64,000 nucleotides of DNA, taken from assembly GCA_000092065.1 (NCBI GenBank), contig CP000586.1; one strand, 5' to 3'. Below the pieces are notes generated by a model. That model had not been told where the DNA came from. It saw only the letters and a program-made list of their open reading frames with translations, and did no database searches. This document shows, piece after piece, positions 1 through 64,000 of this stretch. The position numbers were made by a program, and so were the translations under genes. Every line of letters begins with the position of its first letter. Within the stretch, counting starts at the first letter, position 1. This DNA comes from Ostreococcus lucimarinus. Lineage: Eukaryota.

Positions 1-640
1 TCGACGAGCTTCGAGGGCACTAACCCATCTGATAACGCGTCTAAATGTTTGAGCATGATTCGCAACACCAGCGCTGGCTTCGGTCGCCGTCCTCGCGTGT
101 TCCCTACCGCGAGATACGTCTCCCCCTCGCTCACCGCCTTGTCGCTCAACGCGTCCGCCTCGCTCGCGCGCGTGAACAGCTCCGCCCCGAGCTCCATGCC
201 GCGATGCTTCAACGATCCCACGCACGCTTTCACCATTCGCAATCGCTCGCCGTCTCGAACCAACGCCGATTCCCTCGCGTCTAACATCTTTTCCCGAGTC
301 GGTTGGTTTCGGTTTCTCGCGCTCGCCATCGCCGGTGATTCCGAGTCGTCGCGTATCGTCGCGCGATCACGTCCGCGACGACGCGCGTCGTCGTCGTCGT
401 CGTGGTTGTCGCGCCATCGTCGTCGTCGTCGCGCGTCGTCGCGATTCGGTCGCGACGTCCGCGCGCGCGTCTCCCGTCTCCACCTCGCGCGGGCGCGGGT
501 TCGAGTTGTTCGAGTTCCCCTAGCGATTTCAGCGATTTCGCCCGCGAACCCGCGAACCCGCGCGCACCCGCGAGGCGGACGCCGCGAGGGTCGTTGGCGC
601 CCCGCCCGACAGGGCGCCGCGCGCGCGACCGAGCGCATCG

Positions 641-1700
641 ATGTTCTCGTCGTTCAGCATCACCGGTGCGGCGGCGGAGGTGTACGACGTCGAACTCGCG
701 TACGAAGACGCGCGTCGCGGGCGACGCGACGGCGAAAAGGCGTCGACGACGACGACGACGACCGAGGTGACGTTCGACTCCAAGGAGGATCCCGAGGAGG
801 TGATTGATAAACTCGTGAAACAGCGACGAGATCTGCCGTACGAGACGGGATACGAATGCGTCGTCATCCGAGCGCTTTGCTCGGCGTCGAAAGTCGCGAT
901 ACAGCTCGGGGTGGAGAAGTATCAACCGAGACCGGTGGCGTTGAAGGTGACTTCGAATGGAAAGATGAACGCGGGACAGTCGCACTCGAGCTTGGCGTCG
1001 GTGCTCAAGCACTGTCAGCTCGGCTCGCTGCGGAAGCTGAGCGTGCAAGATGGATTGTTGTCCACGGTTTTGTCTTTACGAGATAAATGGACCTCGGTTC
1101 GAGAGTTGGACATTTCGAACAACGCGTTGGAAACGCTGCCGAAAGAGCTGTTCGCGCGTTTCCCGTACCTGGAGGTTCTTCGTTTGGACGGGAATAAACT
1201 CGCGACTTTGCCCAACTTGAACGCGTTCACGCTTCTCAAAGAGTTGCATGCGAACGGCAACGCGTTGTCAACGCTGCCAATCGACATGGTGGAAGATTTG
1301 GATTTGGAAGTTTTGTCCGTCGAGTTCAACCGCTTGAGCAAGCTGCACGTCAAGTTGAAGGATTTGTCCAAACTGCGCGTGTTGCGGTTACTTGAGAATC
1401 CCATAGAGACGCTGCCCCGGTTGAATAAGACCGCCAATCAAGAGTGCTTATCGCTCGCAAACGTGAATGTTTCGAGGAATGGAGCAACAGGCGGTGTCTC
1501 CGTACAGGTTCGCGAAACGAGCTCGTCTTACTTTTCCAGCATAGTAGGCGGCAAGACAACGTCCAAGGAAAAAGCGTACAACGCTTTCCTGAGCTTGATC
1601 TTTCGTAGCAGTGAATGTCAAAACGCATTACTCGTCGCCGCCGTCGCGGTGATCGCGTCGAAGAGCCGAGAAAACTGCGAAGCCATAGTGCTGACCGAAG
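641..1700 (+). CDS. LRR-ARM-patatin-like phospholipase multidomain protein, exon 1 of 7 (N-terminal region plus leucine-rich repeats); whole gene 641-4583, about 1166 aa
   Basis: ATG at 641. LRR consensus repeats are visible (LDISNNALETLPKELF..LEVLRLDGNKLATLP..LKELHANGNALSTLP..LEVLSVEFNRLSKL..LRVLRLLENPIETLP). The frame ends at a donor CTGACCGAAG|gtgcgagc in phase 1. Confidence 0.7.
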
Positions 1701-1777
1701 GTGCGAGCGTTCGACCGCTTCTTCACTCTGGGGAAAATTTACATGTGAAACTGACCGTACGTCCGTCCGCACCACAG

Positions 1778-1932
1778 GAGCCGTGAATCATCTCATAAAT
1801 ATCGTCCATTCGTCGAATAAATCGCTGGTGTACGAGGCATCGCGCGCGTTGGCGCATATTTGCGGCGCACCGAACCTGGCGCGCGCGCTCAATGAAATGC
1901 ACGTCACGGAAGCAGTCGTTAATTTAATTCAG
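1778..1932 (+). CDS. LRR-ARM-patatin protein, exon 2 of 7 (armadillo-like repeat)
   Basis: Acceptor accacag|GA restores the frame (G+GA=Gly). It encodes AVNHLINIVHSSNKSLVYEASRALAHICGAPNLARALNEMHVTEAVVNLIQ and ends at donor CAG|gtgagtat. Confidence 0.65.
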
Positions 1933-2025
1933 GTGAGTATCCGAATTAATTCCGATATGAATAATTTCGTTCGAATTTCGCGTTAAAAGTTCATATACTA
2001 ATTTACTGACTCTATACGTGCATAG

Positions 2026-2103
2026 GACTCGAGCGAACTGCGAAATAGATGTGGATTGATTATTTTGAACGGTCTCGTCGGTTCTTCACACGACGTATCC
2101 CGG
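2026..2103 (+). CDS. LRR-ARM-patatin protein, exon 3 of 7
   Basis: Acceptor tgcatag| is followed by 26 codons (DSSELRNRCGLIILNGLVGSSHDVSR) and donor CGG|gtaagcgt. The intron carries a ttactgac branch-point-like motif. Confidence 0.6.
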
Positions 2104-2160
2104 GTAAGCGTGTTTCACATCGGTTGACGCAAGAATCTAACTGATCCTTTCGTAACGCAG

Positions 2161-2208
2161 GCATGTTATTCCGACAAATTAATCGGACGCTTGACAGAGT
2201 TCGTGGCG
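2161..2208 (+). CDS. LRR-ARM-patatin protein, exon 4 of 7
   Basis: Acceptor taacgcag| is followed by 16 codons (ACYSDKLIGRLTEFVA) and donor GCG|gtgcgtac. Without splicing, the read-through hits TGA. Confidence 0.55.
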
Positions 2209-2270
2209 GTGCGTACTTGCGTAAATAATTGCATCGTGAAAGTCTGAATTAATTAAATAATTTCCCTCAG

Positions 2271-2591
2271 GCGATTGATGAGCATATGCGGCTATTAGCG
2301 CTGAGAACTTTGGGTACTTTCGCTTTCGACGAAACTAATAAACGTGCGATGCTCAAACTGCGCGATCTCCACTCGATTCTCGTCGTATTCGCGCTCCGCC
2401 CGGAATTAAAGGCGGCGAGCGTTGCGGTGAAGAAGGAATCGATCCGAGTATTGGCTATTTTGGGCGAGAACGAGCTCGTGCGCCAGGCCACTGGTGCGCC
2501 TCCCATCACTGGTCGTGGTATACGCATTCTTGCGCTAGATGGTGGTGGTATACGCGGTAGAGCGACGTTGAAGATGTTGAAAAGAATTGAG
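2271..2591 (+). CDS. LRR-ARM-patatin protein, exon 5 of 7 (ARM repeat plus start of patatin domain with Gly-rich oxyanion motif DGGGIRG)
   Basis: Acceptor ttccctcag| precedes the ARM-like text LLALRTLGTFAFDETNKRAMLKL..IRVLAILGENELVRQ. This is followed by GRGIRILALDGGGIRGRATLKMLKRIE, the patatin GGGxRG motif. Donor is GAG|gtgaggaa. Confidence 0.7.
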
Positions 2592-2658
2592 GTGAGGAAT
2601 TATTTCATTTATTTATTTAGAGCTTGAATTCACGAATTTTTTGTTTCGTCGCGATCAG

Positions 2659-2727
2659 GAAGGAACTGGTCGTCCGATTCACGAATCATTCGATTTGGTG
2701 TGCGGAACGTCTACTGGTGGCATATTG
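2659..2727 (+). CDS. LRR-ARM-patatin protein, exon 6 of 7 (patatin nucleophile elbow GTSTG)
   Basis: Acceptor gcgatcag| precedes EGTGRPIHESFDLVCGTSTGGIL, which contains the GxSxG serine-hydrolase motif of patatin/PNPLA enzymes. Donor is TTG|gtacgaaa. Confidence 0.7.
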
Positions 2728-2813
2728 GTACGAAAACGCCCGTCTAGAGCGCACGAATTAATTATTTCGCCGTGAACAATTATTTTTTACTAACCAACAC
2801 ATTTTGCTCGTAG

Positions 2814-4583
2814 GCCACGGCGACGTCCATCAAAAAGCTCTCATTGGAGCACTGCGATAAGATTTATGTAAATCTTGGCAGCAAAATCTTCAGTCAAACA
2901 ACGCACAACGAAGAGACCTCTGGATCGAACTCTTGGCTCGGCAGTGTTGGTTCCATGTACACGAGTGGAAAGCAACAACTTCTCGCGACGACGCTCTATA
3001 GCAGCAAGCACAACACCTCGACCTTTGAAACCCTCGTTAGACAAGAGTGCAACCCTGAAGCAGAAGAGCCAACGTGGATAGACACCGCTGCGTCGGGCGG
3101 TCCGAAAGTTTTCTGCGTTTCTACCCAAACGAGTCAAAATCCGGCGCAGCCGTACTTGTTCAGAAATTACACGTATCCGGCTGGCAGTACGAGTGCGTAT
3201 TCCCAGGCAGGTAGTTGCGAATATCTATTGTGGCAGGGTGTCTGTGCATCCGCCGCTGCACCATACTACTTGTATGTTGACGCCTTTGCGATAGAAAACG
3301 AGCGCTGGGTTGATGGAGCCATGACTTGCAACAATCCGGCGATGATGGGTGTCCAGGAAGCTCGACGACTTTGGCCAGACAAGAAAATTGACTGTGTCGT
3401 GTCCCTCGGAAGTGGTAACTTCATCCCCCACGAGAGAGATCCACCCATTTCTCTCGTCGCTTTGGCCAAAGATGTCTTGTTTGACAGCGCTTGCGACACT
3501 GAACGCGTTCATGAAAGCTTGAGTACGCTTTTGCCACTCATACCCGGGGCGCAATATTTCAGGTTCAACCCGGTTGACGAGCGTTGCAAGATAGAAGTCG
3601 ATGAAACGGATGTTGGTGCACTCCAAGGCTTATTTGACGCTACTGAAGAGTACATTGTGGCAGAGAAGGAGATGTTCGACAAGGTATGCCATTTATTGAG
3701 AGACGTCGACGACACAGATGAGGTCACCGCCAAACTTCTCGACACGGAAATTAGCGGAACGCGCAGTGGTGTTCTAGTTTTGGAAGCGCCCCGTTACGAA
3801 GAGGAACTTTCTGAATGTACTTCTGCCTTGAAGAATTTTTGTGCTTTAAGATCGATATCGATACAGTGCGCAGATTACTCCGCCAATAGACCCATGAATC
3901 CGGGCGAAGCACTGAGCCATCTGAACACGGTGGCGGAGACGTCGACTGCAGCAGTGATTCATTTCAACTGCCACGCCGATTCTGACGGATTGATTCTCAC
4001 TTGGCAGAAAGATGTCACTGCTATTGCTGAGCCTAGCTCGGTCGCTGAACTATTTCTCAGTAGGTCTGGTAGCCCGTATGCGTCAGTCAGCGAACACTGT
4101 GAAGCTGAGGCCCACATTGAGGTGCATGGAATATTGCATACTTTCTCAGGCAAGCACGTGCAAGTGAACGATGTCGGCGAGCGCACGTCGTCATACTTGT
4201 TTAAGCGTACTGTCCCAATGGACTACCTGGACGGATCGACGAGTCGAGAGTTATTTGGTTTATGGCGTGGGAAGATCATCGTTTCTCAAAGTTCACTTCC
4301 ATCCTCACTCGTTGCGGCGTGGCTTGAAGCCGGGGCGAAATGTGTGGTCGCACCGTGCAAGGAAGGCGGCGTCGTTAACGTTGAAAGCGAACAGACAGAC
4401 TTTATGGCTGCATTCTATCACGCACTTTTTGTTGTGGGCGCGGATGCTACTGCGGCGATGAGCGCAGCTGCCATCGTGCAGCCGGCGTGCTCGTATTACC
4501 GTTGTCACGTTCTTGTTCAAGGTGGAATCGTGGCACTTCGTCCTGACGAAGAGTTTGACTATGATTTGGATGCGCACGTATAG
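2814..4583 (+). CDS. LRR-ARM-patatin protein, exon 7 of 7 (rest of patatin domain with catalytic Asp motif DGA, plus roughly 400-aa C-terminal region of unknown function)
   Basis: Acceptor ttgctcgtag| is followed by a long ORF containing ..LWQGVCASAAAPYYLYVDAFAIENERWVDGAMTCNNPAMMG.. (patatin DGA/G catalytic dyad Asp). The stop TAG is at 4581-4583. Confidence 0.75.
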   Translation, partial: ATATSIKKLSLEHCDKIYVNLGSKIFSQTTHNEETSGSNSWLGSVGSMYTSGKQQLLATTLYSSKHNTSTFETLVRQECNPEAEEPTWIDTAASGGPKVFCVSTQTSQNPAQPYLFRNYTYPAGSTSAYSQAGSCEYLLWQGVCASAAAPYYLYVDAFAIENERWVDGAMTCNNPAMMGVQEARRLWPDKKIDCVVSLGSGNFIPHERDPPISLVALAKDVLFDSACDTERVHESLSTLLPLIPGAQYFRFNPVDERCKIEVDETDVGALQGLFDATEEYIVAEKEMFDKVCHLLRDVDDTDEVTAKLLDTEISGTRSGVLVLEAPRYEEELSECTSALKNFCALRSISIQCADYSANRPMNPGEALSHLNTVAETSTAAVIHFNCHADSDGLILTWQKDVTAIAEPSSVAELFLSRSGSPYASVSEHCEAEAHIEVHGILHTFSGKHVQVNDVGERTSSYLFKRTVPMDYLDGSTSRELFGLWRGKIIVSQSSLPSSLVAAWLEAGAKCVVAPCKEGGVVNVESEQTDFMAAFYHALFVVGADATAAMSAAAIVQPACSYYRCHVLVQGGIVALRPDEEFDYDLDAHV

Positions 4584-4616
4584 AAATACTAGACAATAGT
4601 TTTAAAAACTTATAGA

Positions 4617-7331
4617 CTATTCTACTTCGATGTCCCCCAAACTTTCAGCGTACTTTTTCAACTCCTTCTCATTGATGACTTCGACGGACTCGACCCAACC
4701 AACGTACTGAAGAATACTGTAAGTCAACACCTTACCGGCATCTTGGATGATCGCCCAGATGATGACGTAAAGCCAACAATATCCGGACAGCTGCCAGGAA
4801 ATTCCTACCATGCCGTTTCCGAAAGGCCAGTACACCGCTAAAAGAGTCGACGCTCCAGTGGCGATGATGAAGGCGCCGACCAAGATGACACTTGGAGCGC
4901 GCGACCAGAACCAGCCCTTGGTTCTCGAGTTAAATACTGAGAAGTAATCAGAAAGACTGATTTTCAAGTAAATAAGCGTCTGGATCTCTCCGTATGACAT
5001 CGCTGGGAGACCAAGTTGAGACCAAGTGCTCGTTGGATCAACCGATGATAACGCTGAGCTCAGCAGAAGTACGGATGATGCCAAGGCTGTCAAGCCTATA
5101 GCGGAAGATACGATGTACAGGATATTCAAATCCCATTTTTCTGGTTGCATGGAAGCGTGCACGTTATCGTACGCCACAGAAATAATGGTTCCATCGTTCA
5201 ATATCGTAATCGTAACAAGTGCGATGACCGGAATAGCAAAGTGCTGCGGCCAAGACTCATTGAACTGACTAGGATGATAGAATATACACGAGATGAAGAA
5301 AAAGAACAACAACTGCTCTGTACACGCCACCCGATAAATCACAAAGTTTTTCATTCTTTGGAAGATTTTGCGGCTCGTGACAATCGCCGTAACGATGGTG
5401 GACAGACCGGGTTCGGTGAGAACAATATCAGCCGCAGCTTGCGCCGCGCTCGTAGCACCTTGTACAGCAATTCCGACATCCGCCCGCTTTAACGCAGGCG
5501 CATCATTCACACCGTCTCCAGTCATGCCGACGAGCATCCCTTGCTGTCGCAAAGCTTCTACAATCAGATATTTGTGCTCTGGGAATACTTGTGCGAATCC
5601 GTCCGCCTTTCGACACAGTTCACCATAATCTCGTCCTAGCGTGGTCGCCTTCTCTAGTTCCTCCGCTTTCATGAGAGGAAGTTTTTCAGTGCCAAGCACG
5701 TTTGTGCCCATACCCAACGTTCTGCAAGTTTCAACCGCAATGGCGCGGTGATCACCGGTGATCATTTTCACACTGACACCAAATTCGTTGGCGCAGTCAA
5801 TGGTATGCTTTGTGTCCGGGCGAGGAGGATCCAAAAAGGTCAAAATACCCAAAAATTCGAACTCGTTGCTATTGTTCTTTGTTTTCGCCACCGCGAGCGA
5901 ACGAATACCGCGATGAGCTAACTCGAGAACGTGCTTCTCGACCTCTTGACCGATCGTGGACTTGTTTGCACTCAACTCTAAAACCACGTGCGGGGCACCT
6001 TTCGTCACCTTGAACACGTTACCGTTCTTCTCCTTGATCGTGCTTTCTGTGCGCTTGATGGCTGGATCAAACGGAGTGTGATCGGTCTGTTCGTAATCGT
6101 TCAATGCGCTGATGTTAACAGCGTTTAATACCAAAGTATCGAGGGCGTCCTTTGGCGGCTCCCACCATTTCGCCGCCAACGCCGCGAGTTTGAGGACTTC
6201 TTCACGCGAAACACCCGGAACAAAGATTGGTAAATCCTTCTGAAGAACCATCTTGTTCAGAGTGAGCGTTCCTGTCTTGTCTGAGCACAAGATTGTCATA
6301 CCCGCCAACTCTTCAACAGAAGAAAGCCGCGCTACGATGGCCTTCTCCGCCGCAAGTTCATGACAACCTAAAGCCAACGTCGTCGTACAAACCACTCGCA
6401 AAGCGATAGGAATAGATGCAACAAGAAGGACTACGTTGAACGCTAAGACCTCCCAGAAATCAACCCCGATAGAAAGTAAATAAATGAACACCAGAGTACA
6501 GATGAAGAAACCGACAGCGACCAAGATGTATGTAATCTCTCTGAGTACTTTTTCAAAGTGCCCGAGCTCATCGACTCCTTGAACTAAGTCCGCGGTTTTC
6601 CCAAAGAACGTCTGGCTACCCGTCGCTGTGACGGTAGCTTCGATTTCTCCGCGCGTCACGGTGGAACCCATTTTTGCTTCCGCACCTGGAAACATTGCGA
6701 CCGGCAACGATTCCCCCGTGAGCGCGGATTGATCCACTTGAATAGGTTTTCCATCTCTAATCGTGCAATCCGCCGGGATCGCACCCCCCGCGCCGAGGAC
6801 GACGATGTCCCCGGGTACTAACTTTGTGGCGTTGATGATGTACACGCGTCCTTCGCGTTTCACCGTCGCCTCCGGTTTCAGCGACTCTCTCAACGCCGCG
6901 ATGGCGTCACCGGCCTTCATTTCCTCTATAAACCCCACGAGCACGTTCAACAATTGCAGCACCACCAACACGATGACGTCCACGAGACCATCCATGGACT
7001 GATGAATGTACGTCTCGATGGATTCGATGAGGATGGCTGCCCAGATCATCATCGGCATCGGTTGTACGAACTCCAACGCGAGTTTCAACCACATGCTATC
7101 CTCCTTCACCTTGAGCTGATTAGGTCCGAATAACTCCAACCTACGCGCCGCCTCGTCCTCGTTCAAACCGCTCTCGCCGGTGTTGAGCAAACTCTCGCGC
7201 TCGACGCCCATGTAGAAGCGCGCGTCGTCCGTCGTCTCCGTCCCATACGCCGCGCTGTCCTCCTTTCCTCGCCCGAGAAGCGGTGTCGAGCGAAGATCAG
7301 CGTCTTCATCTTCGCCTCCGCCGCGCGACAT
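4617..7331 (-). CDS. Plasma-membrane-type P-type H+-ATPase (P3A ATPase)
   Basis: The ORF carries the phosphorylation motif CSDKTGTLTLNKM and the hinge motif GDGVNDAPALKRADVGIAV. The N-terminal ..EDEAARRLELFGPNQLKVKEDSMW matches PMA/AHA proton pumps, and about 10 TM segments are present. The ORF track opens at a TTG at 7433; the first ATG (MSRGGGEDED) is at 7331. Confidence 0.9.
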   Translation of the reverse strand: MSRGGGEDEDADLRSTPLLGRGKEDSAAYGTETTDDARFYMGVERESLLNTGESGLNEDEAARRLELFGPNQLKVKEDSMWLKLALEFVQPMPMMIWAAILIESIETYIHQSMDGLVDVIVLVVLQLLNVLVGFIEEMKAGDAIAALRESLKPEATVKREGRVYIINATKLVPGDIVVLGAGGAIPADCTIRDGKPIQVDQSALTGESLPVAMFPGAEAKMGSTVTRGEIEATVTATGSQTFFGKTADLVQGVDELGHFEKVLREITYILVAVGFFICTLVFIYLLSIGVDFWEVLAFNVVLLVASIPIALRVVCTTTLALGCHELAAEKAIVARLSSVEELAGMTILCSDKTGTLTLNKMVLQKDLPIFVPGVSREEVLKLAALAAKWWEPPKDALDTLVLNAVNISALNDYEQTDHTPFDPAIKRTESTIKEKNGNVFKVTKGAPHVVLELSANKSTIGQEVEKHVLELAHRGIRSLAVAKTKNNSNEFEFLGILTFLDPPRPDTKHTIDCANEFGVSVKMITGDHRAIAVETCRTLGMGTNVLGTEKLPLMKAEELEKATTLGRDYGELCRKADGFAQVFPEHKYLIVEALRQQGMLVGMTGDGVNDAPALKRADVGIAVQGATSAAQAAADIVLTEPGLSTIVTAIVTSRKIFQRMKNFVIYRVACTEQLLFFFFISCIFYHPSQFNESWPQHFAIPVIALVTITILNDGTIISVAYDNVHASMQPEKWDLNILYIVSSAIGLTALASSVLLLSSALSSVDPTSTWSQLGLPAMSYGEIQTLIYLKISLSDYFSVFNSRTKGWFWSRAPSVILVGAFIIATGASTLLAVYWPFGNGMVGISWQLSGYCWLYVIIWAIIQDAGKVLTYSILQYVGWVESVEVINEKELKKYAESLGDIEVE

Positions 7332-7570
7332 CGTCGCGTCGTCGCCGATCGACGCGCGACGCCCTCGCCTTCGGCGCCCTAGAATGGGGTGTTGGCGCTC
7401 GCGTCGGGCGTCGTCGATGTTAGCTTTATTCAACTTTATTAGTCATCGCAACGCGTCGAATACGCGTTTATCGATTTATCGCGCGCGGCGACGGTGCGTC
7501 TTTCAACACTAAAGGCGAGCGAGCGGCGCGCGGCGAGCCGCAGACGCGCGCGCGCGACGTCGAGCGCGGC

Positions 7571-8659
7571 ATGAGCGCGGACGTCGAGCGCATCGGATTG
7601 GTGCGCGGCGAACGGGTGCGGCGAACGGACGCGGAAAACCACGGATGGCGCGCGACCAAGCTCGCGTTGGGCGCGATCGCCGTCCTCGCGGCGGTGTGCG
7701 TCGGCGTTGGAGGACGCCGTGGACGCGCGATCGGGGCCGCGTTCGGGGGACTGGCGCGCTTGGGAGTGGGGGCGGATAGCGCGGATAGCGCGGAAAGCTG
7801 GACGCACGAGGACTGGCGCGTGGTGAGCTTCGTGGACGCAGAGTACGAGGACATTGGCAAGCGCTGGTATCACCGGTTGTCAAACTTGGGGTACAAAACG
7901 CATTATCTCGTGGCTTTGGACGATGAGGTGTACGACAAACTAGAAAAGGCAAAGCTCAGGGTGTTGCGCGCGCCCGGCTTTACGTTAGAAAAGGGAGGGG
8001 ATCTGTCTGACTTTTGGCGGTTCCGGTTGACGTACTTGGCGGATGAAATCAAACGCGGGCACAACGTGCTGTTGTCGGATGTGGATGTCATATTCGCGCA
8101 TCACTACGATCCTGTCGTGATTTTCAACAAAGCTGGAGACGAGGAAGTAGATATTTATCACTCACTTGGCGCTGGTTGGCCGCATTCGGCAAAGAAGCAG
8201 TGGGGATTCTCCATCTGCATGGGCTTTTCAGCCTTCAGAGCGACTCGCGCAACTGAGCAAATTCTGGAAGCCGCGGTGAAGGTCTGCGACCACGAAGCAC
8301 ACTGTGACGACCAGGTGGTGATGAATGAACTGTACATGAAATATCTCCAAATGTCTTGGACGACGAATTTAGCGCACGGCGAGCGTAAGGGCATATCTCG
8401 CAATACGATGATTCCGCTCGTCGTTAAGACGTTGTCGAATCTCGTCCCTAGAATTGATCTTAAGGATATGACTCCTATCAAGCCGTCGTCCAAGAATGTG
8501 CAGTGCTTCGGGCACACCCATCATGTCGATGGTGGTCACTGGGCCGTGGCGCCGATCATCGAAAAAGACGGTAGAGCCAAGGTTGACGTGTGGGACCAGT
8601 TGCACGACGAATGTTTCCCGGCAACGATTAGCGCTCTAGGCGCGCAGTGGACGCATTGA
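7571..8659 (+). CDS. Type-II membrane nucleotide-diphospho-sugar transferase family protein (Nucleotid_trans / GT77-like glycosyltransferase)
   Basis: An N-terminal signal anchor (LALGAIAVLAAVCVGVGG) is present. A DxD-like motif LLSDVDVIFAHHYDP and downstream ..GFSICMGFSAFRAT..VVMNELYMK resemble the PF03407 family. Confidence 0.5.
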   Translation: MSADVERIGLVRGERVRRTDAENHGWRATKLALGAIAVLAAVCVGVGGRRGRAIGAAFGGLARLGVGADSADSAESWTHEDWRVVSFVDAEYEDIGKRWYHRLSNLGYKTHYLVALDDEVYDKLEKAKLRVLRAPGFTLEKGGDLSDFWRFRLTYLADEIKRGHNVLLSDVDVIFAHHYDPVVIFNKAGDEEVDIYHSLGAGWPHSAKKQWGFSICMGFSAFRATRATEQILEAAVKVCDHEAHCDDQVVMNELYMKYLQMSWTTNLAHGERKGISRNTMIPLVVKTLSNLVPRIDLKDMTPIKPSSKNVQCFGHTHHVDGGHWAVAPIIEKDGRAKVDVWDQLHDECFPATISALGAQWTH

Positions 8660-8690
8660 TGATGCGTATAGTAATTGAATCGTCATTGGC

Positions 8691-8695
8691 TGTAA
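8691..8695 (+). terminator. TGTAA poly(A)-signal-like motif, about 30 nt downstream of the glycosyltransferase stop
   Basis: ..cattggcTGTAAtcaag.. follows the TGA at 8657-8659. Confidence 0.35.
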
Positions 8696-8833
8696 TCAAG
8701 TAAGTAGACATCGCATACTTTGAAACAATGCGCGCGCGAACGCCGTGGTCGATTTCGTACGTCGCGTGAAAGACAGCTCAGGGCAGAAGACGTCACTCGA
8801 CGACGGATCTCGCGCGCGTAAATTGACAGTCGC

Positions 8834-10102
8834 ATGCTTTCCACCGTTCGAAGTCGCGGTACGCGCGCGATCCCGGGCACTCATTCGCTCTGGAACGTCC
8901 TCGTGCGCGACGACGGTGTGGAAGATGGCAGCGCGAGCGGGGGTATGATGGGGAAGTCGTTCGGTGATAAAAGGCGCGCATACAGCGCGCAAACGCGCGT
9001 TGCGAGCGCGTACGCCGGTGGTTTCGATGTATACGGTAAGCTGGGTTTCGTTCGCTCACCGTCATTGCTACCGTTCGCGGCGAGTGCGCACGGAGTGGGA
9101 AGGCGCCGCGCACCCGGGGCGATGACCTCTCAGACGAGAAATTTGTTTGGGTTCGGAAGGAAGAAAGGTGGTGAAGCAGTGGCGGAAATGACGACTGCAG
9201 GTGGCGCCGCGGAAACGTTGACGAGCGCGAGCGATCTCGCACCGGTCGTCGGATCGCTGGCGAGCGAAGTAGTACCGGTGGCGTCGCAGAGTTGGCCCAC
9301 GACGGCGGCGCTCATGTACGCGATGGAGTATTTCCACGTCGCGCACGGGCTTGAGTGGTGGTTGGCCATCGTTGGGGCGACGGTATTTATGAGGACTATC
9401 ACGTTTCCGTTGATCGTGATGCAAATGAGGAACACGGCGAAGATGCAGTTGTGTAAGCCAGAACTTGAGGCACTGCAAGCGAAGATGAAGTCGAACCCTC
9501 AACAAGACCCGGAATTGGCGAATGCGTATTACAAAGAGATGCAGAAGGTGTGGAAAAAGTACGACGTAAATCCAGTGAAGAGTTTCGCGCCGATACTCAT
9601 CAACGCGCCGGTGTTTATCTCTTTTTTCTTTGCCATTTCTAAAATGGCTCAAGGTGTTCCATCTTTTGAAAGCGGCGGACCTTCGATGTATCCCGATCTT
9701 TCCATGGCTGATCCAACGTACTCGTTACCTATTCTGTCTTCGCTGACTTTCTTAGCTTCAGTCGAGCTCGGGGCGGTGGAGGGTATGCAAACCAGTCAGA
9801 GCGCTCAGATGAAATGGTTTCTTCGCGCGTTAGCCGTGGCCATGGTTCCGCTCACCGCGAGTTTCCCCCAAGGCGTCTTCGTGTACTGGATCACGTCCAA
9901 CATATTCTCCGGATTTCAAACTTCCATCACGCGCACGAAGGCTTTCAAATCTACGATGGGCATCCCCGACGTCTCCGCCGTCGCCGAGGCGCCCGCCGAA
10001 GCCGCGCTCGGTCGCGTCCAACTCGACCGTTTCCAAAAGAAGTACGGCGCCACGCCCACGTTGCACAAGCGTCCACCGACGCAAAAGCAGCGCAAGAAAT
10101 AG
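8834..10102 (+). CDS. OXA1: Oxa1/Alb3/YidC-family membrane protein insertase
   Basis: Conserved core WWLAIVGATVFMRTITFPLIVMQMRNTAKMQLCKPELEALQAKMK..YKEMQKVWKKYDVNPVKSFAPILINAPVFISFFFAI. An Arg-rich N-terminal presequence is present. Confidence 0.85.
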   Translation: MLSTVRSRGTRAIPGTHSLWNVLVRDDGVEDGSASGGMMGKSFGDKRRAYSAQTRVASAYAGGFDVYGKLGFVRSPSLLPFAASAHGVGRRRAPGAMTSQTRNLFGFGRKKGGEAVAEMTTAGGAAETLTSASDLAPVVGSLASEVVPVASQSWPTTAALMYAMEYFHVAHGLEWWLAIVGATVFMRTITFPLIVMQMRNTAKMQLCKPELEALQAKMKSNPQQDPELANAYYKEMQKVWKKYDVNPVKSFAPILINAPVFISFFFAISKMAQGVPSFESGGPSMYPDLSMADPTYSLPILSSLTFLASVELGAVEGMQTSQSAQMKWFLRALAVAMVPLTASFPQGVFVYWITSNIFSGFQTSITRTKAFKSTMGIPDVSAVAEAPAEAALGRVQLDRFQKKYGATPTLHKRPPTQKQRKK

Positions 10103-10321
10103 ACGTTCGACTTTCCTAGTCTAGCTTTACATGTCATAGAAACGTCATCTATAGCGACTCGCGTCCCGCGCGCGCGCGCGCGCATCCACATCGCTCCGAT
10201 TTGTCACTGTTTGCGCATACGAATCGTAAACCCCAGACATTCCGATTTTTCCCTCGCCGCTCGCGTCGCCCCGTCCCGCGCGGGTCGGTCGCGCGACGCG
10301 AGTGCTCGACCCGCGCGCGCG

Positions 10322-11752
10322 ATGTTGGCCGCGCGCGCGTCGTCACCGCTCGCGGTGACGCGCGCGAGCGATGCGCGCGTCGTCGTGCGCGCGCGATCGA
10401 CGGCGACGGCGACGAGCGCGTCGGCGTTCGCGTCGACGCGTTCGCGCGCGCGCATCAACGGATACGGTGGAATCGTCGCGCGAACGCGCGCCGTGACGAA
10501 GACGCGCGCGAGCGATGAAGCGCGCGCGAGGGCGTGGGGACGAACGCGCGAAGTCGGCGTCGCGGGCGAGCGCGCGAGCGGCGCGGACGCGGACGCGGGC
10601 GCGCGGAATCGGGCGGCGCGACGAGCGACGGCGCGAGACGCGCGCGCGGGGGGCGCGGCGGGAGGAAATCTCGGCAACATCGTCACGGGGGACGAACGCG
10701 CGTGGTGGCGAGACGTTCGAGCGAATGCGTCGGCGAACGCGAGCGGGAGCGAGGATTCTGGGAGCGAAGACGAGGGCGCGGACGCGCCGCAGAAGAATAC
10801 GTTGGTGAGTTTGTTGTCGGGCTTTGTGAGTCGCTTGGTGAAGCCTTTGCAAGATTTCGGCTTTGGGCGCACGCGCTTGTGGGAAGGAGGCGTTGGGTTA
10901 TTTATGATAACTGGTGTCGCGCTTTCCTTCGTGATTTGGGGATGGATCCAAGGCTTGCTGAGCTTTGCGCGCAAAAACTCGTATCAGGCATTTATCGAGT
11001 TTCCGGTGGCGTGCGGGATCCAAGTCGGCACGAATGTTCGAATTCGTGGCGTCAAGGCTGGTTCCGTGCTGAGCGTGCAACCGAGCTTGGAGAAGGTCGA
11101 AGTGCTTGTGGAGATGGACGACAAGAACGTTCCCATACCTCGCAACTCTCTCATAGAGGCAAACCAAAGCGGTTTGATCGCAGAAACAATCATTGACATC
11201 ACTCCCGCCATCCCGATTCCAGTGGCTCAGTGGGGGCCTTTGGATTCTGGATGTGAAGGTGAGGGCGTGATCGTGTGTGATCGGGGTAAGATTAAGGGTC
11301 TGCCGGGGGTGAGCATGGACGAACTCGTCGGTATTTGTACGAAGCTCGCGAGAGAGATGGAAAGGCAAGACGGCATGAACAAGATGTTCGATACGACCGA
11401 CACGGCTAGACGACTGATGACGACTTTGCAACCGCTTCTTCGTGAGGCGGCGCAAATCGCCCAAGAGCTCCGACCGATGATGCAAGGAGTGAACGAACAA
11501 GGCACTTTGGACACGCTCGAATCGCTCGCCGGTCAGACATCAGCCACCGTGGAAGACATCAGAAAGCTCAAGGATGCAATTTTGACCGAGGAGAATCAAG
11601 AACTTCTTCGACAATCCATTTCGACGCTCACGAAGACGCTGCAACACGTCGAAAAGGTGAGCGGGGATATTAGTAGTGTGTCCGGTGATCCGAGCACTCG
11701 CGCAAACTTGCGACACTTGATTCAATCGCTGTCGCGATTGGTTGACGCATAG
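10322..11752 (+). CDS. TGD2: TGD2-like MCE-domain (MlaD) lipid-transport protein with plastid-type transit peptide and C-terminal coiled coil
   Basis: The presequence MLAARASSPLAVTRA.. leads to a TM helix (VGLFMITGVALSFVIWGW) and an MCE domain (FIEFPVACGIQVGTNVRIRGVKAGSVLSVQPSLEKVEVLVEMDDKNVPIPRNSLIEANQSGLIAETIIDITP). The six-frame ORF begins upstream at 10211; the ATG at 10322 is preferred. Confidence 0.75.
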   Translation: MLAARASSPLAVTRASDARVVVRARSTATATSASAFASTRSRARINGYGGIVARTRAVTKTRASDEARARAWGRTREVGVAGERASGADADAGARNRAARRATARDARAGGAAGGNLGNIVTGDERAWWRDVRANASANASGSEDSGSEDEGADAPQKNTLVSLLSGFVSRLVKPLQDFGFGRTRLWEGGVGLFMITGVALSFVIWGWIQGLLSFARKNSYQAFIEFPVACGIQVGTNVRIRGVKAGSVLSVQPSLEKVEVLVEMDDKNVPIPRNSLIEANQSGLIAETIIDITPAIPIPVAQWGPLDSGCEGEGVIVCDRGKIKGLPGVSMDELVGICTKLAREMERQDGMNKMFDTTDTARRLMTTLQPLLREAAQIAQELRPMMQGVNEQGTLDTLESLAGQTSATVEDIRKLKDAILTEENQELLRQSISTLTKTLQHVEKVSGDISSVSGDPSTRANLRHLIQSLSRLVDA

Positions 11753-11810
11753 ACTACTCTTAATTCTAACCGCTAATTAGCATGTTCTATTTGCGACGCA
11801 CGCTCTGCGA

Positions 11811-12182
11811 TCACGCCGTCGAGCTACTCCCCTCGGGGTACTTGCGCAGAACCACTCCGGTCGACTCAACCGCCGTCTGCACCGCAGACAGCGCGTTCGT
11901 AAAATCACGAACCTCGTCATCTAGCGATTCCGCATGCGCAGCTTTCAGCGCTCGAACCGTCGTGGTTTTCGTGAAATACTCTTCGCTGTCCTTGATCGTC
12001 GCGGCCCACGTTTCGGACCCACTCACTCGTCCACCGAAGATGCGTAACGCGCGCGCCGCGCCCTTCAACTGCCCATACGCGAACCCAGCCTTGCCACCGT
12101 CGAGGAAACCTTCGTTAAACCCGCTCTGAATAGTTTCTGCTTTCCCCTCTTCCAAGCCTTCGAGGTATCCGGCGTTGTGATG
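11811..12182 (-). CDS. Yae1-domain protein (Yae1/LTO1 family, Fe-S assembly adaptor-like), exon 2 of 2
   Basis: GxxxG-repeat Yae1_N signature HHNAGYLEGLEEGKAETIQSGFNEGFLDGGKAGFAYGQLKGAARAL. This exon has no in-frame ATG. An acceptor ..tatcgtcgcgcgcag| lies upstream. Confidence 0.6.
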   Translation of the reverse strand, partial: HHNAGYLEGLEEGKAETIQSGFNEGFLDGGKAGFAYGQLKGAARALRIFGGRVSGSETWAATIKDSEEYFTKTTTVRALKAAHAESLDDEVRDFTNALSAVQTAVESTGVVLRKYPEGSSSTA

Positions 12183-12269
12183 CTGCGCGCGACGATAAAG
12201 TCATCGGGACGGTCAGTCTTTGCTCGGCTGCGCGCGCGCGACTTTCGACGGCTCGCGGCATCAGCGCAC

Positions 12270-12380
12270 CTTGCGTCGCTCGACGTCGGCGTCGGAAACG
12301 TGCTGCACGCAGTCGTCTTCGCGTGAGTCGTCGCCCGCATCGTCGTCGTCAGACGCCGCCCACGCGTCCACGCACGGCAT
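12270..12380 (-). CDS. Yae1-domain protein, exon 1 of 2 (acidic N-terminus)
   Basis: ATG at 12380 opens MPCVDAWAASDDDDAGDDSREDDCVQHVSDADVERRK, followed by donor AAG|gtgcgctg. Splicing joins RK to HHNAGY in frame, reproducing the Yae1 motif spacing. Confidence 0.5.
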
Positions 12381-12522
12381 GGCGCGAGGCGACGTCTGGG
12401 GACCCGCGGCGAGAGTGCGCGAGAGCGCGCAGCGCGTTTTGATTTTACGCGCGGGCGCGAATAGGACGTGAAACGACCGATTAAACGCTCGAAATGTTTT
12501 GCAAAAAATACGCTCTAATAAA

Positions 12523-14004
12523 CTAAACGAGAAGAGGAGAGTCTAAGACGGCGTACCCCGCCGCGACGCCGCCTTCGTCGGAAGTCGCCGCCTTCGTCCG
12601 GAGCAAACTCCCACCGTGTTTATTGATCACGATCTCGTCGCCTACGCGGAGATAACTACCGTAAATACCTAACTCGGACAGTGTTTCGATTTCGAGCACC
12701 TTACCGGCGCGAACGGTGAGCGTTTGATGAGATGGAGGGAGAATGCGTTGCATGAGAATGAACGCGCCCAAGTCTCCGCCGAGTTCAAGTCGTTTGCGCA
12801 AATCGTCCGAATACAAATTATTTCCACCACCCTCACGCTGAGGCTTTAAGACGTAGCCCGCTGGATTCGCGAGTGCGAGTTTAATCGCCTCGGTGCCTTC
12901 GTCGCCGTCTAAGGAATACAAATCTGCAAAGACACGTCGCATGTCCGCGGCGCGTTCCGGCATGAACGATTCGAGCACGCCCGCTTCTGCGAGCTTTTGT
13001 TGCACCTTCTTCGATCCCGCCAAGTGCATTGCCACCGAAGGGCTCTTCAAAGCGTTCGATTGTTCGATTAACAACCGTGCTGACCATTCGCCACTGGTCG
13101 GATAGTCCGACGGGGTGTATCCGGCTCGAAAGTACACCAAGCCGATGTCGTCGCCTCGAAACGTGAGCGTTCCGTCGCGCAACGCGCCCTCGGCGTTTAC
13201 TTCGGCTAAAGTCGCTCTGACGGTGTGAATTCCGTGCGTTTCGAATATATAATGCGAGATGTGCCGCTGATCGAACATATTACGCTCGTTCGGCTGAACC
13301 ACCATCATGATTTTCCCTTTACTCCCCATCGCTTTCCATCCCGCCGCGAGGACGTCGCCCGCGCTCGAGAGCGCGTCGTTCTGTGGCATCGCGTCGAAAT
13401 CCACCACTTCTCCAGGTTTCGCCGACCACGCCGCTAAGTGTCTATGCATCGCGCTCACCTTCGATCCGAGCGCCATGAACGACGTGCTCACCGTGTTCAC
13501 CTCGACTTGCAAAGGCAACCCGCTCGGCGCGTCGAGCATGTAATCGCTTCGCAACACGCCAACCTCCGCCTTCTGTCTCCCCTCTTGCCCGCCGCTCCGT
13601 TCGTACACGTCCCACAGCGCGGCCGTGAATGCATCGTTCTTAATCGCCCCCCGCAGCGTTTCCCTCAGGAATCCATCGTCCCTCGACACTCCGTCGTACA
13701 GCTCCGCGAACGCCGGCGACGTCGCCTCGGCGAGCTCGTACGCGCTCCTCGGAAACGTCGTCGGCGCGCACGACACCGGCGCGTGCGTGAACGTCCCCGC
13801 TTCGTCTCCTCCGATCATCAATCCGTGTTCGACGCAGTACGCCACCGCTTCCACCGCGCGCGCGCTCGTCGCGCCCTCGCGCACGAGCCCGCGGTTTCCC
13901 GCCCCGGTCGTCGTCGCCGTCGCTCGCGTCGTCGTCGTCCCGCGTCGTCGTCCCATCGTCGCGCGCGTCGTCGCTCGCGTCGTCGTCGCGCGCGTCGTCG
14001 CCAT
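12523..14004 (-). CDS. GSS: Eukaryotic-type glutathione synthetase
   Basis: Diagnostic segments are ..VLKPQREGGGNNLYSDDLRKRL.. and the N-terminal substrate-binding region AVAYCVEHGLMIGG..FTHAPVSCAPTTFPRSAYE. The length is about 490 aa. Confidence 0.85.
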   Translation of the reverse strand: MATTRATTTRATTRATMGRRRGTTTTRATATTTGAGNRGLVREGATSARAVEAVAYCVEHGLMIGGDEAGTFTHAPVSCAPTTFPRSAYELAEATSPAFAELYDGVSRDDGFLRETLRGAIKNDAFTAALWDVYERSGGQEGRQKAEVGVLRSDYMLDAPSGLPLQVEVNTVSTSFMALGSKVSAMHRHLAAWSAKPGEVVDFDAMPQNDALSSAGDVLAAGWKAMGSKGKIMMVVQPNERNMFDQRHISHYIFETHGIHTVRATLAEVNAEGALRDGTLTFRGDDIGLVYFRAGYTPSDYPTSGEWSARLLIEQSNALKSPSVAMHLAGSKKVQQKLAEAGVLESFMPERAADMRRVFADLYSLDGDEGTEAIKLALANPAGYVLKPQREGGGNNLYSDDLRKRLELGGDLGAFILMQRILPPSHQTLTVRAGKVLEIETLSELGIYGSYLRVGDEIVINKHGGSLLRTKAATSDEGGVAAGYAVLDSPLLV

Positions 14005-14137
14005 CCGCGTCCACCGCGCGCGCCGTCGCGCGTCGACGTGCGTCGCCGGGAGTCTTCGACGCGGTCGAGGACGCCGAACGCGAAAACACGCGCGCGGAGA
14101 CTCGCCGGTTCGGAAAAATTGGATCCGTTATAGTGCT

Positions 14138-14193
14138 ATCTTGGGTCCGCCCTCAGTGGTCGTCCATCTTGGGTCCGCCCTCAGTGGTCGTCC
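14138..14193. repeat. 28-bp tandem duplication in GSS/CPAP divergent promoter
   Basis: atcttgggtccgccctcagtggtcgtcc occurs twice back-to-back. It is flanked on both sides by gccggttcgg (14104-14113 and 14194-14203). Confidence 0.85.
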
Positions 14194-14245
14194 GCCGGTT
14201 CGGCGACGCGTTTGAACGCGCGCCACATCGCGCGCGACGACGGCC

Positions 14246-15871
14246 ATGAGCCTGGACGACGTCCCGATCAACGGCGATCGAACGAGGACGTGGGAGGAGA
14301 TCATCGCGAGCGCGCTGGAGGGGGACGGCGGGACGACGACGACGACGACGACGACGCGCGACGACGACGATGCGGATTGTTTAAAGTCAACGCCGACGAG
14401 GAGTTACTTGAAAAAGGGGACGCGAGCGATGCGGACGTCGCCGTTGACGCCGAAAACGGCGGGAACGACGCCGAATGTGACGAACGCGCGATCGAAGGTG
14501 GGGCGCGCGCGAGGGATGAGCCCGAGGGGGGGGGGGGAAAGAGGAACGGGGACGACGACGGCGGAACGACGAAGAGGAACGACGACGACGACGAGTCCGA
14601 GTCCGAAAATCGCGTTCGGGAGGCGCGAAGAGTCGCGCTCACCGCGACGAGCAGGTGGTGGGTTGTTTGACCACGACGTGAACGTTCAACCGTCGACGAT
14701 GGAGGCGTGGAGAGAACATAAAGCGAGGAGCGCGAGGGAGACGAAGGAATTCGAGGCGCTCGAGTCGCGGTTGTGGAGCGAGACGAAGGCAAAGGAAGAG
14801 GCCGAGAGGCGATCGTTCGATGACGTGAGATCGGGTACGGTCGTTCGTGACTTTGTCTCTTCGTCGACTGCGGAGGAAGAGGAAGCGCGCGCTGCCTTTG
14901 AGCGCGCCAAGGCGAGTCTGGCGAGCGAAAGACAACGATTCGCCGACGAACGGGCGGCGTGGGAAGCGAAAAGAGACGACGCCGAGGAAGCGTTCAAGGC
15001 TGAGTGTGAGGACGTGCGCAGACAGTTCAAGCGCGAAAAGGCGGCGTTGATGCGCGAGGCGGAGGCACACTTAGCACTACCCACGAAACAGGAGCGCAAT
15101 GAAGCCAAGTTTCTTCGCGAACAGCTCGAGCGCAACGAGGCTGAATTCAAAGCCGAGCAACAACGAGCCAAGCTCACGGTGGATCGCCTGCGGCAACAAA
15201 TCGTCGATCTGACGAACGAAATTTCGGAACTTCGCATGGAGAAAAGGTTGCTGGAAGAGAAGTGCGAGGTATCGAATCGTTTGCAAGCGAAGGCTTTGTC
15301 GACGACGCCGCCTCGTCGAGTCGAGCCGGTCGTCGAGATCGCTTCGCCCGCGAGTTCGCGGCCTGGGATGACGATTTCGTCGGAACCGAGTCCATCTAGG
15401 CGTGTATATGCGGATGATACGACGTACTTTGCACCTCGTGCGCTCAGTGTGCGCGATCCGCTCCCGAGCGTGAGCGATAAAGTTCGATTACGAAGCACCG
15501 CGGGTCTCGAACGCGAGATTCCGCACGAGGATGGTCGGGTCGAGCGCGTCTTTGCTGACGGTCGTCGCGTCGTATTTTTCGCAAACGGCACGATTAAGGA
15601 AATCGATGGTCATGAAACGACTATTTTCTTCACCAACGGTGATATCAAACGCACTCACCAAAACGGTATCATCGAGTATTACTACTTCGACGTCGAGACG
15701 TGGCACACCACGCACCCAACCGGCGTTGAGCTCTACCATTTCGTTCAAACCAATCAAGTCGAACTTCACGCCGCGGGCGACGAGCCCAAGGATAAGGAAA
15801 TCTTATTTCCAGACGGAACCCTTCGTCGCGTTTACTCGAACGGCTTCGAGGAAGACGTGGCCGGATTGTAA
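14246..15871 (+). CDS. CPAP/SAS-4 (CENPJ)-like centriolar protein: coiled coil plus C-terminal TCP10_C/G-box domain
   Basis: The C-terminus FADGRRVVFFANGTIKEIDGHETTIFFTNGDIKRTHQNGIIEYYYFDVETWHTTHPTGVELYHFVQTNQVELHAAGDEPKDKEILFPDGTLRRVYSNGFEE matches G-box repeats of CPAP. A long coiled coil lies upstream. Confidence 0.8.
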   Translation: MSLDDVPINGDRTRTWEEIIASALEGDGGTTTTTTTTRDDDDADCLKSTPTRSYLKKGTRAMRTSPLTPKTAGTTPNVTNARSKVGRARGMSPRGGGERGTGTTTAERRRGTTTTTSPSPKIAFGRREESRSPRRAGGGLFDHDVNVQPSTMEAWREHKARSARETKEFEALESRLWSETKAKEEAERRSFDDVRSGTVVRDFVSSSTAEEEEARAAFERAKASLASERQRFADERAAWEAKRDDAEEAFKAECEDVRRQFKREKAALMREAEAHLALPTKQERNEAKFLREQLERNEAEFKAEQQRAKLTVDRLRQQIVDLTNEISELRMEKRLLEEKCEVSNRLQAKALSTTPPRRVEPVVEIASPASSRPGMTISSEPSPSRRVYADDTTYFAPRALSVRDPLPSVSDKVRLRSTAGLEREIPHEDGRVERVFADGRRVVFFANGTIKEIDGHETTIFFTNGDIKRTHQNGIIEYYYFDVETWHTTHPTGVELYHFVQTNQVELHAAGDEPKDKEILFPDGTLRRVYSNGFEEDVAGL

Positions 15872-16006
15872 TAATTTAAAAAAGTCAACGCGCGCGCGAA
15901 GCCAACTCAACCCAAAAAGCCGCAGATCGCACCATTCGTTGACGCGTGTCACGCGTCTACGCGAGCAGACTTCGTCGAGCCTGTTCCCGTCAAACGCACA
16001 CGCACG

Positions 16007-16456
16007 ATGACGTCTTTAGATTTACGCACCGCCACGCTCGAGCAGCTCAAAGTCGCCGACGAACAGCTCCGCGAGGAAGTCACGTCGTACTCGGAATCTT
16101 TGCAGATGTTGAGCAAAGCGGTGAGTCGATACCACTCCTCGGGATCGGCGATCGAAGAGCTGTCGAAAGAAACTGTGGGTAAGGACATGCTCGTCCCACT
16201 CACGGAGTCGTTGTACGTGCCGGGTAAGATTGCGGCGGTCGATAAAGTCTTGCTCGACGTCGGCACGGGGTACTTCATCGAGCACGACACCGAGAAAGGG
16301 ATCGATTACTGTAAGCGCAAGGTGAACTTTATTCGAGATAACATGGAAAAGTTGATGGAGCTCGTGGGTAAGAAACGCAAGCAATTGTTGCTGGTGCAGG
16401 ACTTTCTGCGAGCGCGCACGCAAGAGGCGGCGCAGGCGCAGGCAGGGGCGAAATAG
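16007..16456 (+). CDS. PFD5: Prefoldin subunit 5 (alpha-type prefoldin)
   Basis: 149 aa. Coiled coil, beta hairpin (LVPLTESLYVPGKI), coiled coil, and the N-terminus ..LEQLKVADEQLREEV.. fit alpha-class prefoldin. Confidence 0.8.
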   Translation: MTSLDLRTATLEQLKVADEQLREEVTSYSESLQMLSKAVSRYHSSGSAIEELSKETVGKDMLVPLTESLYVPGKIAAVDKVLLDVGTGYFIEHDTEKGIDYCKRKVNFIRDNMEKLMELVGKKRKQLLLVQDFLRARTQEAAQAQAGAK

Positions 16457-16498
16457 GCTAAGTATTAATTACAACTTTAGACACTTTAGACCGACTCG

Positions 16499-17515
16499 TC
16501 ATTCATCCTCCTCAACCTCGACTGTGTTCTGGAGTATTTCCGGAGGTGGACCATCGAGAGACATGGTAAAATGCGCTAGAAACTCCGTGTTGCCCTCTTT
16601 CGCGCCTTTAATCGGCGAAGTGGTGTGATCGATGTACTCGAATCCGTACAGTTTGGCGCCTTGAATGACGTTTTCAATCACCTCCTTGTGAACGTTTGCG
16701 TCTCGAACCACGCCTTTGGAGCCGATTTGACTTCGCTTGGCCTCAAATTGAGGCTTGATCAGCACTAACATCGTCCCCCCTGGCTTTAATATTCTACAAA
16801 TCGCTGGTAACACCTTTAGGACGGAGATGAATGACAGATCCAACGTCACGACGTCGACGATGTCTGGAAGGTCCGTGACGTATCGTAAATTTGTGCGCTC
16901 CATGATGATGACTCTCTCGTCTTGCCTAATCTTCTCAGCCACTTGACCGTACCCCACATCAACCCCGTACACCTTCTTCGCTCCGCTCTGGAGTAAACAA
17001 TCGGTGAAACCGCCCGTGCTAAGCCCAGAGTCGAGCGCCGTACATCCCGAGACGTCCACGCCAAAGTGCGCGAGCGCCTTTTCCAACTTCAATCCCGCTC
17101 GACACACAAACTTCGGCTGCTCCGCGATGACTTCAATCTTCACGCTCGGCTTGAGTTTCGTTCCAGCCTTCGTCACGGGCTGTCCATCGACCAATACCTT
17201 CCCCTGCGCGATCCAACTCTGCGCCACGTTGCGCGACAACTCGGGATTACGCGCGACGGTGAGTTCATCCAACCTTTGTTTCGCCCCCGTCACCGGCGCC
17301 GCGACGCGTCCGCTCGTCTCCGCTCGCGCGTTCTCGCTTCTCTCGTCCCCACTCGCGCTCGCGCTCCATCGTCGCGCGCGTTCGCGTCGTCCCGCGCCCG
17401 CCGCGCGCGTCCCGCTCGCCGCCTCGCCTTGGCACCGCCGCCACCGTTCTCTCGCGCACGCGCGCGTCACCGCCCCTCGCGCGCGCGTCGCCGCGCGCGC
17501 GAGCATCGCGCGCAT
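16499..17515 (-). CDS. TlyA-family rRNA 2'-O-methyltransferase (S4 RNA-binding plus FtsJ-like domain), organelle-targeted
   Basis: S4 domain (RLDELTVARNPELSRNVAQSWIAQGKVLVDGQPVTKAG) and FtsJ fold (CTALDSGLSTGGFTDCLLQSGAKKVYGVDVGYGQ..DLSFISV..) are present, with an Arg/Ala-rich presequence from the ATG at 17515. The longer six-frame ORF to 18310 overlaps the opposite-strand gene and is rejected. Confidence 0.75.
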   Translation of the reverse strand: MRAMLARAATRARGAVTRACARERWRRCQGEAASGTRAAGAGRRERARRWSASASGDERSENARAETSGRVAAPVTGAKQRLDELTVARNPELSRNVAQSWIAQGKVLVDGQPVTKAGTKLKPSVKIEVIAEQPKFVCRAGLKLEKALAHFGVDVSGCTALDSGLSTGGFTDCLLQSGAKKVYGVDVGYGQVAEKIRQDERVIIMERTNLRYVTDLPDIVDVVTLDLSFISVLKVLPAICRILKPGGTMLVLIKPQFEAKRSQIGSKGVVRDANVHKEVIENVIQGAKLYGFEYIDHTTSPIKGAKEGNTEFLAHFTMSLDGPPPEILQNTVEVEEDE

Positions 17516-17692
17516 CTCGCGCGTCGCCTCGCGCGTCGGCGCCCCTCTCGCGGTCCCCGCGTCCCGCCGTTTCGCCGTCTCGGCGTCGCGGTGTCCCGGT
17601 CCAACGACCGCGACCGACCAAACCCTCGCGGCGACGGCGGCGACGGCGCACTCGCGGACGCGCGACGACGACGTCGACGCGCGCGGCGAACG

Positions 17693-18643
17693 ATGACGAT
17701 GCCGATGACGACGCTCGCGAGCGCGTCGCGATCGCGACCCGGAACGACGACGACGACGACGACGACGACGGCGCGCGGTGGACGAATGCGCGCCTCGAGC
17801 CGCCACTCGAGTCGTCGAGGCGACCGCGTCGTCGGACGCGTCGCCGAGGGTGGGAAGAGCGAACGCGGACGCATGAAAGATGAAGAAGAGTACGCGAAAT
17901 TCGTCGAAGAGGCGCGAACGTGGACGGCGTACGATCCGGAAGCCGTGGGTGGGGAGAACGCGACGCCGCCGTGGGAAAAGGAATTGCAAGACGCCATGCG
18001 CGAGGGACCGTGGCCGTGCTGGGACGCGGACATTCCCGAGAGTGATTTCGTGGATGAACCTCGATTCATGTCGTTCACGAAACCTCCGGAGAAGTACGAC
18101 CCGTTCAAGGAGAAGATCGTGAATTACAAGGCCAAGGTGAAGGAGGAACAAAAGAGGGCGGTGGCGAAGACGCGGGAGGAGGTGAAGTCGCAGCGCTTCA
18201 TGTCCATGGCGGGTGACATACGGTTGAAGAATAAGTACGAAGACGACGAATCGGCGTGGGATCACGAGAAAATCGTGGAACTGATTAATTTTCCCGATGA
18301 CATCAGACACAAGATGATGAGCGTGAGCGTGGAGGTGTACGACCCTCGGTTTCCGTACGACTTCACGGGGATGGGCGCGCCTCCTTTGACGACGGAGGAG
18401 TTTTTAGAATCCATCGGTCGCTTGCAACCGGATGGTGAGTCCGATCTCGACCGCGTCGCGAAGTTGGCGGAAAAATACGGCTCAAAGGTACCGGAACTCG
18501 CCGAGGAAGATCCCGCTGCCATCTTGCAGACGCGCTCGACGTTTGAATTACAGAACGCGATGGACATCGGGGATGAAGGCGGCGTCGAAATCAGTAAAAC
18601 GGAGATTTCAGACCTCGTGGACAGCGATGACGAACTTCCTTAG
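17693..18643 (+). CDS. Conserved-looking hypothetical protein (Thr/Arg-rich presequence, acidic C-terminus)
   Basis: A clean ORF follows the ATG at 17693. The mature part EEEYAKFVEEARTWTAYDPEAV..WPCWDADIPESDFVDEPRFMSFTKPPEKYDPFKEKIVNYKAKV.. has non-repetitive, protein-like composition. No family recognised. Confidence 0.4.
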   Translation: MTMPMTTLASASRSRPGTTTTTTTTTARGGRMRASSRHSSRRGDRVVGRVAEGGKSERGRMKDEEEYAKFVEEARTWTAYDPEAVGGENATPPWEKELQDAMREGPWPCWDADIPESDFVDEPRFMSFTKPPEKYDPFKEKIVNYKAKVKEEQKRAVAKTREEVKSQRFMSMAGDIRLKNKYEDDESAWDHEKIVELINFPDDIRHKMMSVSVEVYDPRFPYDFTGMGAPPLTTEEFLESIGRLQPDGESDLDRVAKLAEKYGSKVPELAEEDPAAILQTRSTFELQNAMDIGDEGGVEISKTEISDLVDSDDELP

Positions 18644-18711
18644 ACTATTAGCCTACCAATGTGATTCGATTCAAATTCCTAGATTTTCTAAAGCTGCTTT
18701 GCGCGTTACGA

Positions 18712-19833
18712 TCACTTTGACGCCGTCATTGCTTTTCGTCTCGCCTCGGCGTACGTTTTCGCAAGTTCGCCATCGGGAGAGTAGAAGACGGCATCGACGA
18801 TAGAAGAACCCTCGCGCGCGCGTAATTCTACCTCCCACCCCAGTTGGTACTTGTCTAGATCCGCGAAACGCTCCTTGCGGCTCGCGTGTTCCTCTGGAAG
18901 GTCCGCGATCGGCCCTCTGGGCACTAAGATGTTCGCGTCGCTCGCGCTGAGCGTCTCTAACTGCGTCGCCCTCGTTTGCGTTGGAGCCATCGGTTGGACG
19001 ACGGGGCGGCTGATCTCAATCTTTGACAACGCCTCCTCCGCTTTCTCCATCGCTGTCTGCTTCGCCGCGGTCGCCTTCATCGTATCTTGGTCAAACGTAC
19101 CCGACGTCGTCGTCTCGTCCGTCACCGCGAGCGTGACGACTTCCAATCGACCTTTACACTCCTTGACGAGTTTGTCCAACGCTCGGTACGTCGACGGATC
19201 CATGGTAAACGTCACGCTCGCCTCGCTCGCGCTCAAGTCGTTGGTTTCTACTTTCCCGCTATTTTCTCGCACGAACGCCATCAAACTTTCCTCCTTTGCG
19301 CTCGGCACGACGGCGGCGAAGCGCATCTCCGCGCGCTTTATTGGAAATATTTCTTGCAGCTTTGGCAGCGCTTCCAACGCTTGTTGCTTGGCGCTTCGCT
19401 TGGGATCGACCGAAAAGTGTATGTCTCTCAGCGCACTTTCGATCATTCCCGGTGGATACGGTCTGTTCGTCCCCGGATTCACGCACTTTTCCACCAGCGT
19501 CGTCACCGCGTCCCGAAACGCGCTCTCGCTCTCCGCTTTCCTCTCCCTTTCGCTCACCTGCAGCTCTCCCTTGGCGAGGATGATCTCGCATATCTTCCCC
19601 CGATCCGTCGTCCCGTACGCCCTGACCAGCTCCTCGTCCCTCGCCACGACGCCCTTGCTCACGTTCACGTACACCTCGCTCGACTGCAGGACGTTGTCCA
19701 AATCCTTCTCGTGCCCTCGTCGGTAGCTCAGGACGGTGTTTTTGTAACACGCGATCTCGAACCGCGAGCCGTGAGTTTTGTGTCGCACCACGGCGACGTT
19801 GGTGAGTTTCTTGATTCCCACCGGTTGGAACAT
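18712..19833 (-). CDS. SBDS: SBDS (Shwachman-Bodian-Diamond) ribosome maturation factor with C-terminal extension
   Basis: The N-terminus [55 protein letters not shown] is near-identical to the SBDS consensus. ATG at 19833. Confidence 0.85.
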
Positions 19834-19914
19834 CGCGCCGCGCGCGCGGGAATGCGGCGCGGCGGGACGAATTCCCGCATTCCCGGGCGCGCGCGGGACG
19901 TCGGCCGAACGAAC
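19834..19914. promoter_or_regulatory. 81-bp bidirectional promoter/5-prime-UTR region between SBDS (minus) and LSM4 (plus)
   Basis: ATG codons of two well-supported divergent genes are 81 bp apart. GC-rich spacer gcgccgcgcgcgcgggaatgcggcgcggcgggacgaattcccgcattcccgggcgcgcgcgggacgtcggccgaacgaac contains an inverted-repeat-like gaatgcggcg...cgaattcccgcattc. Confidence 0.5.
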
Positions 19915-20262
19915 ATGCTTCCGTTGACGCTGCTCAAGACGTCGTGCGGGCACCCCATGCTGGTGGAGCTGAAGAATGGAGAGACGTACAACGGCACGCT
20001 GGCGTCGTGCGACACGTGGATGAACGTGCACCTGAAGGAGGTGATTTGCACCTCCAAGGATGGCGATCGGTTTTGGCGAATGGCGGAGTGTTACGTGCGC
20101 GGGAACACGATCAAGTACGTGTGCGTGCCGGACGAGGTGCTGGACGTGGTGAAGGAAGAGATGAAGAATCGTCCGCAGGGCGGCGGTCGAGGCGAGGGCG
20201 GTCGAGGCGGTCGCGGCGGTCGCGGCGGGCGCGGTCGCGGAGGCAGGGGACGAGGCGAGTGA
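19915..20262 (+). CDS. LSM4: U6 snRNA-associated Sm-like protein LSm4 with C-terminal RGG tail
   Basis: [75 protein letters not shown] is an Sm fold, followed by (GGRG)n. It is divergent from SBDS with an 81-bp spacer. Confidence 0.85.
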
Positions 20263-20550
20263 GCGCGCGCGGTTCGCCGCGGGACGACGCGGCGACGCGT
20301 CGGAATAGCACACGTAGTTTGTCACACGAGTTACTTAGTCACGCGTTCGGCGCGGTTTTCCGCGCGTTTTCCGCCGTCTCGTCCCTCGCGCGTTCGCGCC
20401 GGTTCGAACCGGCGCGCGCGCGCGCGTTTCGCGCGCGCGTCGAGGGTTTAGGCTGTGCCGCGTCGATGGTTTCGGATGGGTCGGCGTCACACGCGCGCCG
20501 TTCGCGCGCGCGGTCGTCGCTCGATCGCGCGGTCGCGCGGTCGCGCTGAG

Positions 20551-23500
20551 ATGGAGCTTTTGCTCGAGTTCGACGACGACGCGCACTACCTCGACGACGA
20601 CGCCCGCGCGCGACGCCGCTCGACGTCGTCGTCCGCGGTCGTTGGGCGCTGGGCGCGGGACGACGACGACGACGACGACGACGAGACGTACGTCGCGGCG
20701 ACGCTGCGCCGAGCGGTGCGGCGATGCGCGCCCGGAAACGATGGAAGCGATGACGACGCGAACGATGCGTTCGAGGCGCTGACGCGATTCGTGAGCGATG
20801 GGGACGAGGACGCGCTCGCGCTGACGGTCATCAAGTTGTTGGAACTCGTGGGCGGGGACGCGGCGGTGATGATGGCGCGAGGAGACGATGAAGACGACGA
20901 TGGGAACGAAAATGTGGGAGAAAATGATGAACACGGACACGGGATGGACGTGGCGATCGCGAGATGCGACGCGGGGTACGTGAAATTGGGCGTGGAACTG
21001 GCGAGGACGATGCCGGAGACCAAGTACGGGCCGAGTCATCGAGGAGCGTTGTTGCGAGGCGTGCGGCACGTGTTGCGGTCGTACATGGGGAATTGTCACG
21101 CGGTGTGCGAACAAGGCGTGGTACAGGAGCTGCTGCGCTCGCTCGACGCGCTTTTGAGATCGAATGAAAACGGCAAAGCCGACGGTGATGTGAAAATCGT
21201 CGCCGAGTGCGCTCGACGCGCGGCGGGATTTTCCATGTCGGCGCTGGATTTGAAAGTGTGGCTAGAGTTAGCCGCGGCGAGCACGCCCGAATCTAGAGGG
21301 TTCCTGCTAGATCAACTCAACATGACGCTGCAGACGAGGTTTAGCACCGGTCCAGCGGAATTGTTCCTGTTGGATGGGGAAAGTAGCGGGATATTAGGCT
21401 CGGCGCAACCCAAGTGGCCGTTTACGGAAGGTTTGGCTTTTGTGACTTGGGTGTACTTGGAAAGCGTTTCTGCGTCAGAGACTACCGCTGCGTCAGCAGC
21501 ATCGTACGCTGCTGCCGCTTCAGCATCGCAGGTCGTGGATGCATCTCCACTCGCCGCCGCTGCAGTTGCCGCCGCCGCCGCGGGCGAAGACGAAGTGCAC
21601 ATGCCGCGGCTGTTTAGTTTTTTATCCGCCGAAGGACAAGGGGTTGAATGTTACTTTCACGATGGTTTCTTGATTTTAGAGACAAATGGTGTTAAAGAAT
21701 CCAGAATGACGCTCCCGTTCTCTCACAAATTCCCTCTCAAGCGATGGTTTTGCTTGGGAATTGAGCATAAACCAGCGAGCGTTCGAACCGGCGGAGCCGA
21801 AACCCGGCTGTACGTGAATGGTATATGTGTCGAAACCCACAAGTTTGATCTACCGAAAATAAGCAAGCCACTTGGGTTCTGTTGTATAGGTACAAATCCT
21901 CCAGCAGCTATGGCCGGGCTACAACGTAAGCGGCGTCAATGCGCACTGTTTGCAAGTCTCGGACCAGTGTACATTTTCAAACAGGCGCTTGGCGGTCATG
22001 CGATGAAGGCACTTTCAGCGCGTGGTGGATCTTATGTTCCGCGATTTTCATCGAACGATGACAAAGGAGGCGATGTCAACGTCGAAGATGTCTTAGATAA
22101 GGTATTAGCACCGACTATACTTCAGGTTCTCCATCCTCGAATGGCGAGCAAGAACTACGTCTTGGATATTTCTCCTGCAGGAGTGTCCATCGAGTCCAAA
22201 GCGGCCCTGTTGGGCGGCACAACTGTAGCGAGGCGCAACTTGATGCGAGACTCTATTTGGGCATCGTGTGAAAGTGGACCAGCCATCATGCTACCGTTCG
22301 CGTGTCCGTTGGTTAGCTCAAGGAATTTAGCACCGGAGATTTCAGATGCTCATGACGATTTCGCCAGTGCGGGTTTATCCATACGTTCAGTTATCGGAAT
22401 AATAGCCGGTGCGTGCGAAAACCATCCTCCAAACTTGAAAGTCATGGAAGACAAAAACGTCCCAAGTCTCTTGGCGCACGCTTTACCGTTCGCTATGGAT
22501 GCTCTACGTCGACAGTTTTCTGGCGACATTCTCGACGACGAGGAGGAAGCCATTCTTGACGCCATTGAGCATCTCTTATCCGTGTGTAAGAGCGAGAAAG
22601 TGTTATCAAAGCAGCTTCTTTCTACGCTTGTGTTGGACTTCAAACCTTGGAACGGCTCCGGAGCACGCGTAGTTCGGCGTCGCTTGAACATATGTTCTTC
22701 GCTCTGTAACACGAGCCCAGATTTGATGCAAGAAATTTCAGCGCTGCAACTTCTGTTTGATAATGGACGTCGTTGGCTTTCACCAGCGACGTCTCTAATG
22801 GGAGGAATACTGCATAGTAGTTCTACGAAGTCAGTTATGGATGATAGAGGAGAATTACGGGTATCAGAGAAGGAGTTGCTGGGATTGATAGACGACTTGT
22901 TGGTGTCCGTGAATTTACTCGTCAACACCAGTGAACACATGGACGCAAAAGTTGAAATCATAATCGGCTTTCTTGCAGAGTGCCCGTGCCCTCACATGCT
23001 CTCAGCTACCATAAAGCTAGTCCATTCAATGATTGTCTCACCTAAGGCTGATAGAGCGAACGAATTTTTATTTGCCTTTGTGTCCAAAGGAGGTGTCGAG
23101 GTCTGCATGGGTCTCATGCGCGCACTTGCTCTCCGAGGAAAATTTGATCATCAACTTCAGGGTGTGCAGGGCTTGTTTGCCGAATGTGTGAGATTATTTG
23201 GCTATATGTTAGAAACCGGGTGCGTGAGCGCAAATAAAACGACCGAAGTAGGCGGTAGCAAGAAGGTCACCAAGGGAAGCATAGAAAGAGCTGTTCGGTA
23301 TGCTTTCATCAAAGGCTCAGCTGAACTGCTAACAGTTGACGTGTACGAGGCGATCATTCAGTCCTCTATCTCAATCAATCTCGCAAGCATAAACATGACT
23401 GAGCCGGCTCGGCTCATCAGCGGTGGTATGCTTGGATCTATGCTCTCAACTCTACCGAAGTGCGAAGAGAGTGTGTCTAGTCGAGCGCTGAACGACGTCA

Positions 23501-26500
23501 TGTTGATTGCGTGCGCATACGCAGACAATCGCAACTTATTACTTTCTTTGCCCGAATTCCCAGAGTGGTTAGTGGAGATACTCGTGCAGTCCACAATCTC
23601 TAGCGCGTTGAGTGCTGCAAACGACCTGCTAATGATCCTGTTGCAACATTCAATGCGATTGCCGGATGGTTGGCGCGTTCTTGAGACAGTGATTGAATCG
23701 ATCAAGATGGTCACCAAAGATGATGTAAAAAAGCGAGCCGAAGTCCAGCAGCTAGTATTGCAAAGCTTGGCGACGTTTATGATCAGTGAGTTGAAAGGCA
23801 TAAGCGTTTCAGATGATAATCGAACAAAGAAGTCGAGAGAAAACCTGAGCGCAAACAGCAACGCAACGTTTGAAAACATCATCGCTTTGTTAGACATGAT
23901 TGAAGATCATTTGAGGTTACTTAGCGCTGAGTCACTATCGCCAATTCATTCATACGATATTGGTAAGATCTCGAACGCCCTAGTCTGCTACGGGGCATAC
24001 GCTACGGACTCAGCAAATGGATGGGTCAACCGTTGTCGCTTGATTGAAGGTCTCGTCGCGACGCCAAGCGCAGGTTCAACAGCAATGGGCGGTCAATCTC
24101 TCGAACTGCTACGTCTCACGCAGCAAATGATAAATTTTATGGTCGGTATGCAATGCACTGGTGCAGATTCATACTCACTGTTGCTGAAGGATGATGAGTT
24201 GGTCCTCTTATTTCTCAGACTCACTCTCGCGTATTTTCGCGAAGAAGATCTTCCAATAGATGACGATTCGTATGATAGCGCCCTACCGCTGATGCCGGCA
24301 CATATCGTGAATACACTGCCGTCGCTAACCTCCGGTAGTTCTTCGATTTCCGATGCGATTGTATTTGAGGCAAAGCATCTGTGGGGCACGACACAGTCGA
24401 GCGAGGCTGGTAAGAAGTTGGCAGTGTTGCACAACCTGCTTGTACCTCTGTTGCAAGCGGCATCGGTGCGTAAAACGGCTCGTCTCGCACCAGGAGCCAT
24501 AGCGCTTCTGTTAGACGAAGTTTGGCGGTACTCAAAACTCAAGGGACGAAAAGTGGTGTATATCAAGGCGATCACCACTTACTTGATCGCCTTGGTTGCT
24601 CGCTGGCGGGAAGTCATCGTTGCGGGCGAGAAGGATGATATCTCTCCAAAGCTGCGTTCGCTTGCATCAGGATCGTTGAGCTCAGCAATAATATCTCTAT
24701 GTTCAGCTGAGTGGACCAAGATACTCATGTCGTCAACAATCAAGGAAACGCTCATATGTGTAGTCAAATCAACGCCTATGGGTGAAACGCGAAACAGCGT
24801 CGTAGCCGCCCGAGGCCCAGATGCGACAGAGTCGAGACTGAGTGCGCAGAGAGCTGTTCATCACACAAGGACAGATACTTTCAAAAAGTTTGTGACGACT
24901 TGGGAAGGTGAATACGTGCACATCTCTATGTCGTCGAAATGGCTCGCAGCGCTCTCAAAGGAAGCTTCTAGACGTACTCTATCCATCGCCGCCGAAGGCG
25001 AAAAGAAAAGCGAAGTTATCGTCGCTTGGGAAGGTTACATGAGAGCCTTGCAAGCGAGTAATTCTCTGGTGACGAAAATTAAGGATGATGGCGATGTCGC
25101 ACGTTTAGGAATCGACCCATCAGAGAGCGGTAGACGACGTCGTTACTCTCTTTCTCGCATGGCGATGCGACAGCGTTTAACGCATTTGGCACCAGTCGAC
25201 TCAAAGGCGATGGAAATTAAGCTCCCTGTCCGACAACAGCATGACGCATCGGACGACGAAGATGACCTTCCTCTGAGTCCACAGCGATCGATGAACAACG
25301 AAGAGTTAAACGAGGTGATGGCTGCCACTGCCGCACTGGCAGTCGCGGCAAATCGTAGCGAAGTAAAGAAGTCCAATTATGAGTGTTCTGCGACAATGGT
25401 CACTCCTCTGGACATCTACAGTGGCAAATTCACAATCTCTGACAAGGAAATGATATTTTACACCGAAGACAACTCGCACGTCTGGTCTTGGCCCCTGGAG
25501 CATCTTCATCAAGTTCAAAGTCGAAGATATTTGCTTCGTCGAAGCGCTCTGGAATTTTTCATGCTAGACCGCATGACTTACTTTATTGATTTCGGTACTG
25601 CTGAACAAAGGCGGCAAGTTTTCCGCGTGTTGATCAAGCTGAAGCCCAAAAATTTCGTTCCACTCTATCTTGAGACCAGTAAGCCGGAAGCTTTGCTCCG
25701 CAAAAGTGATATCACGTCACGGTGGATTCGTCGTGAAATTTCAAATTTTGACTATATCATGGCGCTGAATACACTTGCCGGAAGAAGTTACCAAGACATA
25801 ACGCAGTATCCAGTGTTCCCGTGGGTTCTCACGGATTACACCTCGGAAACTCTAGATTTGAGCAATCCAGACGTGTATCGTGATTTGCGGAAGCCTATCG
25901 GAGCGCTGAACCCAGATCGACTTGCGAGAATCAAGGAGCGCTACGACTTTTTTGACGACCCTGAAATCCCGAAGTTTCATTACGGGAGTCATTATAGCTC
26001 ATCTGGAACGGTCTTATTCTATCTCTTGCGTGTCGATCCATTCACGACGCTCGCATATGAGCTGCAAGGTGGTAAATTTGATCATGCAGATAGACTTTTC
26101 CACGACATTGCTTCGACGTGGAAGAGTTGCTACAATGACATGAGTGACGTCAAAGAGCTTGTACCTGAATTCTTCTACCTTCCAGAAATGTTCAAAAATG
26201 TCAACAATATTGACTTCGGAGTCACTCAATCTGGTGAGAAAGTCGACGCCGTCATACTTCCTCCGTGGGCAAAATCACCGGAAGACTTCGTCGCAAAGCA
26301 GCGCGAGGCTCTTGAGAGTGACTACGTCAGTAAGAACCTTCACCACTGGGTCGATCTCATTTTTGGCTACAAGCAAAGAGGCAAAGCTGCAGAGTCTGCG
26401 TGTAATGTTTTCTACTATATGACCTATGAAGGTGCAGTTGACGTCGAAGCTATTCAAGATCCAATCCTGCTGAAGGCAACGCAGGATCAAATTGCTTGCT

Positions 26501-27846
26501 TCGGGCAAACTCCCTCGCAGCTTCTGACCATACCACATCCTGGTAGGCAACGCGCGGCTGATTCAGTTATCGGGTGCCATTGGTTATTTGATAACGGCGA
26601 CAAAGTGAACGACTACCTTCTCAATACACCAAGTTACGCTGACAACCGTGTCGCCTTCATGGACATTCTCTCCACCGGTCAACTAGTCGTAATATCCACA
26701 GCTTTGGAGATGAAGACGCATCGCTTCATGCCAAGTGTGCCAAGTGGTGCGGGGTTACCATTTACTTTTGAGCCTGCGAAAGAACAAAGCACGCTCGGTT
26801 CGTTCATGGGTTCGATTCGTCGACGAGCTGGATTTACTGATGTCACAGAAGCTGTGAAATTTAACGCCAAACTTGATCCAAAGCTGATCAAGCCTGGTCG
26901 AAAGCTTCCGTGCGCCATGCTTCCCGGCGGACGTCACGTGGTTATTGGTGGTCACGCCGATAACTCATTGAAGGTATTCAACTGCGAGAACGGGTCGATA
27001 GAGAGTAATGAAACGGGCCACCGCGCGCCTGTAATTTCGATTTCAATCTCCGCCGACGGGAGAGTTCTTGCGACTGGATCTGTCGACGGTACGATTGGAA
27101 TCTGGCTTATCAGAATACCAACGGAGAAAGTTACACTAGGTGAGAATCTACGAGAAACAATCGCTCCAATCATTCGAGTCGACGTCAACTCCATTTTCAA
27201 CGAAGGATCAACCGTTGCAAACGTCATTGATCGTTTGACAACTGACGATGCTCCGACGACAAAGATGACGCTAAATGGGCCCATTAGCTTACTGAAAGGG
27301 CATGGTGAGTCAATTACATCGCTCGCCATAAACACGAACTTGGATTTAATTTTGGCGGTGACTCCAGCTGCTGGGGCTTCTCTTTATTCCGTGATGAAAG
27401 GCGCCGCCATGGTCACATTTCCCAACCTTCGAGGTTCCCTTTGCGCTATTTCTGACGAAGCCTTTTTGGTTGTTTGGAACGAGTTGCAACGCACACTCAC
27501 TGTGGTATCATTGAATGGAAACATCATCTCAACAATTTCTTTGGTGGATACGTGTTCCACTTTAACCACGTTACTTGTTTCGAAGGACGGTTATCATCTC
27601 GTGGCTGGCACGGCATCCAGTGAGGGAAAAGTGGCTGTAGTTGCTTTTGACTTACCCTCGTTACGTTTGCGCCATCGCTGGGAGTTCGAATCGAATTCCG
27701 ACATCAGTCAAGTCGTCATGACGGCTGACAATACGAATATACTCGTCTCGACGCACGAAGGAGCCGTGAGGGTACTGGTAGATCCAAGTCTCGCGGCGCG
27801 AGTACTTGAGTCCGCTTTGCAAGCTGGCTGGTCGTCAGTCGTTTGA
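20551..27846 (+). CDS. BEACH-domain protein of the neurobeachin/LRBA/LvsA type (ConA-like lectin, PH-like, BEACH, C-terminal WD40)
   Basis: BEACH core ..DITQYPVFPWVLTDYTSETLDLSNPDVYRDLRKPIGALNPDRLARIKERY..FHYGSHYSSSGTVLFYLLRVDPFTT... An upstream ConA-like region and WD40-like repeats at the C-terminus are present. The ORF is 2.4 kaa with no stops; ATG preferred at 20551 (MELLLEF). Confidence 0.9.
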   Translation: MELLLEFDDDAHYLDDDARARRRSTSSSAVVGRWARDDDDDDDDETYVAATLRRAVRRCAPGNDGSDDDANDAFEALTRFVSDGDEDALALTVIKLLELVGGDAAVMMARGDDEDDDGNENVGENDEHGHGMDVAIARCDAGYVKLGVELARTMPETKYGPSHRGALLRGVRHVLRSYMGNCHAVCEQGVVQELLRSLDALLRSNENGKADGDVKIVAECARRAAGFSMSALDLKVWLELAAASTPESRGFLLDQLNMTLQTRFSTGPAELFLLDGESSGILGSAQPKWPFTEGLAFVTWVYLESVSASETTAASAASYAAAASASQVVDASPLAAAAVAAAAAGEDEVHMPRLFSFLSAEGQGVECYFHDGFLILETNGVKESRMTLPFSHKFPLKRWFCLGIEHKPASVRTGGAETRLYVNGICVETHKFDLPKISKPLGFCCIGTNPPAAMAGLQRKRRQCALFASLGPVYIFKQALGGHAMKALSARGGSYVPRFSSNDDKGGDVNVEDVLDKVLAPTILQVLHPRMASKNYVLDISPAGVSIESKAALLGGTTVARRNLMRDSIWASCESGPAIMLPFACPLVSSRNLAPEISDAHDDFASAGLSIRSVIGIIAGACENHPPNLKVMEDKNVPSLLAHALPFAMDALRRQFSGDILDDEEEAILDAIEHLLSVCKSEKVLSKQLLSTLVLDFKPWNGSGARVVRRRLNICSSLCNTSPDLMQEISALQLLFDNGRRWLSPATSLMGGILHSSSTKSVMDDRGELRVSEKELLGLIDDLLVSVNLLVNTSEHMDAKVEIIIGFLAECPCPHMLSATIKLVHSMIVSPKADRANEFLFAFVSKGGVEVCMGLMRALALRGKFDHQLQGVQGLFAECVRLFGYMLETGCVSANKTTEVGGSKKVTKGSIERAVRYAFIKGSAELLTVDVYEAIIQSSISINLASINMTEPARLISGGMLGSMLSTLPKCEESVSSRALNDVMLIACAYADNRNLLLSLPEFPEWLVEILVQSTISSALSAANDLLMILLQHSMRLPDGWRVLETVIESIKMVTKDDVKKRAEVQQLVLQSLATFMISELKGISVSDDNRTKKSRENLSANSNATFENIIALLDMIEDHLRLLSAESLSPIHSYDIGKISNALVCYGAYATDSANGWVNRCRLIEGLVATPSAGSTAMGGQSLELLRLTQQMINFMVGMQCTGADSYSLLLKDDELVLLFLRLTLAYFREEDLPIDDDSYDSALPLMPAHIVNTLPSLTSGSSSISDAIVFEAKHLWGTTQSSEAGKKLAVLHNLLVPLLQAASVRKTARLAPGAIALLLDEVWRYSKLKGRKVVYIKAITTYLIALVARWREVIVAGEKDDISPKLRSLASGSLSSAIISLCSAEWTKILMSSTIKETLICVVKSTPMGETRNSVVAARGPDATESRLSAQRAVHHTRTDTFKKFVTTWEGEYVHISMSSKWLAALSKEASRRTLSIAAEGEKKSEVIVAWEGYMRALQASNSLVTKIKDDGDVARLGIDPSESGRRRRYSLSRMAMRQRLTHLAPVDSKAMEIKLPVRQQHDASDDEDDLPLSPQRSMNNEELNEVMAATAALAVAANRSEVKKSNYECSATMVTPLDIYSGKFTISDKEMIFYTEDNSHVWSWPLEHLHQVQSRRYLLRRSALEFFMLDRMTYFIDFGTAEQRRQVFRVLIKLKPKNFVPLYLETSKPEALLRKSDITSRWIRREISNFDYIMALNTLAGRSYQDITQYPVFPWVLTDYTSETLDLSNPDVYRDLRKPIGALNPDRLARIKERYDFFDDPEIPKFHYGSHYSSSGTVLFYLLRVDPFTTLAYELQGGKFDHADRLFHDIASTWKSCYNDMSDVKELVPEFFYLPEMFKNVNNIDFGVTQSGEKVDAVILPPWAKSPEDFVAKQREALESDYVSKNLHHWVDLIFGYKQRGKAAESACNVFYYMTYEGAVDVEAIQDPILLKATQDQIACFGQTPSQLLTIPHPGRQRAADSVIGCHWLFDNGDKVNDYLLNTPSYADNRVAFMDILSTGQLVVISTALEMKTHRFMPSVPSGAGLPFTFEPAKEQSTLGSFMGSIRRRAGFTDVTEAVKFNAKLDPKLIKPGRKLPCAMLPGGRHVVIGGHADNSLKVFNCENGSIESNETGHRAPVISISISADGRVLATGSVDGTIGIWLIRIPTEKVTLGENLRETIAPIIRVDVNSIFNEGSTVANVIDRLTTDDAPTTKMTLNGPISLLKGHGESITSLAINTNLDLILAVTPAAGASLYSVMKGAAMVTFPNLRGSLCAISDEAFLVVWNELQRTLTVVSLNGNIISTISLVDTCSTLTTLLVSKDGYHLVAGTASSEGKVAVVAFDLPSLRLRHRWEFESNSDISQVVMTADNTNILVSTHEGAVRVLVDPSLAARVLESALQAGWSSVV

Positions 27847-27911
27847 GATTTTTAGCACAAAAATAGCATTCATGGTAATGAAACAGTTATTAGCACTTAG
27901 TTTTACAATTT

Positions 27912-30164
27912 TCACGCGGCATGCGACCCAAAACCTTTATGGCCGGGCAACACTACGCTTTCATGGATCGCGAGAGCATAATCTTGCGCGATGCTCGGGT
28001 TCGAATGTTCCAGTTCACGGAAGCTGTCTGTGTGGCTCACTTCATTCCATTGCTGCTGACCAATCTTCACGGCGGCTTTCCATAGAGGCGCGTTCCGGGA
28101 CAAAGACGCGATTTTAGCGGCAGCAGCCGCGTTTTTCACGTTCAACTCCTTCCTCATACGATCTATGCAGTAGCCCGGTAAGCCGTCGATTTTCAAACGT
28201 TTGGCGAGCTCATACAGTTCAAGCAACATGTCCGCCTGCGGATGCACGGGGATTTGGTAAATCCAGCGTAAAGCGGCCAAAACGACGGGTACACTGGAGT
28301 CCGTGATGACTATACGCTTCATAGAATCCTTTTCGGGTGAAACCATGCGACGAACGGTGAAGGAAACGACGACAAAAAAGCAATAGAGAGCCCTCACGAG
28401 AAGAGCCATGATGGTTCCGAGATAGCGATAGTAGTGCTGCGTGATTTTCATCGCGTCAGGCTTACGTTCGAGCGCAGCAGTCATCGGAGACTTTTCCATG
28501 AGCTCTGCGAGATATTTTGAACCCTCTCTCACGACTTCTGTGTGAGCGAAAATCTTGCAATCACCGACGATGAACTCCAAGTCACCCGTGTCGTGCGAAC
28601 CTTTGATGGGCACGTGAAGTGACCCCCCAAGCAAACCTCCTTTCGAGCCGTATACACCCCTTTCATTCAGCTGCGTGAGAATATTTTGCTCAAGATTAGA
28701 CTCAATTTCGGTCTCTTGAACAGCTTCGTCCAGTTCTTTGCCTTCGCCTCTCGTCGCCACAGCGCCGCCCTCTTCGTCGCCCTCGTCGTACTGAGGGATT
28801 TTGCCCGTGTACGTCATATTCAACTCACTTTCTTCTTCTCCCGTGGGGAATGGAAGATAAGCTTCAAGATTAATCGCTATACACACACCAGCTTCCTCTG
28901 GAGAAGCTCTGATACTCGGATCACGGGAACCGTGCAAGATGACAAGGGCGCCGTCGACGCACGCCCCGGCGTGGCTAAATCGCGGGTCGGTGTCGGATTC
29001 CGGGTTGAGTCGCGCCCACTCCGCGGTAGGAAAGTGAAAGACGTACGTGTCACCAAGCACATCGTCTTGCAACAATACTCGGCCGCCATGGACGATCCAA
29101 TTCGCACCATACACGCAAGATAAGAAGGAAGTTCTCGGACTCGGCACTTGCCCGGCTCGCGCCACCATCGTCCAACGCGGCGTACCCGCCGCAGAAAGCT
29201 GAAGGACCCAAACAACCATTTCGATGGAAGTTTCGTTTGGACTTAAGATATAAAGCGTCGAATTTCGTGCCGCCATCGCGCACGCGTCACCACCAACCGG
29301 ATGCTTCCACTGCGTGTCGATGGTGAGCCATTCCGATTCCGCCAAGTCGAACCCATACAGATCATTATATATGACAACATCCTGTCCCGGCTGCACATCC
29401 TTCCCCGCGAAAACGAACAAGACGTTATCGGATATGCACATGCAATGTCCCGTGCGCGACGGCGGGGGGTCACCGATGACGTCCACCAGCGTCCACGTGC
29501 ACGCCACAAAGTCGAACACCCACAAATCGTTCAAGCATCCGAATTGCCCTTGACCACCGAAAACGTACAGCAAATCCCCGTGCACGACCGCGCCGTGTCC
29601 ATATCGACCCGGGGGCACGCCAACTTCGCCATCCGCCGCCGTGGCGGCGACTTCGTAACACGCCCCTCGTCCGCTCCACCTGTACACGCTCGTCACGAAT
29701 TCTCCCTCGTGCGCCAATCCTCCGTACGTGTACACCTCGTCCTCCCACACGAACGCCGCGGTTCCGACGAAGTAACCTTCTTCATCTTCGTACCCATCCT
29801 CATCCTCGTCATCGTCCCCATCGAACGCGTTCGCGCCGTCGACGGCGTCCTCTTCTTCGCCGAACTCGTTTACGCGTCCCGCGCGCGTCGTCGTCGTCGT
29901 CGTCGTCGCCCCGCCCCGTCCGATCGTCACCTCCGTCGTCCGACGCGCGACGCGCGCGCGTTCGATCGTCGTCTCGCCCTCGCGCGCGATCCCGCGCGCG
30001 TCGTCTCCGAGTCCTTCGTCGTCGTCTCGCGTCAGCGCGTCCGCGAGCGCGTTCAAAAACGCCGCGCGCGATTGCTGCGGCGCGACGCCCTTCGCCCTGG
30101 CCAGCGCGCTGAGCTGCTTCGTCGTCATCGACGTCAGCGGCACGCCGTCGTGTTCGAGCGCCAT
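27912..30164 (-). CDS. LZTR1-like protein: N-terminal SAP-like motif, acidic linker, Kelch repeats, BTB/POZ domain(s)
   Basis: Kelch blades (..YTYGGLAHEGEF..; GRYGHGAVVHGDLLYVFGG..; PSRTGHCMCISDNVLFVFAG..) precede a BTB (GDLEFIVGDCKIFAHTEVVREGSKYLAELM..). ATG at 30164 (MALEHDG). The six-frame ORF extends further 5-prime without an ATG-supported start. Confidence 0.7.
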   Translation of the reverse strand: MALEHDGVPLTSMTTKQLSALARAKGVAPQQSRAAFLNALADALTRDDDEGLGDDARGIAREGETTIERARVARRTTEVTIGRGGATTTTTTTRAGRVNEFGEEEDAVDGANAFDGDDDEDEDGYEDEEGYFVGTAAFVWEDEVYTYGGLAHEGEFVTSVYRWSGRGACYEVAATAADGEVGVPPGRYGHGAVVHGDLLYVFGGQGQFGCLNDLWVFDFVACTWTLVDVIGDPPPSRTGHCMCISDNVLFVFAGKDVQPGQDVVIYNDLYGFDLAESEWLTIDTQWKHPVGGDACAMAARNSTLYILSPNETSIEMVVWVLQLSAAGTPRWTMVARAGQVPSPRTSFLSCVYGANWIVHGGRVLLQDDVLGDTYVFHFPTAEWARLNPESDTDPRFSHAGACVDGALVILHGSRDPSIRASPEEAGVCIAINLEAYLPFPTGEEESELNMTYTGKIPQYDEGDEEGGAVATRGEGKELDEAVQETEIESNLEQNILTQLNERGVYGSKGGLLGGSLHVPIKGSHDTGDLEFIVGDCKIFAHTEVVREGSKYLAELMEKSPMTAALERKPDAMKITQHYYRYLGTIMALLVRALYCFFVVVSFTVRRMVSPEKDSMKRIVITDSSVPVVLAALRWIYQIPVHPQADMLLELYELAKRLKIDGLPGYCIDRMRKELNVKNAAAAAKIASLSRNAPLWKAAVKIGQQQWNEVSHTDSFRELEHSNPSIAQDYALAIHESVVLPGHKGFGSHAA

Positions 30165-30354
30165 GTCGAGCGCGTCGACGTGTGCGGCGCCGATCGCGTC
30201 GCATCGCGCCGATCGTCCCGACGCGCAACACCCAGCCAGACGCGCGCGAGACGTCGACGCGGCGCCGGCGAGGACGCGAAGGGAGCGACGGGAGCGACGC
30301 GAGCGACGCGAGCGCGCGAACGCGCGAACGCGACGACGGGACGACGCGCGCGGG

Positions 30355-32049
30355 ATGGACGAGCGCGCGCCGCTCGTCGGTGGACGCGAGCGCCAACACC
30401 CAGGCCGGGCGACCGATGGGGACGGAAGCGCGCGCGCGGGACGACGGACGGACGTGGAGAGCGGGAAGGCTGAGCGAGGACGCGCGCGAGGAGTGAGTGG
30501 ACGGACGGTGACGTACGCGGGCGCGTTCGTGGTGTTGTCGGCGTGCGCGTGCGCGCTGCTCGGAGGCGGACGGTTTCCCGTGGACGCGCTGCCGAGAGCG
30601 GCGCGGGGGTTTCTATTTAGACGCTTGCGAGCGAAAGATGAGGCGATGACGGCGCAGTTGAGCGCACCGGCGGTGTTTGATGATTTCTGCCGGGCGATCG
30701 GGAGGGACGGCGCGTGCAAAGATGTCGTCGCCGCGCGCGCGGGACTCGGCGCGGTGGGCGAGGAGACGTTTGAAGCTTTGGTGGATCGGGCGAGAGCGAT
30801 GAAACGTGATGAGAGCGACGATAGCGTCGGGTTCTTAGGAGCTTACGATGGGATGATGTCGGGGATGTTGGATCAACCTCGGACTTTCGTGAAGCTTGTC
30901 CCGGAGTGGGCCACGGCTGGGCTGGGTTTTGAAGGCGGCGCCGACTCCAGCGACGGTGCGGAGGCGAAGAAGTTGAGCCTCTTCGTCGCGGACGTCTTTC
31001 CATTGCTGCGTAAGTATCCAGACTGGGATATGTCTGATACGAACGCCATTCGCTTTCTCACTAGACACATCAATGAAGAAAACTTCAGCGTCGATGACGT
31101 CGAGTTGTCTGATTTCATGCGCGCCTCGAGCTCCACGGCGGCTCTTTCCAAGAGGGAAAAGAGCACCATCCGTGGTGTCTTACCTCCCAAAGACGTCAAT
31201 CGACGCGTGCCACTTTCACCGCACGCTTCATCCGATGAGACGCACGGGGTGCACCATTTCTTGACCAGACTGCCGGCGCTCGGCAAGGTGGAATTACGAG
31301 CGAAAGACAACAGGCTTCCCACGAGCTTTGATGCGCGCGTTGCGTACCCGAAATGCTCTCGACTTTTAGGCGCGGTCAGAGACCAGGGTAGATGTGGGTC
31401 CTGCTGGGCCGTTGCGGCGACGGAAGTCATGAATGATCGTCTCTGCGTCGCCACTGACGGCGAAAACGCGGACGAGCTCTCGCCCCAATACGCCCTCTCG
31501 TGCTTCGACAGCGGCTCAGGTTGTGACGGTGGCGACGTCTTAGACACTTTACGGATCGCATTCACCAAGGGTATACCATACGGTGGTATGTTAGACTCGA
31601 ACGCGTGCTTACCGTATGAGTTTGAGGCGTGCGATCATCCATGCATGGTTGCTGGCACGACGCCGCAGAGCTGTCCAGCGAAGTGCGCGGACGGTTCCGC
31701 CTTGTCCTTTGTTCACCCCACATCCGAGCCATACACGTGCCCAAAAGGAGACGTCACGTGTATTGCGAGAGAGATAATGGAAAACGGTTCCGTGGCTGTG
31801 ACTTTTGGACCCGTCTACGCCGACTTCTACAGGCACACGGGCTCGGGTGTGTACACGGTCCCCAACGACGCTGGCGAGCCACTCGGACAGCACGCGACGA
31901 AGCTCATCGGTTGGGGGGTCTCGGAAGAGGGAGAACATTACTGGTGGATGGTGAACTCGTGGAGAAACTGGGGTGAAAACGGCGTGAGCAAAGTGCGCAT
32001 GGGTGAGATGAATATCGAGTCGGGCATTGCCGCGATCGCCATGAAGTGA
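30355..32049 (+). CDS. Papain-family (C1) cysteine protease, cathepsin-B-like, with signal anchor and long pro-region
   Basis: Active-site Cys context DQGRCGSCWAVAATE. The His/Asn region ..HATKLIGWGVSEEGEHYWWMVNSWRNWGENG and an occluding-loop-like Cys-rich insert are present. A hydrophobic segment AFVVLSACACALLGG lies near the N-terminus. Confidence 0.85.
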   Translation: MDERAPLVGGRERQHPGRATDGDGSARAGRRTDVESGKAERGRARGVSGRTVTYAGAFVVLSACACALLGGGRFPVDALPRAARGFLFRRLRAKDEAMTAQLSAPAVFDDFCRAIGRDGACKDVVAARAGLGAVGEETFEALVDRARAMKRDESDDSVGFLGAYDGMMSGMLDQPRTFVKLVPEWATAGLGFEGGADSSDGAEAKKLSLFVADVFPLLRKYPDWDMSDTNAIRFLTRHINEENFSVDDVELSDFMRASSSTAALSKREKSTIRGVLPPKDVNRRVPLSPHASSDETHGVHHFLTRLPALGKVELRAKDNRLPTSFDARVAYPKCSRLLGAVRDQGRCGSCWAVAATEVMNDRLCVATDGENADELSPQYALSCFDSGSGCDGGDVLDTLRIAFTKGIPYGGMLDSNACLPYEFEACDHPCMVAGTTPQSCPAKCADGSALSFVHPTSEPYTCPKGDVTCIAREIMENGSVAVTFGPVYADFYRHTGSGVYTVPNDAGEPLGQHATKLIGWGVSEEGEHYWWMVNSWRNWGENGVSKVRMGEMNIESGIAAIAMK

Positions 32050-32125
32050 GCTTTTAGTTTTTAGTTTTGTGCTAATCATTAAAGAAGACAACGTTCTAGA
32101 ACGCAACCACCTTCCCTAAAACCGC

Positions 32126-32445
32126 TTAGTGCGCAACGAAAGCCTTACCCGCCTTGGAGCCGCTCGGGATCACCTTCAACGTGTTGAAACGAACGGTCTT
32201 GGACAACGGGCGGCACTGGCCAACGACAACCTTGTCGCCTTCGTTGCATCGGAAGCACGGGGAAATGTGCGCGGAGATGTTGGTGTGGCGCTTCTCGTAA
32301 CGCTGGTACTTGCGAATGAAGTGCAAGTAATCCATGCGCATCACGATCGTGCGGTTCATCTTCGTGGACTTGACGACGCCCGTCAAGATGCGACCGCGAA
32401 TGGACACGTTACCCGTGAACGGGCACTTCTTATCGATGTACGTCC
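32126..32445 (-). CDS. RPS11: 40S ribosomal protein S11 (uS17), exon 3 of 3
   Basis: [91 protein letters not shown] is near-identical to eukaryotic S11. The acceptor is ctcgatcgtag|. Confidence 0.9.
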
Positions 32446-32640
32446 CTACGATCGAGGTAAAAATCAATCAGTCGTCAGTCTCACAGTCTCCTCGCTTTTC
32501 TCATCAACCCTCTTCGCCGTCATCGCGTCGTCATCCGCCCGCGCGTCCCGACCCTCGCCTCGCCGCGCCCTAGAACCCCAAGCAAGCCCTAGAACCCGCG
32601 CCATCGCGCGTTCGAAATCCCTCTCCTCGTCTTCACGCAC

Positions 32641-32741
32641 CTTCGATCGCCTCGCGCGGCGTCTTAAACCCGAGACCAACATTCTTATAGTATCGGTTAC
32701 CACCCTTGCCCGGCGTCTTCTTCTTCGTCGCGGACGCAAAC
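32641..32741 (-). CDS. RPS11: 40S ribosomal protein S11, exon 2 of 3
   Basis: Encodes ..[30 protein letters not shown](G), flanked by acceptor gtgcgtag| and donor |gtgcgtgaag. The phases join exon 1 (phase 2) and exon 3 (phase 1), giving a 158-aa product. Confidence 0.75.
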
Positions 32742-32861
32742 CTACGCACATCGATCGAATCATTCGTCAGTCGTCCGCACCCGCGATCGCTTCGCCCTTC
32801 GCATCCTTCGCGCGCGCGCGCGCCCTTCGCGACCGAGCGCGGCGCTCGTCGTCGCACGCAC

Positions 32862-32917
32862 CCGACGTTCACCCCGAGTTGCTTCTGGAAAGCGCGTTCG
32901 TGTTGCTCGGCAGCCAT
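32862..32917 (-). CDS. RPS11: 40S ribosomal protein S11, exon 1 of 3
   Basis: ATG at 32917 opens [19 protein letters not shown]. The donor is GTCGG|gtgcgtg. Confidence 0.65.
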
Positions 32918-33191
32918 GTTTCGCGGACTGCTGCGGCGGAGAGAGACGGCGCGGCGCGCGCGCGGGGCGACGACGCGCGCGCGACGACGCGGGCGCGATC
33001 GATGACGGGATTTCACGGCGCCGCGCCCATTTTTTTATCCCGGGCGCGCGCGTTCGTTTTCGCTCGCACATGGCGTTCGAGGGTGATTGAATGCGAGAGA
33101 TTCGCGCGCCGCGTCGCGCCGCGCGTCGCGTCGCGGATAAAGCGTCGGCACTTCGCGGCTGACGTGCGCGCTCGACCGATCATGTTTGCCC

Positions 33192-33193
<2 letters not shown>

Positions 33194-33223
<30 letters not shown>
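33194..33223. repeat. (ACG)10 trinucleotide microsatellite in the 725-bp spacer upstream of RPS11
   Basis: The run acgacgacgacgacgacgacgacgacgacg is read directly. Similar ACG/CGT runs recur inside coding regions (e.g. 14335-14360, 17744-17770, 20661-20684, 47824-47857). Confidence 0.8.
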
Positions 33224-33642
33224 TGCGCGCGCGCGCACGCGCGGGCGCGACGACGAACGACGACGCGAACGAACGCGAGCGTCGAACGCGTGGAACAGGC
33301 GACGCCGTGGGCGACGCGAAGCGTGGATTTCGCGAACACGGATGGGGCGACGCGGGAGCGGGCGTGCGGGACGAGCGACTGGGCGCGCGTGGACATGGCC
33401 AAGGCGAAGTGCGTGCACCCGGATCGACCGGTCGCGAAGTTGTGCGGGGATTGCCCGCGACGGAAGTGAGAGGGCGACGATCTCGGTCATCGCAAACGAC
33501 GCGAAAAAGCGATTAATCATTGATTCATTTTTTCGACGAGGGGGACGCTCAGAGGGCGAGACGCGCTCGGATGGCGCGCTCAGAGGACGAGACGTGTAGT
33601 GAAACCTTAATTAAATCGTCAAACCTGATTGTTCCCATCGCC

Positions 33643-35754
33643 TCATCGCTTTTCGTGGCGCACACGCGAGACGCCGAAATAAAATGTGGCCAAGTACACT
33701 GGGACGCTGAGCGACGCGTACAGCAACGACATCCACTTTCCGCGCTCGGCGAGCGAAAACGTTCGCAGCACGGACTCCCCCGTGATCGCATCGCATTGGC
33801 TTTGATTGGAGAAAAACATGCGTAAAAGCCGTAAAGATGATTCTGGCAAGGACATGGACTCGATCAAGTCGTCTAAACCGCCCGTGTCTGAGCCGCAGTG
33901 ATCAAAGAATTCGCGGCCGTCGTACTCGTTCACCATGATCGACGACCACGCCCACTGGATGAACGAGATATTGTACAACCATCTCCACGCGTTGTGTATC
34001 GTGCGAGCTCGAATGAAGAAACCTCCGACTAACATGTTTATCGTTGCGTAAATTGGGAGCACGCTCGCGGGGCCGACGTCACCCGGAATCGCAGCTGAGA
34101 TCGTGCAGCCGATCAGCTGCGAGATGGTGAAGTTCACGAGACAGGTGAAAACAAAAAAGAAGAACGCAATCGCGGTTGGATTGAGCCCGACGCACCAATA
34201 CAAAACCGCGGAGAAAGACAAAGAGGCGAGGATGGTCATGGGCATTTCGGCGATAATTTTTGAAGCGACGTAATTTCCCGGACGATAATAGCTTTCGTGA
34301 AACTCGCGAGTGTAGACTTCGCGCTCAAATTTCACTTCTTCCACGTGGACTTGTGCCATGAACGACGGTAGTATGCACGCGATGAACATGATGCCGTTGG
34401 TGTTCAATATCCCAGTTGGAGTCTTTTTCTGCTGATAGAAAAACGCGCTCAGCAGAGCGGCGAGAATGACGTACAGACCACATCTTGTAAACCAGAAGAT
34501 CGCGTAGCGCCATTTTGGGGCATCCTTATACCGAATCATGATGCCCAACTCAGTGAATGGATTGTGCGCATATTCTGAATCTTTGCCTGTGCCGTTGGTC
34601 TTTGAAGATTCGGTGTTGATCGTCACCGCGTTCATCGGCAGTTTGAGCGACGTGATTTCTGCCACGTGCTCCAAGTTGGACGCGCGCAGGCTCGATTCGG
34701 CGTAATATTTGGCGCACTCCTGACCAGTGGATATGGTGTCGATAAAGTACTCTGCGATGTTAAAGCCAGCCTCGTATGGAAACCCTTGATTGATGAAAAA
34801 GTCCATGGGATTGTGCCCAGCTTCGCCGAAATACGCGAGCATGCCAGAGGTGAGCAAAATCAACTTGTTGAAAGATTGGTAGATCGGCATGGAAGGTTGG
34901 TGAACGGTCACCAGGAGCGTGCGACCATCCTCCGCTTGAAGTCTGGATAGACAATTGATCACATCAGCTGCCATTGAAGAGTCCAAACCCGAAGTAGGCT
35001 CGTCCAAGAACATCGCTCTGGGATTTGACGTGCACAGCGCGGACGCGACGGCCAATCGCTTGAGCTCTCCACCGCTTATCCCGCGAATCACGTGGTTGCC
35101 GACTAGGGTATCCCGACACTTTGAAAGATTCATCTGATCAATCACGTGCTCCACTAACTCCAACTTACGCTTTACGTCCTCAGTTGACGTGCCAGGAAGC
35201 TTGATCATCGCTGCAAACGTAACTGTCTCCGCGACAGTCGCGCCTCCGAAGAAGGCTTCATGTTGCGGAACATACGCCGTGTACTTCTTGATCGTCGCCA
35301 AACTGGGCACCACACCATCAAAGAGAATCTTACCACGTATCCTGCCTTCCGTCTTGCGCCCAGATATTATGTCCAAGAGCGTCGTCTTCCCAGATCCAGA
35401 CTGGCCCATCACCGCACACATCGCGCCTCTTTCGATGACTCCGCTGATTTCGTTCAAAATGACCTTGGTACGCGCCACTGGTTCGATCGAGGACTCTTGC
35501 TTGCAAGTGCAGGAGTTGTGAACTGATCCAGATGAGACTTTAATGTCGCATCCCACGCCGTCGAGCGCGATGGTAAGACCGTTTTGCTGCGATGAAATCG
35601 AGGCCACACGATGAGCACCGTGGTGCTTTGCTTCGAGCACACCTTGCTGCAACTGTTTCGCTGTTTCGATGTCGACGCACGACACGCTATCTAAGCTGTT
35701 TGCGCTCGAGAGATTATTTGCAGTTCCGTCATGCCGAGATTGCCTTGCGCCCAT
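33643..35754 (-). CDS. ABCG-family (white/WBC-type) half-size ABC transporter
   Basis: Walker A GQSGSGKTTLLDIISGR, signature ISGGELKRLAVASAL, Walker B MFLDEPTSGLDS and a 6-TM ABC2 domain are present. The ATG at 35754 (MGARQSRHDG) is preferred because the longer ORF would overlap the 3-prime end of UTP11. Confidence 0.85.
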   Translation of the reverse strand: MGARQSRHDGTANNLSSANSLDSVSCVDIETAKQLQQGVLEAKHHGAHRVASISSQQNGLTIALDGVGCDIKVSSGSVHNSCTCKQESSIEPVARTKVILNEISGVIERGAMCAVMGQSGSGKTTLLDIISGRKTEGRIRGKILFDGVVPSLATIKKYTAYVPQHEAFFGGATVAETVTFAAMIKLPGTSTEDVKRKLELVEHVIDQMNLSKCRDTLVGNHVIRGISGGELKRLAVASALCTSNPRAMFLDEPTSGLDSSMAADVINCLSRLQAEDGRTLLVTVHQPSMPIYQSFNKLILLTSGMLAYFGEAGHNPMDFFINQGFPYEAGFNIAEYFIDTISTGQECAKYYAESSLRASNLEHVAEITSLKLPMNAVTINTESSKTNGTGKDSEYAHNPFTELGIMIRYKDAPKWRYAIFWFTRCGLYVILAALLSAFFYQQKKTPTGILNTNGIMFIACILPSFMAQVHVEEVKFEREVYTREFHESYYRPGNYVASKIIAEMPMTILASLSFSAVLYWCVGLNPTAIAFFFFVFTCLVNFTISQLIGCTISAAIPGDVGPASVLPIYATINMLVGGFFIRARTIHNAWRWLYNISFIQWAWSSIMVNEYDGREFFDHCGSDTGGLDDLIESMSLPESSLRLLRMFFSNQSQCDAITGESVLRTFSLAERGKWMSLLYASLSVPVYLATFYFGVSRVRHEKR

Positions 35755-35933
35755 GTTCGTGAGCGGTGCATTCTGAAGTCTGAAATCTGAGTTTGCCTCG
35801 TGGTTATCAACTCGACGAGATTGAACGTTCACGAATCGACAGGTGAAATCACGGTATCGTGTCAGTATAATTACATTCAAGCTAAAATAATCGCTACTGA
35901 AGACGAATGGGATTCGCGCACGGACACTCGCAT

Positions 35934-36734
35934 CTATTTCTGGCGTTCTTGCTTCCATTTGAAGTACGACGTCTTTGTTCCATCGGGATTCGTCTTCGTA
36001 ATCTTCACCTTGTGCCCTTTGGAGTGAGAAATGACTTTTTGCATCGCCATCTCTGCGCTCATGTCCTTCAGCTTCTTCGCTCGTTCATCGTAGGCGGTGT
36101 ACGTCTTGTACGCACCCTTCTGCATCCGCGTGAGCCTCTTCATAGAAATCTCCGATGCGCCAGTGCCGCTCGAGCCGGCGGCGCCGTCGCTTCGCACGCC
36201 GACCACCGCGTCTTCGTCCTCCAACTGCGCCCGACGAGGACGATTGAATGTTCGATTCACGAGCTCAGGGACGGTATCGAAATGCTCCGCCGCATCGAAA
36301 CTTTTCGCCTCTTCTTCCGTGTCAACGAAGACGGTGTGTTTGCGCTTCACCGGAACGCCGATACCGTGCAAATTTCGCTTCATCTTCTCCACCTTCTTAC
36401 CCTCAATCGCCGCCTTCATTTGCACGTACTTCACATCCTGCGTCTTCATCACCCGTAACTCTTCTTCGGTGTATTTGTTCTGTTCCGTGCTCCTCGCCAC
36501 GTGCACCCCGTCGTCCGTCTTCGCCTTTTGCATGGCAAAGTAAAACTCATCCGGATTCCTATACGCCGCCTTTCGCTTCAACGCGTTGATCGCATCTTCC
36601 TTCTTGTGATAATCTCTCGCGCGAAGCACGTAATCCTTCTTCTTCTCCAGCAAACCGAACCGTTTGCGCTCGCTCAACTGCGACCGCTCCTTGTGCGTCT
36701 TGCGTTTGACGGCGTTACGAAGCGAGCTCGACAT
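35934..36734 (-). CDS. UTP11: U3 snoRNP protein UTP11
   Basis: MSSSLRNAVKRKTHKERSQLSERKRFGLLEKKKDYVLRARDYHKKEDAINALKRKAAYRNPDEFYFAM matches the UTP11 family N-terminus. 266 aa. Confidence 0.85.
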   Translation of the reverse strand: MSSSLRNAVKRKTHKERSQLSERKRFGLLEKKKDYVLRARDYHKKEDAINALKRKAAYRNPDEFYFAMQKAKTDDGVHVARSTEQNKYTEEELRVMKTQDVKYVQMKAAIEGKKVEKMKRNLHGIGVPVKRKHTVFVDTEEEAKSFDAAEHFDTVPELVNRTFNRPRRAQLEDEDAVVGVRSDGAAGSSGTGASEISMKRLTRMQKGAYKTYTAYDERAKKLKDMSAEMAMQKVISHSKGHKVKITKTNPDGTKTSYFKWKQERQK

Positions 36735-36947
36735 CGCGTCCGCGCGTCTCGCGCGCGCGCGATCTCGGTGTCTTCGCCGCGCTTTGTTTCACCGCGTTTC
36801 GCCGCGTCGCGCTTCGCCGCTTCGCGCTTCGCCGCGTCGGCGTCGTCGAATGGCGCCGCCGCCGGGACGCCGCGGGACGCCGCGGGACGCCCCGCTCGGA
36901 CGCGAGGCGGCGACGTTCGGCGGCAGTCGGACGCGCGCGGGCGATGG

Positions 36948-37394
36948 ATGCGGGGCGCGCGCGATGAAGACGACGATGCGCGCGCGATGGCGGCGCCGGT
37001 GACGCGCGACGACGCGATGCGCGTGCTGGGACTGGACGAGCGCGACGCGAGGAATCCGAGCTTGGTGAAGCGAACCGTGCGCGAGCGCGCGTTGGATGCG
37101 CATCCCGATCGCGCCACGGGGTCGCGCGAGCGATTCAGCGCAGTGATGGCGTCGAGAGATATACTTTTGAGCGACCTACGGGGCGGAGGGACGAATCGAG
37201 GGTTCACGATGGCGGAGAGCGCGGCGCGGCGAGCGACGGATAACGCGCTGCCAAAGCACTTCAAGTCGTTCATCGTCGCGACGGCGTTGGTTTTAGTCGG
37301 TGTGTCGTGCGTCAGGACGAACGCGGGCGAGAGGCGTAAAGCGAGAAGTCCACTGGTGAGAGACGCCATGGGTTTACCGCCTAGCGATGCGTGA
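36948..37394 (+). CDS. Small J-domain (DnaJ-like) protein with C-terminal TM segment
   Basis: J-domain core AMRVLGLDERDARNPSLVKRTVRERALDAHPDRATGSRERFSAVMASRDILL, including the HPD tripeptide. It is followed by the hydrophobic segment FIVATALVLVGVSCV. The start is ambiguous (36948 or 36993). Confidence 0.6.
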   Translation: MRGARDEDDDARAMAAPVTRDDAMRVLGLDERDARNPSLVKRTVRERALDAHPDRATGSRERFSAVMASRDILLSDLRGGGTNRGFTMAESAARRATDNALPKHFKSFIVATALVLVGVSCVRTNAGERRKARSPLVRDAMGLPPSDA

Positions 37395-37451
37395 GTAGTA
37401 TACTAGCGATGCGTGTAGTGTATAGCAGTTGTATAAAAGTGCTCGTCTCAA

Positions 37452-39824
37452 CTAACTTTGCTTGGCTTTGACGCTCGTAGGCGTCCACCAATCCTCCGCG
37501 AGCACGACGACTTGATCACCCGGATTCAGTCTGACTCGTTTGTCCTTTCGCGGAGAAATGGCGAGTTCACCATCAGCGCGCATGATGCCCAACGCGATTT
37601 CGTCCCGTTCGCGAGCGCGCTCGCAAATCGTTCCCCAGTACACTTCGGCGTCATTTTCAGTGACAAATTCATTGTACATGCGCATGTACAGCTCTTTGCC
37701 CTGCTTTTCGAGCAGATAGTCAAACAAACCAGCGAGTTTGGTGTTGGCAGAAACTTGAAGAAGCGCGCCGCCTATGAGATTGTCGTGTAAAATCACGTCA
37801 ACCGTACCGATGCCAGCATACATATCCTCAGCCACCCTCTTTGCCACTTCACTCGACAACTCAGAGACGATATGAGGAGCGTGACCCGTGTCAGCTCTTT
37901 TTGATAAATACGCGACTTGCATGATTGATGACAGTGCGTGACTGTCTTGCGTTGCGTCGTCGCTATCTGTTGGGGGCATGATCAAAACCGCTCCCGCTTC
38001 GTGCACACGATTTTGTTCCAACGTCGCTCTCTTCTGGGCGTCCATGGCCACGTGTTTCACGTTGCAATTCGTGTTCCCTTTTAAAATACTTTTATCGAGC
38101 TCATAATTGTTGATGAGGGTTATACTCGAGCCAGGTGGAGCTAAGACTAGCATGTCTTCGAGCACACTAGAACTCTCCTCGTTCCAACCGAGCATGACAA
38201 CTTTGCGGGGAGCCGGCATCCGGACCGGGCATCTAAGCATTGTCAAGTGCTGTGATCCCGGAGGAGGAATATTCTCGTTTTTATTGGACCCTTTCCGCTT
38301 CGCAATATCTGCTTCGATCGTGGACTTGTTGTCTGCCACGACGGTGACTGCCCCGCTTGGTCCAATGACGTCAGTCTCGCTCGGACCAAGGATCATGCCT
38401 TCTGCGTTGGTAATTCCGACCAGTGTAGTCGTGTTGAACATTCTCCAGGCTTCCTGGAATGTCTTACCCGCTAGACTTGGGTGCGAATACGTGTAAAACT
38501 CAGAACTATCGTTGGATTGAAGCATGAGATCTTCAAATAATTTACTTCCGCCTGGTTGCATGATGGAGTAAGCTTTGAGTTTCGACAACTCTCCAGTGCC
38601 GTTGACGACGCAGAATTCGCCATGTTTATTCCCTTCTTTCTCAGTCAAATCGACCGCGAGAGCGACACCATCATCGATTTCAGATCTGCGAGTGGGAGAT
38701 TGAACGATGACGTTTGGCCCTCGACCACCTGTGATGCCGCCGCCAGAACGCAAATTCAACACCGCCGCCGCCTTTTGGCTCTCGACAGTGTCCTCGTTCT
38801 CGCCGTCATCGTGCAACACCACGACCCGCTCGGCCGCCCAAGCGTTCACTCGATCCAAGTCTTCAGCATTATGAGCTTGACCCGAGCGAGTTACGACGGT
38901 CAGCGGAGGACTATCCTGGAGTTCATCTTCAATGGTGGCGTCCATCTCCTCCTTGTCCCTGTTAGCCAGTAAAACCACCGGCCTTTCGAAACCAATCCCT
39001 TCGCTCTTTGCCACGGCGACTTGTTTCAGTAACGGAATCAACTGCTCATTCCAGTTCAATATTACGGTATGATTCTGTTCGAACACCTTACTGTTCCCCG
39101 TCTTTACCTCGTCAACCTTGCTCGCGATTTCGTCAGACACAACGCCGATTAAAATTGCAAAGGTGAACATCCCACAAAACACAATCAGTTGTGCGACGAC
39201 AACACTTTTCCAGTTCTCTTCTGCCGTACTGTCCGCTCCAGGAACGTCATTCAACCAATAAAACGTCTTTGCAATGGATGCACCCCACTCTTCTTCGCTC
39301 ACGTGCCTGTACACCGCCGCCGCGGCGAGGACGAGCGGTACCATCGCCGCCGTGATCATAAAAACTTTCCCATACAACGGCCAGCCGAAAACTCTCTGCG
39401 CAACGTACATCCCGTTCGATCGCGCATTATTCAACCGATCTTCGAAACTCGTGCTCGCGCTCGCGTGCGCTGGCGCCGGCGTCGGCGGCTTGCGCACGCT
39501 CGTCCAACCGCCACCGAGCGCTCCGGCGACGACACACGCGCCGGCGACGCCCACCGCGCGCGCCCGCACCACCGCTCTCCGCGGTCGTTCAGCGTGCGAA
39601 CAATCATTCACACTCTCCGTCGTCTTGCCGAGCATGGCGTCCATCGTGCGCGCGTCCAGCGCGCGTCTTCGTCGTTCGAGCGTTGCATCTTCGTCCCCGT
39701 CGTCGCCGTTCGAAGCCGCCACGACGACGACCGCGCTCGTGCGGCGCGTGCGCGACGCGCGCGAGGCTCGTGCGAGTGGTTTCGACGCCGAAACGCGCGC
39801 GCGCAGCGCGCGGTTCGCGAACAT
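37452..39824 (-). CDS. CASTOR/POLLUX/DMI1-like putative cation channel (TM pore region plus tandem RCK/TrkA-like domains)
   Basis: The TM region (..VFMITAAMVPLVLAAAAVY..; ..VVVAQLIVFCGMFTFAILIGVVSDEIASKV) is followed by NHTVILNWNEQLIPLLKQVAVAKSEGIGFERPVVLLANRDKEEMDATI. This matches the conserved DMI1/CASTOR linker (..NHILILGWSDKLGSLLKQLA..AERDKEEME..). A second RCK-like half is present. The ORF track opens at a GTG at 39836; the first ATG is at 39824. Confidence 0.65.
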   Translation of the reverse strand: MFANRALRARVSASKPLARASRASRTRRTSAVVVVAASNGDDGDEDATLERRRRALDARTMDAMLGKTTESVNDCSHAERPRRAVVRARAVGVAGACVVAGALGGGWTSVRKPPTPAPAHASASTSFEDRLNNARSNGMYVAQRVFGWPLYGKVFMITAAMVPLVLAAAAVYRHVSEEEWGASIAKTFYWLNDVPGADSTAEENWKSVVVAQLIVFCGMFTFAILIGVVSDEIASKVDEVKTGNSKVFEQNHTVILNWNEQLIPLLKQVAVAKSEGIGFERPVVLLANRDKEEMDATIEDELQDSPPLTVVTRSGQAHNAEDLDRVNAWAAERVVVLHDDGENEDTVESQKAAAVLNLRSGGGITGGRGPNVIVQSPTRRSEIDDGVALAVDLTEKEGNKHGEFCVVNGTGELSKLKAYSIMQPGGSKLFEDLMLQSNDSSEFYTYSHPSLAGKTFQEAWRMFNTTTLVGITNAEGMILGPSETDVIGPSGAVTVVADNKSTIEADIAKRKGSNKNENIPPPGSQHLTMLRCPVRMPAPRKVVMLGWNEESSSVLEDMLVLAPPGSSITLINNYELDKSILKGNTNCNVKHVAMDAQKRATLEQNRVHEAGAVLIMPPTDSDDATQDSHALSSIMQVAYLSKRADTGHAPHIVSELSSEVAKRVAEDMYAGIGTVDVILHDNLIGGALLQVSANTKLAGLFDYLLEKQGKELYMRMYNEFVTENDAEVYWGTICERARERDEIALGIMRADGELAISPRKDKRVRLNPGDQVVVLAEDWWTPTSVKAKQS

Positions 39825-39904
39825 GCCGACGCCCACGCGCGCCGTTGTGCAACCGGTCGGTCGCCTTCATTTTGTGCGTCGTCGCACAGGGACGTTTGCG
39901 CGGC

Positions 39905-42040
39905 TTACAAGTCTAATTTCGGGTGCGCCATGCGCAATAAATCGATCGCGACGGTCGCAGCGTCGCCACTTTCGGCGCGAAGACGATTTAAACGCGCGGT
40001 GGCGCTCGCTAGGACGGCGTCGTCGAGCGCCGCGGACGCTCTAGCGATGGCGTCGTCGAGCGCTACGGCGTCGACTGAGGCGGAAGCTTTCGCAATGTCG
40101 ATCTCAGCGGAGAGTTCTTTGATGGTTGTCGACGCTTGCTGGGCATCGATGAAACGTTTTTCTTCGACCGCGGCAGTCTTGACGCGCTCGAGCTCGGCGA
40201 TGCGAGATGACAGGTCGGTTTCACGCTGACGGGCGGATTCGACACACCGCTTCTCATCGCGGGTGCGTTCAAGCGCCTTTTCGGCTTCGTCAAGCCGGGC
40301 ACGCGCGCTCGTTTCGGCTGTGATGAATGTGGCCAAGTTATTCAGCGCATTTTGCTTGCTCGATAGATCCGTCTCGCGCTGGTGAAGCGTCTCTTGAAGA
40401 CTCGCCGTGGCGTTCTCTGCCTCGGTGGCGATGTCTTGAACTTCTTTCAACTCTTCTGGAGCTCCGCTGGAAACTTCTTCAGTAGTTTCGTCAAAATTTT
40501 GCAAGTCATCAGTTGCAGCGTCTCGTCGACGCGCGGCATCGGCAATAGTTTGCCGCAGTAAGCCCTCTTCTTCTAAAAGCTGCGTGCGTTCAATTTCTTT
40601 TTCGTGAAGCTTGTTTTCCTTGGCCTGGAGCTCGGCGCGTAACGACGCAATCTCGTCTCTTAATTCGCTCAAGGGCGCATCCAAAGCAGCTCTCTTCTCC
40701 GAAATATCTACTAAATTCTTTTCCAACGATGTGCACGTCGTCTGTGCTTCGTCCTTTGCGACCATCAAAGCATTCTTTCTTGCTTCTCGCGCTATGGCAG
40801 CGGCGCGCTGGGCTTCATGTTGTGAAGACATCGCATCGTCCAGTTGTCGACGTTTCGTTTCGGCAAATTGCTGAATTTCGTCCATACTCGAACAAATTTC
40901 CGCAATCCACGTTTTCAAAGCTTCAGAAGCTTCAGCCAAGCAATCGCGGAACTCATTCTCTGCAGCAAAGAGCTTCGCTATCATCTCAGAGTATGCGCGT
41001 CGAGCGCCCTCTATAGATTCTTCGAGGCGAGCGGCAGCTTCGAAATCGTCCTTTCCGATGGCACCTTCTTGCTCGAGCTTGAACTTTTCTATGGTTTCTA
41101 GTAATTTTGTACACTCTTTTGCGGATACCAACCGTTTTGAGGTCGCAGCGACCCGTCGCGCTTCGGCGCTTTCGTACGCCAACTTTGCTGGCTTAAATCT
41201 CACGTCCGACGCCTTCAACAATCCACGGAGTTCCACGCGCGCGTCTCCTCTATCATCACCAACGATAGGTGTCGCTGACTCGTCCTCCTCACTCGGCGTC
41301 GCCACTGCGAACTCGAACGCATCGTCGCCTCCCACTTCAACTTCGTCAAAGACGGGTGCGTCCTCGATGGACACCTCCGCCTTCGCCATCATCGTCGCCT
41401 CGAAATCCATTAATCCAGCGCCGGCTTCACGACGCCCGTACCCGATTCTGGGTTTCTCACGTCTCCACGAACTATCGGGCGTCGACGCATTGTTGAGGCC
41501 GAACAAATCGGCCGGAGAAATTGGCGTCGTCGGCTTCGGCGACGCGTCAACCGTCGGAGAAATCATCGTCGCATTCATCGCCATGGGTGGCGTTTCATTC
41601 AGCGTCAACCCCGAGAACAAATCCAATCCACCACTCGCCACCGTCGTCGTCGCCCGCGGCGTCTCCACGACTTCTCGAAACGCGCCTCCGTTCGCGACTT
41701 TGTCCACCGCGTCGTTTGCCAATTCCTCCAACGCGCCGAGCGCCTCGAGCGCGTCCTCGTCTCCCGCCTTGGCGCGCTGTCGAACTCCTTCGATCATCCT
41801 GCGCGCTCGATTGATCTTGGAGAACTTGATCCCATCGTCTTCGGCGCTCGTGAGCGCGTCTGCGAGCAGATTCGACGCGCGATTGACGAGCTCGTCGAGC
41901 GACATTTCGTTCGCATCCGGCGTCTCGCTCGCCCCGCGCGCCGTGGCGTTGGGCGTGAGCGGCGACGACGACGGCGACGACGACGGCGAACGCGCGTTCG
42001 CGCTCGGCGACGCCGCGACCGCGCCGCGACGACCGAACAT
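39905..42040 (-). CDS. Long coiled-coil protein with UVR-like motif (unknown function)
   Basis: 711-aa ORF. The region from about aa 330 has heptad-rich, Glu/Ala/Lys/Arg-rich composition. The motif ..KDDFEAAARLEESIEGARRAY.. resembles a UVR domain. The N-terminal 300 aa are Ser/Pro/Thr-rich and look disordered. Confidence 0.45.
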   Translation of the reverse strand: MFGRRGAVAASPSANARSPSSSPSSSPLTPNATARGASETPDANEMSLDELVNRASNLLADALTSAEDDGIKFSKINRARRMIEGVRQRAKAGDEDALEALGALEELANDAVDKVANGGAFREVVETPRATTTVASGGLDLFSGLTLNETPPMAMNATMISPTVDASPKPTTPISPADLFGLNNASTPDSSWRREKPRIGYGRREAGAGLMDFEATMMAKAEVSIEDAPVFDEVEVGGDDAFEFAVATPSEEDESATPIVGDDRGDARVELRGLLKASDVRFKPAKLAYESAEARRVAATSKRLVSAKECTKLLETIEKFKLEQEGAIGKDDFEAAARLEESIEGARRAYSEMIAKLFAAENEFRDCLAEASEALKTWIAEICSSMDEIQQFAETKRRQLDDAMSSQHEAQRAAAIAREARKNALMVAKDEAQTTCTSLEKNLVDISEKRAALDAPLSELRDEIASLRAELQAKENKLHEKEIERTQLLEEEGLLRQTIADAARRRDAATDDLQNFDETTEEVSSGAPEELKEVQDIATEAENATASLQETLHQRETDLSSKQNALNNLATFITAETSARARLDEAEKALERTRDEKRCVESARQRETDLSSRIAELERVKTAAVEEKRFIDAQQASTTIKELSAEIDIAKASASVDAVALDDAIARASAALDDAVLASATARLNRLRAESGDAATVAIDLLRMAHPKLDL

Positions 42041-42084
42041 GACGCGTAGCCGTCCGCAATGCGCGACGCACTGCGGCCGAAGCG

Positions 42085-43350
42085 ATGATTAATCGCGCCT
42101 TCGTCGGCGTGCGACGCGCCGTCGTCGCGACGACGCGCTCGCGCGCGGGACGCGACGTCCCGCGCTTCGCGCTCGCGCGCGCGCAGTCCGGGGACGCGTC
42201 GAGCGCGTCGAGCGGGGAATTCGAGACGGTGGGCGTGGTGAAGCGGCGATTGCACGAGCTCGAGACGCGCGTGGACGCCGCGCTGGAGATCGCGGACGTG
42301 CGCGGGTTGCGTAAAAAGTACGAGGCGTTGGATGAGGCGAGCGCGGCGGGGGACTTGTGGGATGACGTGCGGAAAGCGAAGGCGCTGATGGCTGAACTCG
42401 TGGGCGTGCGGGAGGAATTGGCGGCGGCGAGCGAGTTCGAGGCGCACGTGGACGATGCGCGCACGGCTTTGGAGCTCGCGGAGAGTGGAGAAGTGGAGAG
42501 TGAGATGAGCGAAATGCTGCGAGAGGCACTGACGAGCGTGGAGGCGCTGGACAAGGCTTTGGACGCGTGGGAGCTGAGACGGCTACTAGGAGGGAAGTAC
42601 GACGCGTTCGGGGCGGTTTTACAGATATACGCCGGTGCTGGGGGGTTGGACGCGCAAGACTGGACGGAAATGCTCGAACGAATGTATTTAGGGTGGTGTG
42701 AAAAGAGAGGATTCGCCGTACGCGCGACGGAGCGATTGGAAGGCGAGGGTGGAGGATTGAAGACGGCCACGCTCGAAGTCGAAGGGCGCTATGCGTACGG
42801 ATATCTGAGCTCGGAAAAGGGTACACATAGACTGGTGAGGCAGAGTCCGTTCAACAAAGACGCAGCACGCCAGACGAGTTTCGCTGCCGTCGATGTGATT
42901 CCGCTCTTCGAGGAAGACATGGAGGAAGTTGTGAAAGTGCCGGACACCGATTTGGAAGTCACGACGATGCGTTCGGGCGGTGCAGGCGGTCAAAACGTTA
43001 ACAAAGTTGAGACGGCGGTTCGAATTAAGCACATTCCAACTGGTATAACTGTTAAAGCCGAAGAACATCGCACGCAACAGTTGAACAGGCAAGCGGCGAT
43101 GTTGAGAATCAAAGCAAAACTCACCGCGTTGGCTGAGGAAGCGCGCGTGGCGGACATCGCCGAACTTCGAGGGGACATCGTCAAGGCGGAGTGGGGTCAG
43201 CAAATTCGAAACTATGTACTGCATCCGTACAAACTTGTTAAGGATGTTCGAACGGGAGTCGAGACAAGTGACGCTAATAAAGTCTTAAACGGTGCTCTCG
43301 ACGAGTACATGAATGGATATTTGCGCTGGAAGGCGGCATCGGATAGGTAG
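42085..43350 (+). CDS. prfB: Organellar (bacterial-type) peptide chain release factor 2
   Basis: The SPF tripeptide ([15 protein letters not shown]) is specific for RF2 stop recognition, and the GGQ motif [25 protein letters not shown] is present. An N-terminal presequence is present. Confidence 0.9.
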
Positions 43351-43352
43351 AA

Positions 43353-43365
43353 TTACAATATTACA
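43353..43365 (-). terminator. Two TGTAA poly(A)-signal-like motifs for RIOK2 (minus strand), inside the 34-bp spacer shared with the RF2 3-prime end
   Basis: Plus strand aattacaatattacag equals minus strand cTGTAAtatTGTAAtt. It lies 20-30 nt downstream of the RIOK2 stop. TGTAA is the established poly(A) signal of green algae. Confidence 0.4.
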
Positions 43366-43383
43366 GACATCATAGCAAGCTAT

Positions 43384-44961
43384 TTACCCCCAAAATGAGT
43401 CGACTACCTTAGACACTTTCTCTTTATGTCCGCGCCCGTGCTTTTCTTTCGAGTGATTCACCTTGGGCGCGCCAAAGTTGCTGTGCTTGCTGTTTTTACG
43501 TTGCTTCTCAAGCTTCAACCGCTGTCGTATAGCGTCGGCGGCAGCGGCGGGATCGACTGACATCATCGATGCCGTTTCCATTGCAAGCTTTTTCTGAGCC
43601 GCTTTTCGTTCTTTTCTCAATTCCGCTTTGCTCGGCGCCACGCTCGGCGCTTGCCGTCGAGCCCGGCGTTGCTCGGAGCTTTCGTCTGAATCTGTCACTG
43701 AAGGTTCCTCAAACGCTCGATGATTGAATTCCTTCATAGGCCCAACTTCTTCGTCGTACGTGCCGCGTTTGTTGATCCCATCCTCTTCGTTCATCGCAGC
43801 CTGAACTTGCGCTGCTAGATCGGCGATTTCGTCGTCGTTGAGCTTTAAGTCATACTGAGGTTCCTTGTCTTCTTCTAGCTCTTCTTCTACCGCCTCTTCT
43901 TCCTCTTCTTCCTCGTCGCCTTCATCACTTGATAGATCTAATTCGCGCTCCGAGCTCGCCGACCGTCCGTCTTCGAAAACTTGCGCGGTATAATCCTCGA
44001 GCTCTTTCTCTTGATTCTTCGTGAAACCGCTCGCTCTCAACTGAACGTCGATGGCTTGGCTTGGGATGGATTCGGCGACTACAGCTTTAAAATCGGGATC
44101 TGGCTCGCCCATGGGATCGTCCTCGGCGCGATAATCCCAATGTCGAACAAAAAATCTATGCAAACACTTCACATCTCGCCAAAACAACTCCTCGGCGTTC
44201 GGATGGTTCGTGGAAATCATCTGAGGGAAGTCGATGATGATGAGCTTCTTTTTCTCGTTCAACATCAAGTTGAACTCGTTGTAATCGCAATGTACCAACC
44301 CGTGTTTCGCAAGCTTGACGATGTTTTTCATACAGTCGCGGTAAATCTCTCCAGGATTATCTGGGTCGCGTATCTGCCTCAAAGGCGCCCCACGAACGAC
44401 GGACATCAACACTGCGTGCCTATTCGCATCGATTGGTTCCGGCACGGGAAATCCGTATTCGTACAAAGCCACCATGAATTGATGTTCTTTCATCGCTGCC
44501 AAACGGGACAAATACAACCAATTGTATTGCGTCCGTTTACCGAGATAATCTCTCTTACTCTTCACGTCCCTAAAAGAAGTTCGTCCCAATCGGTGAAGCT
44601 TGAGCGCCATCTGCCGTCCTTCGCCGTCTACGACTTCGTACACGTCCGACTCTTTCCCGACGCCAATCTTTCTCCCAACCCCAACGATCGACCCACGATT
44701 AACAAACGCCTTCAGTGCTAAAAAATCGTACCCAAGCGGCGTCAAGCGGTACCCGTCGTACTCCTTATTTTCGTGATGCACCAACTTGTGCTTCAGGAGC
44801 TCTTTAATGTGCTTGAACCCACCGCCGCGCTTCAACCCGGCGATGGCGTTGATGAGCTGCACGGGGACGATTTCGTGGTTCTTCATTCCCATCTCCGTCG
44901 CGACGAGCACGCGCCAGGTGTCTTTGTCGAGGTATCGGAGAATGTTCACGTCAAACTTCAT
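43384..44961 (-). CDS. RIOK2: RIO2 serine kinase (RIOK2)
   Basis: N-terminal winged helix MKFDVNILRYLDKDTWRVLVATEMGMKNHEIVPVQLINAIAGL, then RIO domain ..NRGSIVGVGRKIGVGKESDVYEV..HGLVHCDYNEFNLML.., with an acidic C-terminus. Confidence 0.9.
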   Translation of the reverse strand: MKFDVNILRYLDKDTWRVLVATEMGMKNHEIVPVQLINAIAGLKRGGGFKHIKELLKHKLVHHENKEYDGYRLTPLGYDFLALKAFVNRGSIVGVGRKIGVGKESDVYEVVDGEGRQMALKLHRLGRTSFRDVKSKRDYLGKRTQYNWLYLSRLAAMKEHQFMVALYEYGFPVPEPIDANRHAVLMSVVRGAPLRQIRDPDNPGEIYRDCMKNIVKLAKHGLVHCDYNEFNLMLNEKKKLIIIDFPQMISTNHPNAEELFWRDVKCLHRFFVRHWDYRAEDDPMGEPDPDFKAVVAESIPSQAIDVQLRASGFTKNQEKELEDYTAQVFEDGRSASSERELDLSSDEGDEEEEEEEAVEEELEEDKEPQYDLKLNDDEIADLAAQVQAAMNEEDGINKRGTYDEEVGPMKEFNHRAFEEPSVTDSDESSEQRRARRQAPSVAPSKAELRKERKAAQKKLAMETASMMSVDPAAAADAIRQRLKLEKQRKNSKHSNFGAPKVNHSKEKHGRGHKEKVSKVVDSFWG

Positions 44962-45266
44962 GGCGGCGGCGGCTGAAGCGTGACGGTGACGACAGCGGCG
45001 GCGTCACTATCCAGCGAACGCGCGGCGAGCGTGTGCGAGCGACAAACACCGTTGCTCGCCGAGCAACGGTGTTTGTCGCGCGCGTCGAGACGATGACGGT
45101 CGGTACGTTGCGCGGTGGTGGTCGAGGCACGCTCTGGGGACAGGTGCGCCGAGACGTTCTCGTGGACAAGTAAGAATTTCTTTTGTTTACAACATAAAGG
45201 ATGCGTAGCAATAGTAAGGCGTGACAATGTGTGCTTTTTTTCGTGTTTTTGTACATTTGCTTCGTG

Positions 45267-47261
45267 TCAAGCGCGCTGGCCGCGATCGAGGGCGTTTTGC
45301 CTCGATGCGAGCGTGGCGGAGAGCTGCGAAAGCCGAGCGTGCGTGCTGCCGTCAATGACCAGCGGCGGAGTGATGTGCAAGCCTGGGCCTTCGCCTATGA
45401 GGAACTGTAGAAGCGTTTGCGCGCGACCGTAAGTGTCCGACGCAGTCTGCTTGTTCTCCGCCAATTCCTCCCGAACGCCTTCTTTTGCGAGCTTGCAGAT
45501 TTGTTGGTACACCAACTCCATGCCGTCGGGAAGCGCCGAATTCATATCGAAGCCAGCGGCGTTGCAAGCCGCCGCTGCCTTTTCGGCGCGCGTATGGGCG
45601 GCTTGAAACGCTTCTCCGATTCTCACTGTCGCGCGCTTAGCACTGACGGCCATCGAGCTTCCTGCTGTGGGGGAACTATCTGCGGACGAAGTGCTCGCGC
45701 TCGTCCCACTGAGCGCGATGGATGATGACTTTTGCTCGGTCGTGAGGATTTCAGACGCGAATCTGTGCGCCGTGCGCAGCGCTGCGAGAGAAATCAAGCC
45801 CAAGGATAGCGCCTCGAGCTTGCTTCCCGCGTTCCAATGTTCCATCGAACTGTCGCGCAGCACCGCGGCGGCTTTCTCTAAAACGCCCACGCGCACTCCG
45901 AGTTGCGCGACGAGTATTTGAGACTGCGTTTGCGCGCGCGCGGCGAGCGTCATCGGTTGACTCGAAGGCGATGTCCCTCGCGACATGCGCGCGCGACCTC
46001 CGAACGTGGCACCCGCCCCATCCCTTGGACTGAGTGACATGCGCGACAACGGCGACGAACCGAGTGACGGCGAGCGCATCGCCGTAGACTTTGGCCCACT
46101 CGCTCCTGGCGACGATACCAAGACGTAGTCGCCACCGATATTCATCTTATCCCCATTTTCTTGCACTTTTGTAGACGTCGGCACCGGACGACTGATCGGT
46201 CGTTGCGCTTGTTCCGCGAGACGTATCGACGTCGGCGACGGGCTCGCGCTCTCGACATCCATATCAAACGGCATCGTTTCGCTATCGTCGCTACAGCCGC
46301 TCCGAGAAATCCTTCCCTGCGAATTCTGAGCGCCTGGTTTCGTCGGAATGCCGACTCCAACGTCGGCCGCTTTCAAGAACGGATGATTGAAAAACTCTTC
46401 AAAAGAGATGCGATTCGCGGCGTCGCGGTGAAGCAAGCCGCGAAGTAAGTCGATGCACTCAGCCGACAACCCTTGGGCGATGTGGATGGGAATCTTGAAC
46501 TCGGTCTTTTGAATGTTGCGCAGGAGCTGCACTTGATTTTGCCCCGTGAACGGCACGGTACCGACGAGCATCTCAAACAATATCGCCCCCACGCTCCACA
46601 AATCCGCCTTGGCGTCGTATCGCTGATAATTCAAAACTTCGGGCGCCATGTACAGCGGACTCCCGCACACGGTGTCCGCCATCCCTTCGCTGTCGCGAAT
46701 GTATCTCGCGAACCCAAAATCAGCGATTTTCAACTCGGCGTTCAAATCGTTCGAAGTCAACAGCAAATTTTGCGGTTTCAAATCTCGATGCACGATCTGC
46801 GCCTTGCGCATCGCCTTGAGCCCCCTCGCGAGCTGAAGCATGAAACGTCTCGCCGCGATTTCTTCCATCCTTCCGTGCCTCTTGATGAACTGACTCAGAT
46901 CCCCCCCCCCACAATATTCCAACACGATGTACACCGTCTCGTTCGAGCTCTGCATATCGATAAACCGGAGAATATTTTCGTCTCGCATCCTTCGCATCAC
47001 CTCCACCTCGAGTTTCAAACTCTCCCTCAACTTTTTACTCAACCGCTCGCACGCGATCTCCTTCACCGCCACCACCGCCCCCGTCTTCACGCACGTCGCT
47101 CGCCACACCGTCGCGAACGACCCTCGACCGAGCGTCGCGTCGTCCAGCGCCCACCTCTCGCCCACCGTTCGCCGTCGTCCGCTCGCCCCGCGCGCGCGCG
47201 TCGTCCACCCCTCTCGCGACGCGTCCGCCACCCCGCGCGTCCCATCCGTCGTCCGCGTCAT
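45267..47261 (-). CDS. ATG1: ATG1/ULK-family serine/threonine protein kinase
   Basis: Kinase subdomains: GRGSFATVWRA, VAVKEI, HRDLKPQNLLL, ADFGFAR, GSPLYMAPEV, DLWSVGAIL. This is the ULK-type N-terminal kinase. The C-terminal region is helical, MIT/EAT-like. ATG at 47261. The six-frame ORF continues to 47714 across a 72-bp tandem repeat; that extension is uncertain. Confidence 0.8.
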   Translation of the reverse strand: MTRTTDGTRGVADASREGWTTRARGASGRRRTVGERWALDDATLGRGSFATVWRATCVKTGAVVAVKEIACERLSKKLRESLKLEVEVMRRMRDENILRFIDMQSSNETVYIVLEYCGGGDLSQFIKRHGRMEEIAARRFMLQLARGLKAMRKAQIVHRDLKPQNLLLTSNDLNAELKIADFGFARYIRDSEGMADTVCGSPLYMAPEVLNYQRYDAKADLWSVGAILFEMLVGTVPFTGQNQVQLLRNIQKTEFKIPIHIAQGLSAECIDLLRGLLHRDAANRISFEEFFNHPFLKAADVGVGIPTKPGAQNSQGRISRSGCSDDSETMPFDMDVESASPSPTSIRLAEQAQRPISRPVPTSTKVQENGDKMNIGGDYVLVSSPGASGPKSTAMRSPSLGSSPLSRMSLSPRDGAGATFGGRARMSRGTSPSSQPMTLAARAQTQSQILVAQLGVRVGVLEKAAAVLRDSSMEHWNAGSKLEALSLGLISLAALRTAHRFASEILTTEQKSSSIALSGTSASTSSADSSPTAGSSMAVSAKRATVRIGEAFQAAHTRAEKAAAACNAAGFDMNSALPDGMELVYQQICKLAKEGVREELAENKQTASDTYGRAQTLLQFLIGEGPGLHITPPLVIDGSTHARLSQLSATLASRQNALDRGQRA

Positions 47262-47530
47262 CCCGCTCGAGTCACTCTTTCGTTTTCCTTCGCGTCCCGG
47301 GACTTCCCGCGCTTCGTCGACGCGTTCGAATCTCGTCGACGCGCGACGTTCGCGTTCGAACGGCACCGTCCTCGCGTCGTCGTCTTCGGGTGGTTCTTCG
47401 ACGCGTCGCTCGCGTCCGTCGCTCGCGTCGTTCGGCGCGTCGATCGACGTCGTCGCGCGCTCGGCTCCCGGCGCCGCGCCTCGGCGTCGCCGCGCGACGC
47501 CCTCTCGCGTCGCCGCGCGCGGGCGCGAGG

Positions 47531-47674
47531 CGTCGCGTCGTTCGGACCCTCTCTTGGCGACAACCCTCGCGTGGCGAAGACCGCGTCGACGCGCGGGTGT
47601 CTCGTCGCGTCGTTCGGACCCTCTCTTGGCGACGACCCTCGCGTGGCGAAGACCGCGTCGACGCGCGGGTGTCT
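47531..47674. repeat. 72-bp tandem duplication, 2 copies with 1 mismatch
   Basis: Unit cgtcgcgtcgttcggaccctctcttggcga(c/g)a/gaccctcgcgtggcgaagaccgcgtcgacgcgcgggtgtct occurs at 47531-47602 and 47603-47674. On the minus strand it would encode the 24-aa repeat ETPARRRGLRHARVVAKRGSERRD twice. Confidence 0.85.
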
Positions 47675-47749
47675 CGCGCGCGCCGCGACGACGGCCGCGA
47701 CGCGCGCGCCGCACCGCGCGACGGCGGCGCGATCGCGATCGCGATCGAG

Positions 47750-47822
47750 ATGGCGGCGCGGTGCGCCTCGACCGCGCGCGCGGCGACGATTCGCCGTGGA
47801 CGCGGGCGCGCGACGCGCGCGA

Positions 47823-47858
<36 letters not shown>

Positions 47859-49222
47859 GGACGACGACGGGACGACGGCGCGCGGCGCGCGGAGGCGCGG
47901 GAGACGCGCGAGGGCGCGCGAAAGTGACGCCGGGAAGCGATGGCGCGACGCGGGCGCGCGACGCGGGCGCGGCGCGCGGCGACGGTGGGGGCGGGACGAC
48001 GGCGCGAAGGACGACGACGCGACGACGCGAGGACGCGAACGCGGGGGGGAGGGAGGGAGGGACGCGCGCGAACGGTCGCGCGCTCGCGACGCTCGGAATG
48101 GCGAGCGCGATGGGGATCGATTTTGAGGGACCGGGGAGCGTGATAACGGCGATCGGGGTGCTGGCGGTGATCATCACGGCGCACGAGTGCGGGCACTTTT
48201 TCGCGGCGCGAGCGCGGGGGATACACGTGAACGCGTTCGCGGTGGGGTTCGGGCCGAATCTTTTCACGTATCGCGGACCGGAGGTGGAGTATAGCTTGAA
48301 AGCGATCCCGCTCGGGGGATACGTGGCGTTTCCGGACGATGATGAGGATTGTCCGTACCCGGAGGACGATCCGGATTTGTTGCGCAACAGGCCGACGAGC
48401 GATCGCGCGTTGGTCGTCTCCGCGGGCATCATCGCCAACGTGCTTTTTGCGTTCGGGATTTTGTACAACCAAGTCACCACGGTTGGATTCGCGGAGCAAA
48501 AATTTGAACCCGGAGTCGTCGTCAAGGCGTTTACGAGTTCGTCGGTCGCGCGAGACGCGGGCATCGAGGCGGGCGATATCATTTTATCCGTCGACGGCGA
48601 AAAACTGGCGGCGAGCGGGAAATCGGTGGGTAAAGTCGTGAACGCGGTGAAAAACTCGCCGAACGATGTCTTGAAATTCGAGCTCATGCGAATCGGCGCG
48701 GACGGGGCGCCCGAGGTGAAGATTGTCGAGTTGCGCCCGAGCGCGACGCCGACTGGCGACGGTAAAGTCGGCGTCAAGCTCGAATCCAACTCGAGCGTAT
48801 CCAAACATATCGCGAGCAATCCGATCGAGGCCGCTTCGTTGGCCGGTAATGAATTCGCTCGGTTGACGGCTTTGGTGTGGAAAAGCCTCTCTGGTTTGTT
48901 CCTGCACTTTGACGACAACAAGTCGCAGGTGAGCGGGCCCATCGCCATCGTGGCCACGGGGGCAGAGGTGATGCGAAGCGATGTCAGTGGGCTGTATCAG
49001 TTCGCAGCAGTCATCAACATTAACCTCGCCATCGTCAACTTGCTTCCTTTACCAGCGCTCGACGGTGGATTTCTACTACTCATCGCCATCGAAGCCGCGC
49101 GGGGCGGGAAGAAGATTCCGCTCGAAATTGAGCAAAGCATCACAGGCGCGGGCGTGCTGTTCCTGTTGATTTCGGGCGCGTCGTTGATACTTCGAGACAC
49201 GATAAATTTGATTCCTCATTAG
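47750..49222 (+). CDS. RseP/S2P-type M50 site-2 protease with PDZ domain, plastid-type presequence
   Basis: HExxH zinc motif AVIITAHECGHFFAARARG, a PDZ domain (..GIEAGDIILSVDGEKL..) and the LDGG motif NLLPLPALDGGFLLLIAIEA are present. The catalytic core starts near 48098 (MASAMGIDFEG). The Thr/Arg/Ala-rich leader from ATG 47750 is plausible as a transit peptide but is not certain. Confidence 0.75.
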
Positions 49223-49408
49223 CCATACTTTTACGACTTAGATTCGGCACGCTTTCAATAGCCTTTGTAAACGCGCGCGCGCGCGAAAAACGAGCCCCTC
49301 GAGCGCGGTCGTCGTCGTCGTCGAACGCGGTGGTTGAACGCAATTGCTCGTTTTCGCATTACTCATATTCGCTAAGAATTAATTGTTCGCTAATTTTACG
49401 CCATGAAA

Positions 49409-49771
49409 TCAAAGGTAAATGTTCGCGGTGCGCTCCTTGAACTTCAACTCTCGCGAGTCGCGCTTGTTCACGCCCTCCGCAACCTCGCGTTCGCGCTTGA
49501 CAGTGTACAATTGCGCAACTTTGGTCTTCAAGATACCGAAGTGGTGCGGCTTGAACTCCTTACGCGTGCTTTGACGCATGCGCAACTGGAACAACATCTT
49601 CTTGCTCTTCGTCACCTCCTCCAAAAGCGCCTCGTTGGACAAATCCTTGAAATCCTTCACCTTGGTCGGCTTGAGCGCGGTGTACTCATCCTCCGCCGCG
49701 GCGTCGCCCTCGGCGCGCACGACCACGGTCGCGGCGCGCTTGGGCGCACTGCGTCCGGAAACCTGCATCAT
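49409..49771 (-). CDS. RPL29: Plastid 50S ribosomal protein L29 (uL29c) precursor
   Basis: uL29 core KDFKDLSNEALLEEVTKSKKMLFQLRMRQSTRKEFKPHHFGILKTKVAQLYTVKRE follows a short transit peptide (MMQVSGRSAPKRAATVVVRAEG). Coordinates are taken from the ORF track; my hand count of the ATG is 1 nt off. Confidence 0.75.
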   Translation of the reverse strand: MMQVSGRSAPKRAATVVVRAEGDAAAEDEYTALKPTKVKDFKDLSNEALLEEVTKSKKMLFQLRMRQSTRKEFKPHHFGILKTKVAQLYTVKREREVAEGVNKRDSRELKFKERTANIYL

Positions 49772-49890
49772 CGTAAAAAACCACCCACTTCGTCAGTCCA
49801 CGCGCTTCCTCGCCCTTCGCCCTCGCTCGCCCTTCGCCCTCGCCTCGCGCTCGGGTTTCAGGGTTTCCCAAAGATGACGATTTCACCCTG

Positions 49891-49902
49891 CCCCCCCCCC
49901 CC
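49891..49902. repeat. Homopolymer C12 tract (a second C9 tract lies at 50107-50115) in the RPL29/RPE intergenic region
   Basis: Read directly from the sequence. Both tracts lie in the same 685-bp divergent promoter region. Confidence 0.8.
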
Positions 49903-50456
49903 GCGCGCCATCCTTCGCGACTCCCGCCCACGCCGCGCGCGCGCGTCGTCGAACGTAATTTCCTCCGCCCATCCCTCGACCGTCGTTCGTCATCGCGCGT
50001 TCGCGCGCGCGTCACCCCTCGCGCCATCGCCCGCGTCCGCGTCCCGCCTCCTCGCGCGCGTCGTCGTCGTCGTCGTCGTCGCGTCCTTCGCGCGCGGGTT
50101 CGCGCGCCCCCCCCCCGCGTCGATCACTTTTCGCGCGCGTCCACGCACCTTGATCGCGCACGTCGCGCGCGTCGCGGAGGACAACGAAGTCGCGGCGAAC
50201 ATCGAGGCGCGTCGTCGTCGTCGAGTGAGGCGGCGACGGCGCGACGGGCGCGCGTCGTCGCCATCGGGGCTGTCGACATCGCGCGAACGAGTCGTGGAAT
50301 ACGACGTTACCCCCACGACCCGTTCTGTGATAATATAGTGATCAGACACGCTCGTATACCCGAATGTCCGAATTTTGGATCGCGGCCGACCGGCCGCCCC
50401 TCGCCGCGAAAACCTGAAGTGCGCGCCCCGCACTCGCCGTCGAATCGATCGGGATC

Positions 50457-51254
50457 ATGTTGTCCGCGTCTTCGTTTACCGGCGTCAAGGTGTGCGCGCG
50501 CGCGAGCCAAAACAACCGCACGCGCGGTGCGCGCCAAAGCGTGCGCGTCAGCGCGAACGCCAAGGTGGACGCGTGCGATAAAAACAGCATCATCGTGTCC
50601 CCGAGCATCCTGAGCGCCAACTTCGCGAAGCTCGGCGAGGAGATCCAAGCGATCGATAAGGCTGGCGCGGAGTGGGTGCACGTGGACGTCATGGATGGGA
50701 GATTCGTGCCGAACATCACGATCGGACCGTTGGTCGTGGACGCGATTCGACCGGTGACGGATAAGGTGCTGGACTGCCACTTGATGATCGTGGAGCCGGA
50801 GCTTCGCGTGGCGGATTTCGCGAAAGCGGGCGCGGATATCATCTCCGTGCACGCCGAAGGCGCGGCGACGATTCACTTGCACCGCACAATCAACCAAATC
50901 AAGGATTTGGGGTGCAAGGCGGGCGTCGTGCTCAACCCGGGGACGCCCGTGAACGTGCTCGAGTACATCATCGAAGAGGTCGACTTGATCCTCGTCATGT
51001 CCGTCAACCCGGGCTTCGGCGGTCAATCGTTCATCGAATCTCAAGTCGAGAAGATTGCGCAAATCAAGAAAATGTGCGTCGCCAAGGGTGTGAACCCGTG
51101 GATCGAAGTCGACGGTGGCGTGTCCCCGGCAAACGCGTACAAGGTGATCGAAGCCGGCGCCAACGCCCTCGTCGCCGGCTCCGCCGTCTTCAACTCTCCG
51201 GACTACGCCGCGGCGATCGCGGGCATCAAGGCCAGCAAGCGCCCGGGTGCTTAA
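50457..51254 (+). CDS. RPE: Ribulose-phosphate 3-epimerase, plastid-targeted
   Basis: [74 protein letters not shown] is near-identical to the RPE consensus. An N-terminal presequence is present. Confidence 0.9.
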
Positions 51255-51427
51255 ACGCCCCGCAAACGATCGATTAAACTCTATTCCCCTCGATCATTGT
51301 TCGCGTATTTTGTCATAAACTCAACGCAGTGCGAGAACACCGCGCCGCCCCGACGCCTCGCCGGGCGCACATCTCGTCGCGCGCGACGCGCGCTCGCGCG
51401 AGCGGTGATCTCACGACCGGTGTCGCG

Positions 51428-53500
51428 ATGCGCGTCGCGCTCGCGCGCACCGCGCGAGCCTCGGCGTCGACGTCCCACGCCGCGTCCTTCGCCGCCGCGT
51501 CCTTCGCCGCGCGCGACCTCGCGCTCGATTTCGACGTCGTCGTCGTCGGTGGAGGGCACGCCGGGACCGAAGCCGCGGCGGCGGCCGCGAGGAAAGGCGC
51601 GCGCACGGCGTTGGTGACGCCGAATCCGTATAAAACGATCGGAGAGATGAGCTGCAACCCCTCCATCGGCGGCTTGGGCAAAGGAACGCTCGCGCGCGAG
51701 GTCGACGCGCTCGATGGTTTGATGGCGCGCGCCGCGGATGGGGGAGGCATTCAGTTTCGGATGTTGAATTCGAGCAAAGGCCCGGCGGTTCGAGGGGCGC
51801 GGGCGCAGATGGATCGCGAGTTGTACAAGGGAGAGATACAACGGTTGGTGAGCGCCGTCGGCGGCTTGGACGTCGTCGACGCGGCGGTGGTGGACTTAGA
51901 CATTGACCACGCGAGCGATGGATCGCGAGGAGTGATGCGAGGGGTAGTTTTAGACAATGGGCGCACGTTGCGCGCGAAATCAGTGGTGATCACGACTGGG
52001 ACGTTTTTGAACGGCGTGTTGCACATCGGCTCCAAGCGCGTCGTCGCGGGAAGACTCGCAAACGATACCACGCAACAGGCAGATTTAAAAGCGGGCGAGG
52101 CGGCGCACAGCTTGGCGCGAACACTTTATGGTATAGGTTTTAAGATGGGACGCATGAAGACCGGGACACCGCCGAGATTGGATGGGAAGACGATTGATTG
52201 GTCCGCGTGCGCGCCTCAACCAGGGGACGCAGTCCCGGTCCCTTTTGCGTTCACCTCGTCGAGTCGACCGGTGCACGCGGAGGCGTGGAAACCACCCGCT
52301 CGGCAAATAATGTGCCATAGCACGTATACAACGTCGGAGACTGAAAAGTACATCGCGGCAGCGCCTAAGTCAAAGTACGAGCTCGACGACGTCGAATCGC
52401 CGACGACGCCGAGATATTGTCCATCCATCGAGTCTAAAGTGAGAAGATTTCCAGGGCGCACCCATCGAATTTGGCTCGAACCGGAAGGTTTAAACACCGA
52501 TGTCGTTTATCCGAATGGAATCACGAATAATCTAGAACCCGAATTGCAGAAAGAAATGGTTCGCACCATTCCCGGTTTGGAAAACGCCGTGATACTCAGC
52601 CCCGGATACGGCGTCGAGTACGATTACGTGGATCCGCGAGAATTGCGAATAACGTTGGAGACGAAGCGCATACAGGGTTTGTTCTTAGCGGGACAGATCA
52701 ACGGCACGACTGGATACGAAGAAGCCGCGGCGCAGGGCGTCATCGCTGGAGCCAATGCGGCGAGCGTCGACGGCGAAGAATTTGTCGTACCGCGATACTC
52801 TAGCTACCTCGGCGTTCTCGTGGATGATTTGACGAGCAGAGGCACGAGCGAGCCATACCGCATGTTCAGCTCGCGCGTGGAGTATCGGTTGAGCATTCGT
52901 TCCGACAACGCGGATCTGCGTCTCACAGAACTCGGCGAACGGTACGGCGTCGTCTCCGCGGAGCGCGCTCGCGCGGCGGCCAGACGACGCACGTTGGTCG
53001 AACAAGCCGGTGGTGCACTCGACGCGATCACGCTCATACCATCTCGATGGCAAGCGTACGCGCCGGACCTACCGATCGCCAAGCACGGTCGACATCTCAG
53101 CGCGTCCAATATGTTGGCGCAAGGTTGGGACGTCGACAAAATTCTCCGCGTCGTCGCGGACGTCCTCGGTCCTTTGGATCCGCACGTGCGAGCGCTGCGT
53201 TCTGTAAACGAAGAAGATCGAAGCGCGTTCGAGTGCGCGGCGATCGAGGCGTATTACAAACCGTACATCGAGCGCCAGGCGCAGGATATCGACGACATGC
53301 GCCGCGAGGAAGAGCTCGCGATTCCGGAAACCTTTGATTACTCCGCCATCGACAATTTATCTCTCGAAGATCGAGAAAAGCTCGAGGCGGTGCGCCCGAC
53401 GACGTTCGCGCGCGCGAGTCGAATCTCCGGCGTCACCCCCGCGGCGCTACTCTCGCTCCTCCGAGTCGTGACGAAAAAATCGACGGTGAAACAGCGTTAG
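51428..53500 (+). CDS. MTO1: MnmG/GidA (MTO1-like) tRNA uridine 5-carboxymethylaminomethyl modification enzyme, organellar
   Basis: FAD-binding site [29 protein letters not shown] and GidA-family blocks ..MSCNPSIGG..; ..[10 protein letters not shown].. are present. About 690 aa. The ORF track opens at a GTG at 51329; the first ATG is at 51428. Confidence 0.85.
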
Positions 53501-53544
53501 AATTCTTTTTAGATAACAACAACCTAGGTAGCACGCAGCGCAAA

Positions 53545-54357
53545 CTAAAGCGCCCGCACGCCGACGATGGACTCCACTTGTTGCAGCGCTTCCAGCGCGC
53601 GCGCGCGCGACGCCGGGTCTTGTATCCCTCCCAATTCCTTCCGCACCTCCCCGAGCTCGCCCTGCACGTACTCCACCTGCGCCCCGGATAGAATTTTGTC
53701 GAGCTTCTTTTCCGGCGCAAACTTGGCTAAAACCCCCTCGTCTCGCACCCCCGCGTACTTCATCGCCGTCGTCATGTCCACCAACCCCGTCTTCGCCCCC
53801 ACCGGTCGCCCGTTCTCGAACAGCATCAGCGTCGGAAACCCGGTGACGGCGTACGCGCTCGCGTAATCCGCGTACGCGTCCACGTTCATCCTCGCCACGC
53901 GCGTCTTCGACCCCGCTTCCTCGAGCTTTTCCGGCAATTCCTCCCAAATCGGTTCCAATCGCTTGCAGTACGGACACCACGGCGCGTAAAACTCCACGAA
54001 CACCGCCCCCTCGCGTCTCGTCACCTCGCGCTCGAAATTCTCCGGCGTCAGCTCCACCACCCCGTCGTCCCCGCTCGCCGCGCGCGCCGTCTCGAATCCG
54101 CGCGCGCGCGTCGCCGCCGCGCGCATCACCACCCCCCCCGCGATCGCGCGCGCGAGCCCTCGCCGCGTCCCGCCCCCGTCGCCGCCGCGCGCCGTCGCGT
54201 CGTCGTCGTCGTCGTCGTCGCGCGTCTTCCGCGCGTCGCGTCGCCCCGTCGTCGCGCCGTCGTCCCGCGCCGCGCGTCGCGCCGCGCGTCGACCGCGTCG
54301 CGACGCGCGCCGTCGCCCGACCGCGGGCGTCGCGAGACCTCGCGCGGGCGTCGCCAT
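53545..54357 (-). CDS. Thioredoxin-fold protein with atypical WCPYC redox motif and presequence
   Basis: Thioredoxin-like text ..VVELTPENFEREVTRREGAVFVEFYAPWCPYCKRLEPIWEELPEKLEEAGSKTRVARMNVDAYADYASAYAVTGFPTLMLFENGRPV. CxxC=CPYC is glutaredoxin-like, where WCGPC would be canonical. A C-terminal extension of about 80 aa is present. Confidence 0.65.
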   Translation of the reverse strand: MATPARGLATPAVGRRRASRRGRRAARRAARDDGATTGRRDARKTRDDDDDDDATARGGDGGGTRRGLARAIAGGVVMRAAATRARGFETARAASGDDGVVELTPENFEREVTRREGAVFVEFYAPWCPYCKRLEPIWEELPEKLEEAGSKTRVARMNVDAYADYASAYAVTGFPTLMLFENGRPVGAKTGLVDMTTAMKYAGVRDEGVLAKFAPEKKLDKILSGAQVEYVQGELGEVRKELGGIQDPASRARALEALQQVESIVGVRAL

Positions 54358-54908
54358 GTCGACGCGCGTCGCTTTGACGCCGCGCCGACGCGTCGCCCCG
54401 CGCGACGGACCGGGGTGTTTTACATCCCGTATTCATGTATGTGAATACGTGATCCAGTGACGTATATAAACCACGACGAGACCCATCGCGGGGACGATCG
54501 CGGGGACGCTCTACTATTATTATACGACCACGACGCTCTTATTGAAGTCACGGATCCGGTATATAATGAACCCCGAACGCCGTCGAGGGGACCCATCGAT
54601 CGCGTCGACGGCGCGCGACGGCGGACGACGACGCGCCGCGCTCGAGCGCCTTGATCCTTCGCGACGCGACGCGAACGCGCGACGATCGATCGATCGATCG
54701 AGCGCGACGCCTCGACGCGACGCGACGCGACGCGACGCGAATCGCGCACCGGGACATTCGCGCATTCGGCGGTTACGACGATTGCCGACACGCGGCGAAT
54801 CGAATCGCGCGCGCCGAGCGCGACGCGACGCGACGGGACGATCGCGGGGAATCGCGCGACGGCGAAACGATCGCCGACGTCGAACGGGCGCGCGCGCGAT
54901 CGATCGAG

Positions 54909-56165
54909 ATGGAACGCGCGGTCGCGCGCGCGACGGGACGAGGCGCGACGACGACGACGCGCGACGACGGGACGCGACGACGGGACGCGACGCGAACGAC
55001 GCGAGCGACGCGAGCGATGCGAAGGGCGCGAGCGATGAGAGACGGTGGGGATCGTGGTGACGATGGCGGTGAGGCGACGCGCGCGATCGGGATCGAGTGT
55101 CGGACGAGCGCGGGGGACAGGCTGCGGGAGACGCTCGCGAGGGAGGGCGGGCGAGGGTTCGAGCGAGACGCGAGACGCGCGCTCAGGGAGCTCGTCGCGA
55201 TGGGGTACACCGCGGGGGAGGGCGCGGAGAGCGCGGAGTGCGATCGGGATTGCGTGATCGGACGCGCGGCGATGACGAGGATGGAGGTGGAGGATATCAT
55301 GTACCTGAGCGCGGCGCGGGAAGTCGTGCGAGCGGGCGGCGGCGGCGGCGAGGCGAGCGACGCGCGGGAGAGCGCGGCGGATGACGGGCGAGGGCGCTTG
55401 CGGTTGATGCATCGATGTCAACGGCTTCAGGAGCTCTTACCGAAAGGTTCGGATGAGTTCATGATCAATTTGGTGCTGCGCGTGATCGATAACGTGTCCA
55501 AGCATTCGCATAAAGTCGGGTTGACGCACGCGGTGAAGACGTCGACGTTGGCGGACGTCTACTCAAAGTGCGCGTCTTTCGGTTACTTTTTACAGGCGAG
55601 CGAGCGAAGGTTAGAGCTCGAGCACTTCGTATCGACGAACGTCGACTTCGTGCACTTGGAAAAGCTGGCGTATCCCAAAAAGTTGGCGCGGTACGGCGTG
55701 TTGCGCAGCGGCTTGAAGGCGCTCGAGGGTTCGACGCCGAGCGCCGTCGCGTCGCGCGTCGCCGGGTACGAGGTGCCGGTTCCCTTGCGAGTTCCGGGGG
55801 GAATTCAGATTCAAAACGATATGGTTTCGCTGAAAGAGTACATCGACGAGATGGGTCCGTCCGCGCGCGCGCACGCGGCGCGCATCGCCTCTGTAGAGGC
55901 GACGGAGGTGTTGCAACTGCACGTCGCCTCGCTCTTCGCCGGCGATCGAGGACGAGTGCTGACGAGTCTGGGGCAGTTTCGGCGCAAACCGCATCGAAAC
56001 GGAGGAAACGATACCGCAGACGAGCAACGCGTGTCGGTGCACGTGAATCAGCTCAAACACATCGTTCTCGAGGCGTGCGCGTTCGGCGCGACTCTAGCGA
56101 AGATTGAAGCTTCCATCGACTGCGAGTCGATCGAGTCGTCGAAGCCGCTTTTAACTCGCTTGTAA
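54909..56165 (+). CDS. Hypothetical protein (conserved-looking C-terminal 280 aa, unknown family)
   Basis: The ORF has protein-like, non-repetitive composition (..MINLVLRVIDNVSKHSHKVGLTHAVKTSTLADVYSKCASFGYFLQASERRLELEHFVSTNVDFVHLEKLAYPKK..). The first ATG is at 54909; the ORF track opens at a TTG at 54651. Confidence 0.4.
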   Translation: MERAVARATGRGATTTTRDDGTRRRDATRTTRATRAMRRARAMRDGGDRGDDGGEATRAIGIECRTSAGDRLRETLAREGGRGFERDARRALRELVAMGYTAGEGAESAECDRDCVIGRAAMTRMEVEDIMYLSAAREVVRAGGGGGEASDARESAADDGRGRLRLMHRCQRLQELLPKGSDEFMINLVLRVIDNVSKHSHKVGLTHAVKTSTLADVYSKCASFGYFLQASERRLELEHFVSTNVDFVHLEKLAYPKKLARYGVLRSGLKALEGSTPSAVASRVAGYEVPVPLRVPGGIQIQNDMVSLKEYIDEMGPSARAHAARIASVEATEVLQLHVASLFAGDRGRVLTSLGQFRRKPHRNGGNDTADEQRVSVHVNQLKHIVLEACAFGATLAKIEASIDCESIESSKPLLTRL

Positions 56166-56243
56166 TCAATGTTTTTGAATACCTTAGAAGGAAAACGAGG
56201 TTGATACAACTTCCTACCGTGCTAATTCGTTATCGCTAGGTCG

Positions 56244-57137
56244 TTATCGACGACCGATTCCGCTCTTCGCCGGCCGCGGCTTGACTTCTGTTTCGTTCAC
56301 GGCGTGCAAGTAAATGTTATTCGGCGTGTTTGACAGCGGGTTGTCACCGCCCTTGCTCCAATCGTACGACACCGCGTACGCGTAAATCGTCCCATCGCGA
56401 TTGAAGTTCCCGCACGAGATGGGTGCCGAACACTTGGTCATGTTCTTTAGGCGTTGCTTACTATCCTTGTCCCAAAAGTTGAAGTTGCCGTCGGCGCCCG
56501 CGGTGACGAACGTTCCAAACGTCGGGTGGAACGAGATGGAGTTGACGGCGTAAATGTCTTGCGTGCCTTCTCTGTGACATTTGAAAGTAAAGTTCTTGCT
56601 TTGCAAATTGTCTTCCACGTGCTGAACCGCGACGCGTCCTTCGATGGAGCCGACCAAGTAGCCCGAGCGATCGGGAAACGTGGCGACGCATCGCGTCTGA
56701 TACTTGAGCGGCGATAACAACTGCTTGTACGGCACTTGCGGGTTGCTCAAGTTGAAAATCTGAATCTGTCTCTCGGCACATCCCACGACGAGCAAAGGGT
56801 GCGTGACATCTAACGCGTAACACCGTTCGGGGAGCTGAACCTGGAGCGCGGGATTCGGCTGACGCGTGTCCCAATACTTCAACGTTCGATCCCAAGATCC
56901 GGTGACTAACAACCCCACCTGTTCGATCCACGCCATGTGTCTGATCGCCCCATCGTGCTGCGCGATCTGCGTCGCCTGCCCGCTCGCCAAGTCCCATTTC
57001 TTCGCGATGTTATCGCACCCGCCCGTGAACACGCTCGCGCCGTCGCTCGACCACGAGCTACACAGCACCGGCGCCTCGTGCTTCGTCGACGCCTTCGGCA
57101 TCGCCTGCCCATTGTTCGCCACCTCATAGCAATACAC
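56244..57137 (-). CDS. RAE1: RAE1/Gle2 mRNA export factor (WD40), exon 2 of 2
   Basis: ..YCYEVANNGQAMPKASTKHEAPVLCSSWSSDGASVFTGGCDNIAKKWDLASGQATQIAQHDGAIRHMAWI..VSYDWSKG.. is near-identical to RAE1 orthologues. The acceptor is ..gatgtag|GTGTAT. Confidence 0.85.
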   Translation of the reverse strand: MYCYEVANNGQAMPKASTKHEAPVLCSSWSSDGASVFTGGCDNIAKKWDLASGQATQIAQHDGAIRHMAWIEQVGLLVTGSWDRTLKYWDTRQPNPALQVQLPERCYALDVTHPLLVVGCAERQIQIFNLSNPQVPYKQLLSPLKYQTRCVATFPDRSGYLVGSIEGRVAVQHVEDNLQSKNFTFKCHREGTQDIYAVNSISFHPTFGTFVTAGADGNFNFWDKDSKQRLKNMTKCSAPISCGNFNRDGTIYAYAVSYDWSKGGDNPLSNTPNNIYLHAVNETEVKPRPAKSGIGRR

Positions 57138-57247
57138 CTACATCGCGTCTCGACGCACCGCGTCGTCTCGTCAGTCCCCGTCGTTCGCTCGTTCGCTCGT
57201 TCGCTCGTTCGCGTTCGCGTTCGCGTTCGCCTCGCGCGTTCACGCAC

Positions 57248-57391
57248 GTCTCCGTCCCACGCCGTCGCCACCAAAAAATTCCCCGTCGGCGACCACGACA
57301 GCGAGCTTATCCCATCGTTCGGCGGATTCGCCACCAGAAAGTCCCCGTTCGGGTTCGCCGGCGCCTGCGTCGCCGCCTGTCCCCACGACAT
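57248..57391 (-). CDS. RAE1: RAE1/Gle2, exon 1 of 2
   Basis: ATG at 57391 opens MSWGQAATQAPANPNGDFLVANPPNDGISSLSWSPTGNFLVATAWDGD, with donor |gtgcgtgaac. The 110-nt GC-rich intron has a branch-like gactgac and a (CGTTCGCT)n microsatellite. Confidence 0.7.
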
Positions 57392-57412
57392 CGCCTCGCC
57401 TCAACGATCCCT

Positions 57413-57580
57413 TCCGTCGTCCTTCGTCCGTCGTCCGTCGTCCTTCGTCCGTCGTCGGTCGGTCCGTTCGCTCGCGCGTCGTCGCGTCGATCGGTCCGCG
57501 TCTTCGCGCGTCGCGCTCGCGTCGCCGCGCCGTTTTTTCGCGCGCCGTTTTTTCGCGCGCGACGAATCGCGCGCGACGAA
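57413..57580. repeat. Cluster of short tandem repeats in the RAE1/TrpD divergent promoter
   Basis: (TCCKTCG)n heptamer array at about 57413-57468; 15-bp unit gcgccgttttttcgc x2 at 57527-57556; 12-bp unit gcgcgacgaatc x2 at 57557-57580. Confidence 0.75.
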
Positions 57581-57612
57581 TCGCGACGCGCGTCGGCGCC
57601 AACTTTTTATCG

Positions 57613-59043
57613 ATGCACGAGCGCGTACTCGATCGTCTTCGAACGCCATCCCCGAGTGCGATGCGCGACGCGCGCGCGTCGTACGAAACCCCGTCCCGGG
57701 CGCGACACGTGACCGCGCGGACGCCGGGCGACGCCGATCGCTCGCGCGCGCGCGCGTCGCACACCGGGACGCGACGCGGCCGACGCGCGAAGACTGCGCG
57801 CGATCCGAGCGCGATGCGCGCGTTCAACGCGCCCGCGGCGACGGCGACGCGCGGTGCGGTGACGACGGCGACGCGACGACGACGCGCGACGACGATGGAG
57901 GGACCGAGCGCGACGATCGCGGCGACGACGATGCGCGCGAGGCGATGGGAACGCGCGCGAGGGTGCGGGAACGGGCGCGCGGGACGCGCGGTCGTCGCGC
58001 GGGCGACGGCGAGGCGCGCGGCGGTGGATCTGCGGAAGGTGATCGAGGATTTGTGCGAGGGGGCGGATTTATCCGAGGAGGACGCGCACGCGGCGATGGA
58101 GGCGCTGCTGGACGCGGATCCGACGCAGATCGCGGCGTTTTTGGTGCTGCTCCGGGCGAAGGGGGAGACGGCGAGCGAGATGGCGGGGTTGGCGCGAGCG
58201 ATGCAGTCGAGAGCGGTGACGGTGGACGCGGGGGACGACGTGCTGGACATCGTCGGCACGGGGGGGGACGACGCGGGCACGGTGAATATTTCCACTGGAT
58301 CGTGCGTGTTGGCCGCCGCGGCGGGAGCGAAGGTGGCGAAACACGGTTCGCGATCGGTGTCTTCGCTGTGCGGGTCGGGCGACGTGCTGGAGGCGCTCGG
58401 CGTGGACATCGAGCTGGGACCGGAGAGCATGAAGCGCTGCGTCGAGGAAGTCGGCGTCGGATTTATGTTCGCGCCGAGATATCATCCGGCGATGGCGAAG
58501 GTCTCGCCCGTGCGCAAGGCGCTCAAGGTGCGAACGGCGTTTAACATGTTGGGCCCGATGTTGAACCCGGCGCACAGCAAGTACGCGCTCGTCGGCGTGT
58601 ACAGCACGGGGGTGCAGCAACTCATGGCGGACTCGTTGATGAAGCTTGGGATGAAGAAGGCGTTGATCGTGCACTCCATGGGATTGGACGAACTCACGCC
58701 GGCGGGACCCGCGGACGTCGTCGAGGTGACGCCGAGCGGCACGCGCGCGTACACGTTCGAGCCGAAGGATGTCGACATTAAGCCGTGCACGCTCGAGGAT
58801 TTGCGCGGCGGCGACCCGACGACAAACGCGAGAATTTTGCGAGCCGCGTTGGAGGGTGAGAAGGGCCCGGTCGCCGAGACCCTGATTTTGAATGCCGGCG
58901 TCGCTATGGCGGCCGCGCAGCAAGCGAAGGACGTCGTGGAAGGCATCGCCATGGCGAGAGAGGCGCACGAGAGCGGCAAGGCGGGCAAAACGCTCGACTC
59001 CTGGATCAAGCTCACCCAAGAATTGAGAAAGACCGAGGCGTAG
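57613..59043 (+). CDS. trpD: Anthranilate phosphoribosyltransferase (TrpD), probably plastid-targeted
   Basis: Family blocks ..LDIVGTGGDDAGTVNISTGSCVLAAAAGAKVAKHGSRSVSSLCGSGDVLEALGV..; FMFAPRYHPAM..; NMLGPMLNP.. are present. An Arg/Thr-rich leader runs from the ATG at 57613; an alternative start is at 57814. Confidence 0.85.
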   Translation: MHERVLDRLRTPSPSAMRDARASYETPSRARHVTARTPGDADRSRARASHTGTRRGRRAKTARDPSAMRAFNAPAATATRGAVTTATRRRRATTMEGPSATIAATTMRARRWERARGCGNGRAGRAVVARATARRAAVDLRKVIEDLCEGADLSEEDAHAAMEALLDADPTQIAAFLVLLRAKGETASEMAGLARAMQSRAVTVDAGDDVLDIVGTGGDDAGTVNISTGSCVLAAAAGAKVAKHGSRSVSSLCGSGDVLEALGVDIELGPESMKRCVEEVGVGFMFAPRYHPAMAKVSPVRKALKVRTAFNMLGPMLNPAHSKYALVGVYSTGVQQLMADSLMKLGMKKALIVHSMGLDELTPAGPADVVEVTPSGTRAYTFEPKDVDIKPCTLEDLRGGDPTTNARILRAALEGEKGPVAETLILNAGVAMAAAQQAKDVVEGIAMAREAHESGKAGKTLDSWIKLTQELRKTEA

Positions 59044-59109
59044 ATTTTTAATGCAGTTATTTTCGTTTCGCTATTCAATCAATGAGTGTTTCGTTACTAA
59101 ATGATCCGT

Positions 59110-60252
59110 CTACTTCTCGGCTTCCTGCTTCTTTGAAACCGCTCCCATCTGCGAAGGATCCATCGACGGGTACTTGGTCGCGTGCCCCACCGCGGCCGGC
59201 GCAGGCATGGGGATCGCCACATGCGCCGGCATATCTGGCGGTAAAGCCTGCCCATTCGCTGGAGCTTCCACACCTGGAGCCATCATCATCACGGTTGGTG
59301 GCGGTGCCGGCGCAGACCCTTGGTTGCCGCTCGCTTTTTTCGCCGCCGACTTGCCCCACTGGAGTCGGCATCGCTCTCCGTTGATTTCGAGATTTATCGC
59401 CGCATCTTCCGCCGCCTTCTCCGCACCTTCGCGCGTGGCGAAAGTGATGAACGCACATTTCTTCGTCCCAATCACGCGAATGCCCTTGATTTCGCCGTAC
59501 TGATAGAAGCGCGAGTTGATGTCGTCCTCGGTGACCTTTTCCGGGTCGACGCCGCCTACAAACAACGTGGTGATGCTCGCATCTTCGGGTGGCGTCAACT
59601 TTTGGCTCGGTCGCTCTTTCGCGCGTTTGAGCATTTGTTCCGCCACCGGATCGTTCGTCCCGAAGTATCTATCCTTAATATTTTGCTTTCTCAACTCTGG
59701 CGCCGCGCTCAGTTCCGGCATGTGCGTATCCCCGTTGCAAGGTCGATACGGACAATCGTTCCTCGTGCACGCGTTTCTCAACCAAAACGTGCATATCGGC
59801 GTTTTATTCTTGTTATAATACGGCTTCTTCCTCGCCAACCGCATCAACAGTTCGTTATTTTTCTCCTTCCCATCCTTCTCGTACGCGTCCTCGCCCTCGT
59901 CCAGCTTTTTCGCGATCTCATTCACCGCGAAATCCCGGTTCACCGAGCTCGACGGCAGCGCGCTCCCTCCCGCGCGTCCCAGCGCGGCGTCCCGCGCGGC
60001 GACGGGTATCCCGTAATCTAAATCCAGCAGGCACACCTGGCACACGTTCTTCGCCTGCGCGATCTCTTTGCACACCACCGTCTTCTTGTACCTCGCCTCG
60101 TTCCCGGGTCGCCAGCGAAACACGGTGAAGGGGCGACCGCTGATCGCGCACTCGCCGCCGAGCGGCATCTTTTGCACGCGCACGTACGGGTTGGGGCCGA
60201 GGCAGTCCTCGCACACCACCGGGAATTCCCTGGCCTCGGATTCGTCCGACAT
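59110..60252 (-). CDS. RBM22: Pre-mRNA splicing factor RBM22/Slt11 (zinc-finger plus RRM)
   Basis: MSDESEAREFPVVCEDCLGPNPYVRVQKMPLGGECAISGRPFTVFRWRPGNEARYKKTVVCKEIAQAKNVCQVCLLDLDYGIPV, a CCCH finger (ICTFWLRNACTRNDCPYRP) and an RRM (TLFVGGVDPEKVTEDDINSRFYQYGEIKGIRVIGTKKCAFITFATRE) are present. Confidence 0.9.
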   Translation of the reverse strand: MSDESEAREFPVVCEDCLGPNPYVRVQKMPLGGECAISGRPFTVFRWRPGNEARYKKTVVCKEIAQAKNVCQVCLLDLDYGIPVAARDAALGRAGGSALPSSSVNRDFAVNEIAKKLDEGEDAYEKDGKEKNNELLMRLARKKPYYNKNKTPICTFWLRNACTRNDCPYRPCNGDTHMPELSAAPELRKQNIKDRYFGTNDPVAEQMLKRAKERPSQKLTPPEDASITTLFVGGVDPEKVTEDDINSRFYQYGEIKGIRVIGTKKCAFITFATREGAEKAAEDAAINLEINGERCRLQWGKSAAKKASGNQGSAPAPPPTVMMMAPGVEAPANGQALPPDMPAHVAIPMPAPAAVGHATKYPSMDPSQMGAVSKKQEAEK

Positions 60253-60458
60253 GACGCCTCGAACGCGTCGCGGTGTGACGGCGGCGGTTCGACGCGGGCG
60301 TCCCGCGCGCGCGATGCGCGGCCGCAGCGACGCACACACGGACGCGCGCGCGCGGCTCGCGCGGCGGGACGCGCGCGAGCGCGCGAGGCGTCGTCAAGGG
60401 GGGCGATCTCGGCGCGCGGCGCGCGCGGCGACGAGAAAACGCTTCGGGACGGCGCGCG

Positions 60459-63350
60459 ATGGCGCGTTCGAACGATGCGGATGCGTCGGCGATGGCGTCG
60501 TTGGCGTCGGCGAGGCGGTACGCCTATCTCAGTTCGATCGTGCACGCGGAAGAAGACGATGAGGATGACGTCAGGACGCGCGCGATGGGGACGCTGAGCG
60601 CGATGGTGGCGAGCGTGGGGTTGGATGCGAGCGTGGCGCGCGCGTTGGAGAGCGTCGTGAGCGGGACGCCGAGCGCGAGCGCGCGGGCGCCGGGGACGTC
60701 GGCGAGTCTGCTGCCAGAGGTTTCGATGAAAGACTTTGAGGGGTATCTACGACGAACGCGGGAGCGCTACGCGGAGTTCGTGGAGCAGCGAGCGTACGCG
60801 GCGGCGGCGCGAGCGACGCCGGAGGAGCGGAGCGAGGCGCGGTTGCGGCGGTACGAATTAGAAGAGGGCGTGAGTGAATTAAGCAGCGTGCCGGACTTGT
60901 TCTTCGACGAGACGTTTGATTTGAGTCGACCGGAGACGTTTGCACGGGCGTGTGCGGGATTAGAGGATCAGAGCTTGCGGAATCTAGCGCGCGCTTCCAT
61001 GGATGCGCAGGAACATTTAAGCGCACACTTGGATACGATCGAGCAGCATTTGATTCGAGAGATCATCGCGAAGAGCGATGAGTTCTTTGATGCGCTCAAG
61101 GAACTGCGCGATCTTCACGACTCGATGACGGAGACCCAAATCACGGTTGGTTCGATGCGTCAAACCGTCAGGAACATTGGCGAACACTTGGTCAAGCCGG
61201 GGCAGCTCATGATAGACTTGAACGACAAGCGGGACAAAATGCAAGGATTGACTGAAAAATTTGCATCCATCGCCGCGCTTCAACAAATGCGTTTGGATAT
61301 GGACGTTTTCGTTGAGAGTACGGATTATCCAGGCGCGCTGCAAATCGCAGAGGATATTAGGAAAACTTTGGCGGATGACAGAGTGCTCGCCGAGTTGTCG
61401 TGTTTCAGAAAGCTTCCAGAGCACATCGAACGGACGGTCAGTAAAGTGCGAAACGTCATGATTAGTGATTTCGTAGCGGGTGCAAGCCTACCGAGGGACG
61501 CCAAGGCTGTCGTCTCCCCGAAAACACTCGAACATCTGTCAAAGGTTGCCGCGGCGAACGGATTGAAACCGCCGGCTGCGAATTTCAACGAAGCGCCCCA
61601 GTTTGGCGATAAGAGAGGAAACGTGCTCGACACTACGATTCCACCTTTTATCGCACTGTTATTTTCCGGAAGTTCCTTTGTTTGCGATGCACTCGAGGCG
61701 TGGTCGTCTGCTATGTCGGAAGACGTGCGCCAAATCGAGCACGTCGCCGTAGACGTGATGCTCAGTCGAGTCACGGGGGAGCGAGTCAAGAGCTCGACGA
61801 CGTGCATGGAAGAAGGCGTGTTTGACTCCGCGTACGCGAATGCTATTCGAAAGTTACCCGGTGAGGTCTTTGTGGAGATGCTCGTGGCGTTGACAGAGAC
61901 GTTCAACGCGTACTTTGAACGGGCCAACCAAATCAAACTCGTAATTCGTGGCGTCATCGGTAACGATGAAGAGGCTTTAACGCAGCTTCGTTCGATCGAT
62001 GAAAATTTAATATTGGCCGCGCACGAAGCCGCGACAAACTTTGATTACGTGTGCTCGCAGACCGCTTTGGCGACGTCTAATGAGGCTTTGAATAAAGTCA
62101 TAGACATCGCACAAGGACGATTTGCGAAAATTCTTGGCATTCGAGCTCCCATGAACATCAACTTGAGCGCTCGAGAGTTCATGCGAATCATGGATGCGAC
62201 GAACGGATTCTTAGACTTGGCCGAATCGCTTGGCAAGCATCGCTGTCTCAGCCTTCGTTCAACGGTTGCAAATCAAAGCAAAGCGTTCATCCGCGAGCAA
62301 CACGCCACGGCTTCAACAAAGCTCGTATCTTTGCTAGAATGTGAGACGTGGGCGCTCGCAAAGTTACCAAAACACTTTCAAGCACTCGTAGACGCATTAG
62401 CAGATGGTACGAGTAAGCTTCCAGATGTCATGAGCGAAGATGTAGGCGATGCATCGTTCGTCGTCGTGGCGGATGAAAAATTTCACCCAGTGAATAGCGC
62501 CGTGCTACTTCTGCAAATGTTGACCGACTACGTGCGCCTTGCGCGCCAGATTCCGTCTCTCTCCACGGAAGTGACGCATCGAACGATAGATCTCGTGAAG
62601 CAGTACAATACGGCCGTGTGTCAACTCATTCTGGGTGCGGGCGCGATGCAAGTGTCCAAGCTGAAATCCATCACTGCGAAACATTTATGTTTGGCGCAGC
62701 AGAGCGTTTCGCTCTTCGCATCTCTTCTTCCAACCTTGCAAGAAGCCATGTGCGCTCTAATCGAAGGCCCAAAACACGTCCTTCTTCGTCAAGAGTTCGA
62801 GCGGATGCTGCGAGATTTGAAGCTGCACAAGAGTGAAATTCACGACAAGCTCGTGAGCATCATGCGCGATCGAGTGGAGTTCCATTTGCACCGCTTGGCC
62901 TCAATCGTCGAGTCTCTGCGCGACGAAGGCAACGTAAAGCAAGTCGATGGAGCAAGCGATTTCGCGATTTCGTTAACGAAAGAGATGGGAACTTTGCGAC
63001 GCGTCATATGTGAATTATTATCTGAAGACGACAGACGAGACGTTCTTGGCCGCGTACGCGACGAAGCCGTCGCGTCGATCGTTTCGCGAGTTCAGTCTTT
63101 GGAATCGGGAGACAATTTGCGAATTATCGCGCAGCTGAGTGTTGACTTAGACGTTTGCGCCGATTCCATGAAGGAGATGCCGGTATCAGGCGCCGATGCG
63201 TCTGAAGACGCGCTTGCGTCGCTCGCGAGCGCATTTCGATTAAAAGTACCCCCGCCCGTCGTGAATGAACCGGCAGACGACGTCTCCGCGCGAGAAAAAG
63301 AACAAGTAGGGCAAAACAAAGCAGCGGACGATAAACCTAGCACCGATTAG
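60459..63350 (+). CDS. Vesicle-tethering complex subunit, VPS54/syndetin-like (GARP/EARP-type), tentative
   Basis: 963-aa ORF at about 50 percent GC. The mid-N-terminal region (..FFDETFDLSRPETFARAC..LEDQ..LDTIEQHLIREIIAKSDEFFDALKELRDLHDSMTETQITVGSMRQTVRNIGEHLVKPGQLMIDLNDKRDKMQ..) resembles the Vps54_N/DUF2451 organisation. The family call is from memory only. Confidence 0.4.
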   Translation: MARSNDADASAMASLASARRYAYLSSIVHAEEDDEDDVRTRAMGTLSAMVASVGLDASVARALESVVSGTPSASARAPGTSASLLPEVSMKDFEGYLRRTRERYAEFVEQRAYAAAARATPEERSEARLRRYELEEGVSELSSVPDLFFDETFDLSRPETFARACAGLEDQSLRNLARASMDAQEHLSAHLDTIEQHLIREIIAKSDEFFDALKELRDLHDSMTETQITVGSMRQTVRNIGEHLVKPGQLMIDLNDKRDKMQGLTEKFASIAALQQMRLDMDVFVESTDYPGALQIAEDIRKTLADDRVLAELSCFRKLPEHIERTVSKVRNVMISDFVAGASLPRDAKAVVSPKTLEHLSKVAAANGLKPPAANFNEAPQFGDKRGNVLDTTIPPFIALLFSGSSFVCDALEAWSSAMSEDVRQIEHVAVDVMLSRVTGERVKSSTTCMEEGVFDSAYANAIRKLPGEVFVEMLVALTETFNAYFERANQIKLVIRGVIGNDEEALTQLRSIDENLILAAHEAATNFDYVCSQTALATSNEALNKVIDIAQGRFAKILGIRAPMNINLSAREFMRIMDATNGFLDLAESLGKHRCLSLRSTVANQSKAFIREQHATASTKLVSLLECETWALAKLPKHFQALVDALADGTSKLPDVMSEDVGDASFVVVADEKFHPVNSAVLLLQMLTDYVRLARQIPSLSTEVTHRTIDLVKQYNTAVCQLILGAGAMQVSKLKSITAKHLCLAQQSVSLFASLLPTLQEAMCALIEGPKHVLLRQEFERMLRDLKLHKSEIHDKLVSIMRDRVEFHLHRLASIVESLRDEGNVKQVDGASDFAISLTKEMGTLRRVICELLSEDDRRDVLGRVRDEAVASIVSRVQSLESGDNLRIIAQLSVDLDVCADSMKEMPVSGADASEDALASLASAFRLKVPPPVVNEPADDVSAREKEQVGQNKAADDKPSTD

Positions 63351-63374
63351 ATCGTCCTCACGTGTATAACAATT

Positions 63375-63379
63375 GTAAA
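63375..63379 (+). terminator. TGTAA poly(A)-signal-like motif downstream of the VPS54-like stop
   Basis: ..ataacaatTGTAAagctaagc.. begins 25 nt after the TAG at 63348-63350. Confidence 0.35.
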
Positions 63380-63401
63380 GCTAAGCATCCTCACGCGCGC
63401 T

Positions 63402-63827
63402 TCAGTCGCCCAGCGCGTCCAATTTCGCTTGAATATCCGCCCTTCGTCGCCTCGCCTGCCTCCCCCATCCCGACGCCATCGATAATTCATACCTCAGCGT
63501 CTCTCGATCCCTCTCCCGCTCTCTCTGAGCCTTCCCATCCCGCACCATTCCGAGCGCGCTCGCCAACCCGCTCGCGACGCCCGCCACCGCCCCCGCGCCG
63601 AGCGCGAACACCAGCCCCCCGCCCGCCGCCGCCGCCACCAGCCCGCTCACCGCTCGAAACACCGACAATTCTTCCATCTGTTCCGCCTCGCGCGCCATCT
63701 CCTCCGCCGTCGCGCGCGTCTTTCGCGTCTTGTCCCCGTCGAACGCGCTCAATTGCATCGACCGCGCGGGCGCGCCGCGCGTCGTTCGCGCGCGCTCGCG
63801 CGCCGCGCGCGCCGCGCGTCGGAGCAT
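63402..63827 (-). CDS. Small hypothetical membrane protein (Gly-zipper TM helix, basic presequence)
   Basis: ATG at 63827 (MLRRAARAARERAR..). A hydrophobic Gly/Ala-rich segment LVAAAAGGGLVFALGAGAVAGVASGLASALGMV is followed by a charged C-terminus. The ORF track opens at a TTG at 63914. Confidence 0.35.
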   Translation of the reverse strand: MLRRAARAARERARTTRGAPARSMQLSAFDGDKTRKTRATAEEMAREAEQMEELSVFRAVSGLVAAAAGGGLVFALGAGAVAGVASGLASALGMVRDGKAQRERERDRETLRYELSMASGWGRQARRRRADIQAKLDALGD

Positions 63828-64000
63828 CGTCGCCGCGCCGTCGCCGCGCCGCGCCGTCGTCGCGTCGCGCGCGCCGGTCTGACGCCGCGCCGTCGCATCG
63901 ATTCGACGCGTCAATTCGCGTCGCGCCCCGATGGGCCGCGCGCGGCGCCAGGCCGCGCAGCGCGCGTTCGATCGCGAGCGCGACGATCGCGCCGCGCGCC

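Follow-up and report, generated by a model that had tools for sequence, protein, structure and literature searches.

The window, a 64,000-nucleotide stretch of Ostreococcus lucimarinus contig CP000586.1 (assembly GCA_000092065.1), carries at positions 641–4583 of the plus strand a single spliced nuclear gene of a prasinophyte (Mamiellophyceae). Removal of six GT..AG introns, which are 57–93 nt long and in several cases contain CTAAC/CTGAC branch-point-like motifs, leaves an uninterrupted coding sequence of 3,501 nt (1,166 amino acids plus stop). Retention of any one of four introns would shift the reading frame, their lengths not being divisible by three; introns 2 and 3, whose lengths are, each contain an in-frame stop when read from the sequence. 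Splicing is therefore required. The features are as follows, with the basis of each in brackets.

641..4583 (+): whole gene, ATG to TAG, very probably an orthologue of plant pPLA-I (splice model; O. tauri, 66% over full length; plant phospholipase A I collinear)
641..1700 (+): exon 1, residues 1–353, phase-1 end; N-terminal region of ~145 amino acids, leucine-rich repeat (LRR) block and start of the helical repeats (splice model; O. tauri comparison)
1701..1777 (+): intron 1, 77 nt, GTGCGA..CACAG (splice model; O. tauri; metagenome contig L002)
1778..1932 (+): exon 2, 155 nt (size equals O. tauri exon)
1933..2025 (+): intron 2, 93 nt, GTGAGT..ATAG, in-frame stop if retained (splice model; O. 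tauri; L002)
2026..2103 (+): exon 3, 78 nt (O. tauri gene comparison)
2104..2160 (+): intron 3, 57 nt, with the sole indel relative to L002 (splice model; L002)
2161..2208 (+): exon 4, 48 nt (O. tauri gene comparison)
2209..2270 (+): intron 4, 62 nt, AT-rich (splice model; O. tauri)
2271..2591 (+): exon 5, 321 nt, end of armadillo (ARM) region and start of patatin (splice model; O. tauri)
2592..2658 (+): intron 5, 67 nt (splice model; O. tauri)
2659..2727 (+): exon 6, 69 nt, nucleophile elbow (splice model; O. tauri)
2728..2813 (+): intron 6, 86 nt, ACTAAC branch-point-like motif (splice model; O. tauri)
2814..4583 (+): exon 7, 1,770 nt including stop, rest of patatin and CHAT-like domain (splice model)
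1076..1465 (+): LRR block, about five repeats, residues 146–275 (Pfam LRR_8, LRR_4; O. tauri identity)
1538..2489 (+): probable armadillo/HEAT-like helical repeats, residues ~300–520, split by introns 1–4 (Pfam, PDB, orthologues, AF2)
2505..3707 (+): patatin (PNPLA8/9-like) catalytic domain, residues ~526–875, split by introns 5–6 (Pfam, PDB, PADLOC)
2538..2558 (+): Gly-rich oxyanion motif DGGGIRG, residues 537–543 (read from sequence; family alignment)
2704..2718 (+): nucleophile elbow GTSTG, residues 570–574 (read from sequence; family alignment)
2710–2712 (+): Ser572, TCT codon (read from sequence)
3312..3320 (+): catalytic Asp744 in D-G-A, then N750-N751-P752 (read from sequence; family alignment)
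3720..4532 (+): C-terminal CHAT-like (caspase-hemoglobinase fold) domain, residues 880–1150
4293–4295 (+): Ser1071, at the catalytic Cys site of CHAT

Pfam and PDB matches bear out the proposed domain order of LRR, ARM and patatin followed by a conserved C-terminal region. Of the three profiles that the original prediction expected, LRR (LRR_8, 8.9e-11, above threshold; LRR_4, 1.9e-7) and Patatin (E = 3.5e-18, residues 534–754) pass threshold, whereas Arm falls just below it on this protein (18.4 versus 20.6 bits). The ARM assignment is probable on other grounds: PDB entries for designed armadillo-repeat proteins match the region (3e-11), Arm matches pass threshold in plant orthologues, and an AF2 model of an orthologue (full-length pTM 0.51, a low global confidence) predicts all-helical repeats here. 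The LRR block is 76% identical to that of O. tauri (catalytic domain 75%) and 35–39% identical to those of Micromonas, Selaginella and Brassica, in alignments almost free of indels.

The three patatin signatures and their Ser–Asp dyad are intact, as had been proposed: D537, G538–540 and G543 of DGGGIRG are invariant in 24 family members, and GTSTG (containing Ser572), Asp744 and N750-N751-P752 are invariant across the family. In the PDB, the nearest catalytic domain of known structure is that of animal iPLA2beta (PLA2G6/PNPLA9; 6aun, E = 2e-15), which we group with PNPLA8 among the closest known systems; the match to 6aun covers both the GGGxxG/GTSTG half and the DG.../YFR(F/L)NP half, including the YFRFNP tail. 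iPLA2beta likewise joins an N-terminal repeat scaffold to a patatin Ser–Asp lipase, but its scaffold consists of ankyrin repeats rather than LRR and ARM, and it has no C-terminal caspase-fold domain. Pfam detects no ankyrin domain in the algal protein.

The C-terminal tail, previously listed as of unknown function, folds like a caspase-type (CHAT) domain that lacks the usual catalytic cysteine. In structure it comes closest to the CHAT protease of a SAVED-CHAT protein, which belongs to a prokaryotic defence system; the direct Pfam CHAT match is sub-threshold (E = 0.015). His960-x3-His964 is the counterpart of the CHAT HxxxHG motif. Compared with clan CD/CHAT peptidases (SAVED-CHAT 8tl0, Craspase Csx29, separase and gingipain), the catalytic Cys of VVSGAC is replaced by Ser1071, a position that is non-Cys in 122/122 pPLA-I family members examined; Ala takes the place of the Gly that follows the catalytic His; and a β-hairpin subdomain of ~60–75 amino acids is inserted.

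We conclude, with a probability of about 0.9, that the gene is the picoalgal orthologue of plant patatin-related phospholipase A class I (pPLA-I, AtPLAI/AT1G61850). More than 100 land-plant proteins of ~1,300–1,370 amino acids, named ‘phospholipase A I’ or ‘like AT1G61850’, align collinearly with it, and nearly all full-length family members found carry LRR, Arm and Patatin. In BLASTP, a Hibiscus ‘like AT1G61850’ protein is 36% identical over 825 amino acids (E = 2e-142), with a separate C-terminal segment at 2e-18. Orthologues also occur in Selaginella, a liverwort, Mesostigma, Chlorokybus and Micromonas; they have in common the LRR, ARM and PNPLA8/9-like patatin domains and the C-terminal region, and a transcriptome-derived Micromonas protein (MMETSP, P0207) places LRR and patatin in one transcript. 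An LRR in pPLAI (PMC4253999) and an LRR plus Pat_PNPLA8 layout (PMC10970459) are described in the literature. The architecture, which the original prediction could not place in a characterized family, is thus the ordinary one of pPLA-I, because the gene is an orthologue of this known plant enzyme.

The likeness to pPLA-I extends over the whole length: N-terminal region, LRR, ARM, PNPLA8-like patatin and C-terminal domain follow in the same order at ~32–37% identity, with all catalytic motifs identical and with shared C-terminal motifs (H960, G969, W974, E983-P984, AGAK around A1085, and C1141). The algal protein differs in being ~150–200 amino acids shorter and in lacking the acidic inserts and the low-complexity inserts found in the C-terminal region of the plant proteins. 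In the CHAT-like HxxxH motif it keeps the second His, for which seed-plant pPLA-I has Gln. The Selaginella orthologue has 17 introns, and none of the six algal introns lies at their positions.

A second reading, which we consider unlikely, takes the protein for an innate-immune-style sensor–effector comparable to NLR/SARM proteins and to CapV/CapE of CBASS: a ligand from a pathogen or virus, sensed by the repeats, would unleash a patatin lipase that destroys membranes, leading to cell death, perhaps with the caspase-like domain as co-executor. PADLOC ‘Effector - Phospholipase’ models, which presumably represent the CBASS patatin-effector class, cover the full patatin domain (PDLC00758, E = 2e-36, residues 531–856). 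Solved CBASS lipases are among the PDB matches (CapV and cGAMP-activated phospholipases, 1e-7 to 1e-11, over the N-terminal motif region), and the SAVED-CHAT match of the C-terminal domain points the same way. In addition, knocking out AtPLAI raises susceptibility to Botrytis (PMC11855271), and an O. mediterraneus pPLA orthologue, Ostme11g03410, possibly another gene, is over-expressed in virus-resistant lines (preprint). Against this stand several features of the gene itself. Pfam finds no NB-ARC, NACHT, STAND or TIR domain in the protein. Its LRRs number only about five and are conserved like the catalytic domain across Viridiplantae, without indels, the opposite of ligand-tracking immune LRRs; of 20 amino-acid changes over 1,166 residues relative to the close relative represented by L002, the LRR block accounts for only 2. 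The locus lies in conserved synteny, no paralogue of the gene is present within the window, and the CHAT-like domain lacks its catalytic Cys. CBASS patatin effectors are stand-alone bacterial proteins of ~330–360 amino acids, directly activated by cyclic nucleotides and encoded beside a CD-NTase, whereas here a homologous catalytic domain sits in a 1,166-residue, spliced, eukaryotic multidomain protein with unrelated neighbours. The analogy to NLR, SARM and CBASS proteins is therefore weak and not upheld; its one real link, the PADLOC match, is at the level of the domain.

The pPLA-I reading treats the locus as one gene. It is very improbable that the splice model is an artefact and that two or three separate genes are present (an LRR protein at 641–1786, a small ORF, and a patatin protein at 2844–4583), although metagenome annotations list separate ORFs of 381, 113 and 542 amino acids here, prokaryote-style gene callers having split the locus. 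The annotated O. tauri protein (P0001, 1,168 amino acids) is 66% identical end to end, with zero gaps at the junctions and a common start codon and N-terminus, MFS(S)FS. The curated O. tauri gene likewise contains six introns, each exactly homologous in position and phase, and its internal exons are of equal size (155/78/48/321/69 nt), confirming the six predicted GT..AG junctions (1700/1778, 1932/2026, 2103/2161, 2208/2271, 2591/2659 and 2727/2814) and, with them, the single seven-exon gene. Relative to the 97% identical L002, substitutions run at 1.5/0.3/6.2% at codon positions 1/2/3, continuously across all exons, and at 6.8% in introns, a pattern of coding-type change in exons and neutral change in introns; the only indel within the gene is 1 nt, and 12/12 splice dinucleotides are kept. 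A stand-alone patatin ORF would also be missing two elements encoded in exons 5 and 6, the Gly-rich loop and the nucleophile of GTSTG, and full-length collinear homologues exist in more than 100 species, the Micromonas transcript among them.

The gene had also been called a compositional and structural outlier. Its intron richness holds, with six short AT-rich introns amid largely intronless neighbours (in the syntenic O. tauri stretch, 9/11 fully contained genes are intronless). Its GC content (~0.51 versus a window mean of ~0.57) is not exceptional, being the same in the neighbouring ATPase (0.52) and in at least three other long ORFs (20452–27843, 33646–36084 and 43387–45003). GC3 declines 5′ to 3′ from ~0.77–0.80 to ~0.5 in all three long genes examined (this gene, 0.77 to 0.48; the ATPase; and the 20452–27843 ORF), and the low GC is attributable to gene length and this gradient. 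A foreign origin, by horizontal acquisition or as part of an outlier-chromosome region resembling the block on Ostreococcus chromosome 2 with low GC and small introns, is hardly credible, given also the vertical distribution of the family across green plants and the synteny kept with marine metagenome contigs and O. tauri chromosome 6 (contig CAID01000006.2), where the orthologue has the same neighbours: P-type H+-ATPase, nucleotide-diphospho-sugar transferase, Alb3/Oxa1-type and MlaD-type genes.

As a pPLA-I orthologue, the protein is predicted, by extrapolation from the Arabidopsis member and animal iPLA2, to be a cytosolic, Ca2+-independent lipid acyl hydrolase. Judging by the activity and substrates of the Arabidopsis enzyme, its Ser–Asp dyad would free fatty acids from membrane phospho- and galactolipids, oxidized ones included, and so serve the turnover and repair of membrane lipids and lipid-derived signalling. 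MGDG and PG are substrates of pPLAs, and pPLAI keeps up the basal level of jasmonate (PMC4371839, citing Yang et al. 2007). Ostreococcus is without a clear canonical oxylipin/jasmonate pathway (bioRxiv preprint 10.64898/2026.02.10.705097); the physiological output must therefore differ from that of plant pPLA-I, and the Arabidopsis jasmonate, auxin and light roles are not simply transferable. The most likely role of the strongly conserved LRR–ARM solenoid would be to dock a conserved protein partner or to gate the active site, in parallel to the ankyrin repeats of iPLA2beta. The CHAT-like tail is the sole new detail of the algal gene; having lost its canonical cysteine nucleophile, this caspase-fold domain would most likely be a non-proteolytic regulatory or oligomerization module.

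The gene that joins leucine-rich repeats (LRRs), armadillo (ARM) repeats and a patatin domain is, on the sequence evidence, the prasinophyte ortholog of pPLA-I, ordinary and conserved (about 90% probability); AtPLAI (AT1G61850) is the Arabidopsis pPLA-I. The gene and the other parts of the window discussed here are the following.

641-4583, plus strand: pPLA-I gene, seven exons, 1166 aa
~680-958, plus strand: small domain before the LRRs, residues ~14-106
744-761, plus strand: (ACG)6 run giving Thr6 near the N-terminus; the aligned O. tauri position has no such run
3720-4532, plus strand: CHAT/caspase-fold region, residues 880-1150, with HxxxH kept and Ser1071 instead of the catalytic Cys
4617-7331, minus strand: plasma-membrane-type P-type H+-ATPase gene, convergent with the pPLA-I gene
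20452-27843, plus strand: ORF of 2464 codons

The original prediction read the domains correctly, whereas its claims of novelty and of an immune role did not hold. It could place the LRR-ARM-patatin architecture in no characterised family; this is incorrect, because homologues are named phospholipase A I, the alignment is collinear and published definitions of plant pPLA class I specify exactly this layout. The architecture is therefore already known, as plant pPLA-I. A profile built from the full-length alignment was swamped by unrelated LRR proteins, and the family search was run without the LRR columns. It recovered over 100 proteins of ~1300-1370 aa from land plants, which bear the name 'phospholipase A I' (in one case 'like AT1G61850') and of which nearly all full-length members carry LRR, Arm and Patatin, together with orthologs from Selaginella, a liverwort, Mesostigma, Chlorokybus and Micromonas; named non-algal matches were nearly all phospholipase A I or generic patatin/PNPLA. 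In BLASTP, the Hibiscus protein 'like AT1G61850' gives one unbroken alignment of 825 aa (36% identity, E 2e-142) that starts at the first LRR and stops where the patatin domain ends, and the C-terminal region matches as a further segment (E 2e-18). Homology to pPLA-I is thus collinear over the full length and includes the family-specific C-terminal domain. N-terminal LRRs, present in the window protein, set class I apart from pPLA-II and pPLA-III: the LRR motif marks class I and is absent from pPLA-III (PMC4253999), and class I comprises the longest proteins, 'LRR + Pat_PNPLA8' (PMC10970459). No paralog of the gene was found within the 64-kb window.

The expected Pfam domains were recovered above threshold in the assembled protein: Patatin at residues 534-754 (E 3.5e-18), LRR_8 (8.9e-11) and LRR_4 (1.9e-7). 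The three patatin signatures lie in the order proposed, with DGGGIRG at 537-543 as the Gly-rich oxyanion loop (GGGxR/KG), GTSTG at 570-574 as the GxSxG nucleophile elbow (Ser572) and the catalytic Asp744 within DGA (DGA/G); the key residues are invariant in family alignments, and the predicted Ser-Asp active site is intact. The nearest solved catalytic domain is that of iPLA2beta (PDB 6aun, E 2e-15), to which both halves align, including the C-terminal YFRFNP segment. The match is confined to the catalytic domain; the N-terminal ankyrin fusion of iPLA2beta (PNPLA9) is not shared, and a Pfam scan of the window protein at E <= 0.1 found no ankyrin-repeat family. The proposed ARM block stands as a region, but falls short of the Pfam cutoff in the window protein itself (Arm, 18.4 versus 20.6 bits). 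Designed armadillo-repeat proteins in the PDB match it at 3e-11, the aligned region of plant orthologs is above threshold for Arm/HEAT_2, and residues 296-519 are all-helical repeats in the AF2 model of the O. tauri ortholog, which served as the full-length structure model. In the same model, a beta-beta-alpha-beta-beta-beta domain precedes the LRRs (residues ~13-105 of the O. tauri protein, pLDDT ~70-85); it has no Pfam match and may be beta-grasp-like. The LRR block is 76% identical to that of O. tauri, compared with 75% for the patatin domain, and its alignments with Micromonas, Selaginella and Brassica (35-39% identity) contain no indels. Because it is as conserved as the patatin domain and indel-free as far as land plants, it would seem to behave as a conserved protein-interaction surface, by analogy with the ankyrin repeats of iPLA2beta, and not as a diversifying ligand sensor.

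The C-terminal region had been described as of unknown function. It does lack annotation, the ~290-aa tail having no Pfam domain (and no CHAT) in any family member in the precomputed Pfam lists, but a CHAT/caspase-fold domain can be identified in it. An AF2 model of residues 880-1166, encoded within the contiguous last exon and built on a 29-sequence alignment (pLDDT 88.6, pTM 0.86), has the caspase-hemoglobinase fold of CHAT and clan CD. The direct match to Pfam CHAT (PF12770) is below threshold (E 0.015), and 4 of 12 family members match (best 2e-4). An exhaustive HMMER search of 1.84 billion representatives (1.84e9 sequences) with a profile of the domain returned 296 proteins in all at E <= 0.001. 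Of these, the ones checked were mainly fragments of pPLA-I; the profile also matches standalone proteins of ~190-200 aa (E ~1e-8 to 1e-9). All five standalone proteins tested match Pfam CHAT (best E 3.2e-10; one of them, P0340, scores 36 bits against a 24-bit cutoff), and the group has the canonical H-x3-HG and VVSGAC motifs. Alignment of the pPLA-I C-terminal and standalone CHAT profiles by hhalign gave 99.7% probability (E 2.5e-25, 184 columns), with His960 and His964 matching the two CHAT histidines and Ser1071 matching the catalytic Cys of VVSGAC. The pPLA-I domain differs from the standalone proteins in an extra beta-hairpin subdomain of ~60-75 aa, and His964 is followed by Ala where CHAT has Gly. 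The CHAT-position His is kept in Ostreococcus and early-diverging streptophytes; seed plants have Gln instead. At the catalytic Cys position of CHAT, all 122 family members examined carry another residue, and the His-Cys dyad (HG ... SaC) is absent from them. By these alignments, the last domain of pPLA-I is CHAT-like, has a degenerate dyad and is most likely a pseudoprotease.

An alternative mapping, which placed the catalytic Cys at C-domain position 189 (a conserved Cys of streptophytes), was rejected when hhalign to bona fide CHAT proteins pointed to position 192 (Ser1071); with it fell the suggestion that the dyad is intact in Mesostigma, Selaginella, the liverwort and one Ostreococcus clade. 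The closest non-lipase relatives of the domain are five standalone CHAT proteins with intact HG and SGAC (P0340, P0337, P0347, P0349 and P0328). They also share with it an N-terminal 'E..R.PE' strand and a C-terminal 'YRCY/H' motif. In the searchable literature we found no description of a CHAT domain in pPLA-I, and CHAT and patatin are linked only in reviews of fungal NLRs.

Taking as its premise this previously unreported CHAT/caspase-fold C-terminus, present from picoalgae to angiosperms, pPLA-I could be viewed as an ancient fusion in which a repeat scaffold joined a patatin lipase and a caspase-like domain, both of them 'executioner-type' modules; the fusion would be derived from a conflict or cell-death system and perhaps still triggered by virus or stress in Ostreococcus. 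We regard this as rather unlikely. Under it, Ostreococcus, with His964 kept, might use the fusion in a membrane-lipid and cell-fate response, and the CHAT-like domain would be a switch, acting through oligomerisation, binding of a substrate mimic, or residual hydrolysis by a non-canonical nucleophile.

The sensor-effector analogy originally drawn with NLR, SARM and CBASS proteins is not supported, and an immune-style function of this kind is improbable. The patatin domain does match PADLOC 'Effector - Phospholipase' models (E 2e-36), a domain-level homology that extends to the catalytic domain of CBASS CapV/CapE. However, CapV/CapE are stand-alone bacterial patatins encoded beside a CD-NTase and activated by cyclic oligonucleotides, whereas the window gene is spliced and eukaryotic, encodes 1166 aa and has unrelated neighbours. 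Similarly, NLR, STAND and SARM proteins combine a central NTPase or TIR domain with fast-evolving repeats; Pfam finds no NB-ARC, NACHT or TIR domain in the window protein, its LRRs are not hypervariable in comparisons with O. tauri, the near-identical metagenome contig L002 and land plants, and the locus lies in conserved synteny. Two further observations speak for the immune reading. Arabidopsis mutants have a Botrytis phenotype, and pPLAI is implicated in Botrytis resistance by PMC11855271, citing Yang et al. 2007. A 2026 preprint reports that a pPLA ortholog, Ostme11g03410, which is not necessarily that of the window gene, is constitutively over-expressed in prasinovirus-resistant O. mediterraneus lines, and that oxidised galactolipids are lower in these lines (bioRxiv 10.64898/2026.02.10.705097).

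That the LRR and patatin parts belong to separate genes survives merely as the fragmentation of the locus by prokaryotic gene callers in metagenomes. Marine metagenome annotations (L002 202-4143; L004, L005 8749-12691) split the gene into a 381-aa 'LRR' ORF, an ORF of 92-113 aa and a 542-aa 'weak Patatin' ORF. The window around the gene is eukaryotic and gene-dense, with the ORF fragments originally described, and the six junctions proposed by eye proved correct: the joined exons give an uninterrupted 3501-nt CDS of 1166 codons plus stop. All six introns have GT..AG ends and lengths of 57-93 nt, and several contain motifs resembling CTAAC/CTGAC branch points; retention of four would shift the frame, and the other two, whose lengths are divisible by three, contain in-frame stops. 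The top database match, the annotated O. tauri ortholog P0001 ('Patatin/Phospholipase A2-related', 1168 aa), covers 100% of the model at 66% identity and is gap-free across the junctions. As reconstructed, its gene has six introns at homologous codons and phases, and internal exons (155, 78, 48, 321 and 69 nt) equal to those of the window gene. Contig L002, 97% identical across the locus, departs from the window at 1.5% of first, 0.3% of second and 6.2% of third codon positions and at 6.8% of intron sites, and the one indel is 1 nt in intron 3; every splice dinucleotide is kept and 20 of 1166 residues are changed. In Micromonas, a transcriptome-derived ortholog (P0207, MMETSP) has LRR and patatin within one product. 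The O. tauri exon match, the L002 substitution pattern and the Micromonas protein make the predicted one-gene, seven-exon structure secure.

The gene is indeed rich in introns, as noted originally: of the 11 genes lying wholly within the syntenic part of O. tauri, nine have none. All six introns of the window gene cluster within residues 353-577, the ARM and N-terminal patatin region. Across the loci compared (window 1701-2813; L001 11058-12187; L003 501-5395), their positions are kept between two Ostreococcus species. As a test of ancestral plant origin, they were set against the Selaginella ortholog: none of the six coincides with any of its 17 introns (the closest pair lies 6 alignment columns apart). 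They may have been gained in this lineage, or be ancestral and lost from Selaginella.

By contrast, the gene is not the compositional outlier that it had been taken for. Its GC content is ~0.51, that of the ATPase gene 0.52 and that of three other long ORFs 0.51-0.52. From 5' to 3', GC3 falls from 0.77 to ~0.5 in the window gene, from 0.76 to ~0.5 in the ATPase gene and from 0.80 to 0.46 in the 2464-codon ORF; long genes therefore average lower GC than short ones, and foreign origin is not needed to account for ~0.51. GC-biased gene conversion near promoters is one possible cause of the gradient. GC peaks of 0.65-0.74 recur every few kb in the window and appear to match gene 5' ends and intergenic regions. 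In O. tauri (contig CAID01000006.2), the gene is likewise followed by a convergent P-type H+-ATPase gene; a chromosome-2-type outlier region or horizontal transfer is ruled out by this O. tauri chromosome 6 synteny and the general GC3 gradient. The stop codons of the two genes lie 33 nt apart (window 4581-4619), so their 3' UTRs overlap or are extremely short. Hundreds of metagenome contigs from Tara and other ocean sets encode the identical ATPase protein, and the source organism is therefore abundant in the sea.

By analogy with AtPLAI and iPLA2, the window protein would be a cytosolic, Ca2+-independent acyl hydrolase for phospho- and galactolipids. Activity on both lipid classes is known for Arabidopsis AtPLAI alone (Yang et al. 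2007, as reported in PMC4371839), and the same source implicates pPLAI in basal jasmonate levels.

The significance of the gene is twofold, beyond a caution for annotation: prokaryote-style calling in marine metagenomes breaks its homologues into separate ORFs. First, a complete four-module protein with intact catalytic motifs is retained in a minimal green alga of the Ostreococcus type; few free-living eukaryotes are as small or as gene-dense as such algae. Ostreococcus is described as having no clear canonical jasmonate pathway (bioRxiv 10.64898/2026.02.10.705097), so pPLA-I probably served ancestrally in basic turnover of membrane lipids or in signalling, and not in the hormone-linked functions described for Arabidopsis. 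Second, the CHAT-like tail offers a concrete, testable hypothesis for the regulation of a poorly understood plant lipid enzyme. The added interest is modest, and lies in this C-terminal domain and in the keeping of the four-module enzyme despite the absence of a clear jasmonate pathway.

What the first reader, a model, noticed from the sequence alone, without database searches (positions are those of the whole stretch)
641..63350. Two compositional classes of genes interleaved: about 50 percent GC long genes versus about 65-70 percent GC short genes
By eye, the LRR-ARM-patatin gene (641-4583), the H+-ATPase (4617-7331), the BEACH protein body (about 21300-27846), the ABCG transporter (33643-35754), RIOK2 and the VPS54-like gene (60459-63350) are markedly less GC-rich. 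They are also nearly free of spurious antisense ORFs in the six-frame track. The housekeeping and organellar genes between them (GSS, TGD2, TlyA, ATG1, S2P, TRX, TrpD and others) are highly GC-rich. Their Arg/Ala-rich antisense frames generate dozens of 100-500-aa artefactual ORFs. The BEACH gene even switches class inside one ORF: its 5-prime portion, about 20551-21300, is (GAC)n-rich and GC-rich, and the rest is about 50 percent GC. Such mosaicism could reflect expression-linked GC3 codon bias, GC-biased gene conversion acting on short genes, or different evolutionary origins.
Basis: seen in the sequence. Interest (0 to 1): 0.5.

Follow-up and report, generated by a model that had tools for sequence, protein, structure and literature searches.

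The report
Promoter-anchored GC gradient in Ostreococcus genes
The apparent "GC-rich short genes versus GC-poor long genes" in this stretch of the tiny green alga Ostreococcus are not two kinds of gene. Almost every gene starts in a GC- and CpG-rich zone at its promoter and decays to about 50% GC within roughly 1 kb, so a gene's overall GC mostly reflects its length.

Summary
The window comes from Ostreococcus lucimarinus or a very close relative. The compositional heterogeneity is real and large, but it does not form two gene classes.

- **Distribution:** per-gene GC runs continuously from 0.507 to 0.707, and mixture models give no support for bimodality.
- **Gradient:** GC3 falls inside genes from 0.80 (codons 1-100) to about 0.50. 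The slope is negative in 26 of 28 genes. The first 100 codons of long and short genes are equally GC-rich.
- **Anchoring:** all 12 divergent gene junctions have GC 0.65-0.75 and all 12 convergent junctions 0.47-0.59. Distance from the start codon alone explains 64% of the variance of GC in 500-nt windows.
- **5' domains:** they are CpG-rich (o/e 1.6-1.95), G-skewed, full of ACG/CGT-type repeats, indel-prone and poorly conserved.
- **Conservation:** syntenic loci of other Ostreococcus lineages show the same gradient, which rules out foreign origin.
- **CpG hypermutability:** among 40 metagenome haplotypes it is about 3.9x in low-GC gene bodies and about 1.1x in the 5' domains. This fits published 5mC-free first nucleosomes.

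This is the grass-type 5'-3' GC gradient, with CpG-island-like features, in a picoalga. The cause is inferred, not shown: methylation-linked CpG decay in gene bodies, probably plus promoter-proximal GC-biased gene conversion.

The parts
99..770 (.). GC/CpG-rich 5' domain at the start of the LRR-ARM-patatin gene (GC 0.68, CpG o/e 1.89)
   Evidence: (CGT)n repeat at 386-441
641..4583 (+). LRR-ARM-patatin gene. It is multi-exon or frame-interrupted between about 1600 and 2850. GC falls from 0.58 to 0.47-0.51
4617..7331 (-). P-type H+-ATPase, a long gene. GC3 is 0.76 at the 5' end, and the body has GC about 0.49
7220..7828 (.). GC-rich domain over the divergent H+-ATPase / NDP-sugar transferase promoter (GC 0.68)
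10215..10798 (.). GC-rich domain at the 5' end of TGD2/MlaD (GC 0.74, CpG o/e 1.95)
13421..14989 (.). GC-rich domain over the divergent GSS / Tcp10C promoter and both 5' coding regions. It holds (GTC)n/(GAC)n repeats
17213..18003 (.). GC-rich domain over the divergent TlyA / unknown-256 promoter (GC 0.72)
19540..20876 (.). GC-rich domain over the divergent SBDS / BEACH promoter, including the (GAC)n-rich 5' end of BEACH
20476..27846 (+). BEACH-domain gene (2456 aa). GC3 falls from 0.83 to about 0.50 with a length constant of about 560 nt. The plateau from about 21400 onward shows the baseline composition
29536..30827 (.). GC-rich domain over the divergent Kelch / cysteine-protease promoter (GC 0.69)
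32559..33481 (.). GC-rich domain at the 5' end of the minus-strand RPS11 (uS17) gene. It explains the GC-rich 3' flank of ABCG
33643..35754 (-). ABCG transporter. It is the downstream gene of a tandem pair, has no 5' GC domain, and GC3 is 0.58-0.74 rising toward its 3' end
36711..37286 (.). GC-rich domain over the divergent Utp11 / unknown-148 promoter (GC 0.71)
39393..40104 (.). GC-rich domain at the 5' end of Castor/Pollux, at a tandem junction (GC 0.67)
41663..42558 (.). GC-rich domain over the divergent unknown-711 / RF2 promoter (GC 0.68)
43384..44961 (-). RIOK2. It is a tandem-downstream gene with a weak 5' peak only; GC 0.512
47065..48327 (.). The strongest GC-rich domain (GC 0.74), over the divergent ATG1 / S2P promoter. 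It contains a 72-nt tandem duplication at 47531-47680
49656..51950 (.). Two adjacent GC-rich domains covering the RPL29/RPE promoter, RPE and the 5' end of GidA
53615..55435 (.). Broad GC-rich domain covering TRX and the 5' end of DUF760 (GC 0.70). It is rich in CG-containing tandem repeats
56946..58946 (.). Broad GC-rich domain covering the WD40/TrpD promoter and nearly all of TrpD (GC 0.68; G3>>C3)
59918..60899 (.). GC-rich domain over the divergent RBM22 / VPS54 promoter (GC 0.70)
60459..63350 (+). VPS54-like gene. GC3 falls from 0.81 to 0.54

Best explanation
Shown: the window contains one population of genes with a shared composition gradient anchored on promoters.

- A domain of 0.5-2 kb is centred on each promoter, and most promoters here are bidirectional. 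The domain extends into the first 200-300 codons. It has GC 0.63-0.74 and CpG o/e 1.6-1.95, with G>C and A>T on the coding strand. It is full of ACG/CGT-type short tandem repeats and evolves fast, with many indels and low protein conservation.
- Downstream, composition decays roughly exponentially toward GC of about 0.49-0.50 and GC3 of about 0.50. The length constant is about 0.6-1.1 kb.
- A gene's overall GC is therefore mainly a function of its length. Short genes never leave the domain. Long genes are mostly plateau.

Inferred mechanism: the substitution process differs between the promoter-proximal domain and the gene body.

- (i) In gene bodies, CpGs are methylated (Dnmt5 linker methylation, taken from the literature) and decay by 5mC deamination. 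The first nucleosomes after the TSS lack 5mC and so keep their CpGs, like a CpG island.
- (ii) A process independent of CpG also raises GC near promoters, most plausibly GC-biased gene conversion at promoter-proximal recombination sites. It works against a genome-wide GC-to-AT mutation bias, so the interiors of long genes drift toward the AT-biased equilibrium.
- (iii) A minor gene-specific layer, probably translational selection for C-ending codons, keeps a few genes such as RPE and RPS11 GC3-rich along their whole length.
For: **Geometry**
- GC3 by 100-codon bin runs 0.80, 0.73, 0.68, 0.62, 0.61 and on to about 0.50. The slope is negative in 26 of 28 genes (p=3e-6). Fit: GC3=0.516+0.325*exp(-x/1091 nt), R2 0.55.
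- Long and short genes have equal GC3 in codons 1-100, 0.78 versus 0.81.
- Divergent junctions have GC 0.65-0.75 and convergent junctions 0.47-0.59, with no overlap (n=12 each, p=3.6e-5). GC of 500-nt windows = 0.496+0.204*exp(-d/675), R2 0.64.
- 30 of 34 gene starts lie in or within 150 nt of one of the 22 GC-rich domains (p=1.7e-8).
- Two-way model R2: position 0.56, gene 0.50, both 0.78.

**Not a coding-only effect**
- Intergenic promoter DNA is as GC-rich as 5' coding sequence.
- In the first 100 codons GC2 is 0.56 against about 0.43 later, and GARP amino acids are 0.39 against about 0.27.

**Conservation**
- Syntenic loci show the same gradient: L025 0.83 to 0.53 and L026 0.68 to 0.45. 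It is weaker in L027 and L028.

**CpG component**
- CpG o/e falls from 1.8-1.9 to 1.1-1.4 while TpG+CpA o/e rises from 0.6 to 1.0-1.2.
- NCG codons fall from 79% to 52% to 37% of the NCN four-fold families.
- Among 40 haplotypes, using isolated SNPs only, the per-site rate of CpG transitions relative to other transitions is 1.14 in GC-rich domains. It is 3.44 in intermediate zones and 3.94 in low-GC bodies (z=4.9, p=1e-6). At third positions, CpG transitions per CpG site are 8.5 versus 31.7 per kb (p=6.6e-7). With short-read-type assemblies only, the ratios are 1.18 versus 3.50 (p=0.006).
[quoted passage not shown] CpGs in gene bodies of O. lucimarinus are highly methylated (PMC12633428).

**Non-CpG component and gBGC**
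- GC3 of non-NCN four-fold families falls from 0.74 to 0.57.
- Mutation in Mamiellophyceae is GC-to-AT biased: equilibrium GC is 37% against 59% observed in O. tauri (PMC5455958).
- The non-recombining mating-type region has about 20% lower GC3 (PMC8557840).
- The same gradient-plus-gene-length logic explains the apparent GC bimodality of grass genes (PMC4316631).

**Codon-selection layer**
- RPE and the RPS11 exon have flat GC3 of 0.82-0.84 with C3>G3.
- Optimal codons in O. tauri mostly end in G or C (PMC3673656).
Against: - The sample is about 31 genes in one 64-kb window plus four orthologous loci. Genome-wide generality is not shown.
- TSS positions are not known here. I anchored on first in-frame ATGs and on prokaryote-style gene calls from metagenomes.
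- The gradient is almost entirely a coding-strand G3 gradient: G3 falls from 0.49 to 0.26 while C3 stays near 0.3. In non-CpG families the shift is G3 to T3. Neither strand-symmetric gBGC nor CpG deamination predicts this.
- CpG is over-represented even in gene bodies (o/e 1.1-1.4), unlike vertebrate bulk DNA.
- Four of nine tandem-downstream genes lack a 5' domain, and TrpD and TRX are GC-rich throughout.
- The haplotypes are metagenome assemblies. Some may be long-read assemblies whose errors could themselves depend on methylation, and any may be chimeric.
- The GC-rich domains show a transversion-rich spectrum that may partly reflect alignment problems in repeats.
- Polarised W-to-S versus S-to-W counts, and localisation of recombination by the four-gamete test, were uninformative. 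gBGC is therefore supported only by analogy and by literature.
Confidence: 0.7

Rival explanations
1. Pure promoter-hotspot gBGC. Recombination initiates at nucleosome-depleted promoters. Conversion tracts about 1 kb long favour G/C alleles, and this alone builds the gradient. The CpG pattern would be a by-product, because gBGC opposes CpG-to-TpG changes.
For: The geometry is the same as in grasses, where this model was proposed. Mutation is GC-to-AT biased and the non-recombining mating-type region has low GC3. Non-CpG four-fold sites also show a gradient. The four-gamete test gives at least 22 historical recombination events in 20 kb, so recombination is frequent.
Against: gBGC is strand-symmetric, whereas the gradient is G3-specific on the coding strand. 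CpG transitions are specifically 3-4x elevated in gene bodies but not in 5' domains, relative to other transitions. The CpG-linked families carry about twice the gradient of non-CpG families: delta GC3 is 0.33 versus 0.17. Four-gamete intervals are not visibly concentrated at GC peaks. The polarised W/S test was uninformative.
Confidence: 0.2
2. The composition is a by-product of repeat dynamics and relaxed constraint. Promoters and N-terminal extensions (transit peptides, disordered tails) are weakly constrained. They are colonised by slippage-prone CG-rich trinucleotide repeats (ACG/CGT, GCG), and these repeats set the local composition and strand asymmetry.
For: Nearly all 70 TRF rows fall in the GC-rich domains, and the ACG-type strand is always the coding strand. 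Indel polymorphism is 11.2 per kb there against about 1 per kb elsewhere. Amino-acid identity of the first 100 codons to orthologues is 0.44-0.46 against 0.7-0.79 later. This reading could explain the coding-strand G and A excess.
Against: The GC3 gradient continues through conserved Pfam-domain regions well beyond the repeats. In GSS the domain spans aa 52-492 and GC3 falls from 0.87 to 0.60. The reading does not explain why only GC-rich repeats accumulate, nor the zone-specific CpG hypermutability.
Confidence: 0.12
3. There are two real gene classes set by expression. Highly expressed housekeeping and organellar genes are under translational selection for G/C-ending codons. Long, weakly expressed genes are not.
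For: Codon bias rises with expression in O. tauri and optimal codons mostly end in G or C. RPE and the RPS11 exon show flat, high GC3 with C3>G3. Gene identity adds significantly to position in the model (F=4.4, p=1e-9).
Against: Long genes are as GC3-rich as short ones in their first 100 codons. The gradient lies within genes (26 of 28). Intergenic promoter DNA and codon positions 1 and 2 shift as well. There is no bimodality. In O. tauri expression is barely related to gene length (rho 0.05).
Confidence: 0.05
4. The genes have different evolutionary origins: horizontally acquired or outlier-chromosome-type low-GC genes interleaved with native GC-rich genes.
For: Mamiellales do have low-GC outlier chromosome regions.
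Against: Gene order (GSS-Tcp10-prefoldin-TlyA-SBDS-BEACH-Kelch-protease-ABCG-Utp11) is conserved in two other Ostreococcus lineages and partly in more distant contigs. The low-GC genes are low-GC only in their distal parts in every lineage. The BEACH protein's best non-algal matches are land-plant BEACH proteins. The composition switch lies inside single ORFs.
Confidence: 0.01

Closest known systems
5'-to-3' GC3 gradient and apparent GC bimodality of grass (Poaceae/monocot) genes (Wong 2002; Glemin 2014; Clement 2014, PMC4316631)
   Same: GC3 is highest near the gene start and declines along the coding sequence. Short genes are therefore GC-rich and long genes GC-poor, which can look like two classes. 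Non-coding parts follow the same trend. The gradient is conserved among related species.
   Different: This genome is nearly intron-less, haploid and 13 Mb. The gradient is read directly in single exons and decays over about 1 kb. No bimodality is seen with 31 genes. The gradient is dominated by CpG-containing NCG codons and by coding-strand G3.
Vertebrate CpG-island promoters with positive GC skew (as I recall, Ginno et al. 2012/2013 on GC skew and R-loops; not checked here)
   Same: The domains are 0.5-2 kb long, centred on promoters that are often bidirectional, and extend into the 5' end of the gene. GC and CpG o/e are elevated relative to gene bodies. G>C skew occurs on the non-template strand downstream of the start. 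CpG transition rate is reduced relative to methylated bulk DNA. Published maps place 5mC in gene bodies but not in the first nucleosomes.
   Different: Bulk DNA is not CpG-depleted: o/e stays at or above 1.1. Methylation is laid down by Dnmt5, confined to nucleosome linkers, and the 5' zone carries 6mA instead. Nothing here shows R-loops or CpG-binding proteins. Methylation was not measured in this work.
GC3 peaks at recombination hotspots in Saccharomyces (PMC2997560, listed, abstract only)
   Same: A compact genome with promoter-associated recombination and biased gene conversion proposed to raise local GC3.
   Different: The yeast peaks are described at chromosomal scale. Here the pattern repeats at every promoter with an amplitude of 0.3 in GC3.
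Low-GC outlier (mating-type) chromosome regions of Mamiellales (PMC8557840)
   Same: GC3 is about 20% lower where recombination is suppressed. The plateau composition of long-gene interiors here (GC about 0.49-0.50) is of the same order.
   Different: Those are domains of hundreds of kb on one chromosome. Here the low-GC stretches are the interiors of individual long genes on an ordinary chromosome, with conserved synteny.

Membership tests
Grass-type 5'-3' genic GC gradient | GC3 declines from the 5' to the 3' end within genes | tested here: met
   26 of 28 genes have a negative slope. Bin means fall from 0.80 to about 0.50.
Grass-type 5'-3' genic GC gradient | Short genes are GC-richer than long genes as a consequence of the gradient | tested here: met
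   GC3 versus length: Spearman -0.73. GC3 in codons 1-100 is equal for long and short genes.
Grass-type 5'-3' genic GC gradient | Non-coding DNA near the TSS follows the same trend | tested here: met
   Divergent intergenic regions have GC 0.65-0.75 and convergent ones 0.47-0.59.
Grass-type 5'-3' genic GC gradient | Bimodal distribution of genic GC3 | tested here: not met
   BIC favours one component for GC3 (-61.6 versus -51.3) and is indifferent for GC, with n=31 genes. Bimodality is not obligatory in the published model when gene lengths are continuous.
Grass-type 5'-3' genic GC gradient | The proposed cause: a 5'-3' gradient of recombination and gBGC | tested here: inconclusive
   Four-gamete intervals occur in both zones. 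Polarised W/S counts are underpowered.
CpG-island-type promoter domain | A discrete domain of 0.5-2 kb with elevated GC and CpG o/e relative to flanking DNA | tested here: met
   22 domains have GC 0.63-0.74 and CpG o/e 1.60-1.95, against 1.1-1.4 in distal gene bodies.
CpG-island-type promoter domain | Coincides with promoters and gene 5' ends | tested here: met
   30 of 34 start codons lie in or within 150 nt of a domain (p=1.7e-8). All 12 divergent junctions are covered. True TSSs are not known.
CpG-island-type promoter domain | Bulk genome CpG-depleted (o/e well below 1) | tested here: not met
   CpG o/e stays at or above 1.1 in gene bodies.
CpG-island-type promoter domain | CpG mutability lower inside the domain than outside | tested here: met
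   The CpG-transition to other-transition ratio is 1.14 inside and 3.94 outside (p=1e-6). With short-read assemblies only it is 1.18 versus 3.50 (p=0.006).
CpG-island-type promoter domain | Unmethylated in the germline while gene bodies are methylated | not testable with these tools
Compositional classes of different origin (HGT / outlier chromosome) | The composition shift covers whole genes, and the genes lack conserved synteny or orthologues | tested here: not met
   The switch lies inside ORFs. Synteny and the gradient are conserved in L025, L026 and L028.
Translational-selection codon bias | Gene-wide, independent of position, and restricted to synonymous coding sites | tested here: not met
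   Not met for the main pattern. Met only for RPE and the RPS11 exon, which have flat GC3 of 0.82-0.84 with C3>G3. Expression itself is not testable here.

The most novel reading that the evidence does not exclude
Ostreococcus, and to a lesser degree other Mamiellales, may have true functional analogues of CpG islands. These would be promoter-proximal domains that are kept free of Dnmt5 cytosine methylation and marked by 6mA instead. Such domains would escape CpG decay, and this epigenetic partition, rather than recombination, would write most of the fine-scale GC landscape of the genome. The same partition would also account for the coding-strand G skew, the repeat richness and the fast-evolving N-termini of proteins.
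Probability: 0.3. Interest if true: 0.65.

Novelty: new member of a known kind. Interest (0 to 1): 0.45.

Why it matters
**For evolutionary genomics.** The cause of 5'-3' GC gradients and of GC 'bimodality' in plant genes (gBGC, methylation or selection) is still debated. In grasses the question is confounded by introns, large genomes and diploidy. Ostreococcus offers the same phenomenon in a nearly intron-less, haploid, 13-Mb genome. Mutation-accumulation lines, population genomes and 5mC, 6mA and nucleosome maps already exist for it, so the competing mechanisms become directly testable.

**For practical work.**
- Per-gene GC or GC3 in Mamiellales must not be read as evidence of expression class or foreign origin without correcting for gene length.
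- GC-rich 5' domains generate many spurious antisense ORFs, uncertain start codons and assembly breaks.
- Protein N-termini are shaped by the local nucleotide bias.

Tried and rejected
1. **Minor-allele polarisation of SNPs.** Rejected, because the divergent haplotypes L018 and L024 dominate the singletons.
2. **Outgroup polarisation with L018.** Only 20-30 W/S changes fall in each zone. Equilibrium GC came out at 0.58, 0.56 and 0.49, and the two branches gave opposite biases. Uninformative.
3. **Four-gamete localisation of recombination.** Rm is at least 22 in 20 kb, with intervals in both GC-rich and GC-poor DNA. Metagenome contigs may be chimeric. No conclusion on hotspots.
4. **Nucleosome-scale periodicity of CpG in long gene bodies.** The first run timed out. 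In the second, the top periods differed between genes (150, 190 and 240-250 nt). No consistent signal.
5. **Huff & Zilberman 2014 (PMC3969382).** Not held in the library, so I relied on papers that cite it.
6. **Literature searches for a description of this gradient in Ostreococcus or Mamiellales.** None found. That is not proof that none exists.
7. **BEACH protein as a haplotype anchor.** It returned one contig only, so I used the short SBDS and RPE proteins instead.
8. **VPS54 look-up to test what lies beyond 63350.** The contigs end about 450 nt past the stop, inside the GC-rich stretch, so the orientation of the next gene stays unknown.
9. **tRNA and Rfam scans of the window.** Nothing found.

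Full report
**Identity of the sequence.** The window has 57.6% GC and no ambiguous bases. Its ribulose-phosphate 3-epimerase is identical to XP_001418198 of Ostreococcus lucimarinus CCE9901. Other proteins cluster with sequences named Ostreococcus 'lucimarinus'. The same locus occurs in hundreds of marine metagenome contigs and on an 848,534-bp JGI record. Pfam scans validated about 31 protein genes. Gene calls on related contigs added a minus-strand RPS11 (uS17), a plastid-type RPL29, a Yae1 gene and three small unknown genes. They also showed that the long plus-strand ORFs at 32129-33469 and 49403-50338 are antisense artefacts. No tRNA or Rfam RNA is present.

**Checking the observation.** A sliding-window profile shows GC swinging between about 0.46 and 0.74, with GC skew changing sign at each peak. 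The remaining genes range from 0.55 to 0.71. The distribution is continuous, however. Only TRX and TrpD among the validated genes exceed 0.65, and Gaussian mixtures give no support for two components. GC3 is strongly tied to gene length (Spearman -0.73). Spurious open frames track local GC as stop-codon arithmetic predicts, rising from 0.48 to 3.75 overlapping open frames per base.

**What the pattern really is.**
- Binning each validated coding sequence in 100-codon steps from the first ATG gives mean GC3 of 0.80, 0.73, 0.68, 0.62 and 0.61, then a plateau near 0.50.
- The slope is negative in 26 of 28 genes (p=3e-6). An exponential with a 1.1-kb length constant fits with R2 0.55.
- The first 100 codons of genes of at least 600 aa are as GC3-rich as those of shorter genes, 0.78 versus 0.81.
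- In a two-way model, position alone (7 parameters) explains 56% of GC3 variance, gene identity alone (31 parameters) 50%, and both together 78%.
- The peaks sit on promoters. All 12 divergent junctions have GC 0.65-0.75 within +-200 nt and all 12 convergent junctions 0.47-0.59, with no overlap. The nine tandem junctions are mixed.
- Distance from the gene's own start codon alone predicts GC of 500-nt windows with R2 0.64.
- Segmentation gives 22 GC-rich domains, and 30 of 34 start codons lie in or within 150 nt of one. The four genes without a domain (Yae1, prefoldin, ABCG, RIOK2) are all downstream members of tandem pairs.
- The 'class switch' inside BEACH is simply the clearest single example. 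GC3 falls from 0.83 to 0.50 with a length constant of about 560 nt.

**Anatomy of the 5' domains.**
- They are CpG-rich: o/e is 1.8-1.9 around the start codon against 1.1-1.4 distally, while TpG+CpA rises reciprocally from 0.6 to 1.0-1.2.
- The coding strand is G- and A-rich. GC skew reaches +0.28 at +300 to +450 nt.
- Almost every tandem repeat found by TRF lies in these domains. The repeats are ACG/CGT-type and other CG-rich units, and the ACG-type strand is always the coding strand.
- The shift reaches the protein. In the first 100 codons GC2 is 0.56 against about 0.43 later, and Gly+Ala+Arg+Pro is 0.39 against about 0.27.
- These segments evolve fast. Amino-acid identity to orthologues is 0.44-0.46 in the first 100 codons against 0.7-0.79 later. 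Indel polymorphism among haplotypes is 11.2 per kb against about 1 per kb elsewhere.
- Metagenome contigs often end inside these domains. This fits the report that unsequenced parts of the O. tauri genome average 80% GC.
- At codon level the gradient is mostly in G3, which falls from 0.49 to 0.26 while C3 stays near 0.3. NCG codons fall from 79% to 37% of the NCN four-fold families. Non-CpG four-fold families show a smaller GC3 drop, 0.74 to 0.57, mainly G3 to T3.

**Related genomes.** A search with the BEACH protein found orthologues at 66-72% identity and more distant ones at 33-43%. I fetched their contigs. Gene order is conserved, which excludes foreign origin. The two Ostreococcus-like loci show the same gradient, 0.83 to 0.53 and 0.68 to 0.45, and the same NCG decline. 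A GC-rich contig (0.63, Micromonas-like by composition, my inference) and a GC-poor one (0.455, Bathycoccus-like by composition, my inference) show it only weakly.

**Mechanism: what is shown and what is inferred.**
- I projected 43 metagenome loci onto the window, giving 40 haplotypes. I kept only SNPs more than 8 nt from any other difference.
- The per-site rate of CpG transitions relative to other transitions is 1.14 in GC-rich domains, 3.44 in intermediate zones and 3.94 in low-GC bodies (z=4.9, p=1e-6).
- At third codon positions, CpG transitions per CpG site are 8.5 versus 31.7 per kb (p=6.6e-7).
- With short-read-type assemblies only, the contrast persists at 1.18 versus 3.50 (p=0.006).
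- CpG hypermutability in gene bodies and its absence in 5' domains is what differential cytosine methylation predicts. Published maps say exactly this for prasinophytes: linker 5mC along gene bodies, with 6mA replacing 5mC in the first nucleosomes after the TSS.
- I did not measure methylation. If the 'contig_' assemblies are long-read, some of their differences could be methylation-dependent base-calling errors. That would still point to methylation of gene bodies.
- CpG decay cannot be the whole story, because non-CpG synonymous sites also decline.
- Mutation in Mamiellophyceae is biased from GC to AT, with equilibrium GC 37-46% against 48-64% observed. The non-recombining mating-type region has about 20% lower GC3. 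In plants the same gradient is attributed to gBGC at promoter-proximal hotspots.
- gBGC is therefore a plausible second component. My own tests of it were uninformative.
- Coding-strand G3 specificity is predicted by neither process and remains unexplained.
- A few genes carry a different signature. RPE and the RPS11 exon have flat GC3 of 0.82-0.84 with C3>G3. This fits the translational selection described for O. tauri.

**Comparison with what is known.** The geometry and its consequence, short genes GC-rich and long genes GC-poor, match the 5'-3' GC3 gradient of grasses. There it was shown that a steep gradient plus variation in gene length produces apparent bimodality. The 5' domains also resemble vertebrate CpG islands in size, position, CpG enrichment, GC skew and reduced CpG mutability. 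They differ in that the bulk genome is not CpG-depleted and the methylation system is Dnmt5 with 6mA. Five full-text searches found no description of this gradient in Ostreococcus or Mamiellales. I therefore class it as a new member of a known kind, with the caveat that the library is incomplete.

**Verdict.** It is a single promoter-anchored gradient shared by nearly all genes, not two interleaved gene classes. Interest is moderate. The phenomenon is familiar from plants, but the system is unusually clean for settling its cause. The evidence on CpG mutability links the GC landscape to the recently described 5mC/6mA partition.

Noticed in passing
window 1600-2850 (within 641-4583): The LRR-ARM-patatin gene is not one ORF. 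The reading frame changes several times. Pieces lie at 641-1786, 1615-1986, 2286-2627 (which contains the patatin GGGIRG motif), 2641-2775 and 2844-4583. This suggests several small introns or frameshifts in an otherwise intron-poor region.
   Followed up: partly
window 32126-33016 (-): A ribosomal protein S17/uS17 (RPS11-type) gene with introns lies on the minus strand. The 446-aa plus-strand ORF 32129-33469 that covers it has no Pfam hit and is an antisense artefact.
   Followed up: yes
window 49409-49771 (-), possibly with an upstream exon near 49990-50200: A Ribosomal_L29-family gene lies on the minus strand (plastid-type by its N-terminal extension, my reading). The 311-aa plus-strand ORF 49403-50338 is an antisense artefact.
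   Followed up: partly
window 11811-12155 (-): A Yae1_N-domain ORF has no in-frame ATG. Related contigs call a 39-aa ORF just upstream, so the gene probably has a short first exon and an intron.
   Followed up: partly
window 47531-47680: A 72-nt unit is tandemly duplicated (2.1 copies, 97% identical) in the ATG1/S2P divergent promoter and 5' region. Gene calls for S2P vary from 465 to 750 aa among haplotypes, so this region is length-polymorphic.
   Followed up: partly
window 14138-14193: A perfect 28-nt direct repeat (ATCTTGGGTCCGCCCTCAGTGGTCGTCC x2) sits in the GSS/Tcp10C divergent intergenic region. It may be a shared promoter element.
   Followed up: no
GC-rich domains throughout, e.g. 13907-14370, 20659-20688, 47820-47877, 54193-54264: ACG/CGT trinucleotide repeats are always oriented so that the coding strand reads GAC, ACG or CGA (runs of Asp, Thr or Arg), never GTC, TCG or CGT. 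The antisense frames then give the poly-Val, poly-Arg and poly-Ser artefacts.
   Followed up: partly
loci L029/L030 and L037-L041, mapping to window about 14000-14300, 57100-57600 and 63800: Short-read metagenome contigs repeatedly terminate inside the GC-rich 5' domains. These domains act as assembly breakpoints.
   Followed up: partly
GC-rich domains versus gene bodies, whole window: Polymorphism in the GC-rich domains is transversion-rich: ts:tv is about 1.1, against about 3.0 in low-GC bodies. This holds even after removing clustered differences. It may be a real spectrum difference or residual misalignment in repeats.
   Followed up: partly
window 19855-20265 (+); L025 9523-9843: A small ORF between SBDS and BEACH is called as a 136-aa gene in related contigs. 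At the same position in another Ostreococcus lineage the call has an LSM domain, so a small Sm-like gene may sit inside the SBDS/BEACH GC-rich domain.
   Followed up: no
window 63351-64000: Right after the VPS54 stop, GC rises to 0.74 with (CG)n-type repeats. The gradient model predicts a promoter or 5' end, or a short wholly GC-rich gene. Related contigs end here, so the next gene's orientation could not be determined.
   Followed up: partly

Follow-up and report, generated by a model that had tools for sequence, protein, structure and literature searches.

Results

Gene and gene model

The locus carries a single-exon CPAP/SAS-4 gene of Ostreococcus lucimarinus, which lies in a 64-kb window (the whole stretch of DNA that was analysed). 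Its complete coding sequence occupies 14246..15871 on the plus strand, the strand of every feature described here, and encodes 541 aa plus a stop codon from an ATG start. As the initial annotation had stated, this open reading frame is intact, and an in-frame stop lies 11 codons 5′ of the ATG at 14246. The product is almost certainly an orthologue of CPAP/SAS-4 (CENPJ). BLASTP against a canonical CPAP (P0025) returned two collinear HSPs, one of which spans the coiled coil and the G-box (residues 272-538, E=1e-23), and by these alignments the protein is a CPAP orthologue as a whole, beyond the mere carriage of a G-box. Orthologues bear the public names "centromere protein J" and "T-complex protein 10 family". 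Among the ~32 ORFs of the 64-kb window that were scanned against Pfam, we found no other centriole or cilium gene.

When we compared the protein with the public O. lucimarinus CCE9901 model XP_001418190.1, residues 152-541 were identical at 390/390 positions. The public model is 390 aa long and uses the internal Met152 (14699..14701), the residue at which the identity begins, as its start; an exact-sequence look-up of the 541-aa protein gave no match because of this later start. Every orthologue keeps the N-terminal 151 aa, and the model for O. tauri, where the orthologue is XP_022839188.1, has 539 aa. Judging by this conservation, translation most likely begins at 14246 and not at Met152, and XP_001418190.1 appears to be N-terminally short by 151 aa, so that it misses the probable tubulin-binding motifs described below.

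The G-box domain

The G-box (TCP10_C) was localized to aa 421-538 (15506..15859) by Pfam, PDB sequence search, AlphaFold2 (AF2) and Foldseek. The initial annotation had assigned the C-terminal ~120 aa to the CPAP/SAS-4 G-box and had proposed a search with PF07202 as the check; as expected, PF07202 (Tcp10_C) matched with E=2.3e-17, its 62.8 bits lying above the gathering cutoff of 36. The peptide that it had singled out, IEYYYFDVETWHTTHPTGVELYHFVQTNQVELH, corresponds to residues 476-508 (window 15671-15769), and the zebrafish counterpart aligns with it as claimed. Searching the PDB with phmmer, we recovered the zebrafish CPAP G-box (4bxp) with E=1.7e-22 over query residues 423-538, a match with 42% identity over 112 columns. 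The homologous G-box of Drosophila Sas-4 (4mpz, 4by2) was found by PDB sequence search with E~1e-11 to 5e-12. The G-box match is well past chance.

The AF2 model presents residues 421-538 as 13 consecutive strands with pLDDT >90, and when this model was used as the Foldseek query against the PDB, the best 11 matches were all CPAP/SAS-4 G-box structures. Superposition on 4lzf gave an rmsd of 1.4 A over 102 columns with 40% identity, and the range over 4lzf and 4ld1 was 1.4-1.6 A. As modelled, the fold is an elongated, solvent-exposed, single-layer antiparallel beta-sheet, a 13-strand beta-meander. Drosophila Sas-4 is further away in sequence than zebrafish CPAP and superposed more poorly in Foldseek (rmsd 10-13 A, with longer alignments); its G-box recognizes a proline motif in the same mode as that of zebrafish (PMC3776556).

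The zebrafish G-box has 17 strands and ~157 ordered residues and is proposed to form head-to-tail fibrils with a repeat of ~8 nm (PMC3824074). Unlike this full-length form, the O. lucimarinus domain has only ~118 residues in 13 strands and ends at about zebrafish residue 1050, so that the last ~55-60 residues are missing. The orthologue of Micromonas commoda (XP_002501847.1, P0105; 53% identity, E=5e-44) has 13 strands as well and ends at the same position. Micromonas, the sister genus, has a flagellum and a basal body, both of which Ostreococcus lacks. Since the flagellate carries the same truncation, we read the short G-box as a lineage variant and not as a disqualifying feature. With 13 strands in place of 17, this G-box, should it self-associate at all, would be unable to repeat every ~8 nm as proposed for zebrafish. 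We also considered an unseen downstream exon and rejected it, as only 135 bp separate the stop codon from the ATG of the prefoldin gene and every orthologue, that of Micromonas included, stops at the same point. When the G-box alone was used to look for homologues, the search gave 10 fragments, all short, and added no further named taxa.

Conservation of the partner-binding surface

Zebrafish CPAP contacts the PRxxPxP motif of STIL/Ana2 through F978, Y994, Y996, H1003, T1005, F1015, Q1019, and E1021 (PMC3776556). Mapped onto the O. lucimarinus protein, all eight contacts fall within aa 462-506 (15629..15763), as F462, Y478, Y480, H487, T489, F499, Q504, and E506. These residues are identical to zebrafish at 8/8 positions both here and in all 11 Mamiellophyceae orthologues, Micromonas commoda among them, and E506 corresponds to human E1235, a site of microcephaly mutation. 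T986, a non-contact control position, varies. Only in 28/112 columns do all Mamiellophyceae agree with one another and with zebrafish, and the probability that these would contain all eight contacts is 6.5e-6 (hypergeometric P). Across the orthologues, 45 G-box columns are invariant, and they include every partner-contact residue. These "STIL-contact" aromatics might, on the other hand, be kept for the fold stability of a single-layer sheet rather than for a partner.

Coiled coil and flanking disordered regions

Upstream of the G-box lies a long alpha-helical coiled coil (aa 149-351, 14690..15298), which AF2 predicts as helices 149-190, 209-277, and 281-351 with pLDDT 84-97. The HSP to P0025 starts inside a helix, at residue 272, which places a CPAP-type coiled coil directly upstream of the G-box. 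The last helix contains a conserved ALPTK-ER...RLRQQIVDL segment that is common to canonical CPAP; invariant columns are numerous from 270 to 345, and dN/dS for the coiled coil is 0.13. From this conserved anatomy, we infer that the coiled coil dimerises.

The coiled coil is bordered on both sides by regions with pLDDT <50. The linker that joins it to the G-box (aa 352-420, 15299..15505) is disordered, with low pLDDT at 354-395, and ends in a conserved "DP.PSVSDK" motif; its conserved columns are S401, D404, P405, P407, and V409. On the N-terminal side, aa 60-148 (14423..14689) form a disordered basic region, rich in S/T/P/G/R, with a net charge of +12 and a pI of 12. By its position and charge only, this region is a candidate counterpart of the positively charged microtubule-binding domain (MBD/A5N) (PMC4884677).

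N-terminal tubulin-binding motifs

We found two stretches near the N terminus that resemble the PN2-3 region of human CPAP, whose residue roles have been described (PMC4884677, bioRxiv 10.1101/2021.10.19.464980). BLASTP, Pfam PF25779 and profile searches against the PDB point to a probable PN2-3 "N-terminal stretch" followed by a LID helix at aa 3-25 (LDDVPINGDRTRTWEEIIASALE, 14252..14320). Here P7-I8 would be equivalent to human P326-I327, and W16-E17-I19 to F338-E339-Y341 of the human LID helix; AF2 predicts a helix at 16-25. A SAC-like tubulin-binding motif was seen in alignments at aa 50-66 (PTRSYLKKGTRAMRTSP, 14393..14443), where Y54-L55-K56-K57-G58 aligns with human F375-L376-K377-R378-G379. 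L55, G58, and R60 are invariant in 8/8 Mamiellophyceae sequences. Human F385 is replaced by a threonine, T64, in O. lucimarinus and likewise in Micromonas commoda, and this contact is not conserved. The Micromonas orthologue shares the N-terminal motifs D-x-P-[IV], F/W-E-x-L-L, and FL[KR]KG-R.

The second HSP to P0025 joins aa 1-58 to the PF25779 region of that protein with E=2e-5. PF25779 (PN2-3) was also the sole Pfam family to match aa 1-85, at E=0.014 and 16.1 bits, which is under its gathering cutoff of 22. With a profile built only from Mamiellophyceae, human CENPJ PN2-3 chains ranked 1-4 of 177,635 PDB sequences (E=0.02-0.06). An N-terminal profile built from Ostreococcus only found no CPAP PN2-3 chain in the PDB, returning only chance PDZ matches; the Ostreococcus profile did find Micromonas aa 112-183 with E=6e-4. 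A further N-terminal profile that included P0025 matched human PN2-3 chains with E~1e-6 and was discarded since P0025 itself carried the signal. For the codons of the SAC-like motif, dN/dS was 0.05-0.11 in 2/3 orthologue pairs, and for those of the PN2-3 motif in the closest pair it was 0.86, a value drawn from just 43 codons and 4 changes, too few to interpret. Together, these comparisons suggest that a PN2-3 tubulin-binding region is quite probably present.

Structural studies map tubulin binding to the N-terminal PN2-3 and STIL/Ana2 binding to the G-box (PMC3776556, PMC4884677). The initial annotation had credited the G-box with both partners; its STIL/Ana2 assignment stands, whereas tubulin binding belongs to PN2-3 (PMC3776556, PMC4884677).

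Orthologues and selection

Full-length collinear orthologues of 538-597 aa, in the same gene order, were found in at least six further Ostreococcus-type contigs, and none of the lineages examined has a broken ORF. Within the genus, dN/dS of the G-box was 0.021, 0.098, and 0.090 in three independent orthologue pairs, and whole-gene values were 0.19-0.31. Values for neighbouring genes were 0.025 (prefoldin), 0.08 (SBDS), and 0.09-0.33 (GSH synthase). The G-box values of 0.02-0.10 indicate a gene that is maintained and not decaying, and on these substitution patterns it is very likely functional. In a relative-rate comparison with zebrafish as the outgroup, unique G-box changes in Ostreococcus were about twice those in Micromonas. 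This excess disappeared with two other outgroups, leaving no consistent acceleration relative to the flagellate. We consequently set aside relaxed constraint after flagellar loss, given that the rate result is outgroup-dependent and not robust.

A host without a visible centriole or flagellum

No centriole or basal body, MTOC, or axoneme is known from Ostreococcus (PMC3144413, PMC1939878, PMC2239267). O. tauri has been imaged by whole-cell cryo-tomography over the course of its division cycle; the cells contained one or two microtubules, whose ends were blunt and open, and no MTOC was obvious (PMC1939878). The O. lucimarinus genome lacks cytoplasmic dyneins 1 and 2, outer-arm dyneins, and single-headed inner-arm dyneins, and keeps the inner-arm dynein I1 heavy chains (IAD-1alpha, IAD-1beta) and IC138 (PMC2239267). 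SAS-6 has been reported in O. tauri (PMC3697468), and of the ancestral ciliary genes, 30 and 34 are present in two Ostreococcus species, which cluster between ciliated and non-ciliated species (PMC5850483). The genus is a published exception in which centriole genes (SAS-6, inner-arm dynein I1) are kept without a visible centriole (PMC3144413, PMC3697468, PMC2239267), and the paradox that a CPAP gene poses in an alga with neither flagellum nor centriole is already known from the literature. O. lucimarinus departs from the "centriole gene module" rule, by which such a gene is present only where a centriole, basal body or axoneme is built. In a separate, word-index-limited search, the Chlamydomonas SAS-6 head domain (100% vs PDB 6zzd/3q0y) returned 93 candidates, none recognisably from Ostreococcus, a result that is no evidence of absence.

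The initial annotation had taken the gene to imply centrioles or basal bodies, and a flagellate stage, and to argue against Ostreococcus. Neither inference is supported: the host, by the 100% identity of residues 152-541 with XP_001418190.1, is O. lucimarinus, which has no flagellum or visible centriole and belongs to the very genus that the annotation had named as lacking flagella. As grounds against itself, it had named the lack of a significant PF07202 hit or the absence of every other core centriole gene from the genome. What we found was a PF07202 match and a report of SAS-6 in O. tauri (PMC3697468). Such grounds are insufficient because the presence of the gene and that of the organelle are uncoupled in Ostreococcus.

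Discussion

The protein looks like a compact, domain-complete, 541-aa form of CPAP. Its module order, from the PN2-3-like motifs through the basic region, coiled coil and linker to the C-terminal G-box, is that of vertebrate CPAP/CENPJ (4BXP, 4BXR, 4LD1), and it shares with these proteins the predicted G-box fold and the full set of STIL contacts. Vertebrate CPAP has a length of about 1,100-1,340 aa. In O. lucimarinus, unlike in vertebrates, the PN2-3-like motifs lie at the extreme N terminus, and the host has no visible centriole. The Micromonas orthologue differs in another direction, being 885-941 aa long: it has ~110 more residues at its N terminus, its E/R/K-rich coiled coil is longer, and it carries a long, acidic insert of low complexity. 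In terms of biology, the closest parallels are Ostreococcus SAS-6 and inner-arm dynein I1 (IAD-1alpha, IAD-1beta, IC138), canonical-looking genes of a missing organelle that presumably have a second function (PMC2239267, PMC3697468, PMC3144413).

By analogy with how the homologous human domains work (PMC4884677, PMC3776556, PMC3824074), we propose that the protein would dimerise through its long coiled coil, and that the PN2-3-like motifs (the P-I stretch, the short helix and the YLKKG SAC motif) would grip the exposed beta-tubulin at the microtubule plus end while the adjoining basic disordered region would hold the microtubule lattice. Acting together, these elements could cap and stabilise microtubules and keep them slow-growing, as shown for human "CPAPmini". 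The conserved aromatic/E506 edge of the exposed G-box beta-sheet would dock a proline-rich partner, which in animals is STIL/Ana2. Because the host lacks a flagellum, a visible centriole and an MTOC, this activity may, in a cell that lacks centrioles, serve the one or few microtubules of the cytoplasm and spindle; the gene would then owe its retention to a role that persisted after the flagellum was lost, and it would be silent on flagellation. That the molecular activity of CPAP is kept in a setting without a centriole is, from the conserved modules, the most likely reading. We lean towards an acentriolar cellular role, if not strongly, and with similar caution we slightly favour the explanation as a whole, namely a maintained CPAP orthologue with a tubulin-capping mechanism and an acentriolar role.

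The gene could instead have its canonical use in a centriole- or basal-body-like structure that Ostreococcus still builds, either a tiny or transient SAS-6/CPAP remnant or a normal structure in an unobserved (sexual or gametic) stage. The retention of all CPAP modules with an invariant STIL-binding edge, the strong purifying selection on the gene, SAS-6 in O. tauri (PMC3697468), the inner-arm dynein I1 heavy chains and IC138 retained in O. lucimarinus (PMC2239267), and the 30 and 34 ancestral ciliary genes in two Ostreococcus species (PMC5850483) all agree with such a structure. Indeed, SAS-6 (PMC3697468) and the 30-34 ancestral ciliary genes (PMC5850483) are no harder to reconcile with a cryptic centriole-like structure than with repurposing. 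However, cryo-tomograms through the division cycle contain one or two blunt, open-ended microtubules and no MTOC (PMC1939878), and with cytoplasmic dynein 1/2, outer-arm and single-headed inner-arm dyneins missing from the genome (PMC2239267), a conventional motile, IFT-built flagellum seems impossible. The lack of another centriole or cilium gene in the 64-kb window is a weak argument in the same direction. On balance, we consider canonical use in such a structure unlikely, though not remote. Somewhat less likely again is the proposal that Ostreococcus assembles a cryptic minimal SAS-6/CPAP structure (a vestigial centriole, an MTOC seed, or the basal body of an undiscovered sexual stage) of which the intact CPAP is the signature.

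Two further readings question the gene itself. A functionless relic, on its way to loss after the flagellum was lost, would account for 541 aa against 885-941 aa in the Micromonas orthologue and for the roughly twofold unique G-box changes seen with the zebrafish outgroup, but that excess vanishes with two other outgroups and the short G-box also occurs in flagellate Micromonas. Each lineage examined has an intact ORF in conserved gene order, and 45 G-box columns, with all partner-contact residues, are invariant. G-box dN/dS of 0.02-0.10, as low as in the housekeeping neighbours, effectively refutes a pseudogene, and we hold this reading to be very improbable. We give even less credence to an unrelated coiled-coil protein with a TCP10_C/G-box, like mammalian TCP10/TCP10L, in place of a CPAP orthologue. 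It is true that PF07202 alone cannot separate CPAP from TCP10-type proteins and that the PN2-3 match is under the Pfam threshold. Against this, homology to canonical CPAP reaches past the G-box into the coiled coil that precedes it (HSP 272-538, E=1e-23), another HSP, collinear with the first, lies in the tubulin-binding region of P0025 (E=2e-5), PF25779 is the sole Pfam family touched by the N terminus, and human CENPJ PN2-3 chains are the best four PDB matches of the Mamiellophyceae profile. TCP10 proteins are, moreover, a mammalian offshoot. Members of the TCP10/TCP10L class carry a G-box without a CPAP-type N terminus and coiled coil, and we rejected this assignment as a CPAP-type coiled coil and a probable PN2-3 are both present.

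A core centriole gene is no proof of a centriole or a flagellum, and in this case it led the identification away from the true host. CPAP belongs, with SAS-6 and inner-arm dynein I1, to the genes that this alga is known to have kept, puzzlingly, after losing the organelle. The old puzzle is sharpened by intact binding surfaces, by purifying selection at a housekeeping level, and by what would be a natural "CPAPmini plus G-box" protein. If G-box fibrils are the 8-nm "molecular ruler" in animals, the 13-strand G-box that Ostreococcus shares with flagellate Micromonas would mean that green picoalgae use another period or need no ruler. The puzzle is also tractable, as O. tauri is amenable to gene targeting and to whole-cell cryo-ET.

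A CPAP/SAS-4 gene with a short G-box

Our ORF listing placed an ATG-initiated reading frame of 541 aa at 14246..15871 on the + strand, with an in-frame stop 11 codons upstream of the start. The encoded protein scored 62.8 bits (E=2.3e-17) against Pfam PF07202 (Tcp10_C), for which the gathering cutoff is 36. When phmmer was run against all PDB chains, the zebrafish CPAP G-box (4bxp/4bxr, 4ld1) was matched at E=1.7e-22 to 1.1e-21 and Drosophila Sas-4 (4mpz, 4by2) at about 1e-11, with both alignments spanning residues 423-538. From an alignment of 21 family sequences, AlphaFold2 predicted 13 consecutive β-strands across residues 421-538 (pLDDT >90). The best 11 matches of this predicted model in a Foldseek search of the PDB were all CPAP/SAS-4 G-box entries, superposing on 4lzf with an rmsd of 1.4 Å over 102 columns and on 4ld1 with 1.6 Å over 103 columns. 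Taken together, the bit score, PDB matches, and fold agreement bear out the G-box call of the initial annotation, and the peptide quoted there lies at residues 476-508.

Zebrafish CPAP contacts STIL through F978, Y994, Y996, H1003, T1005, F1015, Q1019, and E1021 (Cottee et al., PMC3776556). With the zebrafish chain numbering anchored on the YYY motif, these residues correspond, in order, to F462, Y478, Y480, H487, T489, F499, Q504, and E506 of the window protein. The window protein matches zebrafish at every one of these positions, and 11/11 Mamiellophyceae orthologues show no variation there, while T986, a non-contact control position, is variable (T/A/R/V). Of 112 aligned columns, 28 are invariant in Mamiellophyceae and identical to zebrafish, and these include 8/8 STIL contacts (hypergeometric P=6.5e-6).

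The zebrafish G-box has 17 strands in its crystal structure (PMC3824074), whereas that of the window protein has 13 predicted strands and ends near zebrafish residue 1050. We rejected a missing exon as the explanation, since merely 135 bp separate the CPAP stop from the prefoldin start. Decay was likewise rejected because the G-box of Micromonas XP_002501847.1 (885 aa), from a flagellate, basal-body-building alga, ends at the same place. The 13-strand form (window 15506-15859) is common to the window protein and both Micromonas proteins compared (P0105, which is XP_002501847.1, and P0024).

Coiled coil and probable tubulin-binding N-terminus

Upstream of the G-box, AlphaFold2 predicted coiled-coil helices at aa 149-190, 209-277, and 281-351. 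BLASTP aligned the window protein with P0025, a 914-aa protein of canonical CPAP architecture (PF25779 and six PF07202 repeats), from residue 272, within the last helix, on through the G-box (E=1e-23).

The tubulin contacts of human PN2-3 are spread over three modules, namely an N-terminal stretch (conserved P326-I327), a helix (F338, E339, Y341), and SAC (F375, L376, K377, R378, F385) (bioRxiv 10.1101/2021.10.19.464980; PMC4884677). The window protein begins MSLDDVP7I8NG...TW16E17EI19IASAL...SY54L55K56K57GTRAMRT64, and the position of human F385 is threonine throughout Mamiellophyceae. In pairwise BLASTP, residues 1-58 aligned with the Pfam-annotated tubulin-binding region of P0025 at E=2e-5, collinear with the C-terminal HSP. 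PF25779 was the sole Pfam family touched by residues 1-85 (E=0.014), at 16.1 bits under a cutoff of 22, and the Micromonas fragment reached 20.7 bits against the same cutoff. Searched against 177,635 PDB sequences, a Mamiellophyceae-only profile put human CENPJ PN2-3 constructs in the first four places, aligned in register (E=0.02-0.06). A profile that included P0025 reached human CENPJ PN2-3 chains at about 1e-6, which we discounted as evidence, and an Ostreococcus-only profile, serving as a negative control, did not find these chains at all. The Ostreococcus-only HMM matched Micromonas CPAP aa 112-183 at E=6e-4 and P0025 at E=0.013. These comparisons suggest that the N-terminus is probably homologous to PN2-3, although formally below threshold.

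Between the two N-terminal motifs, aa 30-37 (window 14333-14356) form a fast-evolving low-complexity linker. It consists of poly-Thr in the window, and other lineages (loci L001, L003-L007) have a D/G-rich or longer version. Its indels and near-neutral dN/dS of about 0.4-1.4 contrast sharply with the flanking conserved motifs. A disordered, strongly basic stretch (aa 60-148; net +12, pI 12) occupies the position of the positively charged MBD of human CPAP, a likeness by charge and position only. The overall layout of the window protein recalls the experimentally defined "CPAPmini" (LID, SAC, MBD, and dimerizing coil), with a short G-box added. As a CPAP/SAS-4 protein, it has the G-box by both HMM and predicted fold, the STIL-contact residues, and a coiled coil homologous to that of canonical CPAP; it departs from the family in lacking the full-length 17-strand G-box, a lack shared with flagellate Micromonas, and in not being confined to centriole-bearing organisms.

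The public gene model

The nearest protein cluster includes XP_001418190.1 from O. lucimarinus CCE9901, labelled "centromere protein J," and a farther cluster holds O. tauri XP_022839188.1, labelled "T-complex protein 10 family," which is adjoined by prefoldin subunit 5 as in the window. Residues 152-541 of the window protein are identical to XP_001418190.1 (390/390), which contradicts the earlier suggestion that the gene argues against Ostreococcus. An exact-sequence search with the 541-aa product gave no match because the 390-aa public model begins at internal Met152 (window 14699) and not at the ORF opening at 14246. The N-terminal 151 aa (window 14246-14701) are kept in all orthologues, the O. 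tauri model being 539 aa. Since this conserved segment carries the probable tubulin-binding motifs and has no counterpart in XP_001418190.1, the public model appears to be N-terminally short by 151 aa, hiding those motifs.

Selection, synteny, and surroundings

Full-length orthologues were found on six further contigs from divergent Ostreococcus-type genomes, with 43 to 92% identity to the window protein (BLASTP) and loci of 54-60% G+C. These contigs and the window share a gene order of nucleotide-sugar transferase, Alb3/60KD_IMP, MlaD, Yae1, glutathione synthase, and CPAP, followed by prefoldin, FtsJ/S4 methyltransferase, an unknown gene, SBDS, LSM, and BEACH. On the same strand, 135 bp past the end of CPAP, is the gene for prefoldin subunit 5 (16007-16456, +), which helps tubulin and actin to fold as a co-chaperone. 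CPAP and prefoldin are also neighbours in O. tauri and in each of the Ostreococcus-type contigs examined (L001-L007). Although both genes are tubulin-related, their pairing is probably a coincidence arising from conserved gene order.

Nei-Gojobori dN/dS for three independent close pairs was 0.021, 0.098, and 0.090 in the G-box and 0.19-0.31 over the whole gene, next to 0.025 for prefoldin, 0.079 for SBDS, and 0.09-0.33 for glutathione synthase. The N-terminal motif codons gave 0.05 and 0.11 in two pairs, the 0.86 of the closest pair, over 43 codons, being uninterpretable. In Tajima relative-rate tests, unique G-box changes were ∼2-fold more numerous in Ostreococcus than in Micromonas with the zebrafish outgroup (p=0.04-0.3), and two other outgroups showed no Ostreococcus excess. 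Because the excess depends on the outgroup, there is no robust sign of relaxed constraint, and we rejected a decaying relic. The gene is maintained under purifying selection.

A Pfam scan of ∼32 further window ORFs returned no other centriole or cilium gene. The whole set appears to consist of routine housekeeping or trafficking genes, among them P-type ATPase, patatin-like lipase, BEACH protein, Kelch protein, cysteine protease, ABC transporter, Utp11, Castor/Pollux channel, RF-1, RIO2, ATG1 kinase, M50 protease, ribulose-phosphate epimerase, GidA, anthranilate-phosphoribosyltransferase-like protein, RBM22, and Vps54. Long ORFs at 17702-18640 (+), 32129-33469 (+), 39905-42040 (-), 49403-50338 (+), and 53447-54436 (-) matched no Pfam family at E<=0.001; in all Ostreococcus lineages examined, the syntenic place of the first holds a counterpart that likewise has no Pfam hit (e.g., L001 9638-10408). 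Other long ORFs run antisense to or overlap real genes, for instance 14686-15591 (-), 13438-14133 (+), and 17066-18643 (+), including one antisense ORF of 301 aa inside the CPAP CDS. Their translations are R-, S-, and A-rich, and we regard them not as genes but as artefacts of the kind common in a ∼60% G+C genome. G+C is low (0.48-0.51 versus 0.57-0.68 elsewhere) at 2000-6000, 22000-28000, and 34000-36000, coinciding with long genes: the patatin-like gene (2844-4583, GC3 0.53), P-type ATPase (4617-7433, -), 2463-aa BEACH protein (20455-27846, GC3 0.53), and ABC-2 transporter (33643-35958, -). GC3 is very high in short metabolic genes (ribulose-phosphate epimerase at 50457-51254, 0.84; 57613-59043, 0.85), and the pattern looks like gene-by-gene codon-usage heterogeneity.

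A centriole gene in Ostreococcus

Whole-cell cryo-tomography of O. tauri revealed one or two microtubules and no obvious MTOC (PMC1939878). Ostreococcus is without cytoplasmic dyneins 1 and 2, outer-arm dyneins, and single-headed inner-arm dyneins and keeps IAD-1alpha, IAD-1beta, and IC138 (PMC2239267). The two sequenced species have 30 and 34 ancestral ciliary genes, placing them between ciliated and non-ciliated organisms (PMC5850483). The initial annotation had reasoned that the gene implies a flagellated host; its presence in Ostreococcus, a genus that the literature explicitly describes as having no known flagellum or centriole, overturns this, so that reading is partly supported, right on the domain and wrong on the organism.

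To what the sequences show, namely gene identity, domain anatomy, purifying selection, and conservation of the residues that contact the partner and probably tubulin, we add a mechanism whose steps are inferred from studies of the homologous domains in human, zebrafish, and fly. The protein would dimerize, PN2-3 would cap terminal β-tubulin, and the basic region would hold the microtubule lattice, which together would give slow, processive, catastrophe-resistant growth (PMC4884677). The G-box edge would bind a PRxxPxP-type peptide (PMC3776556, PMC3824074). Judging from the host cell biology, this activity may be put to use without a centriole, on the one cytoplasmic microtubule, the tiny spindle, or both. 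The chief alternative holds that SAS-6 and CPAP form a cryptic or vestigial structure, or that a stage with a basal body has gone unobserved. It predicts exactly the invariant STIL edge and the co-retention of SAS-6, which has been reported in O. tauri (PMC3697468); however, cryo-tomography and the missing IFT and axonemal dyneins speak against it, and we regard it as rather unlikely. Since the conserved aromatic "contact" residues may also stabilize the single-layer sheet, their invariance does not prove a partner, whether the role is acentriolar or that of a cryptic structure.

Public annotation already covers the gene, and the retention of centriole genes in Ostreococcus is a published paradox, under discussion since about 2007-2011. 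Our additions are three and modest: the apparent 151-aa N-terminal gap in the public model, the invariance of the STIL edge, and constraint at housekeeping level. If head-to-tail G-box fibrils with a period of ∼8 nm serve as a centriole "molecular ruler" (Hatzopoulos 2013), Micromonas builds its basal body with a sheet about a quarter to a third shorter.
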